NCBI GenBank assembly: GCA_037383445.1
Contig: JARROY010000011.1
Location: forward strand, 1-32,817
Length of the DNA stretch: 32,817 nt
DNA from: Anaerolineales bacterium
GTDB taxonomy: Bacteria; Chloroflexota; Anaerolineae; Anaerolineales; UBA11579
Reading direction: 5' to 3'
The position numbers and the translations under genes are program-made. Shown piece by piece: positions 1 through 32,817 of the stretch (the stretch's first letter is position 1; each line of letters begins with the position of its first letter). The notes under the pieces are model-generated. The model saw nothing but the letters and a program-made list of their open reading frames with translations, was not told where the DNA came from and did not search any database.

Positions 1-2
1 GC

Positions 3-152
3 GACGCGGGCGTGCTGATCCAGGGCATGGTGTCCGGGAGACGCGAGCTGATCGCGGGCCTGATGCGCGACGCCCAGTTCGGGCCGTGCGTCATGTTCGG
101 GCTGGGCGGCATATTCGCGGATGCATCCAGAAGTCCGCCTAGGGCAAGTTAA
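3..152 (+). pseudogene. Fragment of ADP-forming acetate/acyl-CoA ligase ATP-grasp (beta) domain, cut off after GGIFA; probably a chimeric contig end
   Basis: Manual translation from base 3 gives DAGVLIQGMVSGRRELIAGLMRDAQFGPCVMFGLGGIFA then DASRSPPRAS*. RDxQFGPxVMFGLGGIF is typical of this family. Bases 1-120 are 85/120 G+C, higher than the following genes appear to be. Confidence 0.75.
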
Positions 153-853
153 CGCCCCTTATAAGTAAAATCAGGAGATACCTGCCCTGCATACACCCCG
201 TGGTATTTCTCAGGCATCATAGCTGCAATTCGCAGCATAACTTCATCTGCATTCTTTTGGCGAGCTTCTCTGCGCGCTTCCCCCTTGGCAGTGATCGGTG
301 GCAGGCGGAATGGCTGGCCAATCCGCATCTCAAGATGAGGGCGTTTTTCTCTAAAAATACCTTTGAGCAAATCATCCTTGGTACCCAAAATGGCGACTGG
401 CACGACAGGCGCCTTCGCCTTGTCTACCAAATACGCCACCCCAGGTAGTGCCTGTTTCATCCCCAGTTGATGGGAACGTCCTCCTTCTGGAAAAATCATC
501 ATCGGGCGGCCAGACTCTAGCACCGATAACATTTGCTCAATTACATAGCGATCGTATTCTCCGCGATGGACCGGAATAGCCCCATAGCCTTTCACCAAGA
601 TATTCTGCCCAGGCCGGTCCCAAACATCGTGCCCGGCTACCACCTCCGGAAGCTCGGGCCAAAATGCCAGCAGTAGCGGAGGTTCAAAGAGAGAAACATG
701 GTTGGCGGCAATAATATAGGGCGTGCCTTTGGGAACATTTTTCAGACCGGAAATCCGGATACGAAATAATATCCTGAAGATTGGCCGGAAGATTCCCCTG
801 AGCAAATGTCTCTTAAAACTTAGCCAAGCAGAACCAATCCGCTGCCTTTTCAC
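149..853 (-). CDS. plsC: 1-acyl-sn-glycerol-3-phosphate (lysophospholipid) acyltransferase, PlsC family
   Basis: Motifs NHVSLFE (HxxxxD-type, with E), FPEGGRS and PVVPVAI. The GTG start overlaps the cmk stop. Confidence 0.85.
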   Translation of the reverse strand: MKRQRIGSAWLSFKRHLLRGIFRPIFRILFRIRISGLKNVPKGTPYIIAANHVSLFEPPLLLAFWPELPEVVAGHDVWDRPGQNILVKGYGAIPVHRGEYDRYVIEQMLSVLESGRPMMIFPEGGRSHQLGMKQALPGVAYLVDKAKAPVVPVAILGTKDDLLKGIFREKRPHLEMRIGQPFRLPPITAKGEARREARQKNADEVMLRIAAMMPEKYHGVYAGQVSPDFTYKGR

Positions 854-1533
854 CGGATATCCTTTTCTGCCACTAATTTGAGAATCTCTTCCAATACCTG
901 GAGGACGGTCATCTTTTCCGAATCAATTACCACTGCGTCTTCTGCTGGGCGAAGGGGAGCAACATCACGGTTTGAATCGATCTCATCCCTTTGACGCAAA
1001 ATCTCCAGCACCTGCTGATAATCCGCCACCTCGCCCCTGCTGAGGCGCTCCTGGAAGCGGCGGCGGGCACGCTCTTTCATCGAGGCATCCAAAAAAATCT
1101 TCAGGCGGGAATCGGGCATCACCACGGTTCCAATATCCCTGCCAACCATCACAACTTTTCCGCGCCGCCCAATCTCACGCTGTTTTTCTGTCAATGCACG
1201 CCGAACCCCCGGGTAGGTTGAAACCACCGATACATGAGCATCCACTTGTGGTGTGCGGATCTCCCAGGTTTTATCCTCTCCATCGATCAATATATCATTG
1301 GGACGGCCATCTGGTTTTGAAGGAGGGCGCACATCGATCTGCGTCTCTTCTGCCAACCGAGTGCAGGCTTGCTCGTCTTCTACAGGGATTCCAGCCTCTA
1401 TCGCCGCCAGGGTAATCGCCCGGTACATCACTCCGGTATCAAAAAATAGATACCCGAGATGCTCGGCTAATTTCTCTCCCACTGTAGATTTTCCCGAGGC
1501 CGCCGGGCCATCGAGGGCAATTGTTGTAACCAT
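850..1533 (-). CDS. cmk: Cytidylate kinase
   Basis: IALDGPAASGKST P-loop, DTGVMYRA, GRDIGTVVMPD, RDEIDSNRDVAPL. Confidence 0.97.
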   Translation of the reverse strand: MVTTIALDGPAASGKSTVGEKLAEHLGYLFFDTGVMYRAITLAAIEAGIPVEDEQACTRLAEETQIDVRPPSKPDGRPNDILIDGEDKTWEIRTPQVDAHVSVVSTYPGVRRALTEKQREIGRRGKVVMVGRDIGTVVMPDSRLKIFLDASMKERARRRFQERLSRGEVADYQQVLEILRQRDEIDSNRDVAPLRPAEDAVVIDSEKMTVLQVLEEILKLVAEKDIR

Positions 1534-1570
1534 CTTGGTTCCTAACTATTGATAAGAGCTGAATATCGTT

Positions 1571-3343
1571 CTATTCTGCTTGGGTGGAATTATAAAGCGG
1601 AAATAGGTCTACGCGCGTCCAAAGAACCACCCAATCTTTTACCAAAGGGGAATCCCGATAGACCAACCAGCGGTCAAAATCTTGTGGCACCGGACGTCCA
1701 TCCCAGAAGCGTTCCAGTTGTAAAGCATGATGCTGCCCGCTGTAGAACTCGCTTAATGAACCGTTTAATTCAAAACTTTGATTTAAGATAGCAGAAGGCA
1801 GCTGGTTCGGGTTGAGTACTGGCTGGTAGCTGGCATTTGGCATATTTCGCAGCAGCCAATGCACCAAAGGAGTGTCGATTTGGTACACCAAATCCACTTG
1901 GTCCTGTGTCCCGGTGATCTGCTCTGAGGCTTCTTCAATCGCCTGCATCAGCTCAGCCGCGTACCCAGAAGAAGGTCCTTCCACCCAAAGTTCACTCGCA
2001 ACTTGGGTTAAATCTGCGGTAAAACCAGACCCAGCGGTTACCAGGTAAAACACCAGGAAAATGCTTACCGACCATGCGACACCCTGGATGGAAGCCTGCT
2101 GAGACCAGCCGCGGTAGACGATAAAGGTCATCACCACGATCAATACCGGGATTAAGAATGTTACCAGCAAGCGCACCGCATACACTTTGGTATTAGCATC
2201 CAGCGACGCAAAATCCAACAGGTTAACCCCCGACTGGAAGAATAAACCATAATTGGTGGTCAATTTAGAAAGGTTGAACCACCAGTAGGCCAGCAAAACC
2301 AGGTAAAAGGCTGTTTCACCCCACACCCACAACCTGTCTTCCTGGGCTGGGGTATGGACAAAGCGGTCAAGAATTGTCCCCGCCAATAGCCATAGGGGAA
2401 TCAATGCCCAAACGGTCATCCAAATCTGGCGTCCCGGGTTGGCCAACATTAATAACAGTGCCGCTAAAAAGGCGCACATCAGAAAAACAAGCTGCGGTTG
2501 ATTGAAGTTCCGCCGCTCAAAGAAGACCAGCAAACCAAACAGCAAAGCCAGAGGTTGGTAGATCGGGAACGCCAGCAAAGCCTGGGCCAATGGGACACCT
2601 TGGGCGCCGCCGCCTCCACCGAACCAATTAACAAAATAGTCTGGGACCGCCTGTAGCATAAACGATAGCCCTTCCGGATAAAGCATGAACAAAGTACCAA
2701 AGGCTGCCAGACAAACCAGCACGCCTATCCCCACCGGGCGTAGTTGGTCTTTTTCCAGCGTAAGAGAGATTCGGTATCCACCGACAAATGAGAACAGCCC
2801 CCAGCTAATAAGCATCACCAATATCCCAAACACCAATGATGGCCCAGAAAGCAGCATCAATCCCCAAAAAATTCCCGCTGCCAGCGTGTGGCTGCGCTGC
2901 CAGAAAAACCATCCGAGTGCCAGAAAGCCCAATGCCATCATCGGACTGCCGGCTTGCCGGGAAAACGCAATCAGCAGTGGATCCAACGCCAGACCAAACG
3001 CGGCGATTAGGGCAGCCTTTCGCCCCAATTGATCGCGCAGAAGATAGGGAAACAAGATGACAGCACTCCCAACCAAAACCGGCAGCAATCTCGCCAGCAC
3101 TTCCCCACTACCAAAAACAATGAATAACAATCCGGTTAGCAAAACATAGGCCGGGTGATTAGCAATTCCAACCGGCTGGCCCTGAGAGACCTGGTAAGCC
3201 TGCCAGGCATAACCGGCTTCATGGGCAGTCAGCATCAAGCGTCCCAATAAAATCAGACGCACCAGCAGAGCGAGCCCCAAAGCCACCAGATACAATCCGT
3301 CTTCAATCCGGATCGACTTATCTTGTCTTACACTGAGATCCAA
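1571..3343 (-). CDS. Polytopic membrane protein, GT-C (PMT/ArnT)-like; resembles the TIGR03663/Agl23 family
   Basis: N-terminal TM helix then RLxxLG...HEAxxA loop, P-x-Y...F, ARLLPxLxG, many hydrophobic helices and a soluble C-terminal region. TTG start overlaps the upstream YYY gene by 16 bp. Confidence 0.6.
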   Translation of the reverse strand: MDLSVRQDKSIRIEDGLYLVALGLALLVRLILLGRLMLTAHEAGYAWQAYQVSQGQPVGIANHPAYVLLTGLLFIVFGSGEVLARLLPVLVGSAVILFPYLLRDQLGRKAALIAAFGLALDPLLIAFSRQAGSPMMALGFLALGWFFWQRSHTLAAGIFWGLMLLSGPSLVFGILVMLISWGLFSFVGGYRISLTLEKDQLRPVGIGVLVCLAAFGTLFMLYPEGLSFMLQAVPDYFVNWFGGGGGAQGVPLAQALLAFPIYQPLALLFGLLVFFERRNFNQPQLVFLMCAFLAALLLMLANPGRQIWMTVWALIPLWLLAGTILDRFVHTPAQEDRLWVWGETAFYLVLLAYWWFNLSKLTTNYGLFFQSGVNLLDFASLDANTKVYAVRLLVTFLIPVLIVVMTFIVYRGWSQQASIQGVAWSVSIFLVFYLVTAGSGFTADLTQVASELWVEGPSSGYAAELMQAIEEASEQITGTQDQVDLVYQIDTPLVHWLLRNMPNASYQPVLNPNQLPSAILNQSFELNGSLSEFYSGQHHALQLERFWDGRPVPQDFDRWLVYRDSPLVKDWVVLWTRVDLFPLYNSTQAE

Positions 3344-5844
3344 TCATCTAACACCTCAACCTGGTAAATCGTTACAGACCCTTGCTGAAAGGCTATCGTC
3401 AGGTTGATAGCGAACTTGTCTTCATAGACGTCATAGGTGGTTCGCTCTAAGTTCCCTACCACGATATAGACAACATGATAACGCTCAATGATCTGAGCAG
3501 CTTCCGACCAATTTCTGACTGAATATAGCCGCGCAATGTCATCTTTGCGCGTTCCCATCTCCTCACCTCCCCCTCGCCACTGCCCTTCATGTCCGGTCCA
3601 ACCCAATAAAGCGGGTTGACCGCTGTTCATTGAAATTCTGGCATATTGAGAATAGCTGCCTCCGGTTGGATGGACCGCTTCTACCAGATTCCCGAGCGGA
3701 ACCTGCTTTAACCACGCCACAGCGGCTTGCTCATCGGGGTTGAGATAATAAGTATTCGCCGCGCCATCTAATTCCAAGGCAGGTTCTGTCTGCGCCTGAA
3801 AAGAGGAGAGTCTGGTTTGCAGTGCCATGGTGGGATAAGTCAGCCCGACAAACATCACCACCACCAGGACCAGCATCACCACTCCTGCAAGAACTCTCCT
3901 GGTTTTTATGGTTGACAGCATCACAGCCATGCCATATGCTGCCACCAGCGCCCAAAGAATCCAGGCCTGGTAATAGAATTTAAAAATCGTGTTCATCCGG
4001 CTGCCGAACAGATCTCGCAAGTAGAAAAATTCGGGGATCAAAACCAAAGCGGCACCCACCACGACCAATGCAGCGGCAAAACGGTGGCTTTCCGGCATTC
4101 GATCCTCGGAAATTACCGATTCCTCATCTTCCTGGCCGGCTGCAGGCCACACCGCGGCCAAAGCAACACCTAAAAGAGAGACCAGTGTTACCGCACTGAG
4201 GAGAGTAGAAGCCCGCCGTGAAAGTCCTTCCCCCAGCAAGGCAGACAAGCTATCCACGCCATACATTCCTAAAAATTGGGTGGGCACTTCATTCAGGGGT
4301 CCGAACGGGAGACCTCTTCCAAGCAGTATCGTGAACAAGATCGATAAACCCCATAAAGACAACCCGGCCATTAGAGCAAGCACCAAGCCCTTAATTAAAT
4401 TATTCAGCTTGCCGCGCTTGAGCACCTGGTAAAACAAAAACACCAGCAGCGGAACGAACAATGTGCCAAACATGATCCACAGATGAACCCCTCGGGTTGG
4501 GTTGATCACATTCGGCAGAATGCCGCCTGCCTGTGAAGAGAAACTGATATAGAACGGCAGGTAGGCCAATACACCACCCAGACCGAAAGCGATGACCAAG
4601 ACAAAGAACTCATACAGCCGGATGCGTGACCAGCCCACCATATCCACCTTTTTCAGCAGGTGCACTCCGGCAAAAATGACCACATACCACGGAAAATCCC
4701 ACAGGTTGAGGAATCCCAGCGCTCCAAACACGAATACGCCCAGGATGAACATGCGCGGACTGAAATTGAATTCCAACTGGAAAAGCCTGAAGCGATCACC
4801 TTCTGCTGGTTGGCTCAGGAACAAATTTAAACTGAGGGTCAGGGCGATAAAGACAAACGGAAACACCAACACATGCGGATGCAGATCGCCGAGGTAGAAA
4901 GAGAAAAACGGGAACTCGTCGATCACTTCCTGGAAATCACCAAAGAAATTGTAATCCGCCACCACGCGGGAAGCCCGCCACCACCACCAGTGGCGCAGTT
5001 GGCCTGGCATCGTATTCCCCGGAGGAGGAAGCCGCAGGTTTTCAAGATTAATCCACTGCCAGAAAGCTGATGACCACACTCCCTGGCTGTTTTGCTGCCA
5101 GAAGGCACCCCGGCCGTGAATAAATTCCAGGAAACCTTCCACATTGCTGATGATCAGGACAAACAAAGGACCAAGAATAGGAAGGGCAGCCAAACTTTTC
5201 TTCCCTGCTGGTTTATAAGCCGCCAGCAGGTTGTACACAATACCATAGGAGCCAATGACCGCCAGGGCAAATACCATCGATAAGCCAAGGTTGAAGCCGA
5301 TCCCGCTGCTGACCCCGCTGAACTTTGTCAGCATCCCGACCATCACGTAGCCAAAGTAGTAATAGGAGATGGCATAATCCGCCAGACAGGGATCAAGCGG
5401 AGGCATCGTCTCTGAGCGCAGAAAGGCGTTGATGAAGGCAAACTCCATTGGCTTTTCCGTCCCGAAAATAGCCGGGTCCATACCCCGCATCAGAAGCAGA
5501 AAAACAAACCCCAGTAAAAAGAGCAGCTCGGTTGTCAGGATCATGGGTCGGTTTTCGGCCAGCCAGGATTTAAACCCTTGCATATCGATCCGCCGCCAAG
5601 CCCACCAACCAGCACCCAACAGGATCACAAACGGCACCAAGTAGCCACCAGCGGAATTGGTCAGCACGCCGAAAGTGCTCCCCAGCCAGAAGAGGTATCC
5701 CCACACGAGCAAACCAAACGCCCGGCTGATGGTATACCCTCGATCTCGGATTGCCGGGAAGAACGAGTAAACCAGCGGGAAGCTTATCGCTCCCAAAACG
5801 CTTACAATCAGATACCAGCTAATTGGACCTAACCACATACTCAT
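3328..5844 (-). CDS. DUF2298 / Chlor_Arch_YYY (TIGR03662-type) membrane protein
   Basis: GTEKPMEFAF, ISYYYFGY, WWWWRASRV, IDEFPFFSFYLGDLHPH, NLWDFP, RMNTIFKFYYQAW, LDG, GWTGHEGQWR. Confidence 0.9.
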   Translation of the reverse strand: MSMWLGPISWYLIVSVLGAISFPLVYSFFPAIRDRGYTISRAFGLLVWGYLFWLGSTFGVLTNSAGGYLVPFVILLGAGWWAWRRIDMQGFKSWLAENRPMILTTELLFLLGFVFLLLMRGMDPAIFGTEKPMEFAFINAFLRSETMPPLDPCLADYAISYYYFGYVMVGMLTKFSGVSSGIGFNLGLSMVFALAVIGSYGIVYNLLAAYKPAGKKSLAALPILGPLFVLIISNVEGFLEFIHGRGAFWQQNSQGVWSSAFWQWINLENLRLPPPGNTMPGQLRHWWWWRASRVVADYNFFGDFQEVIDEFPFFSFYLGDLHPHVLVFPFVFIALTLSLNLFLSQPAEGDRFRLFQLEFNFSPRMFILGVFVFGALGFLNLWDFPWYVVIFAGVHLLKKVDMVGWSRIRLYEFFVLVIAFGLGGVLAYLPFYISFSSQAGGILPNVINPTRGVHLWIMFGTLFVPLLVFLFYQVLKRGKLNNLIKGLVLALMAGLSLWGLSILFTILLGRGLPFGPLNEVPTQFLGMYGVDSLSALLGEGLSRRASTLLSAVTLVSLLGVALAAVWPAAGQEDEESVISEDRMPESHRFAAALVVVGAALVLIPEFFYLRDLFGSRMNTIFKFYYQAWILWALVAAYGMAVMLSTIKTRRVLAGVVMLVLVVVMFVGLTYPTMALQTRLSSFQAQTEPALELDGAANTYYLNPDEQAAVAWLKQVPLGNLVEAVHPTGGSYSQYARISMNSGQPALLGWTGHEGQWRGGGEEMGTRKDDIARLYSVRNWSEAAQIIERYHVVYIVVGNLERTTYDVYEDKFAINLTIAFQQGSVTIYQVEVLDDWISV

Positions 5845-5847
5845 CTC

Positions 5848-8800
5848 CTACCGGCTTTCACCTAAACCAGTAACTGAATCGGACACTTTGTAAATGACGG
5901 TCTGTCCATCCCGGTAGACCTCCTGCCACATATCCCCGTTCAACCGTTCAAATTTATCCAAACCAATTCCAGGATAATTGTTGCGTTCTAACTGGCCTAC
6001 CACGATGTATTCCACGTGATATTGGCGCAGGAATTCCCTGGCAAGTTGTTCATCGTCCATTAAGTAAAATAATTGGATAGCATCTCTCCGGCTGGCAATT
6101 TCGGAAACGGGACTAAACCCTCTTTGCTGGGTTTGGTGCCAATCCCAGCCCAACACGGATGGCAGTCCGGTATAGATGCTGAACCGCGATCCCCAGCGGT
6201 ACAAAGGCGTGTTGGCTTCAACAATCACCGGCGTACCCTGGATATTTTCCTGCATCCAGCGGATGGCGCGGTAGTCCTCAGATAGATCCACTACGCCCCC
6301 TTCGTCAGGATACTCCGAGGTACGCATAAAAGCCATCCCATCAAGGGTATGCGGTGCATCCTCGGACATGCGGTCCTTGATCTTTGCCGTTGTGGCAGTC
6401 AGCGGGAACATCACCGCACCCAGCACCAGCATCGCCAGTCCAATCCGCCACACGGATTGCCAGGAAACGCTCCATCCCCGCAGTTCCCCGATCGTCCAGC
6501 TTAACGCCGCCCCACTGCTGACCGCAAACAGCACCCAGGCCTGGAGATAAAACTTGAAGACCGTATTCATCCGCCCGATGTCCCCAGACAGCACAATCAC
6601 TTCAACCAGGATCGACAGGAAGAGAGCCGTCCCTACCATAAACAAAACCATCCGCTTGCTGTCTTGCATTCCCGGGCGCAGCAGCAACAGCGCCGCCCAG
6701 ATGGCCAGCGGAATTGCCAGCAGGTGAATGCGGGCCCTCAAGAACACCATCAGCCCGGCCATCACCACCAGTGCCAGGGCAACCCCACCCCACAGCCAAT
6801 TACGGTAGGGCTTTAACTTATTGAGTGCAGAAAGCGGGGTAGCCGCCATCCATTGGCGGGTCTCCCACCCCATCCAAAAGACCAGGATAAAGAGGAATAA
6901 GCCCCAATGAACCAGGTATGAGGACAGCGGGGTATGGGTGCCTTTCCAAATCGAGATTTCGCTGTAGGGCAAGCCGTACCAGTGTGCGAATGGCTGGTAG
7001 AGCAAGAAGGTCAGCCCTACCAATCCCACCACTGCCGCCCCTGCCTGTAGAATGCGCGCAAACACAGGCGGCACACGATCTGCCAGCCATTTTGAGGCAG
7101 AACCATACCGCATCATCGCATAGATCACAGCTACGACTCCCAAGGCCAAGTAGGTGGGCAGGTCCCAGGTATTTGTTGGGCGCAGCACCCCGATCGAGAT
7201 CCCGGCAAAGACAAAACTCCAAACGATCTGCCAGCGACTAGCCCCCTTCCAGGCTTTCGAAAACACTACGGAAAAAGCCCAGGCCAGCGCCAGGAACACC
7301 AGAGCCAAGGCCATAAAGTGAGCATGCAGGTCGGCATAGATCGTGGTGAACCAGGGGAATTCGTTGATCGGCTCGGGCTCATTTAATGCCGGGATGACCC
7401 GGCTGGGCTGCCAGTAATACTCCGCTATACCAAACGGGAGGCCGATCCCTCTCAGCATCTGGCCAAAGCCCTGAAAAGTCCAGCTCAGCTTGGTGAAAAA
7501 ACCAATCTCCCTGGTATACGCATCCTGAGCCGCCAGCCGCTGCATGCCTTCAACAATCAATTTAACCGTACCCAAATTGCCCAAAACCGCGGTGAGCAGA
7601 GCAGCCGAGATCCCGGCAACCCATGTGGGAACCTTCAGTCTGGAGTTTGGTGCCTCAGTTTGCGGCTGGTTTTGCTTCCAAACCTGGTACAGGTTCCAGG
7701 CTGCCGAATACGCCCCCGCGGCAATCATGGCAAGAATGGTTGGCAGGACAATATTGTATGCCACCGCCGGCACAATCCCCAGCATCTTCACCAGGGTGCC
7801 GACAAACACAAACCCGAAATAATAATAGTTGATGTAACCCCCGGCATACCAGGGATCATAAGCCGGGAAAGAAACCGTTTTTAAGATGGCATTGAAATAA
7901 GCAAAATCCATCGGTTTTTCGCCGCCCTTGAACGGATGCCAGAGGTCAGGGTTACCGTATCTCACCAGCAGCACCAGGAGGAAAGCCCCCAAGAAAACCA
8001 GTTCTGCGGCCAGATATTTGCGCCAATGGGTGCGCCATGTCTCCACCAGCCACTTACGCTGAACGACCGCCTGCCAAACTCCCAATGTCACCAGCAGCAC
8101 ATAGACCACCAGGATTGCCTGCCGGGTGTAGGGGATGCCCAGCGAACCCGCCAACCAGCTTAAATAGGCCAGCAGAAGCATCGCGGCTGTGCGGACCAGT
8201 GGAAATCCATGGTCCGGCAGGCCAGGCAGCGCCCGGCGCACCAACGGAAATACTGCCCACCCCAGCAAAGAAAGCGTAAGATACCATACGGCTACCGCCC
8301 CCAACCCCGAACGGTTGTACCAAGCACTGGTATCAAACAATTCAGACCAGGTGCCGGCCTGACGCTGCCGCTCTTGCGCTTCCTCAGAAAGCAGCAAGGA
8401 TTTGAAGTTGCTGGCCTGTTTGGGTGTGAGCCGGATGACAGTCTCAAAATCCACCGCACTGAGAATCTCGGTCACCTTAGATTGGTCATAATCAGACTGT
8501 TTTTGAAAGACAAATACCTTCGGGTGATCGTATACCGTAAATGCTTCCTCGGCAAACTGGTCGTTGATCTTGAGCTGGCCAAGAGTTGGGTCCGATTGGA
8601 AGGTTTTGATTAGTTCAAACCCCAGGTTGCCCTCAAACATGCCGGGGTTCGCCACGTTGTAGCACCATTCAATCGTGCGCTCCTCGGGGCAGCCGAGCAG
8701 ATTGCGGTAATAAACTACATCTAACGGATACCTCTCCGGGATGCGGGTAGTGCTGGCCCACTGCCGGCTGGAAGAGATGGTGATATATTCAGACACTTCT

Positions 8801-11079
8801 AACAGTTCCAAAAACCGGTCTAATTTTTGCGGGTTATCATCGGCATACAGGTCAAAATTAAGATCCCGCTGGTAGATCCCGGTATAACCGTCATATCCGC
8901 TTGTCCGCATCGGCAAACCATCATCCCAGGGGCCCTCCACGGCCAAAGCTGAACCTTTGAAAGTGGCCGATTCTCCCAAGGTCAGATTCTCAATCATCAG
9001 GAAATATATTTTTTCGGGGTCCAGTGCTAACGGCTTGTTCAAATTGAACACACCACCCTGGGTATTGATCCCATCATCCAGGCCAGTCACCACCGCCTCG
9101 GAAACCGCTGCGGGGGCAGAAAGATCCGGGTTTGCCCCAATCGACAGGTGGAACACCTGCTGCGGTGCCAACTCTTTTGGGACCGGCTGGAAAGTTAAAT
9201 TCACGTCCAGCAAGGTGAGCGTCTCAACCGTGGTGAACTTGGTTTCAAATTGGCCAATTTCTGCATCGATCTGTTCTGGCACGTTAGAGATCGGCAGGGA
9301 AAGTTCTCCCGAAGGGCCACTGAGGTGGATAAACCCATCAGCAAGAACCAGGTCTGAAAGCTCCGGGGTCAGGTTTAACCTGACCACATACTCCCGGTTG
9401 CCGGGCAAAATCGGCGGGGTCTCCGGTGCAAAAGACAATTCCTGGAAGTCATCACCTGCCCCAAAAATGACATCCTGATCGGCCATCATTAACGGGATTT
9501 CCAAACCGCCGCTTTCAGAAATTGTGAGGATCACATGCTGTCTTTGCCCTTCAGAGACCACATTTTTAAAGGTGATCTGATTGACCACACCAGACTGTTT
9601 GGGCATAAAGCTGGTCACAAAAGGCTCGTTTTGGCTGACATACTGATCATACCTGAACGGCAGCGGTTGGTTGTAAGTGCCATCTTCAGTCTCGATCTTG
9701 ACATTCAACGGACCCGGTACATTCTGGTAAATCCAGTCCGAAGCAGCCACCCGGGTGATCGGGCTGGAATAGATTTGTGTGAAGGCCATTGCCCAGATTG
9801 CCGTCAGCAGCAATGCGGAACCGCCCACCACCGCCGACCCCGCCTGGAGCCATTTTTTTGCCCGCTTAGATTTCCCGGCTGCCTCGCACAGCGCGATCAC
9901 CGCCCAACCTGCAAAAACAGCCAGGGTAGGATAAATCGGAATCTGGTAGCGCATGGTCGGGTTAAAAGCCATCGACTGCCAGCCGAAATAGAGAGCTGTC
10001 CACACCCAAAGCACAAGATATTTTCGCCATTCACCTTTCAGCATCCGCCAGCCTGCGGCCAGGAAACCGCCCCAGGCCATCAACCCCATCGGGATACCCA
10101 TTCCCCACAGGACGATATTCTGAAAGGAGAACCAAATTGGGCGGCGCGCCCATTGGATCGACGGCGGCCAGTCAAAATCTCCATTTGACTGGTTTCTGAC
10201 TTCGATCAGATTATCCACCCAACGCTTATTTGGCATCAGTCCAAAAAATCCTGGACCACTGTATGCATACGGCTGGAAAATCCGGAATGAAAATACGCTG
10301 ACCCCGGCAGCCAAGAGTAGGTTCCCGGTGGCCAACCAGGCTGCATCTTGCCGTATGGATTTGTCCATTTTCGAGAGACGGATTCCAACAGCCAGCGGCA
10401 GAACCAATGCCACCGGAACCGTATTGATTTTTGAAGCCACCGCCATGCCCAATGCAATCCCAAAAAGGATAAAAAGATGTGGCCGGAATGGTGGAGCATC
10501 CGGCTTGGATTCCTCGGTAGCCAGCCGGACGGCCAGATAGATCGCCAGCATTGTAAACAAAGTCAGGAAGGTATCGACTGCAAAAAAGTGGGAAAGCTGG
10601 ATTTGCAATACAGTAAACGCGCTGAAAGCCGCGGCAACGATCCCAACCCGGCGGTCGAAGGCCCGCGCTGCTGTCAGGTAGACGAGCAAAACCACCAATA
10701 GATCCGCCACCGCCGAGAGTTGGCGACCAACGATCATGATCTCGCTGTAACCGGTCTGCCCGATCCATTCCGCCACGTAGCGCACCAGAAAAATTGGGAG
10801 AGTACCGTAGACAAAAAATGAGTATCCCACATTGTGCGGATTAAGGGTGGAGTTTGCCGTATCCCAGTATTCACTGAAGCTGCGCACCGTCGTCAGGGCG
10901 GTTTCTACATTGACCAAATGGCGTTCATCCGGATGCAGATATTGTTCGGACGCCCAATCAATCCCATTAAAGCGCAGGACAGCAGCCGCCATTAACACCA
11001 AAACCAACAGCAGGTCAACCACCCACTGGTAATTTTTAGGCGGTGCTGTAACAGGTTGCTGAGATCCAGTTTCCGTCAT
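5848..11079 (-). CDS. 1743-aa fusion: ArnT/PMT-like GT-C domain + large extracytoplasmic region + DUF2298/YYY domain
   Basis: N-terminal HPDER loop, YGTLP, QLSHFFAVD, RYQIP. Hydrophilic region at about aa 437-925. C-terminal GGEKPMDFAY, DPWYAGGYINYYYFGF, INEFPWFT, DLHAH, NTWDLP, RMNTVFKFYLQAW, GWDWHQTQQR. Confidence 0.88.
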   Translation of the reverse strand: MTETGSQQPVTAPPKNYQWVVDLLLVLVLMAAAVLRFNGIDWASEQYLHPDERHLVNVETALTTVRSFSEYWDTANSTLNPHNVGYSFFVYGTLPIFLVRYVAEWIGQTGYSEIMIVGRQLSAVADLLVVLLVYLTAARAFDRRVGIVAAAFSAFTVLQIQLSHFFAVDTFLTLFTMLAIYLAVRLATEESKPDAPPFRPHLFILFGIALGMAVASKINTVPVALVLPLAVGIRLSKMDKSIRQDAAWLATGNLLLAAGVSVFSFRIFQPYAYSGPGFFGLMPNKRWVDNLIEVRNQSNGDFDWPPSIQWARRPIWFSFQNIVLWGMGIPMGLMAWGGFLAAGWRMLKGEWRKYLVLWVWTALYFGWQSMAFNPTMRYQIPIYPTLAVFAGWAVIALCEAAGKSKRAKKWLQAGSAVVGGSALLLTAIWAMAFTQIYSSPITRVAASDWIYQNVPGPLNVKIETEDGTYNQPLPFRYDQYVSQNEPFVTSFMPKQSGVVNQITFKNVVSEGQRQHVILTISESGGLEIPLMMADQDVIFGAGDDFQELSFAPETPPILPGNREYVVRLNLTPELSDLVLADGFIHLSGPSGELSLPISNVPEQIDAEIGQFETKFTTVETLTLLDVNLTFQPVPKELAPQQVFHLSIGANPDLSAPAAVSEAVVTGLDDGINTQGGVFNLNKPLALDPEKIYFLMIENLTLGESATFKGSALAVEGPWDDGLPMRTSGYDGYTGIYQRDLNFDLYADDNPQKLDRFLELLEVSEYITISSSRQWASTTRIPERYPLDVVYYRNLLGCPEERTIEWCYNVANPGMFEGNLGFELIKTFQSDPTLGQLKINDQFAEEAFTVYDHPKVFVFQKQSDYDQSKVTEILSAVDFETVIRLTPKQASNFKSLLLSEEAQERQRQAGTWSELFDTSAWYNRSGLGAVAVWYLTLSLLGWAVFPLVRRALPGLPDHGFPLVRTAAMLLLAYLSWLAGSLGIPYTRQAILVVYVLLVTLGVWQAVVQRKWLVETWRTHWRKYLAAELVFLGAFLLVLLVRYGNPDLWHPFKGGEKPMDFAYFNAILKTVSFPAYDPWYAGGYINYYYFGFVFVGTLVKMLGIVPAVAYNIVLPTILAMIAAGAYSAAWNLYQVWKQNQPQTEAPNSRLKVPTWVAGISAALLTAVLGNLGTVKLIVEGMQRLAAQDAYTREIGFFTKLSWTFQGFGQMLRGIGLPFGIAEYYWQPSRVIPALNEPEPINEFPWFTTIYADLHAHFMALALVFLALAWAFSVVFSKAWKGASRWQIVWSFVFAGISIGVLRPTNTWDLPTYLALGVVAVIYAMMRYGSASKWLADRVPPVFARILQAGAAVVGLVGLTFLLYQPFAHWYGLPYSEISIWKGTHTPLSSYLVHWGLFLFILVFWMGWETRQWMAATPLSALNKLKPYRNWLWGGVALALVVMAGLMVFLRARIHLLAIPLAIWAALLLLRPGMQDSKRMVLFMVGTALFLSILVEVIVLSGDIGRMNTVFKFYLQAWVLFAVSSGAALSWTIGELRGWSVSWQSVWRIGLAMLVLGAVMFPLTATTAKIKDRMSEDAPHTLDGMAFMRTSEYPDEGGVVDLSEDYRAIRWMQENIQGTPVIVEANTPLYRWGSRFSIYTGLPSVLGWDWHQTQQRGFSPVSEIASRRDAIQLFYLMDDEQLAREFLRQYHVEYIVVGQLERNNYPGIGLDKFERLNGDMWQEVYRDGQTVIYKVSDSVTGLGESR

Positions 11080-11097
11080 AAATCTAGTTCTCCCTCA

Positions 11098-13281
11098 TTA
11101 CGGGACGTAGTAGATGATAAAACTCTGGGAAGGGTAGCGGCCCTCATACACTGAAGACTTCCCCTCTGGATAGGTTGCCTCCAAAATATCCAGTCCAGCC
11201 GTATCATCGATCTTGACCAGGAACAACTTGGGACTCGGTACAAATAAAGTCTGATCCAAATCCTCAGGCCAGATGGCAAAATCCTTGTTCGGGAATCCGG
11301 CATTGATCGCCACCAGGCGGGTATCCACCCAATAGGGGTAAGCCAAGACCCAAGCCTGGTCTGAGGAACCCACCGTATCGGTAAATTGTTCAACTACTGC
11401 CCCAAGCTCAGACGTATTCCAAACTGACGGTCCGTACTGACCGGGAAAAGTATCGAAGGTCAGGGTGTAATTATGTCCCATCGCAATCAATACCAGGAAC
11501 AAACCCAGCAGCAGGGCAACTCGGTTTCCGACTGGGCCGCTGATATTTTTCCTAACCGCACGCAAAACAGCTTCAATTCCCAGGGCAGCTAAAACAAACA
11601 CGACCACCGCGGCTCCCGCGGCCCGGTTTGGGGCGGGATTCTCTGCCGGGTAAGCCAGCACCAAAGTTGATGGGAGCATTAACACCGGTAAGCCAATCAG
11701 TAAAAATCCATCCTCCCAACGCCGCTCTTTCAAATAACGGAACAAGACCAGGGCAGTTCCCAGCAAAAAGGCCGCCCCAGATACAATCTCCAAACTCGGA
11801 GTATGGGGGATCGTGTTCACCCAGATATTGCCGCTGTCCCAATTGAACATCAGCAGACCATTCCAGACATTCTTCAGGAAAACCCACACCAACGCCAAAC
11901 CGGTGGGCATGGCATTCCCTACTTCGACATTTGTCAGCCGGGTAAGTGTACGGTATGTAAATATCTCAGGCATCTGTGTCCACACCCGCAGCAGGGGTAA
12001 AAATATAATCAGAGCGATAAACGCCACCAGCCCCAGTTTGATGATGGAATCTTGGAGCTTGACCTGTCGGCGGTTATGCAGCCAGTAAAGGAAGAAGACC
12101 AGCACAACCAGAATCGGGACCGCCCTAAACGGAGTGTAGCCATGCAGGCCAATCCCCAGGAAGAGCCCGCTTAAAATAATATACTTGCGCTGGCCAGTCC
12201 GTAAACCGCGCACCAGATAATACAGCGTTGGGGCGGCAAAAGCCGGGTACAGGATAAAGCGCAGCGCCACCCTGGCAAGGATATTAGGCCAATAAGAAAT
12301 CCCACCCAAAACCATCGCCAGCAGCCCAACTCTGCGGTTGCCCAATTCCTTGCCTAACAAGTACAGGTAAGGGAGCATTACAATCCCCATGAAAATCGTT
12401 CCGATTTTCATGCTCAGGAAAGAAATCCCGGTATCAAACAGCTTAATTGTCAAGGCAATCAGGTAGAATTGAAATCCTTCCCGGCCGGTATTTCGAGGGA
12501 AGAAGATGCGGGTTTGGCCCTGGAGCACATCATAGACATCCCAGAGTTTTTCGGCCTGGTCGCTGAACATTTCCGGCACGACTTCGCCCACGTTGTGTGT
12601 CCGAAAGTAGATCACGACCAATAATGCGGCCACCAGCAGAACCGTATTCTTAGAGATCGAGAAACTCCAGCCCTTCTGCCTGAAAAACTCGACCACACGC
12701 CTAGAGAAGTCCCCGAAGTCCGGGCGCGGGAACCAGAACGACCACACTACCAGTCCAAGCCCGACCAACCAGAGGAAAACATTCAGATCGGTAAAAAGAT
12801 TATTCGAAAAGGCATAAAACGCCACCAGCGAAACCAGCATCCCGGCGGTCAGCGGCCTCGGGGCGAATCTGAGGTCATCCTTCTGAATTTCAACCACATC
12901 GGGCACTGCCAGGGAGAGTTCCCCGCGCTGCACAGACCAAAACAGCACCAGCACCGCAACCAGGAACAACCCTCCACCCAAAACACCTTGCCGCAGCGGT
13001 GGATTCAGGGCAAACTGACCTACCAGAGCCAAAAACAATGCCCCCACAGTTCGCCAGGGAATTTTGGTAAACCAAGTTTGCGCGGTTGTAACAACAGGTT
13101 TCTGATAAAGTTGGGAACTGGCTGATTCTTCCCTGGAATACATTTGGGCACCCATCTCTTGATCAGGAATTTCAGGTGCAGGCCCGCGCCAGGGCATTAA
13201 TTTCGCCAGCACATAATCAAGCACTGTCGGTTCGATATTGGGTTGTTGTGAGGATTGTTGTTCTGGTTTCGATTCAGACAT
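11098..13281 (-). CDS. Glycosyltransferase family 39-like (ArnT/PMT_2, GT-C fold) membrane protein
   Basis: R...PEMFSDQAEK loop, FFPRNTGRE, LYLLGKEL, GLFLGIGLHGYTPFR, PNRAAG; many TM helices. Confidence 0.8.
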   Translation of the reverse strand: MSESKPEQQSSQQPNIEPTVLDYVLAKLMPWRGPAPEIPDQEMGAQMYSREESASSQLYQKPVVTTAQTWFTKIPWRTVGALFLALVGQFALNPPLRQGVLGGGLFLVAVLVLFWSVQRGELSLAVPDVVEIQKDDLRFAPRPLTAGMLVSLVAFYAFSNNLFTDLNVFLWLVGLGLVVWSFWFPRPDFGDFSRRVVEFFRQKGWSFSISKNTVLLVAALLVVIYFRTHNVGEVVPEMFSDQAEKLWDVYDVLQGQTRIFFPRNTGREGFQFYLIALTIKLFDTGISFLSMKIGTIFMGIVMLPYLYLLGKELGNRRVGLLAMVLGGISYWPNILARVALRFILYPAFAAPTLYYLVRGLRTGQRKYIILSGLFLGIGLHGYTPFRAVPILVVLVFFLYWLHNRRQVKLQDSIIKLGLVAFIALIIFLPLLRVWTQMPEIFTYRTLTRLTNVEVGNAMPTGLALVWVFLKNVWNGLLMFNWDSGNIWVNTIPHTPSLEIVSGAAFLLGTALVLFRYLKERRWEDGFLLIGLPVLMLPSTLVLAYPAENPAPNRAAGAAVVVFVLAALGIEAVLRAVRKNISGPVGNRVALLLGLFLVLIAMGHNYTLTFDTFPGQYGPSVWNTSELGAVVEQFTDTVGSSDQAWVLAYPYWVDTRLVAINAGFPNKDFAIWPEDLDQTLFVPSPKLFLVKIDDTAGLDILEATYPEGKSSVYEGRYPSQSFIIYYVP

Positions 13282-13320
13282 TTGATTTAAGTCATTGTCC
13301 TAACTGGATTACAAACATCA

Positions 13321-13349
13321 AGTATAACTGCTGGCAGGCAATGTGTACA
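13321..13349 (-). promoter_or_regulatory. Possible sigma70-type promoter for the GT-C gene run
   Basis: Minus strand TGTACA-N17-TATACT, about 40 bp upstream of the ATG at 13281. The -35 is a weak match. Confidence 0.35.
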
Positions 13350-13463
13350 TATTGACATCCGATCGTGATCTCCTCAAATTGGAAACCACAATTCACAGAT
13401 CAAGCAGTTCGAAAGAGCTTTTTGATCGAATTATATCTAGCCATCCACCATTATAGTGAAAGT

Positions 13464-14726
13464 TTAATTTTTGCGTGCGATGAAAAAGGTATAGGTGCCA
13501 TCCGGCTGGGGTTCAGTCCGGGCATATGGGCGGAGGAGCTTTTCCGTCAACCACAGGTTCCAGCGCGTTGGTGAAATGATCCAGCGGTTAAACAGCTTCA
13601 TTGGCAGCAAGCTGGGAGCCCCAAGGTAATGCCCCCACTCCAGCACATGCAGAGAACGAGGGGAAAAATAATGCCAGTAGCGCTCCAGGGTAAACCCGGC
13701 TTGTTCAAGTCTTTCTTGCCAAACCTCAATAGAATCAGCGTGTTCGGTGCGGGAGATACGCATAAACCAATCCCGATATTTTTGCGCCATGCCATTCAGA
13801 CCGAAACTCCCCAGCAGGGTTGGCACTGAAAGCTGCTGGTAATACCCCTGGTTTGGGCAGCAAAATACAAATGGTGCCCCGGGAGCCAGCACCCGGGCCG
13901 TTTCTGCCAGCACTGCGTCGATATGCGGGATATGTTCCAAAACAGAGTTACTCAAGGCACTCGCAAAGCTGCTGTCCGGGAATGGCATCTGCGACCCATC
14001 CGCCTGTACCAGGCCGTTATAAGATTGGGGATATTGCTGGGATGCCACTAAGGGTTCCCACCACGGGTCCAGACCAACATCAATCTTGAAATCAAAGGCA
14101 ACACTGGCAAAATGCCCGTCTCCACTGCCCAAATCTAATACCGGATCGGGCAGGTCCAGCTCCTGGTAATAACTGGCCTCAACCGAACGCAGCAATGCCC
14201 GGAAATATGGCAGAGATTTTAACTGCGGCCAAAGAAAGTCCTGGTCGGTCTGGATGTCAGCCTGGGTAAGGGTTTCGTTGTCCTGGTCGAAAGAAAATCG
14301 CCCCAAAATCTGCCGCCCACTGAGGACCTCGGGCATCCATTCTGAACCATCCGCCCACATTTCATCGTAAGGGATCTGATCCAGTGCGACCCAAAGAGGA
14401 TCGATTTCCCGGCTGGGTTTCGGGTCACCAGCCCACCGATCCACCAAATAGACATACACAATCCGGTCCCATTCAGGTTTAGCAGGGAAATAAAACGTCA
14501 GTTTAGCTGCCCGCTGTAAATCTATTTCCCGAATATCAACATCCAGTTCTTCTTTTACTTCGCGCACAGTTGCATGCAGCACAGTTTCGCCTGATTCAAC
14601 GGTTCCCCCCACCCCGACGATCTTGCCCTCACCAAAACCGGTTTTCTTTCTCGCCAGTAATATTTCAACGGGAACACCCGAGCGAGCGTCCTTTTTAAGG
14701 AACAAACAGATCGTATTCAACAGCAT
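13464..14726 (-). CDS. Fusion of a Nudix hydrolase (MTH1/8-oxo-dGTPase-like) and a class I SAM-dependent methyltransferase
   Basis: Nudix box GGTVESGETVLHATVREVKEELDV, plus KKTGFGEG and IPYDEMWAD. C-terminal half has VLDLGSGDG, QADGSQMPF, NSVLEHIP and RVLAPG. Confidence 0.85.
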   Translation of the reverse strand: MLLNTICLFLKKDARSGVPVEILLARKKTGFGEGKIVGVGGTVESGETVLHATVREVKEELDVDIREIDLQRAAKLTFYFPAKPEWDRIVYVYLVDRWAGDPKPSREIDPLWVALDQIPYDEMWADGSEWMPEVLSGRQILGRFSFDQDNETLTQADIQTDQDFLWPQLKSLPYFRALLRSVEASYYQELDLPDPVLDLGSGDGHFASVAFDFKIDVGLDPWWEPLVASQQYPQSYNGLVQADGSQMPFPDSSFASALSNSVLEHIPHIDAVLAETARVLAPGAPFVFCCPNQGYYQQLSVPTLLGSFGLNGMAQKYRDWFMRISRTEHADSIEVWQERLEQAGFTLERYWHYFSPRSLHVLEWGHYLGAPSLLPMKLFNRWIISPTRWNLWLTEKLLRPYARTEPQPDGTYTFFIARKN

Positions 14727-15880
14727 CAGTCAATTCCCACCAGGCGATCAAAGATTTCTTCGTACTCCCGGGCAGTAGATTCAGGAGCAAACTGTTGGGT
14801 GATTTGAGGAACATCGCCGATATGTTCCTGCGGATTATCCAGCACCTCAATCAAGGACCGGGCGAGCGATTCATAATCCATCAGTTTGAACAGCTTTCCC
14901 ATTCCGGTTTGCAGCACAGGTTGGCGTACGCCGGGCATATCGCTGGCAACTGCTGGGGTCCCGCAGGTCATCGCCTCCACCTGCACCATACCAAACGCTT
15001 CAGTGCTGTTGGTGCTGGGAAGCACTAAAACTTCACACAAATGGTAGAAAGCCGCCAGCTCATCATCTGGAATCAGACCCAAAAACTTCCAACGGTCTCC
15101 CAATTCCTCGATCAACGGGGCCAGCATGGCTGCATACGCTTCTTCTCCCATCACGTCCTGGTGCTGGCCGGCATACAGGACGCGGGCGTGCGGGTATTTT
15201 TCCATCACCAAGGGCAGTGCCCGTACCAAGTACTCGACCCCTTTTTCAGCCGCCAACCTGGCGACCATGCCGATCACCTTATCCTCGGGCTGGATTCCAT
15301 ATTTTTGTTTCACTTGCTCAATAAATTCTTCGTCAACTTGCTGCAATACCACCGGGGGAGACACCGCCTGGATTTTTTCCATATACCGGCTTAAAAACTG
15401 GCTGTGTTCTGCGTAATCTTGCGAGGTGGAAATGATCACATTCGCCATGGCTGCTGAAACGAAATTAGCAATATTGGAACCCAAATTTGCCAGCCAGTTG
15501 ATCAAACCGCTTGGAAGCCTGAGATCGCACTGATACGTCAGCACCACCGGCCTGCCCAGCAAGCGAGCGAGCACCGAGATCGGAGCCGCATCCAACTGGG
15601 GCAAGTGGAGGTTGACAACCTCCGCCCGCCGGATTTCTTTCCAGGCCCGGAAGGGAATAGAGGGCATAATCACCCCCTTGCTCAGGCGCATCAACACCGG
15701 CATCCGCACCACCCGAACCCCGTCAACAATCTCTTCTCTTGGCAAGTTCTTATCGAACTGTGAGGTTAACACGGTCACAAGATGGCCGCGCGCCGCCAGC
15801 GCCCTAGCCAACCTCTCCGTGTAGATGGTCAAGCCAGAATAATGTGGGCGGTAGTAGGTCAAAGCAATTAAAACTCGCAT
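14726..15880 (-). CDS. Glycosyltransferase family 4 (GT-B fold)
   Basis: MRVLIALTYYRPHYSG, LAARGHLVTVLT, RLAAEKGVEYL, LPSTNSTEAFGMVQVEAMTCGTP (EX7E). The stop overlaps the next start (TGATG). Confidence 0.93.
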   Translation of the reverse strand: MRVLIALTYYRPHYSGLTIYTERLARALAARGHLVTVLTSQFDKNLPREEIVDGVRVVRMPVLMRLSKGVIMPSIPFRAWKEIRRAEVVNLHLPQLDAAPISVLARLLGRPVVLTYQCDLRLPSGLINWLANLGSNIANFVSAAMANVIISTSQDYAEHSQFLSRYMEKIQAVSPPVVLQQVDEEFIEQVKQKYGIQPEDKVIGMVARLAAEKGVEYLVRALPLVMEKYPHARVLYAGQHQDVMGEEAYAAMLAPLIEELGDRWKFLGLIPDDELAAFYHLCEVLVLPSTNSTEAFGMVQVEAMTCGTPAVASDMPGVRQPVLQTGMGKLFKLMDYESLARSLIEVLDNPQEHIGDVPQITQQFAPESTAREYEEIFDRLVGID

Positions 15881-15903
15881 AATAATCTCGAAATGATTAA
15901 CGA

Positions 15904-16932
15904 TTAATCTTGTCGGTTCTCAGTACCACGGTTAATGGCTAGGGAGTAAATTTCCTTCAAGGAAATCCCTTCCCGTGTCAGGCTGACAAACCCCAGAATA
16001 AAGACGATGAGCAAATATAAGCCATGAGTCACCAAGCCATGTGCCAGGCCATTAGCCGGGTCTGCCGAAAGCGCCACAAAGGCACTGACGACTGCCGCCT
16101 CGTAAACGCCCAAATTCCCCTGGGTGGAGGGGGCTGCCACGCCTAACGCCGTCACACCAACGACAAATCCCGCTTCAAGCAGGGTGGGATCAGGGTAAAA
16201 AGATGTCAGCACAATCGTATTCCAAGCAATCGAAAGCACCCAGGTGATTCCAATCCAGAAAAAAACTAGGAAAAATCGTTTGGGATCACGAAGCACAGCC
16301 AGCCCACGAAGAACAAGGTCAATCTTTTCCTGTCCCAGAGATTGCAGTCTAGGCCATCTTCCAGTGATCCAAGAAAATAAACGCTGCACCAGATCAGGTT
16401 TGAGCACCATCACATACAACACTGCAAACCCCAGCACCAACAACGCTGCTGCAAAGAGCGCCGCGGTAGTCGCCCACTCTGCGCCGACTACGAAAGGCAG
16501 AGTGCCCAACAACAAGCCCGCCATAAACCCCATCTCGAAGATCCGCTCCACCACCACAGTCGGAAACGCCTCCCAAAATGAGAGCGGAGTGCGGAGTCCC
16601 AACACCAATGCCCTGCCGACTTCACCCAGCCTGAACGGTAAAACAGCGTTCAAGAGGTAGCCGATGGTTTCCGCCGAAAAAGCCAGGGAGAGCGTCGCTT
16701 GACCCTGCAGCAGTATACGCCAGGCTACCGCCCGTGTTATGAACGCTAAGATTAAAATAACCGTCGCCAGCAAGATGCGGCTGATCTGTACTTTTTGGAA
16801 TGCGGCAAAAGTGGCTGCCAAGTCAATCTGAGAAAACATAATCACCACGGCAATTCCGCTCACCAGGATCCCTGGCAGCATACGAGATAAGAACTTCGAT
16901 TTTGTCTTGGGGGTTTGGTTAGAGTCAGTCAT
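15904..16932 (-). CDS. Lysylphosphatidylglycerol synthase TM domain (flippase-like) protein
   Basis: RAVAW, GYLLNAVLPFRLGEVGR, VVERIFE, PSTQGNLGVYE. Start placed at ATG 16932 (MTDSNQ), which overlaps the lepA stop. Confidence 0.85.
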   Translation of the reverse strand: MTDSNQTPKTKSKFLSRMLPGILVSGIAVVIMFSQIDLAATFAAFQKVQISRILLATVILILAFITRAVAWRILLQGQATLSLAFSAETIGYLLNAVLPFRLGEVGRALVLGLRTPLSFWEAFPTVVVERIFEMGFMAGLLLGTLPFVVGAEWATTAALFAAALLVLGFAVLYVMVLKPDLVQRLFSWITGRWPRLQSLGQEKIDLVLRGLAVLRDPKRFFLVFFWIGITWVLSIAWNTIVLTSFYPDPTLLEAGFVVGVTALGVAAPSTQGNLGVYEAAVVSAFVALSADPANGLAHGLVTHGLYLLIVFILGFVSLTREGISLKEIYSLAINRGTENRQD

Positions 16933-18659
16933 CTCCCAACTGAAGAACGGCCAGGAACGCTTCTTGTGGAATCTCAACACTCCCGATCATCTTCATGCGT
17001 TTCTTCCCTTTCTTTTGTTTTTCCAACAGCTTGCGCTTTCGGGACACATCACCGCCGTAACACTTTGCCAGCACATCTTTGCGCAGGGCTTTAACATTGG
17101 CGCGCGAGATCACCCGGTTGGCGGCTACCGCCTGAATGGGTACGACAAACAGCTGCCGCGGGATCAGGTCTTTTAGTTTGGTGATCAAAGCCTGGCCGCG
17201 GTGGTAAGCGTGATCCTTATGCACGATCGAAGCCAGGGCATCGACCGGCTCTCCGTTGACCAGGATTTCCAGCTTGGTAAGATTTTCCGCCCGGTATTCT
17301 TTGAATTGATAATCCAGTGAGGCATAACCGCGGGTGCGTGATTTAAGTACGTCAAAGAAATCTACGATCAATTCCGAGAGCGGAATTTCGTAATTAAGCT
17401 GCACCCGCCCTTGAGCAGGATATTCCTCGCTGACGTACACTCCGCGCCGTTTGGTGGTCATGTCCATCACCGCCCCGTAATACTCGGTGGGCGTGAAGAC
17501 CTGAATATTCATCCACGGTTCGCGGATCTCTTCAATCGTGCTTTCATCCGGCAGGAAGGCGGGTGATTCGATTTTGAGACTGCTGCCATCCCGCAAAATA
17601 ATCTCGTATTCCACCGAAGGGGCTGTGATGATAATGTCCAGGTCGTACTCGCGCTCCAGGCGTTCTTGGATAATCTCCATGTGGAACATGCCCAAAAACC
17701 CGCAGCGGAAACCGAAATTGAGCGCCTGGGAGGTTTCCGGCTCAAAGACTAGGGAGGCGTCGTTCAGCTGAAGCTTCTCCAGCGCTTCTTTCAGATCATT
17801 ATAATCTTCACCCTCCACCGGATATATTCCGGCAAAGACCATCGATTTGGCCTCTTTATAACCAGGCAGGGGTTTGGGGTACTGCTTCGATTTCAGAGTT
17901 ACCGTATCACCCACCCGGCTCTCTGATACGGTCTTCAGACCAGTAGCGATATACCCGACCTCTCCTGCCTTGAGGATCCCGGTCGGTTTGAGTTGGGGGG
18001 CAAACACGCCGATCTCGACCGGGCGGAAATCCACACCTGTGGCGATCATGTGCAGGTCGTTTGAACCCTTCAGTTTGCCATCCACCACCCGCACATAAGC
18101 TACCACGCCTTTAAAAGAATCATAATGAGAATCGAACACCAGCGCGCGCGGCACACCATCTGCATCGCCTTTCGGTGGCGGCACCTGCCGCACGACAGCC
18201 TCCAGCACGGCAACTGATTTCTTCCGCCACCAAATCAGGCTGGGCCGAGATCATATCGATCTTGTTGATTACCGGGATGATCTCCAGATCAGCTTCCAAG
18301 GCCAGATAAAGATTGGCAATCGTCTGAGCCTCCATCCCCTGGCTGGCATCCACCACCAATAATGCTCCTTCGCAGGCGTTCAGGGCGCGGCTGACTTCGT
18401 AGCCGAAATCTACGTGCCCAGGGGTGTCGATCAGGTTCAACTCGTAAGTCTGACCGTCTTCTGCTGTATAACTCATCCGCACAGCCGAGGCTTTGATGGT
18501 GACGCCCTTCTCACGCTCCAGATCCATCGTATCCAGCACCTGGTCCATCATCTCGCGGTCAGAGATGGTATGCGTCACCTGCAGCATACGGTCCGCCAGA
18601 GTGGACTTGCCGTGATCGATGTGAGCGATGATACAGAAATTACGTATATGGTCGAACAT
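16925..18659 (-). pseudogene. lepA: Elongation factor 4 (LepA), split near 18210 by a frameshifting internal deletion (real lesion or assembly artefact)
   Basis: 5' ORF has [28 protein letters not shown] and NKID. 3' ORF has GFRCGFLGMFHMEIIQERLERE and KCYGGDVSRKRKLLEKQKKGK. The segment containing the SAK (G5) motif is missing at the frame switch. Confidence 0.9.
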
Positions 18660-18669
18660 AGTCGCAGGA

Positions 18670-18678
18670 AGTATACCA
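18670..18678 (-). promoter_or_regulatory. Extended -10 promoter of lepA (near-leaderless)
   Basis: Minus strand TGgTATACT, then 10 nt, then the lepA ATG. No SD sequence. Confidence 0.5.
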
Positions 18679-18733
18679 GTATTTGTCAGGTAGTCGAGGA
18701 GTGGAATAGTCGAGCAGTCTGGTTAATAGTCAG

Positions 18734-19510
18734 TCAATCCAGAACTTTGATCAATCCCTCTATATCCGCTGAGTGTTTGGCTGGGTATTCCAGATAAGCC
18801 AAGAACTCAATGTTCCCCTTCGGTCCGGTAATCGGAGAGCGTGCCAGTCCCAGTACGCCAAGCCCTTCCCCCATGGCAAAATAGAGCACTTCTTCCACTA
18901 CCTGGCGGTGGATTTCGGGATCCTTAATCACTCCTTTACCGCGGGTCACTTCCTTACGCCCGGCCTCAAATTGCGGTTTGATCAGCACCACCGCCTGACC
19001 GCCTTCCTCCCCAAACCAGTGCTTGAAGACCGGCAGCAAGATCTTGAGGGAGATGAACGAGGCGTCCACGGTGACCAGGGCAACCGATTCGGGCAGGCTC
19101 TCCACATGGCGGGCATTGGTTCCTTCCATCACCACCACGCGCTCGTCATTGCGCAGGTTCCAATGCAGAATGCCCTGCCCGACATCAATCGCATACACCT
19201 TGCGCGCCCCGTTCTGCAGCAGGCAGTCAGTAAACCCACCCGTCGAAGCGCCGATGTCGGCACACACCAAACCGCGCACATCTAATTGGAAAGCCTCAAT
19301 CGCCCCTTCCAGCTTCTCCCCGCCGCGCGAGACATATTTCGGGCCAAGGTCAACCTCCAGCTGAATCTCCGGCGGGTAGCTGATCGAAGGTTTGGCGACC
19401 ACCTGCCCATCGGCGCGCACTTGCCCCGCCATCACCAGCCGCTGGGCCAGCGAGCGGCTCTCTGCCAGACCGCGCTCCACCAGGAGGACATCCACGCGCA
19501 CCTTTTTCAT
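18734..19510 (-). CDS. tlyA: TlyA family rRNA 2'-O-methyltransferase (S4 + FtsJ-like)
   Basis: RVDVLLVERGL, YVSRGGEKL, DIGASTGGFTDCLLQ, DASFISL, LIKPQFEAG, SPITGPKGNIEFL. Confidence 0.95.
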   Translation of the reverse strand: MKKVRVDVLLVERGLAESRSLAQRLVMAGQVRADGQVVAKPSISYPPEIQLEVDLGPKYVSRGGEKLEGAIEAFQLDVRGLVCADIGASTGGFTDCLLQNGARKVYAIDVGQGILHWNLRNDERVVVMEGTNARHVESLPESVALVTVDASFISLKILLPVFKHWFGEEGGQAVVLIKPQFEAGRKEVTRGKGVIKDPEIHRQVVEEVLYFAMGEGLGVLGLARSPITGPKGNIEFLAYLEYPAKHSADIEGLIKVLD

Positions 19511-19516
19511 ACTGAA

Positions 19517-19525
19517 ATTGTATCA
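19517..19525 (-). promoter_or_regulatory. Extended -10 promoter, leaderless tlyA transcript
   Basis: Minus strand TGaTACAAT-TTCAGT-ATG; 6-nt spacer to the start codon. Confidence 0.55.
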
Positions 19526-19548
19526 GGGTTCAATCTTCTTGAGCCAGA

Positions 19549-20199
19549 TCATAAGATATTAATCACCGCAAAATAATGGGTAATGCTGCCCCCCAGCACA
19601 AACAAATGCCAAATGGTATGGTTGTATGGCAGCCTGCGCCACAGGTAGAAGATCACCCCGACGGTATAGCAGACTCCTCCAATCGCCAGCAGGATCAGGC
19701 TGGTCGGTTCCACTCGGCTGAGCAGCTGACGCACGGCCACCACCACCAGCCACCCCATCGCCAGGTACAACACCAGGGAGGCCTTCTCCAGCTTGTCGAT
19801 GAATCCCAATTTGATCACCAGTCCTAAAATCGTCAGCCCCCAGATCACACCGAACAGGCTCCAGCCCCAGGGACCGCGCAGGTTATTGAGCAGGAAAGGA
19901 GTATATGTCCCGGCAATCAGCAGGAAGATGGCTGAATGGTCGAGTTTTTTCAGCACCTGCTTCCATTCAAGTATCGGAATGGAATGGTAAAGGGTCGAGG
20001 CCAGATATAAGAGGAACAAAGAGACCCCGTAGATTGCAAAACTGACAACATGCCAGGTACTGCCATCCTGGGACGCCCTTACCAGCAGAACCACCAGTCC
20101 CAACAGGCTGAGAACCGCGCCAGCCCCATGAGTCAGACTATTGGCAATCTCCTCCCGATTGGAATAATAATTTAAACGCTTCTTGTGCGAACCCTTCAT
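19549..20199 (-). CDS. Hemolysin III / PAQR family membrane protein (TrhA-like)
   Basis: EEIANSLTHG, STLYH, KLDHSAIFLLIAGTYTP, YLAMGW, HTIWHLFVLGGSITHY. AAGGAG SD precedes ATG 20199. Confidence 0.92.
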   Translation of the reverse strand: MKGSHKKRLNYYSNREEIANSLTHGAGAVLSLLGLVVLLVRASQDGSTWHVVSFAIYGVSLFLLYLASTLYHSIPILEWKQVLKKLDHSAIFLLIAGTYTPFLLNNLRGPWGWSLFGVIWGLTILGLVIKLGFIDKLEKASLVLYLAMGWLVVVAVRQLLSRVEPTSLILLAIGGVCYTVGVIFYLWRRLPYNHTIWHLFVLGGSITHYFAVINIL

Positions 20200-20451
20200 C
20201 AAGTTGGTCTCCTTCAGAAATTTATGTTGCCAGGTCTTACACCCAGCATAAACCATATTCAAGCAAACTTCAACAGGCTGAGGTGGAGAGCACTATTGCA
20301 TCAAATTTTGAGTCGCTTGACAAACATGGTGAAATATGGATCACCCCTAAACCAATGGATTGACAAAACGCATCACATATGGAGGAAGATCGCAAGCGAA
20401 CGGCCCAATCTGAGAAAACTATTGGGGGCGCTACCCTTCCCTACCACTTTA

Positions 20452-20460
20452 TGCTATTAT
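20452..20460 (+). promoter_or_regulatory. Extended -10 promoter, leaderless ubiA-mvk transcript
   Basis: TGcTATTAT-TCCGGT-ATG(20467); 6-nt spacer and no SD. Confidence 0.5.
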
Positions 20461-20466
20461 TCCGGT

Positions 20467-21336
20467 ATGCTGATTGCACTGATCAAAGCCATGCGTCCCA
20501 GACAGTGGGTGAAAAACATTTTAATCTTTGCCGCCCTTGTGTTTGACCGCAAGATCGGCTACCCATCTGCGCTGCTGTCCACCATCGCGGGGGCAATCCT
20601 ATTCAGTCTGATTGCCAGCGCAATTTACCTGATCAATGATATCTCCGACGTTGAGGAAGACCGCAATCACCCCACCAAGAAAAACCGGCAAATCGCTTCT
20701 GGTAAGCTGCCAATCCCAACTGCCCGCTTCGCTGCATTATTGCTCCTGGTCGTCAGCTTGGCGCTGGCCTATTTGCTCTCACCAGGGTTCTCCCTGATCT
20801 GCCTGGTTTATATCTGTTCAAATCTTTCCTATTCGCTGTGGTTGAAACATATCCCCCTGATCGATGTGTTAGCCTTGGCGAGTTTTTACGTGATCCGTGT
20901 TGCGGCAGGAGTTACCATTATCAACGTCGATCGCTTTTCACCCTGGTTGTATATCGCAACCACTTTCTTGGCGCTTTTTTTGGGAATTGGCAAGCGCCGA
21001 GCCGAATTGGTCAACGGCCAAAAGGATGGCAACCAATCTCGTAAAGTGCTTACCAGCTACACACTCTCTTACCTCGATCAATTGATCATGATCGTGCTGA
21101 CGATTACGATTGTCACCTATAGCCTGTACACTTTCTCTGCACCCAACCTGCCGGAAAACCATGTCACCATGCTGACGATTCCGTTCGTTATCTACGGTGT
21201 TTTTCGGTATCTCTACCTCATCCAGGTTGAAGGACATGGCGAAGTACCGGAAGAAATCTTACTGACAGACCGCCCTTCCCAGATCAACATAGTTCTATGG
21301 TCATTTTCGATCCTGCTAATTTTTTATATTTTTTAG
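20467..21336 (+). CDS. UbiA-family decaprenyl-phosphate phosphoribosyltransferase-like protein
   Basis: RPRQWVKN, YLINDISDVEEDRNHPTKKNRQIASG, YSLWLKHIPLIDV, KRRAEL, YGVFRY match the DPPR synthase (Rv3806c-type) subfamily. Start moved to ATG 20467. Confidence 0.85.
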   Translation: MLIALIKAMRPRQWVKNILIFAALVFDRKIGYPSALLSTIAGAILFSLIASAIYLINDISDVEEDRNHPTKKNRQIASGKLPIPTARFAALLLLVVSLALAYLLSPGFSLICLVYICSNLSYSLWLKHIPLIDVLALASFYVIRVAAGVTIINVDRFSPWLYIATTFLALFLGIGKRRAELVNGQKDGNQSRKVLTSYTLSYLDQLIMIVLTITIVTYSLYTFSAPNLPENHVTMLTIPFVIYGVFRYLYLIQVEGHGEVPEEILLTDRPSQINIVLWSFSILLIFYIF

Positions 21337-21340
21337 TCTT

Positions 21341-22276
21341 ATGCCAGCCATAAGTGCATCTGCTCCCGGAAAGATCATCCTGTTTGGTGAACACGCTGTG
21401 GTTTACGGCCAGCCAGCGATTGCAGTACCTGTCCACCAGGTGCAAGCCAGGGCGATTGTCAGAGCACAGCCTGGAGCACAAGGGATTAAAGTGCTGGCCC
21501 CAGATATCTCTCTCTCCAGCAGTTTGGCCAACCTACCCCTTGAAGATGCGGTCGCCCGGGCAATCCACCTGACCATGGAAGCATTGGGAATAAAAAATTC
21601 CCCTGCCTGCACTTTGATGATCAGCTCAACCATCCCTTTGGCTGCCGGGATGGGTTCCGGCGCGGCGGTGACGGTGGCGATTGTACGGGCGTTGTCCGGA
21701 TTTTTGGGGCACCCACTGCCAGACCAGATAGTAAACCAGATCGCCTTTGAGGTTGAAAAACTGCACCACGGCACACCTTCCGGCATCGACAATACCGTTG
21801 TCACCTATGCCAAACCGGTCTATTTCGTCAAAGATCAAACCATGGAGTCCATCGAGATCAATACCCCCTTTACTCTGATCATCGGAGATACCGGGATTGC
21901 CACCCCGACCTCACAAACAGTGGGTGATGTACGTAAGTCGTATGAAGCCGAGCCAGCCCTATTCCAAAATTATTTCGAGACCTGCGGGACGATTGCCAAA
22001 AACGCTGCCTATTCGATCCAGCATTCCCGGATCACCTCTCTTGGCCCGCTGATGAATGATAACCACGATATCTTGGTCAAGATGGGTGTTTCCTGCCCGG
22101 AATTAGATCGCCTGGTAGATGCTGCTCGCGCCGCCGGTTCGTGGGGGGCCAAGCTTTCAGGCGGCGGGCGCGGCGGCAACATGATCGCACTGATCGATCC
22201 AGACCGTGCCAAGGTGGTGGAAACGGCTTTAAAGGATGCCGGAGCGGTCCGGACCATTAATACCACGGTCCGCTGA
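21341..22276 (+). CDS. mvk: Mevalonate kinase
   Basis: PGKIILFGEHAVVYG, GHMP motif IPLAAGMGSGAA, HGTPSGID, GAKLSGGGRGG. Confidence 0.93.
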   Translation: MPAISASAPGKIILFGEHAVVYGQPAIAVPVHQVQARAIVRAQPGAQGIKVLAPDISLSSSLANLPLEDAVARAIHLTMEALGIKNSPACTLMISSTIPLAAGMGSGAAVTVAIVRALSGFLGHPLPDQIVNQIAFEVEKLHHGTPSGIDNTVVTYAKPVYFVKDQTMESIEINTPFTLIIGDTGIATPTSQTVGDVRKSYEAEPALFQNYFETCGTIAKNAAYSIQHSRITSLGPLMNDNHDILVKMGVSCPELDRLVDAARAAGSWGAKLSGGGRGGNMIALIDPDRAKVVETALKDAGAVRTINTTVR

Positions 22277-22283
22277 TCAGTTT

Positions 22284-23726
22284 CTAATTAAACAGTATTT
22301 GCGATGGGATAAACAAAAGCCCCAAAAAGATAAACAAAACCCCGACAATCAAAACAGCACTGGCTGCCACCCAAACCCCAGAATCCGGCGGATCAACTTC
22401 CTGGTAATTCTCCAAAGTCTTCCGCAAACGGACTGTCTGACCTGCCCAATCGAGCCCTAACCATAAAAACGCCATAAAACCGAAGATTACAATCACAAAA
22501 AACAGCAAATCCGCAGTGGATCCTGTTTCAAACAAACCCAGCACTGTCAGCCATCCGCCATGCACCAAAAGCAAACCATTCACACGGATCATATCCACCA
22601 GGCTAGCAGCCATGGTAGTGCTGGACTGCACATAGAAAAATAAGTGTCCCGTTAGAATGGCATAAAATGCGGTTAAAGACGCAATCCCCGCAAGCACAGT
22701 GCCGACCAAGGTATTCGAAATCCGAGTGCGTTCCAACATGCGGCGGATAAACCGGGCGAGAACGAAACTCCCAAAATAAAGCATCAGCACAAGTGGTAGA
22801 TAGCTGAAAATAATCACCAGAAATGAAACTTGACCTTGAAGCTGGTTGAAAGGTGAACTGACAAGCCCATCCACCAGGCCGATCAAAAAACCGATCAACC
22901 AGGCGGCGGCAATCCCGCTGATCAGCGAAAACACCTGAGTTATAAAGGGGACATTTTCGGTTTGTGCTAACATAGAAGCGATCTGACGGTTCGGCAAATT
23001 TTCGATTTCCTTATGATTCAGCCACAGCGACTCCTGGTAAAAAACTGCCGCTTGTTCCAGGTCTCCTTTTTCTTGTTTAGCCTTAGCAATTTCCAACAAA
23101 AGTTTCGCATTGGCCACCCTCAGCCGCTTCTCAGAAGTGAACAAATTAAACAAAGTAATTGGCGTGAAGATCAATCCAAAGGGTATCCCAAGCCAGCCCA
23201 CGGTAAGGGTAATGATCACAGCTAGGACAAAATATCGGTTGGCATGGCGAGAGCAATATACCCCCTGAAACATGCGCCGAAAGGTTATCACGATCAGGCT
23301 GAATACAAACGGATAGCTGACCAGACGCAGGGAGTGATCCTGGTCACCGCATACCTGGCAAGAGATATGTTCGGCGTTGTACTCCTTTTCTTCTTCGCCG
23401 GCCATGGGAGTAAAAGCGGGAGCATGGGGTTTTGAAGCAATTTCTTTTGAGGAAAATTTCTGCCTAACACCAGGAAGGTGGTTGTTAATTTTTTCGGCTA
23501 AAAACGTATTGATTCTAAAAACAAGCGCCAACTCTTCCAATATTTTTCTAGCCGCCAGCATCACACCAGATCTGAGAGCAACTTTGGGATAGAGTTCATC
23601 CCATACAGCATAAATCTGCCGCTTACCGGGGTCTGCACCCGAGGGTAACGGTTTCTTTGCCATCAACTCGCTTAGGAATGGTGCTATCTGGTCAACGACT
23701 TCGTGTGCCAGACTGGTTTCATCCAT
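22284..23726 (-). CDS. Hypothetical membrane protein with a CxxC...CxxH putative metal site and a TPR-like helix pair
   Basis: 480-aa ORF: CQVCG, YCSRH, GWLGIPFG, AKAKQEKGDLEQAAVFYQESL, and multiple C-terminal TM helices. Confidence 0.7.
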   Translation of the reverse strand: MDETSLAHEVVDQIAPFLSELMAKKPLPSGADPGKRQIYAVWDELYPKVALRSGVMLAARKILEELALVFRINTFLAEKINNHLPGVRQKFSSKEIASKPHAPAFTPMAGEEEKEYNAEHISCQVCGDQDHSLRLVSYPFVFSLIVITFRRMFQGVYCSRHANRYFVLAVIITLTVGWLGIPFGLIFTPITLFNLFTSEKRLRVANAKLLLEIAKAKQEKGDLEQAAVFYQESLWLNHKEIENLPNRQIASMLAQTENVPFITQVFSLISGIAAAWLIGFLIGLVDGLVSSPFNQLQGQVSFLVIIFSYLPLVLMLYFGSFVLARFIRRMLERTRISNTLVGTVLAGIASLTAFYAILTGHLFFYVQSSTTMAASLVDMIRVNGLLLVHGGWLTVLGLFETGSTADLLFFVIVIFGFMAFLWLGLDWAGQTVRLRKTLENYQEVDPPDSGVWVAASAVLIVGVLFIFLGLLFIPSQILFN

Positions 23727-23851
23727 AAAATGGGGGGGCCTCCATTCATACTGCAGCAGAAAACTCTTATAAGAGCATTTCTCTGGTCTTTCAATAATTT
23801 TACTCTATTGTTGTACTATAATTGGGCGGGACATGTCCTGATTTTAAGCAA

Positions 23852-23880
23852 TTGACACGGATTTACTCCTGGATTAGACT
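23852..23880 (+). promoter_or_regulatory. Sigma70-type promoter of dgt-greA
   Basis: TTGACA-N17-TAGACT, followed by an AAGGA SD before ATG 23909. Confidence 0.7.
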
Positions 23881-23908
23881 ACTCGAATATTAACAGAAGG
23901 AAAGCACC

Positions 23909-25060
23909 ATGATCTATAACCGCGAGAAGTTGGAAGCATTAGAGGATCAGATCCTCGCCCCATATGGAATACGCAGCAGCCAAACTAAAGGTCGTCATTT
24001 TCCCGACCACGAGCCCAACTATCGGACTTCTTTCCAACGGGACCGAGACCGCATCTTGCATACCACAGCCTTCCGCAGGTTAGAATATAAAACGCAGGTT
24101 TTTATCAATTACGAAGGCGATTATTTCCGCACCCGTCTCACTCACACACTGGAGGTTGCCCAAATTGGCCGTACGCTTGCCCGCGCATTAGGCGCTAATG
24201 AAGATTTGGTAGAAACGATCTGCTTGGCTCACGATCTCGGACACCCCCCATTTGGACATTCTGGCGAAATGGCTCTCCACCGTTTGATGAAAGACTATGG
24301 TGGTTTTGACCATAATAAGCAATCTTTCAGGATTATAAACAAACTGGAAAAACGCTACGACGAGTTTCCCGGCCTGAACCTCACCTGGGAAGTTTTAGAA
24401 GGTGTGGTAAAACACGAGACTGAGTATGATATTTCGGACGCGCGCGAATACAACCCAGATCTTCGCGGGCACCTCGAAGCTCAGTTGGCCAATGTGGCGG
24501 ACGAACTGGCCTACACCGCACACGACCTGGACGATGGGCTTCGATCTGGTATGATTTCTCCGGAAATGCTTTCTGGGATCGAGATTTGGGAAATTTTGCG
24601 TGAAGGAATTCAATGGAGAGAGGAGACCCTCTCCGATCTCAACCGGCACCGCTTAATCCGACATTTAATCGGCATTTTGGTTTCAGATGTAGTTGCCGCT
24701 ACAGACGAAAAGATCAGAAACGCCAACGTAAAGTCGGTACTGGACATCCAAAAATTAGATTACAATGTCGCCGGACATTCTTCCGATATGCATCGCCGCA
24801 ACCGAGAAATTAAAGATTTCCTGTATAATAAGCTTTATCGACATTACCGGGTTGTGCGTATGGCTGTTAAAGCAGAGAATACGATAACCGAACTATTTAA
24901 TGCCTACCGCAGTGAACCAACTATGCTTGACGATACCTTTCAGGCTCTTATCGAGGAGCGCGGCCTGGAACGCACAATTTGCGACTATATCGCCGGGATG
25001 ACCGATCGCTACGCAGTTGAGGAACACAAAAAATTATTTGACCCATTTACATTACCATAG
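23909..25060 (+). CDS. dgt: Deoxyguanosinetriphosphate triphosphohydrolase (HD family dNTPase)
   Basis: FQRDRDRILH, RRLEYKTQV, RTRLTHTLEV, HDLGHPPFGHSGE, AYTAHDLDDG, DYIAGMTDRYA. Confidence 0.95.
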   Translation: MIYNREKLEALEDQILAPYGIRSSQTKGRHFPDHEPNYRTSFQRDRDRILHTTAFRRLEYKTQVFINYEGDYFRTRLTHTLEVAQIGRTLARALGANEDLVETICLAHDLGHPPFGHSGEMALHRLMKDYGGFDHNKQSFRIINKLEKRYDEFPGLNLTWEVLEGVVKHETEYDISDAREYNPDLRGHLEAQLANVADELAYTAHDLDDGLRSGMISPEMLSGIEIWEILREGIQWREETLSDLNRHRLIRHLIGILVSDVVAATDEKIRNANVKSVLDIQKLDYNVAGHSSDMHRRNREIKDFLYNKLYRHYRVVRMAVKAENTITELFNAYRSEPTMLDDTFQALIEERGLERTICDYIAGMTDRYAVEEHKKLFDPFTLP

Positions 25061-25070
25061 AGATAGCCTT

Positions 25071-25535
25071 ATGAATAACGAATATTTAATCACCAAAGAA
25101 GGACTAAAAAAATTAAAAGAAGAACTAGAAGATATGAAAACCCGCCAGAGGGATGAGCTCTCTAAGCGGCTGCGCTTTGCCATCCAGCAGGGCGATCTCA
25201 GCGAAAATGCCGATTACCACAAAGCCAAAGAAGACCAGGCATTTTTAGAAGGCAAGATCAGAGAATATGAAGAAACAGTTGCAGGGGCAAAGATTATCGA
25301 TGGAAGCAACAACAACGGTGTCATCGATGTCGGCTCACATATCACCATCCAGGAAGGCAGCTATCCCGAGGAACGCTACCATATGGTGGGTGCCCGCGAG
25401 GCCAATCCTATGGAAGGCCGCATTTCTAACGAATCCCCGATCGGCAAAGCCCTGCTCGGCCGCAAGGCCGGTGATACCGTAACCGTTGAAACGCCTGGTG
25501 GTGCAATGGAACTAAAGATCCTCAGTGTGGAATAA
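25071..25535 (+). CDS. greA: Transcription elongation factor GreA
   Basis: GDLSENADYHKAKEDQAFLEG, ISNESPIGKALLG. Start placed at ATG 25071, after the dgt stop. Confidence 0.96.
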   Translation: MNNEYLITKEGLKKLKEELEDMKTRQRDELSKRLRFAIQQGDLSENADYHKAKEDQAFLEGKIREYEETVAGAKIIDGSNNNGVIDVGSHITIQEGSYPEERYHMVGAREANPMEGRISNESPIGKALLGRKAGDTVTVETPGGAMELKILSVE

Positions 25536-25559
25536 ACCGATTTTCATAATTTAACCAAC

Positions 25560-25590
25560 AAGAGCGCAGTGATCTAAACTGCGCTCTTTT
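25560..25590 (+). terminator. Intrinsic terminator after greA
   Basis: AAGAGCGCAGT-gatctaa-ACTGCGCTCTT-TT: perfect 11-bp inverted repeat ending in a T run, between convergent genes. Confidence 0.85.
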
Positions 25591-25647
25591 GATTTGCTTT
25601 TAACTACAAATAATTATTCCCACATAAAAGTCTACCGAAAAAAATTC

Positions 25648-26112
25648 CTAGTCCTTCGGCAGCCATCCGGTATACTTGCCAATAAAACGCATACCAATAT
25701 GCCCAATGTCCGGTTTGACAAACATCATCGGGCAGCCGCCGCCGATAACTGAAATCCCATTGTCTTTACAAAACTGAACGGCTTCTTCGGAGACGCTGTT
25801 CCCAAACGAGCGGTGCATCCAAACATGGGTGACCCCTGCTTCGGCACATTCCCGGACCACTTTTTCGGTAAGATCCGGGCGGAGTACGATCATCGCGGCC
25901 TGCACCCCTCCAGGAATTTCCTTCACAGACGGGTAGCAGGGATCTCCCTTAAATTCATTAGTAGAAGGATTGACCGCAAATACCTGATAGCCATTATCTT
26001 TTAACTTTTTATAAATGTTGTTGGCAGCATCCTCCTTTGTACGTTGCACTCCCACCACTGCAATCCGTTCCTGAGCCAAAAAATCATCAACCAATTCCTG
26101 TAAATTACTCAC
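25648..26112 (-). CDS. CoA-binding protein (CoA_binding_2 / YccU-like)
   Basis: RIAVVGV, YQVFAVNP, CYPSVKEIP, VWMH, GGCPMMF. GGAGG SD before the GTG start. Confidence 0.88.
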   Translation of the reverse strand: MSNLQELVDDFLAQERIAVVGVQRTKEDAANNIYKKLKDNGYQVFAVNPSTNEFKGDPCYPSVKEIPGGVQAAMIVLRPDLTEKVVRECAEAGVTHVWMHRSFGNSVSEEAVQFCKDNGISVIGGGCPMMFVKPDIGHIGMRFIGKYTGWLPKD

Positions 26113-26167
26113 TTGATCCTCCCAATTGTAAATTTATGAATAAAAATTTAGCCCTAGTATACTGCAC

Positions 26168-26191
26168 AATTGAATCAAATCGGATTCAATT
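26168..26191. promoter_or_regulatory. Perfect 9-6-9 palindrome, candidate transcription-factor operator
   Basis: AATTGAATC-aaatcg-GATTCAATT in the divergent intergenic region, just upstream of a minus-strand TATACT (26156-26161). Confidence 0.5.
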
Positions 26192-26324
26192 TGGATGATT
26201 AAGAGCGAACTTTACCAAGTCAGATAAATCCGGCCCCGATTCTTTGTATAATGGTAATACAAACGCTCACAATATTGATTTGATAACACAATCGTTTAAC
26301 TCTCCTGGGAAAATGGAGGAAAAA

Positions 26325-27362
26325 ATGGAGACTCAAATGCAAATCAATCCGGAAAGCCTTTCCTGGCTACTGGAACCCGATAACCCTGGGGTGCGGTATC
26401 TCGCCCTGCGGGATTTGGTAGAAACACCAGGTAATGACCCTGATCTTCTCGATGCAAAAGAGACTGCCCATCGTCAGGGACCGATTGCCGCCGTCCTGGA
26501 CAACATGGAACCCGCTGGTTATTGGGTCAGACCTGGTCACGGCTACAACCCAAAATACCGCAGCACTGTCTGGTCTCTCATCCTTTTAGCCCAGTTAGGC
26601 GCATCGGCAGACCAAGATGAACGCATCGCCACCGCATGTGAATATCTGCTAGAGCATGGCCTCTCAGAGAACGGCCAGTTTACGACCAGCGGATCCCCCT
26701 CCGGAACTGTAGACTGCCTACAAGGTAATCTGTGCAACGCTTTGCTGGATCTTGGAATCGACGATCCGCGACTGGATCAAGCCTTCGAGTGGATGGCTCG
26801 CAGCCAAACTGGCGAGGGGATTGCGCCTTTGGAAGATAAAAACGCCCCCCTGAGATATTACGCCTATAAATGTGGTCCGGGATTCGCCTGTGGGGTGAAC
26901 GCCTCCAAGCCCTGCGCCTGGGGAGCGGTCAAGGTCATGCTGGCATTCAGCAAGCTCCCTGAAGAAAAGCGCACACCGTTGATCGAACGAGCCATCAAGA
27001 CCGGTATTGATTTTCTCTTCAGCGTCGATCCGGTCAGCGCCGACTATCCTACCAGGCTGGATTCCAAACCCAACCGAAGCTGGTGGAAGTTTGGCTTTCC
27101 AGTATTTTATGTGACGGATATTTTGCAAAATGTTGAAGCTCTGGTTCGCTTGGGATACGGCAAGGATCCCCGTCTAGCAAATGCGCTTAATCTGGTTAAA
27201 GAAAAGCAGGACGCAAACGGGCATTGGTCATTGGAATATGATTATCAGGGCAAAACCTGGCTGGATTTTGGGGAGAAAAAACAACCAAACAAATGGGTTA
27301 CCTTGAGGGCTGTCTGGGTATTGAAAAACGCTTCTGGAAATGGGAAAACAGCCGCTCAATAG
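26325..27362 (+). CDS. Conserved protein with prenyltransferase/squalene-cyclase-like alpha/alpha-toroid repeats; function unknown
   Basis: WLLEPDNPGVRYLALRDL, YNPKYRSTVW, KQDANGHW (QW-like), FGFPVFYVTD, PNKWVTLRA. GGAGG SD before ATG 26325; in-frame alternative ATGs at 26313 and 26337. Confidence 0.65.
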   Translation: METQMQINPESLSWLLEPDNPGVRYLALRDLVETPGNDPDLLDAKETAHRQGPIAAVLDNMEPAGYWVRPGHGYNPKYRSTVWSLILLAQLGASADQDERIATACEYLLEHGLSENGQFTTSGSPSGTVDCLQGNLCNALLDLGIDDPRLDQAFEWMARSQTGEGIAPLEDKNAPLRYYAYKCGPGFACGVNASKPCAWGAVKVMLAFSKLPEEKRTPLIERAIKTGIDFLFSVDPVSADYPTRLDSKPNRSWWKFGFPVFYVTDILQNVEALVRLGYGKDPRLANALNLVKEKQDANGHWSLEYDYQGKTWLDFGEKKQPNKWVTLRAVWVLKNASGNGKTAAQ

Positions 27363-27374
27363 GAGGCAAGTTAA

Positions 27375-27653
27375 ATGGATCACTATAAAACTAAAAATTA
27401 CCTGGCACTGCTGGCTATTCGTCAGGCGGGAACAAAGCGTAATTCAATCATTGTGGGAGGGATATTCTATACATCCCTAATCGCTATGGTAGTTCTTGGG
27501 CTGCTCGATCAAATCAGTGGGAGATCGCTGTACCTTACTGCCCCATTGGTTGCTGTTTTTTTCGTCGGTTATCTCATTACAAGAATCAAATTGGAAATCA
27601 ACCGCGCATCGATAGAATTGTTGAATAATATTATCGAAATTGAAGGAGCATAA
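27375..27653 (+). CDS. Small hypothetical protein with two TM helices
   Basis: 92 aa, AGGAGG SD, two hydrophobic stretches, followed by a terminator. Confidence 0.7.
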   Translation: MDHYKTKNYLALLAIRQAGTKRNSIIVGGIFYTSLIAMVVLGLLDQISGRSLYLTAPLVAVFFVGYLITRIKLEINRASIELLNNIIEIEGA

Positions 27654-27675
27654 AGACAGATATTCATTCCCAATG

Positions 27676-27707
27676 AAAAAAGCTCTCGGAAATTTTCGAG
27701 AGCTTTT
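27676..27707. terminator. Bidirectional intrinsic terminator
   Basis: AAAAAAGCTCTCG-gaaatttt-CGAGAGCTTTT between convergent genes, with A and T runs on either side. Confidence 0.85.
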
Positions 27708-27725
27708 ATGTTCGTTGAAATTCGA

Positions 27726-28883
27726 TTATTCCGAAGTCAAAGACCAGATCGCCAATTCAAGCGTCACTCGCTGGAAGAAGCTGTTTTCTGGCATATGGCC
27801 GGTGCCGTAGTCCATATCCATCACGCGCACAGCCATGCGTAACGTTTTGGTTTCTAATTCCACAGTGCCGCCGGGTACTGCCAAAACAGGTTCGCCTTTG
27901 GCTTCCAGCCGGGCATAGGTACCTTCATCATTCATCGCGTGCCCACTCATCAAAACTTTTGTCACTGTCTGGATATCATTCTTATCAAACAGCCAGACTT
28001 CAAAAGCTGAGACCCGCTTGGGTTCTCCCACTCCGATGGTATCGGCGATTCCAACACCGCATTCTCCCAGGAACTCACCGCTCAAGGAGTCAATGCTGAA
28101 GGAGTCATCGAAGAGATCATCACCAATCAGGTAGGTGGTCATCCACTGGGCAATCGGAGAGACCTCCCCCATAGCCTCATAATCCGTCTGCAATGCCTGG
28201 CGAGAAAATTCCTGCGCTCGGGCTGCTGCGGTTTTTCCACCTGTCTGGCTATTTCGCTGGCGAAGGAAATAGAACACACCAAAAGCAACCAGCAGCGTAC
28301 CGGTTACTGCACATGCCACGATCAATAAAGACCTGGAGCCAGAACCACTCGGTTCTGTTTCCCCTTCCTCACCGCCGACGGGGAGGGTGGAAATTGCCGT
28401 CTCACCGCCTGTATCTGGAGAAGTCCCGGCACTAATTTTATACATCAGGACAAAATCTTGGATCGCTTGCCGGCTGGCTTCGTCCCCCGGGTTTGCAATC
28501 AGCTTTTCAAGAATATCCGGACCAGCATCACCCAGAGCGGCAATCCGCCGTTCTGCCAGGGCATTATCCTGGCGAAGGTTATACGAATCGATCACCATCC
28601 GCATATAATCTAACTGGAAGTTCTCGTGTAAATTCGATGGGGCGGCGTCCACATACTGAACTGGCCATATTCCCCAGGCAAAGATCAAACCAATAATCAA
28701 CCCCACCACCAGAGCGGCACTACCCAGATAAAGCGGGTTGCTGGTCAGGGTAGACCAAAGATCCGAGAGCTGGAAACCACCACTTGGGGGTGTTTCTTCC
28801 TCTTCTTCTACAAAATCAAGCGGTCGATTGAATACTTCATCGTCTTCTTGATCATAGTCATAATCCATATTATCAAAATCCAT
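27726..28883 (-). CDS. Hypothetical two-TM membrane protein with an acidic N-terminus
   Basis: 385 aa; D/E-rich N-terminus, TM helix, helical region, Gly/Ser/Thr linker, second TM helix, then a domain with YLIGDDLFDDSFSID and GEFLGECGVGI. GGAG SD. Confidence 0.8.
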   Translation of the reverse strand: MDFDNMDYDYDQEDDEVFNRPLDFVEEEEETPPSGGFQLSDLWSTLTSNPLYLGSAALVVGLIIGLIFAWGIWPVQYVDAAPSNLHENFQLDYMRMVIDSYNLRQDNALAERRIAALGDAGPDILEKLIANPGDEASRQAIQDFVLMYKISAGTSPDTGGETAISTLPVGGEEGETEPSGSGSRSLLIVACAVTGTLLVAFGVFYFLRQRNSQTGGKTAAARAQEFSRQALQTDYEAMGEVSPIAQWMTTYLIGDDLFDDSFSIDSLSGEFLGECGVGIADTIGVGEPKRVSAFEVWLFDKNDIQTVTKVLMSGHAMNDEGTYARLEAKGEPVLAVPGGTVELETKTLRMAVRVMDMDYGTGHMPENSFFQRVTLELAIWSLTSE

Positions 28884-28996
28884 CGTTTACTCCATTGGTG
28901 AGCTAGTACACCGGTATTTCAATTGCGGCCTCGTCCGGTGTTTTTTTAAGGTGGCGAACTACAGTGAGAGCCACCAAGATTAAAAACCTCAAACTA

Positions 28997-29025
28997 ATTG
29001 TAGACTAGTGTAAGCATTTCTGCAA
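28997..29025 (-). promoter_or_regulatory. Sigma70-type promoter for the 27726-28883 gene
   Basis: Minus strand TTGCAG-N17-TACAAT. Confidence 0.55.
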
Positions 29026-29083
29026 CTAAAAGTACTACTTGAAAAAGTTGCAAGGTTTATACCGTTTTCACCCCGTTAAACGA

Positions 29084-31417
29084 TCACTTTGATGAAAGAT
29101 TAGCTTCTTCCTGCGGTTGGACTTCGTGCAAGGGGAAAGTTGTCTCGCAATCCAAACATTGAGCATGCTTTTTATTTGCGGCTACCAACAAACCCTGGCA
29201 GTGCGGACAAGGAGTGGGCAGCGGTCGTTTCCAGGAGGTAAATTCACACTCAGGATAGTTAGAACAACCATAAAAGGTACGCCCTTTACGTGTGCGTCGC
29301 TCGACAATCTCGCCACCATCCTCTGGGCAGGTAACCCCAATCTTCTCCAGGAAGGGTTCGGTATGCCGGCATTCCGGGAACCTGTCGCAGCTGATAAATT
29401 TTCCAAACCTTCCCCAGCGCAAGACCAGCTGCCCTTCCCCGCATGTGGGACATTCCCGTCCAATATACTCTGGGTCAGCTTTGACCTCGGGCATCTCAAT
29501 CTTGGCTTTCTCTACCTGTTTGGAGAACGGTTCATAAAATTCTCGGATGACGTCCACCCAATCTTCTTTCTCATGAGCAATCCTATCCAGGTCTTGTTCC
29601 ATCCTGGCGCTGAAGCCATAATCTACGATCTCCGGGAAATGGTCGATCAGCAAGTCATTGACCACCAGGCCGGTTTCCGTTGGAAACAACCTGCGGCCTT
29701 CGGTGTACACATATCCTCGATTTTGAAGCGTGCTCAAGGTCGGGGCATAGGTCGAAGGCCGGCCGATCCCATTTTCCTCCAAAGTTTTCACTAGAGTTGC
29801 CTCACTGTAGCGCGGCGGCGGAGTCGTGAAATGCTGTTCCGGTAGAACACGCACCAAATGCTGGGTTTGGCCTTCTTCCAGTTCTGTTGGTATTTTAGTA
29901 ATGTCACCATTTTCGTCCTGGTCGTATTCTCCGCGGGTTTCTTGATAAACAATCAGATAACCGGGGAAGCGAATCGCCGAGCCGGTAGCGCGGAAAATAT
30001 ACTGGTGTGCATCACTCACGCCCAGAATATCCACTGCCAAAGTGTCGTATTCAGCCGCCTTCATTTGAGAAGCAACAAAACGCTGCCAGATCATGTTATA
30101 CAGGCGGTACTGGTCGTTTGAAAGATGTTCTTTCATCAATTTAGGGGTGCGCTTGACAGAGGTCGGTCGGACGGCTTCATGGGCTTCCTGGGCGCTTTTG
30201 GCCTTGGTTGTGTACTTCGGCGGTTCTTCCGGCAGGAAATCACTGCCATGCCTTTTTTCGATATACTCACGCGCCTCAGCTTGAGCGTCTTCCGAAACAT
30301 TGGTCGAATCGGTGCGCATATAGGTTATCAGGCCAACGGTTTCCTCATCGTCAATGCTGATTCCCTCATAGAGCTGCTGCGCCAGAGCCATTGTCCGCCG
30401 GGCGGTAAAACGCATTCGGCGGGAGGCTTCCTGCTGCATGGTAGAAGTAGTATACGGGGCCGGGGCGTTTCGTTTTCGCGTCCCACGCTTGATCGAATCT
30501 ACCTTATAAACTGCCTTATCCAGGTCTGCGACGACCGGTTTGACCTCGTCTTCCGAACTGAGGATCGGGTTTTCACCATCGATCTTATTCAATTTGGCTG
30601 TAAATACGTTTTGGCTGACATCCGGTCGGAATTCAGCATCAATCGTCCAGTATTCTTCCGGTTCAAATTCATCAATCTCGCGCTCACGCTCAACCACCAT
30701 GCGCAGTGCCACAGACTGCACACGTCCAGCAGAAAGACGGTTGCGAACTTTGCGCCATAGAATCGGGCTGAGAGAATACCCCACCAATCGGTCCAAAATT
30801 CGGCGTGCCTGCTGGGCATCCACCAGGTCCATATCAATCTCACGCGGGTGGGAAAACGCTTCCAAGATTGCGGGCTTGGTAATCTCTGGGAAAACCACCC
30901 GCTTGGCGCGGTCGGGCTCAATTTCGGCGGCTTCCATCAGATGCCAGGCGATCGCCTCCCCTTCCCGGTCGAGGTCAGTCGCCAGATAAACCTGTTCGGC
31001 CTGGCTGGCAAGTTTTTTCAATTCCTTTACTACCGGGCGTTTCTCATTCGGCACGCGGTACTTTGGCTGGAATTGGTTCTCCACATCCACAGAAAGCTGC
31101 GAACGCAGCAGATCGCGCACATGCCCGACCGATGCTTCTACGCGGTAATCCTTGCCAAGGTAGCGGCCAATTGTGCGAGCTTTAGCTGGAGATTCAACAA
31201 TCACAAGATTGCCTTTACGCGGGGTGGTTTTCTTTATACGAACAGGTCGTTCAGGCGGTGTCAACCCTTCATGCGCTTCGGTACGCCCCATGCGGAACAT
31301 GGTCGTGCCGCAAACCGGGCACTTTCCGCGCGTTCCTGGTGCACCCGAAGAAGTAAACTCCGCCACAGGATCCTGCATTTCTCTTTTTTCTTTACATTTA
31401 ACACAATAAGCTTTCAA
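29084..31417 (-). CDS. topA: DNA topoisomerase I (type IA) with an N-terminal Cys4 module and C-terminal zinc ribbons
   Basis: LVIVESPAKA, DLDREGEAI, SAGRVQS, catalytic ITYMRTD, AQEAHEAVRP, GIGRPSTYA. TTG start at 31417 follows a GGAGG SD. Confidence 0.97.
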   Translation of the reverse strand: MKAYCVKCKEKREMQDPVAEFTSSGAPGTRGKCPVCGTTMFRMGRTEAHEGLTPPERPVRIKKTTPRKGNLVIVESPAKARTIGRYLGKDYRVEASVGHVRDLLRSQLSVDVENQFQPKYRVPNEKRPVVKELKKLASQAEQVYLATDLDREGEAIAWHLMEAAEIEPDRAKRVVFPEITKPAILEAFSHPREIDMDLVDAQQARRILDRLVGYSLSPILWRKVRNRLSAGRVQSVALRMVVEREREIDEFEPEEYWTIDAEFRPDVSQNVFTAKLNKIDGENPILSSEDEVKPVVADLDKAVYKVDSIKRGTRKRNAPAPYTTSTMQQEASRRMRFTARRTMALAQQLYEGISIDDEETVGLITYMRTDSTNVSEDAQAEAREYIEKRHGSDFLPEEPPKYTTKAKSAQEAHEAVRPTSVKRTPKLMKEHLSNDQYRLYNMIWQRFVASQMKAAEYDTLAVDILGVSDAHQYIFRATGSAIRFPGYLIVYQETRGEYDQDENGDITKIPTELEEGQTQHLVRVLPEQHFTTPPPRYSEATLVKTLEENGIGRPSTYAPTLSTLQNRGYVYTEGRRLFPTETGLVVNDLLIDHFPEIVDYGFSARMEQDLDRIAHEKEDWVDVIREFYEPFSKQVEKAKIEMPEVKADPEYIGRECPTCGEGQLVLRWGRFGKFISCDRFPECRHTEPFLEKIGVTCPEDGGEIVERRTRKGRTFYGCSNYPECEFTSWKRPLPTPCPHCQGLLVAANKKHAQCLDCETTFPLHEVQPQEEANLSSK

Positions 31418-31469
31418 ACGAAACCTCCAAATCAATGCACATCATTAAGCCTAACAATAACTATACTGG

Positions 31470-32564
31470 TTATAAATAATTTTTCTTACCTTTTTCATTT
31501 AACTGATTGACCACATCCCGCACTTTTTGGGCATAGGCTTTGTCACAGACCATCAAGACATCCTTGGTATCGACAATCACCATGTCAGCTATGCCTAACG
31601 TAACGATCAGACGATCCGATTCGCCATTGGCAAACACCAGAGAATTGGACGTATCTGCTGAGATATGATCGGTGCAGTTGATCACATTACCTTCGGCAGT
31701 TTTAGGCAGCACTTCATAGACCGCATTCCAACTGCCGACATCACTCCAGCCCAGACCACGCGCCGGGATCACGGCGACGTTCTGGGCACCTTCCATGATT
31801 CCGAAGTCTATGGAAACCTTATCCAGTTTAGACCAGACTTTGTTAATTACTTCCCGGTATTCCGGCCGACCCCAGGCAGCAGAAATTTTTTCCAACGCTT
31901 TATTGAGCTGCGGCATCTGGCGTTGAATCTCAGTCAATACCTTTTCCACTTGCCAGATAAACATACCAGAGTTCCAGGAATGGTCTTCAGCTTCAAGAAA
32001 CTCGATCGCTTTACGAGCATCAGGTTTTTCCTTAAAACTCCCGGCTTTAAAGACAACGATATTCTCATATGTGCCTAAGTAGCTCCCCTGCTGGATATAG
32101 CCGAACCCGGTTGAAGGGAAGGTCGGCTGGATACCTAAGGTGACCAAATACCCTTCTTCTGCAACCTGGCCGGCAGCCCTCAGCACATGCAAAAAGCGTC
32201 CTTCCCGCTCGATGTAGTGATCGGCGGTGACGACAGCCATCACCGCTTGCGGGTCGCGCTTCTTCAACGCCACAGCTGCCAGGCCAATCGCCGCCGCAGT
32301 ATCCCGGCCAGAGGGTTCGATGACGTAATTCTCAACCGGAATTTCGGGTAATTCTTTTTGAAATGCCTGCGCCTGAGATTCTGACGTAACGACCATCACC
32401 CGGTCTGCGGGAAAAAGACCCAACAGCCGATCCACGGCAACCTCAAACAGGGTGCGTTCACCATCCAGTTTGAGCATTTGTTTCGGTTTATCCTTGCGGG
32501 AAAGCGGCCACAAGCGAGTCCCTCCGCCCCCTGCCAATATTACGGCATAGTAATGATCGTTCAT
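31470..32564 (-). CDS. manC: Mannose-1-phosphate guanylyltransferase
   Basis: VILAGGGGTRLWPLSRKDKPKQ, EPSGRDTA, ADHYI, FKEKP, WNSGMF, SIDFGIME, WSDVGSW. Confidence 0.93.
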   Translation of the reverse strand: MNDHYYAVILAGGGGTRLWPLSRKDKPKQMLKLDGERTLFEVAVDRLLGLFPADRVMVVTSESQAQAFQKELPEIPVENYVIEPSGRDTAAAIGLAAVALKKRDPQAVMAVVTADHYIEREGRFLHVLRAAGQVAEEGYLVTLGIQPTFPSTGFGYIQQGSYLGTYENIVVFKAGSFKEKPDARKAIEFLEAEDHSWNSGMFIWQVEKVLTEIQRQMPQLNKALEKISAAWGRPEYREVINKVWSKLDKVSIDFGIMEGAQNVAVIPARGLGWSDVGSWNAVYEVLPKTAEGNVINCTDHISADTSNSLVFANGESDRLIVTLGIADMVIVDTKDVLMVCDKAYAQKVRDVVNQLNEKGKKNYL

Positions 32565-32715
32565 GCTTCATCCTTTTCATCTTCAATATTATAGGCAGCC
32601 TGAGCCTCGCGCACGACTACATAACGCATACCACCAACCTGACGCACCATTCCTTTCAGTTCCATCAGGGTCAGTGTGGCAGAAATCTGCTTAGTGTCCA
32701 TATTGGTGTCCATCC
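32561..32715 (-). CDS. dprA: 3' end of a DprA-like DNA-processing protein (winged-helix tail); 5' part missing or chimeric
   Basis: ISATLTLMELKGMVRQVGGMRY resembles the DprA C-terminal helix; dprA commonly lies upstream of topA. The stop overlaps the manC start (ATGA). Confidence 0.65.
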
Positions 32716-32735
32716 CCAGGAGTAAATCCATGATT

Positions 32736-32817
32736 GTGACCAAATACCCTTCTTCTGCCACCTGGCCGGCAGCCCTCAGCACATGCAAAAAGCGTCCTTC
32801 CCGCTCGATGTAGTGAT
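32736..32817 (+). repeat. 82-bp direct copy of 32140-32221 (internal manC sequence)
   Basis: Identical apart from one base (A at 32163, C at 32759); runs to the last base of the window. Confidence 0.95.

What the first reader, a model, noticed from the sequence alone, without database searches (positions are those of the whole stretch)
1571..16932. Candidate uncharacterised archaeal-style envelope glycosylation system: five GT-C modules plus flippase, GT4 and Nudix-methyltransferase
Seen: seven co-oriented genes with very short gaps or overlaps, apart from one 182-bp gap. In transcription order they are flippase-like, GT4, Nudix-MTase, ArnT/PMT-like, ArnT+YYY fusion, YYY and TIGR03663-like, continuing into cmk-plsC. 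Known: GT-C enzymes use polyprenyl-phosphate sugar donors outside the membrane; YYY/DUF2298 proteins occur mainly in Archaea and Chloroflexi and have no assigned function that I know of; LPG_synthase_TM proteins are proposed flippases. Inference: a pathway that builds and methylates a lipid-linked sugar in the cytoplasm, flips it, and transfers it in several steps to a surface protein or lipid. I see no Wzx/Wzy, ABC exporter or LCP gene in the locus, so it does not fit the standard capsule or teichoic-acid layouts.
Basis: partly seen in the sequence, partly recalled or inferred. Interest (0 to 1): 0.82.

Follow-up and report, generated by a model that had tools for sequence, protein, structure and literature searches.

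The report
Chloroflexota membrane glycosylation cluster with DUF2298
This is a real, conserved gene cluster for adding sugars to the cell surface of Anaerolineae bacteria; its core includes a large membrane protein family of unknown function (DUF2298) that always travels with known sugar-transferring membrane enzymes.

Summary
All seven keep this order in 8 of 10 relatives' loci. The six from GT4 to the Agl23-like gene recur in 29 of 80 Anaerolineae loci, unfiltered for contig ends.

Only three of the "five GT-C modules" are supported by sequence. The two DUF2298 modules resemble no GT-C profile, Pfam family or solved structure.

The seven-gene unit is specific to the order. The phylum-wide core is a PMT_2–DUF2298 fusion, a free DUF2298, one or two Agl23/TIGR03663-type proteins and an MprF-like flippase domain.

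Gene 7 is a degenerate Agl23 relative. The true family member lies on another contig.

A decaprenyl-phosphate phosphoribosyltransferase gene lies 3.2–3.5 kb upstream. It co-occurs with DUF2298 in 128 of 135 DUF2298-bearing genomes in a 201-genome sample.

Best reading: extracytoplasmic glycosylation from polyprenyl-phosphate sugars, acceptor unknown. This is a new variant of a known kind.

The parts
15904..16980 (-). Gene 1: MprF-type flippase-like membrane protein (LPG_synthase_TM domain only, no synthase domain). Its 5' end overlaps the 3' end of lepA.
   Evidence: PF03706 135.1 bits. TIGR00374 55.8 bits, cut-off 43.2. Homologues lie in the DUF2298 cluster in 6 of 20 loci from other Chloroflexota families and in G137.
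14726..15880 (-). Gene 2: GT4 (GT-B, retaining-type family) cytoplasmic glycosyltransferase; specificity unknown.
   Evidence: PF00534 107.2 bits, PF13579 66.1 bits and PF13439 60.1 bits. No NCBIfam equivalog reaches its cut-off. The best solved relatives match only the C-terminal half: Tll1590 3.5e-17, PimA 1.2e-14, MshA-like 3.4e-13.
13464..14726 (-). Gene 3: Nudix hydrolase domain (residues 22-133) fused to a class I SAM methyltransferase (residues about 190-350).
   Evidence: NUDIX 51.3 bits and Methyltransf_11 51.3 bits. The Nudix box GX5EX7REVKEE is present with the final G replaced by D, and SAM motif I VLDLGSGDG is at residue 196. The Nudix part is aligned in only 2 of 10 relatives' loci, L014 and L023.
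13282..13463 (.). The 182-bp intergenic gap, the only long one in the cluster.
   Evidence: Coordinates. One promoter-like site lies on the minus strand at 13349-13321 (9 of 12 matches). No terminator-like site is in the gap, and terminator-like sites in the whole region are at chance level: 28 found against 26.4 expected.
11098..13281 (-). Gene 4: PMT_2-type GT-C membrane glycosyltransferase with about 200 extra N-terminal residues holding further hydrophobic segments.
   Evidence: PMT_2 44.1 bits at residues 272-431. hhalign gives 96% to the N-terminal module of gene 5 and 91% to gene 7. D241, E244, R267 and E268 are invariant in 11 of 11 sequences, in the loop after the helix at 210-227.
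9787..11079 (-). Gene 5, residues 1-431: PMT/PMT_2-type GT-C module with an HPDERH motif.
   Evidence: PMT_2 45 bits and PMT 41.7 bits at residues 118-256. D51, E52, W42 and R100 are invariant in 11 of 11 sequences, in the loop after the first helix.
8296..9786 (-). Gene 5, residues 432-928: acidic, non-hydrophobic middle domain (69 D/E against 33 K/R), probably extracytoplasmic, of no known family.
   Evidence: Composition. A profile of 11 sequences finds nothing in the PDB or in Pfam, where 1 of 11 hits DUF7407 at E 0.008. The C-terminal 200 residues are strongly conserved.
5848..8295 (-). Gene 5, residues 929-1743: first DUF2298 / Chlor_Arch_YYY module.
   Evidence: DUF2298 377.9 bits. TIGR03662 522.4 bits, cut-off 300.25. 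hhalign to gene 6: 100%, E 3e-108.
3328..5844 (-). Gene 6: free-standing DUF2298 / Chlor_Arch_YYY protein. It is a hydrophobic core plus a 166-residue C-terminal soluble domain.
   Evidence: DUF2298 349.4 bits and TIGR03662 469.1 bits. 6915 representatives at 50% identity match at E<=0.001. Conserved motifs: EKPME, PPxDP, ISYYYFGY, DEFPFFS..GDLHPH, RMNT.FKFY.QAW, GHE.QWRG.
1571..3343 (-). Gene 7: divergent, probably non-catalytic relative of Agl23/TIGR03663 (GT-C-like).
   Evidence: TIGR03663 61.5 bits, below the cut-off of 126.25. No Pfam family. hhalign 91% to gene 4. 86 homologues, two named 'Anaerolineales bacterium' and one 'Chloroflexota bacterium' by their sources, one of them 'glycosyltransferase family 39 protein'. 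It reads AHE/NHP where the long paralogues read HDE/HGP.
149..1533 (-). cmk (850-1533) and plsC-type acyltransferase (149-853): conserved downstream neighbours, possibly co-transcribed. A functional link is not shown.
   Evidence: TIGR00017 229 bits, above its cut-off; PF01553 79.6 bits. The Agl23-like gene is followed by cmk in 8 of 10 loci and in 48 of 80 loci.
20185..21336 (+). Polyprenyl-phosphate phosphoribosyltransferase (UbiA family, DPPR-synthase type). It lies 3.2 kb from the cluster start by the longest ORF, 3.5 kb by the family match, and is transcribed divergently. It is a candidate maker of a lipid-linked ribofuranose donor. The true start probably lies between 20296 and 20467.
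   Evidence: NF008977 254.5 bits (cut-off 234) and NF008978 246.5 bits (cut-off 207), matched from residue 95. Start candidates are listed. Found in 30 of 31 related genomes. Co-occurrence with DUF2298: 128 both, 7 and 7 one only, 59 neither, of 201 genomes.
21341..22276 (+). Mevalonate kinase, 4 nt after the phosphoribosyltransferase gene (isoprenoid supply).
   Evidence: TIGR00549 263.2 bits, cut-off 163.05. The same pair is adjacent in L112.
16925..18659 (-). lepA, directly upstream of the cluster and overlapping it. In this window it is split into two ORFs by a missing 65 nt.
   Evidence: The two ORFs are 18120-18659 and 16925-18208. A 65-nt gap appears against three relatives. Contigs of 3 of 4 runs laid carry 65 extra letters between 18213 and 18214.

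Best explanation
The seven genes are the Anaerolineales version of a membrane glycosylation cluster found across Chloroflexota.

Its invariant core is:
- a PMT_2-type GT-C enzyme fused to a DUF2298 module (gene 5);
- a second, free DUF2298 protein (gene 6);
- one or two Agl23/TIGR03663-type GT-C-like proteins (gene 7 here; the long form with an NHL domain has moved to contig C54);
- an MprF-like flippase-domain protein (gene 1).

In Anaerolineales a GT4, a SAM methyltransferase (with Nudix in this genus) and a further PMT_2 enzyme (gene 4) have joined the cluster.

Proposed mechanism:
1. Inferred: sugars are activated on polyprenyl phosphate at the cytoplasmic face. The phosphoribosyltransferase upstream would give polyprenyl-P-ribofuranose, and ArnC/GtrB-like GT2 enzymes elsewhere would give polyprenyl-P-hexose.
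2. Inferred: GT4 and the methyltransferase build or modify a lipid-linked primer.
3. Inferred: the MprF-like and Agl23-like proteins move the lipid-linked intermediates outward.
4. Partly shown: on the outer face the catalytically intact GT-C modules (gene 4 and the N-terminus of gene 5, which keep their acidic loop motifs) transfer sugars. Each DUF2298 module, always fused or adjacent to a GT-C-like partner, acts as a second catalytic or acceptor-handling subunit. Gene 7 has lost the Asp and HGP motifs and is probably a non-catalytic partner.

The acceptor is not known. I favour glycans of surface proteins (about 45%) over a lipid-anchored or free envelope glycan (about 30%).
For: Family assignments are.

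Synteny in the order:
- DUF2298 is in 30 of 31 genomes.
- All seven genes are in order in 8 of 10 loci.
- Of 80 Anaerolineae loci, not filtered for contig ends: DUF2298 followed by the Agl23-like gene in 64; gene 4 followed by the fusion in 44; the run from GT4 to the Agl23-like gene in 29.

Across the phylum:
- DUF2298 matches in 147 of 201 sampled genomes.
- In 20 loci from 20 other families, the free DUF2298 is followed by an Agl23-like gene in 16, lies next to the fusion in 14, and has a flippase-like gene in the locus in 6.
- All 4 long Agl23-like proteins tested pass TIGR03663 (238-310 bits). All 4 short ones fail (54-96 bits).

Fusions: 99 of the 120 listed DUF2298 homologues of 1468 aa or more carry PMT_2 or PMT, and 38 of 120 carry TPR families (my count).

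Catalytic motifs: D51/E52 and D241/E244 are invariant in 11 of 11 sequences.

DUF2298 topology: its invariant acidic and His residues fall in loops that a crude hydropathy and positive-inside reading puts outside the cell.

Donor:
- The phosphoribosyltransferase scores above its curated cut-off.
- It lies on the cluster's contig, 2.6-10 kb away, in 12 relatives as well as here.
- Co-occurrence with DUF2298 is 128/7/7/59 of 201 genomes. By contrast murG is present in 47 genomes that lack DUF2298.

Precedents:
- Systems of a polyprenyl phosphoribose synthase, a flippase and a GT-C are established (abstract and Discussion part 1 of PMC11127046).
Against: - No experiment, no RNA evidence and no structural model was available.
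- DUF2298 shows no sequence link to GT-C. hhalign probabilities are 0.4-25%. 44 of 44 members hit only PF10060. The PDB gives nothing. Its role as a transferase is therefore a guess.
- The donor link is imperfect. Seven genomes have DUF2298 but no phosphoribosyltransferase match, among them four single-contig genomes of one genus (G040, G076, G085, G130). Seven show the reverse.
- In one same-genus genome (G003) the two loci are 1.65 Mb apart.
- In the 14 control genomes the phosphoribosyltransferase model rings only in Corynebacterium, not in the two archaea that hold DUF2298.
- The co-occurrence counts are not phylogenetically independent.
- The GT2 beside the true Agl23 gene in this genome is not beside it in relatives.
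- GT4, the methyltransferase and gene 4 are absent from most clusters outside the order, so they may serve another purpose.
- Synteny with lepA, cmk and plsC shows that conserved adjacency here need not mean shared function.
Confidence: 0.6

Rival explanations
1. A lipoglycan or envelope-polysaccharide pathway built like mycobacterial PIM/LM/LAM and arabinan. GT4 glycosylates a membrane lipid inside the cell and the MprF-like protein flips it. The GT-C and DUF2298 modules then extend it outside with pentofuranose (ribofuranose) and hexose from polyprenyl-phosphate donors. DUF2298 would be the pentofuranosyl-transferase or polymerase.
For: - A phosphoribosyltransferase above its curated cut-off lies 3.2-3.5 kb upstream, co-transcribed with mevalonate kinase.
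- Phylum-wide co-occurrence with DUF2298 is 128/7/7/59.
- PimA and PimB' are among the best solved relatives of the GT4.
- A plsC-type acyltransferase and cmk are conserved downstream.
- A GDP-mannose pyrophosphorylase gene is in the window at 31470-32564.
- The outer layers of Chloroflexota are said to be of polysaccharide or protein, of unknown make-up (passage of PMC13319060).
Against: - The GT4 match to PimA covers only the generic C-terminal half, at E about 1e-14.
- The DprE1-type ALO domain was not found in this genome and is over its cut-off in only 2 of 31 related genomes, so arabinofuranose is unlikely.
- DUF2298 occurs without the phosphoribosyltransferase in 7 sampled genomes. The phosphoribosyltransferase model also rings in neither of the two archaeal control genomes that hold DUF2298.
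- GT4 is not part of the cluster in most other classes.
- There is no link to peptidoglycan. Five DUF2298 genomes have no murG match, and 47 murG genomes lack DUF2298.
Confidence: 0.2
2. The DUF2298 and Agl23-like proteins are not transferases. They form a translocation or recycling machine for polyprenyl-phosphate-linked sugars, or for the free carrier lipid. Only the PMT_2 modules transfer sugar.
For: - The only studied family member, Agl23, is described as a flippase, and the purified protein translocated a lipid-linked oligosaccharide (passages of PMC11182771).
- NCBIfam names TIGR03663 'flippase activity-associated protein Agl23'.
- Gene 7 lacks the Asp and HGP motifs.
- DUF2298 has no similarity to any glycosyltransferase family.
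- A further flippase-like gene belongs to the core.
Against: - DUF2298 keeps a set of nearly invariant acidic, His, Arg and Lys residues in loops and a conserved soluble C-terminal domain. This looks more like an active site at the outer face than a scramblase groove.
- Three kinds of putative flippase in one cluster would be redundant.
- A distant 685-aa DUF2298-like gene sits directly upstream of an ArnC/GtrB-like synthase gene in two genomes. That is the place a GtrC-like transferase usually holds.
Confidence: 0.15
3. The genes are merely neighbours with unrelated functions. They would be kept together by slow genome rearrangement among close relatives, as lepA, cmk and plsC are.
For: - Housekeeping genes (lepA, cmk, plsC) are as well conserved in position as the glycosylation genes.
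- The GT4, methyltransferase and gene 4 parts are specific to the order.
Against: - The DUF2298 and GT-C-like pairing recurs as gene fusions in 99 of 120 long homologues.
- It recurs as adjacency in 16 of 20 distant families, including lineages where the rest of the neighbourhood differs.
- Gene spacings are overlaps or under 25 nt apart from one gap.
Confidence: 0.03

Closest known systems
Agl22/Agl23 of Haloarcula hispanica (archaeal dolichol-phosphate hexose synthase and flippase-associated protein; TIGR03663 family)
   Same: - Gene 7 and, more clearly, the 1103-aa protein on contig C54 belong to or resemble TIGR03663.
- In this genome the C54 protein lies beside an ArnC/GtrB-like GT2, as agl23 does beside agl22 by name and function (passages of PMC11182771).
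- DUF2298 (TIGR03662) and TIGR03663 both ring in the same two archaeal control genomes.
   Different: - Gene 7 scores below the family cut-off and lacks the DE and HGP motifs.
- The GT2 adjacency is not kept in relatives.
- The Chloroflexota long forms carry an NHL-repeat C-terminal domain.
- No role for DUF2298 is mentioned in the passages I read.
- The original Agl22/Agl23 paper was not held.
Three-component extracytoplasmic glycosylation systems (GtrA/GtrB/GtrC type; Citrobacter youngae polyprenyl phosphoribose synthase + MATE flippase + GT136 GT-C)
   Same: - A polyprenyl-phosphate phosphoribosyltransferase.
- Candidate flippases.
- GT-C enzymes acting outside the membrane.
- No DprE1-type epimerase found, so ribofuranose rather than arabinofuranose is expected.
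   Different: - No MATE or GtrA-type flippase is in the window. The flippase candidates are MprF-like and Agl23-like.
- The synthase has no fused phosphatase domain: relatives' open frames are mostly about 290-390 aa (range 289-581), little longer than the 289-aa match.
- There are three GT-C-like modules plus two DUF2298 modules instead of one GT-C.
- The synthase is not inside the cluster and is unlinked outside the order.
- That paper's supplementary list of candidate systems could not be seen.
Mycobacterial PIM/LM/LAM and arabinan assembly (PimA/PimB' GT4, DPPR synthase UbiA, GT-C mannosyl- and arabinosyltransferases)
   Same: The combination of a GT4, a DPPR-synthase-type enzyme, several large GT-C-like membrane proteins with outer domains, and an acyltransferase nearby.
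   Different: - No DprE1-type domain.
- The GT-C modules are PMT_2-type. Emb/Aft-type families did not appear in the Pfam scans.
- DUF2298 has no counterpart.
- The GT4 similarity is generic.
Protein O-mannosyltransferases PMT / ArnT-like GT39-GT83 enzymes, and TPR-bearing TMTC enzymes
   Same: - PMT and PMT_2 Pfam matches above cut-off in genes 4 and 5.
- An Asp-Glu motif in the first outer loop of gene 5.
- TPR repeats are fused to DUF2298-PMT_2 proteins in 38 of 120 long homologues. That this resembles TMTC is my recollection.
   Different: - Matches are weak (42-45 bits) and partial.
- No solved PMT or ArnT chain is found by sequence.
- There is a fusion to DUF2298.
- No Ppm1/Dpm1-type synthase is in the window.

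Membership tests
GT-C glycosyltransferases of the PMT_2 / PMT type (gene 4 and gene 5 N-terminus) | Pfam PMT_2 or PMT match above the gathering score | tested here: met
   Gene 4: PMT_2 44.1 bits (cut-off 26.1). Gene 5: PMT_2 45 bits and PMT 41.7 bits (cut-off 22.7).
GT-C glycosyltransferases of the PMT_2 / PMT type (gene 4 and gene 5 N-terminus) | Conserved acidic residue(s) in the first extracytoplasmic loop after the first helix of the module (feature recalled from the GT-C literature) | tested here: met
   Gene 5: D51 and E52 (HPDERH). Gene 4: D241 and E244. All invariant in 11 of 11 aligned sequences. The sidedness rests on a crude hydropathy reading.
GT-C glycosyltransferases of the PMT_2 / PMT type (gene 4 and gene 5 N-terminus) | GT-C fold of a predicted or solved structure | not testable with these tools
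No solved chain is found by sequence.
GT-C superfamily (the two DUF2298 modules) | Detectable homology to any GT-C family | tested here: not met
   - hhalign against gene 4, the gene 5 N-terminus and gene 7 profiles gives 0.4-25%, and 0.4% with deeper profiles.
- 44 of 44 diverse members hit only PF10060. DUF2206 appears once at E 0.27.
- PDB profile searches find no glycosyltransferase.
- The protein-language-model neighbours once DUF2298 is excluded are DUF6541 and DUF1616 at 0.89-0.90, which is a lead only.
GT-C superfamily (the two DUF2298 modules) | GT-C fold | not testable with these tools
The ESM Atlas holds a confident model (pTM 0.92), but its listed structural neighbours are all DUF2298.
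TIGR03662 Chlor_Arch_YYY / Pfam DUF2298 (gene 5 C-terminus and gene 6) | Score above the curated cut-off and the YYY motif | tested here: met
   522.4 and 469.1 bits against a cut-off of 300.25. ISYYYFGY and INYYYFGF are present.
TIGR03663 / Agl23 (gene 7) | Score above the curated cut-off (126.25 bits) | tested here: not met
   61.5 bits and 56 bits in the genome search. The genome's member is C54:2443-5754 at 206.8 bits.
TIGR03663 / Agl23 (gene 7) | N-terminal DE dipeptide and HGP tripeptide (motifs recalled from the family description and seen in the five long members aligned here) | tested here: not met
   Gene 7 reads AHE and NHP where 5 of 5 long members read HDE and HGP. 5 of 7 short paralogues lack the Asp.
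TIGR03663 / Agl23 (gene 7) | Neighbourhood with a TIGR03662 (DUF2298) gene (recalled from the family description) | tested here: met
   Gene 7 overlaps gene 6 by 16 nt. The same adjacency is seen in 64 of 80 loci and in 16 of 20 loci from other families.
MprF (lysyl-phosphatidylglycerol synthase/flippase) | Flippase transmembrane domain | tested here: met
   PF03706 135.1 bits over profile positions 4-302 of 302. TIGR00374 is above its cut-off.
MprF (lysyl-phosphatidylglycerol synthase/flippase) | C-terminal aminoacyl-phosphatidylglycerol synthase domain | tested here: not met
   The protein is 358 aa with the flippase domain only. It is therefore a flippase-like protein, not MprF.
Three-component pentofuranose glycosylation system (Kelly et al. 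2024) | Polyprenyl phosphoribose synthase | tested here: met
   NF008977 254.5 bits against a cut-off of 234. It lies 3.2-3.5 kb outside the cluster.
Three-component pentofuranose glycosylation system (Kelly et al. 2024) | MATE-family flippase and a GT136 GT-C enzyme in one locus | tested here: not met
   No MATE family is hit in the window. GT136 has no model in the libraries used, so that part is untested.
Mycobacterial decaprenyl-phosphoarabinose pathway | DprE1-type epimerase (FAD/ALO domain) | tested here: not met
   PF04030 has no match in this genome, which is 85% complete. It is over its cut-off in 2 of 31 related genomes.

The most novel reading that the evidence does not exclude
DUF2298 (Chlor_Arch_YYY) founds a new family of outer-face glycosyltransferases or glycan polymerases that use polyprenyl-phosphate sugars. 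It would be unrelated in sequence to known GT-C families and would work as an obligate two-part unit with an Agl23/PMT_2-type partner, either fused or adjacent. The unit would be shared between Chloroflexota and Euryarchaeota. In Chloroflexota it would build the still undefined outer envelope layers, partly from polyprenyl-P-ribofuranose.
Probability: 0.25. Interest if true: 0.8.

Novelty: new variant of a known kind. Interest (0 to 1): 0.55.

Why it matters
The make-up of the Chloroflexota envelope is unresolved. The literature I read says only that the outer layers are polysaccharide or protein.

This work points to a near phylum-wide gene set as a concrete candidate for their synthesis: DUF2298 twice, Agl23-type proteins, an MprF-like protein and a PMT_2 enzyme. 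A lipid-linked ribose synthase co-occurs with it.

It also gives the first functional context for DUF2298. The family has 6915 representatives at 50% identity at E<=0.001, and I found no functional study of it.

Finally, it links DUF2298 to Agl23, the only studied member of the partner family. This makes Haloferax a ready genetic test bed.

Tried and rejected
- **Sequence routes to a fold for DUF2298. All negative.**
  - phmmer of genes 5 and 6 against the PDB.
  - Profiles A2 (81 sequences) and A5 (44 sequences from many families) against the PDB. Only low-complexity membrane matches and a short triosephosphate-isomerase-like stretch came back.
  - hhalign against three PMT_2-type profiles.
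  - A Pfam scan of 44 members at E<=1.
- **The Atlas search** returned only DUF2298. With DUF2298 excluded it returned DUF6541 and DUF1616 at 0.89-0.90. I did not follow these.
- **Profiles of gene 7 and of the middle domain of gene 5** found nothing in the PDB or Pfam.
- **Link to peptidoglycan: rejected.** murG was matched in 177 of 201 genomes. 130 have both murG and DUF2298, 47 have murG only, and 5 have DUF2298 only.
- **Arabinofuranose donor: rejected as unlikely**.
- **GT2 beside Agl23 as a conserved pair: rejected.** They are adjacent in this genome only.
- **Expression.** No RNA holder was listed for 9000-17000.
- **Promoter and terminator scan** was uninformative.
- **Rfam:** no family. 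**tRNA:** none.
- **Complex prediction was not used.** The pair exceeds 1000 residues and any cut would be arbitrary.
- **Literature.**
  - DUF2298: 2 papers, none functional.
  - TIGR03662/TIGR03663/PF10060: 1 irrelevant paper.
  - 'YYY domain': unrelated domains.
  - Chloroflexi with the phosphoribosyltransferase name: 0 papers.
  - Chloroflex* or Anaerolinea with phosphoribosyltransferase, decaprenyl, arabinofuranos* or GT-C: 7 papers, none holding the Chloroflex or Anaerolinea terms.
  - The Agl22/Agl23 paper (doi 10.1111/mmi.14577) is not held.
The candidate-system list in the supplement of PMC11127046 could bear on whether Chloroflexota systems were already noted.

Full report
**1.

One search lists seven minus-strand ORFs at 15904-16980, 14726-15880, 13464-14726, 11098-13281, 5848-11079, 3328-5844 and 1571-3343. 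They run on into cmk (850-1533) and a plsC-type acyltransferase (149-853). Apart from the 182-nt gap at 13282-13463, the spacings are overlaps or at most 37 nt.

Pfam and NCBIfam give the following:
- Gene 1: an MprF-type flippase domain (PF03706 135.1 bits; TIGR00374 above its cut-off).
- Gene 2: a GT4.
- Gene 3: a Nudix domain plus a SAM methyltransferase.
- Gene 4: a PMT_2 protein.
- Gene 5: a 1743-aa fusion of a PMT/PMT_2 module with DUF2298 (TIGR03662 522 bits).
- Gene 6: a free DUF2298 (469 bits).
- Gene 7: a last protein with no Pfam family and a sub-threshold TIGR03663 match (61.5 bits against 126.25).

None of the other ORFs that I scanned in the window is a Wzx/Wzy, ABC exporter or LCP protein. 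The window is one whole contig of a metagenome-assembled genome that is 85% complete. Homologues of gene 7 and the related loci are labelled Anaerolineales or Anaerolineae by their sources.

**2. Conservation within the order.**

DUF2298 was found in 30 of 31 genomes of the order-level sample. It usually appears as a long (about 1700 aa) and a short (about 840 aa) copy in tandem. In G004, G016 and G009 the two copies sit in one open frame of 2475-2595 aa.

In 10 fetched loci, all seven genes are present in the window's order in 8. One locus lacks the methyltransferase, and one has the GT4-methyltransferase pair inverted. lepA precedes and cmk follows in 8 of 10. The Nudix half of gene 3 aligns in only 2 of 10.

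In 80 further Anaerolineae loci, not filtered for contig ends:
- the short DUF2298 is followed by the gene 7 homologue in 64;
- gene 4 precedes the fusion in 44;
- the run from GT4 to the gene 7 homologue is intact in 29;
- 8 loci show a lone DUF2298.

**3. Beyond the order the unit changes.**

In a sample of 201 Chloroflexota genomes, DUF2298 matched in 147. I counted 135 as strong (best E at or below 1e-50). The genomes without a match are mostly small-genome families.

Loci from other classes show a different common denominator: the PMT_2-DUF2298 fusion, the short DUF2298, an Agl23-like gene of about 580 aa, an Agl23-like gene of about 1000 aa, and often the MprF-like gene.

In 20 loci from 20 other families:
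- the short DUF2298 is directly followed by an Agl23-like gene in 16;
- it lies next to the fusion in 14;
- two Agl23-like genes stand in tandem in 9;
- the flippase-like gene is present in 6;
- GT4 with the methyltransferase appears in one locus, and the methyltransferase alone in another.

All 4 long Agl23-like proteins tested are true TIGR03663 members (238-310 bits) with an NHL-repeat C-terminal domain. All 4 short ones score 54-96 bits.

In the window's own genome the long form is on contig C54: 1103 aa, 206.8 bits, PMT_2 plus NHL.

**4. What is DUF2298?**

Every sequence-based test for kinship with GT-C enzymes failed:
- hhalign against three PMT_2-type profiles gives 0.4-25%, and 0.4% with deeper profiles.
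- No PDB chain matches single sequences or two profiles.
- 44 of 44 diverse members hit PF10060 only.

The fold itself could not be examined. The Atlas holds a confident model, but its listed neighbours are all DUF2298.

What the sequence does show:
- a hydrophobic core of roughly a dozen or more segments, followed by a conserved soluble domain of about 165 residues;
- a set of (nearly) invariant polar residues in loops: E in EKPM(E/D), D in PPxDP, the YYY run, WWWR, E in DEFP, D-x-H-x-H, NxWD, D..R.N...K, and GHE.QWRG.

A crude hydropathy and positive-inside reading puts these loops outside the cell. This looks like an enzyme acting at the outer face, but that is inference.

The strongest functional clue is association. 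99 of the 120 listed homologues of 1468 aa or more are fused to PMT_2 or PMT, one also carries Glyco_transf_22, and 38 carry TPR repeats. The free copy sits next to an Agl23-like gene in most lineages. Each DUF2298 module therefore has a GT-C-like partner.

A side observation points the same way. A distant 685-aa relative shares its N-terminal 190 residues with DUF2298 (hhalign 87%). In two genomes it lies directly upstream of an ArnC/GtrB-like synthase gene. In three-component systems that place is held by the transferase.

**5. The GT-C-like modules.**

Gene 4 and the N-terminus of gene 5 are related to each other (96%), and gene 4 to gene 7 (91%). Gene 5 keeps an invariant Asp-Glu pair (HPDERH) in the loop after its first helix. 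Gene 4 keeps D241 and E244.

Gene 7 and its Anaerolineales orthologues keep only the Glu (AHE, ETE, ENE) and read NHP, SHP or VTP where the long Agl23 proteins read HGP. I therefore take genes 4 and 5 as competent transferases, and gene 7 as a probably non-catalytic partner.

**6. Donors.**

The UbiA-family gene at 20185-21336 (plus strand) passes two curated models for decaprenyl-phosphate phosphoribosyltransferase: 254.5 bits against 234, and 246.5 against 207. It is followed 4 nt later by mevalonate kinase.

Distribution of its homologue:
- It is in 30 of 31 related genomes.
- It lies on the cluster's contig, 2.6-10 kb from the cluster start, in 12 relatives as well as here.
- In G003 it is 1.65 Mb from the cluster.
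- In 16 genomes the two are on different contigs.

Across the 201-genome sample the two families co-occur as follows: 128 both, 7 DUF2298 only, 7 synthase only, 59 neither. The unpublished genomes G068 and G211 are among the 128. As a control, murG is present in 47 genomes that lack DUF2298.

The counts are not phylogenetically independent, and the exceptions are real. Four single-contig genomes of one genus have DUF2298 but no synthase match. The synthase model also rings in neither of the two archaeal controls that hold DUF2298.

A DprE1-type domain is missing here and in nearly all relatives. If this donor is used, it is ribofuranose rather than arabinofuranose.

Polyprenyl-phosphate hexose is the other likely donor. 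This genome has ArnC/GtrB-like GT2 genes, one of them convergent with the true Agl23 gene on C54 (222.7 bits to the ArnC model, full length, below its cut-off). That adjacency is not kept in relatives.

**7. Acceptor.**

A peptidoglycan-bound polymer is unlikely. Five genomes with strong DUF2298 have no murG match, three of them 97-100% complete.

Two observations lean towards decoration of surface-protein glycans:
- TPR and NHL domains are fused to the core proteins.

Three observations keep a lipid-anchored or free glycan in play:
- the GT4, whose best solved relatives include PimA, though only over the generic half;
- the conserved plsC neighbour;
- the ribose-lipid synthase.

I cannot decide between these.

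**8. Most likely mechanism.**

1. Sugars are loaded on polyprenyl phosphate inside the cell.
2. In Anaerolineales a GT4 and a methyltransferase prepare or modify a lipid-linked intermediate.
3. MprF-like and Agl23-like proteins bring the intermediates to the outer face.
4. The PMT_2 modules and their DUF2298 partners transfer or polymerise sugars onto a surface acceptor.

What is shown: the family assignments, motif conservation, fusions, synteny and co-occurrence. Every biochemical step is inferred.

**9. Comparison and novelty.**

The kind of system is known: extracytoplasmic glycosylation from lipid-phosphate sugars by GT-C enzymes. Examples are the Gtr-type and pentofuranose three-component systems (PMC11127046: abstract and Discussion part 1 read), archaeal Agl22/Agl23, ArnT and PMT, and mycobacterial LM/LAM.

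What is not described in anything I could search:
- the obligatory DUF2298 partner;
- the phylum-wide core cluster;
- its co-occurrence with a phosphoribosyltransferase.

That TIGR03662 and TIGR03663 tend to share genomes and neighbourhoods is, as far as I recall, already noted in the TIGRFAMs descriptions, so that part is not new. I rate the finding a new variant of a known kind, of moderate interest.

**10. Limits.**

- No structure prediction, no access to earlier scan notes, no supplements and no RNA data.
- The archaeal neighbourhoods could not be fetched because the one genome-contig scan returned only Anaerolineae.
- My transmembrane segmentation is a simple hydropathy window and over-splits helices.
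- Gene labels come from HMMs that I built from 11 sequences per family, not from curated models. The exception is where I checked with NCBIfam or Pfam.

Noticed in passing
window 16925-18659 (break at 18213/18214): lepA is split into two overlapping ORFs because 65 nt present in three relatives are missing here. Contigs from 3 of the 4 metagenome runs laid carry 65 extra letters at exactly this place; the fourth has no cover there. It is probably an assembly error or a strain-specific deletion, not a general loss of lepA.
   Followed up: yes
window 20185-22276 (+): A decaprenyl-phosphate phosphoribosyltransferase-type gene is followed 4 nt later by mevalonate kinase. The same pair is adjacent in L112. 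The longest ORF of the first gene overlaps the divergent hlyIII/trhA gene, so the real start is probably later. A TTG at 20296 has a GGAGG-like stretch upstream.
   Followed up: partly
own genome contig C54 (locus L138) 2443-6740: The genome's true TIGR03663/Agl23 member (1103 aa, PMT_2 plus NHL repeats) lies convergent with an ArnC/GtrB/PgfS-like GT2 gene. This recalls archaeal agl22-agl23. The adjacency is not kept in relatives.
   Followed up: yes
L024 (G018:C36) 974-3031 and L025 (G013:C10) 1003-3072: A 685-aa membrane protein shares only its N-terminal 190 residues or so with DUF2298 (hhalign 87%). It lies directly upstream, about 60 nt away and on the same strand, of the orthologue of that ArnC/GtrB-like GT2 in two genomes. 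No homologue was found in the window's own genome.
   Followed up: partly
relatives G004, G016, G009; other classes, e.g. L111, L118: In some genomes the long and short DUF2298 genes form one open frame of about 2500 aa. In Chloroflexales-type genomes a protein of about 2500-2700 aa holds PMT_2, two DUF2298 copies and TPR repeats.
   Followed up: partly
window 13464-14726 (-), residues 1-150: The Nudix domain fused to the methyltransferase aligns in only 2 of 10 relatives' loci (L014 and L023). The others start at about residue 150. Its Nudix box is nearly canonical. Its role is unexplained.
   Followed up: partly
window 22284-23726 (-), 26244-27362 (+), 27726-28883 (-): Three ORFs of 480, 372 and 385 aa have no Pfam or NCBIfam family. 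The first has about six hydrophobic peaks and the third about two.
   Followed up: no
window 29084-31435 (-): Topoisomerase I with an N-terminal DUF5679 domain and zinc ribbons.
   Followed up: no
window 31470-32564 (-): A mannose-1-phosphate guanylyltransferase (GDP-mannose supply) lies 14.5 kb from the cluster. A link to the cluster was not tested.
   Followed up: no
window 9000-17000: Near-identical DNA (65-82% of sampled words) is held by 20 metagenome runs from 20 studies. They are mostly labelled marsh metagenome, with one rhizosphere and one marine sediment.
   Followed up: no
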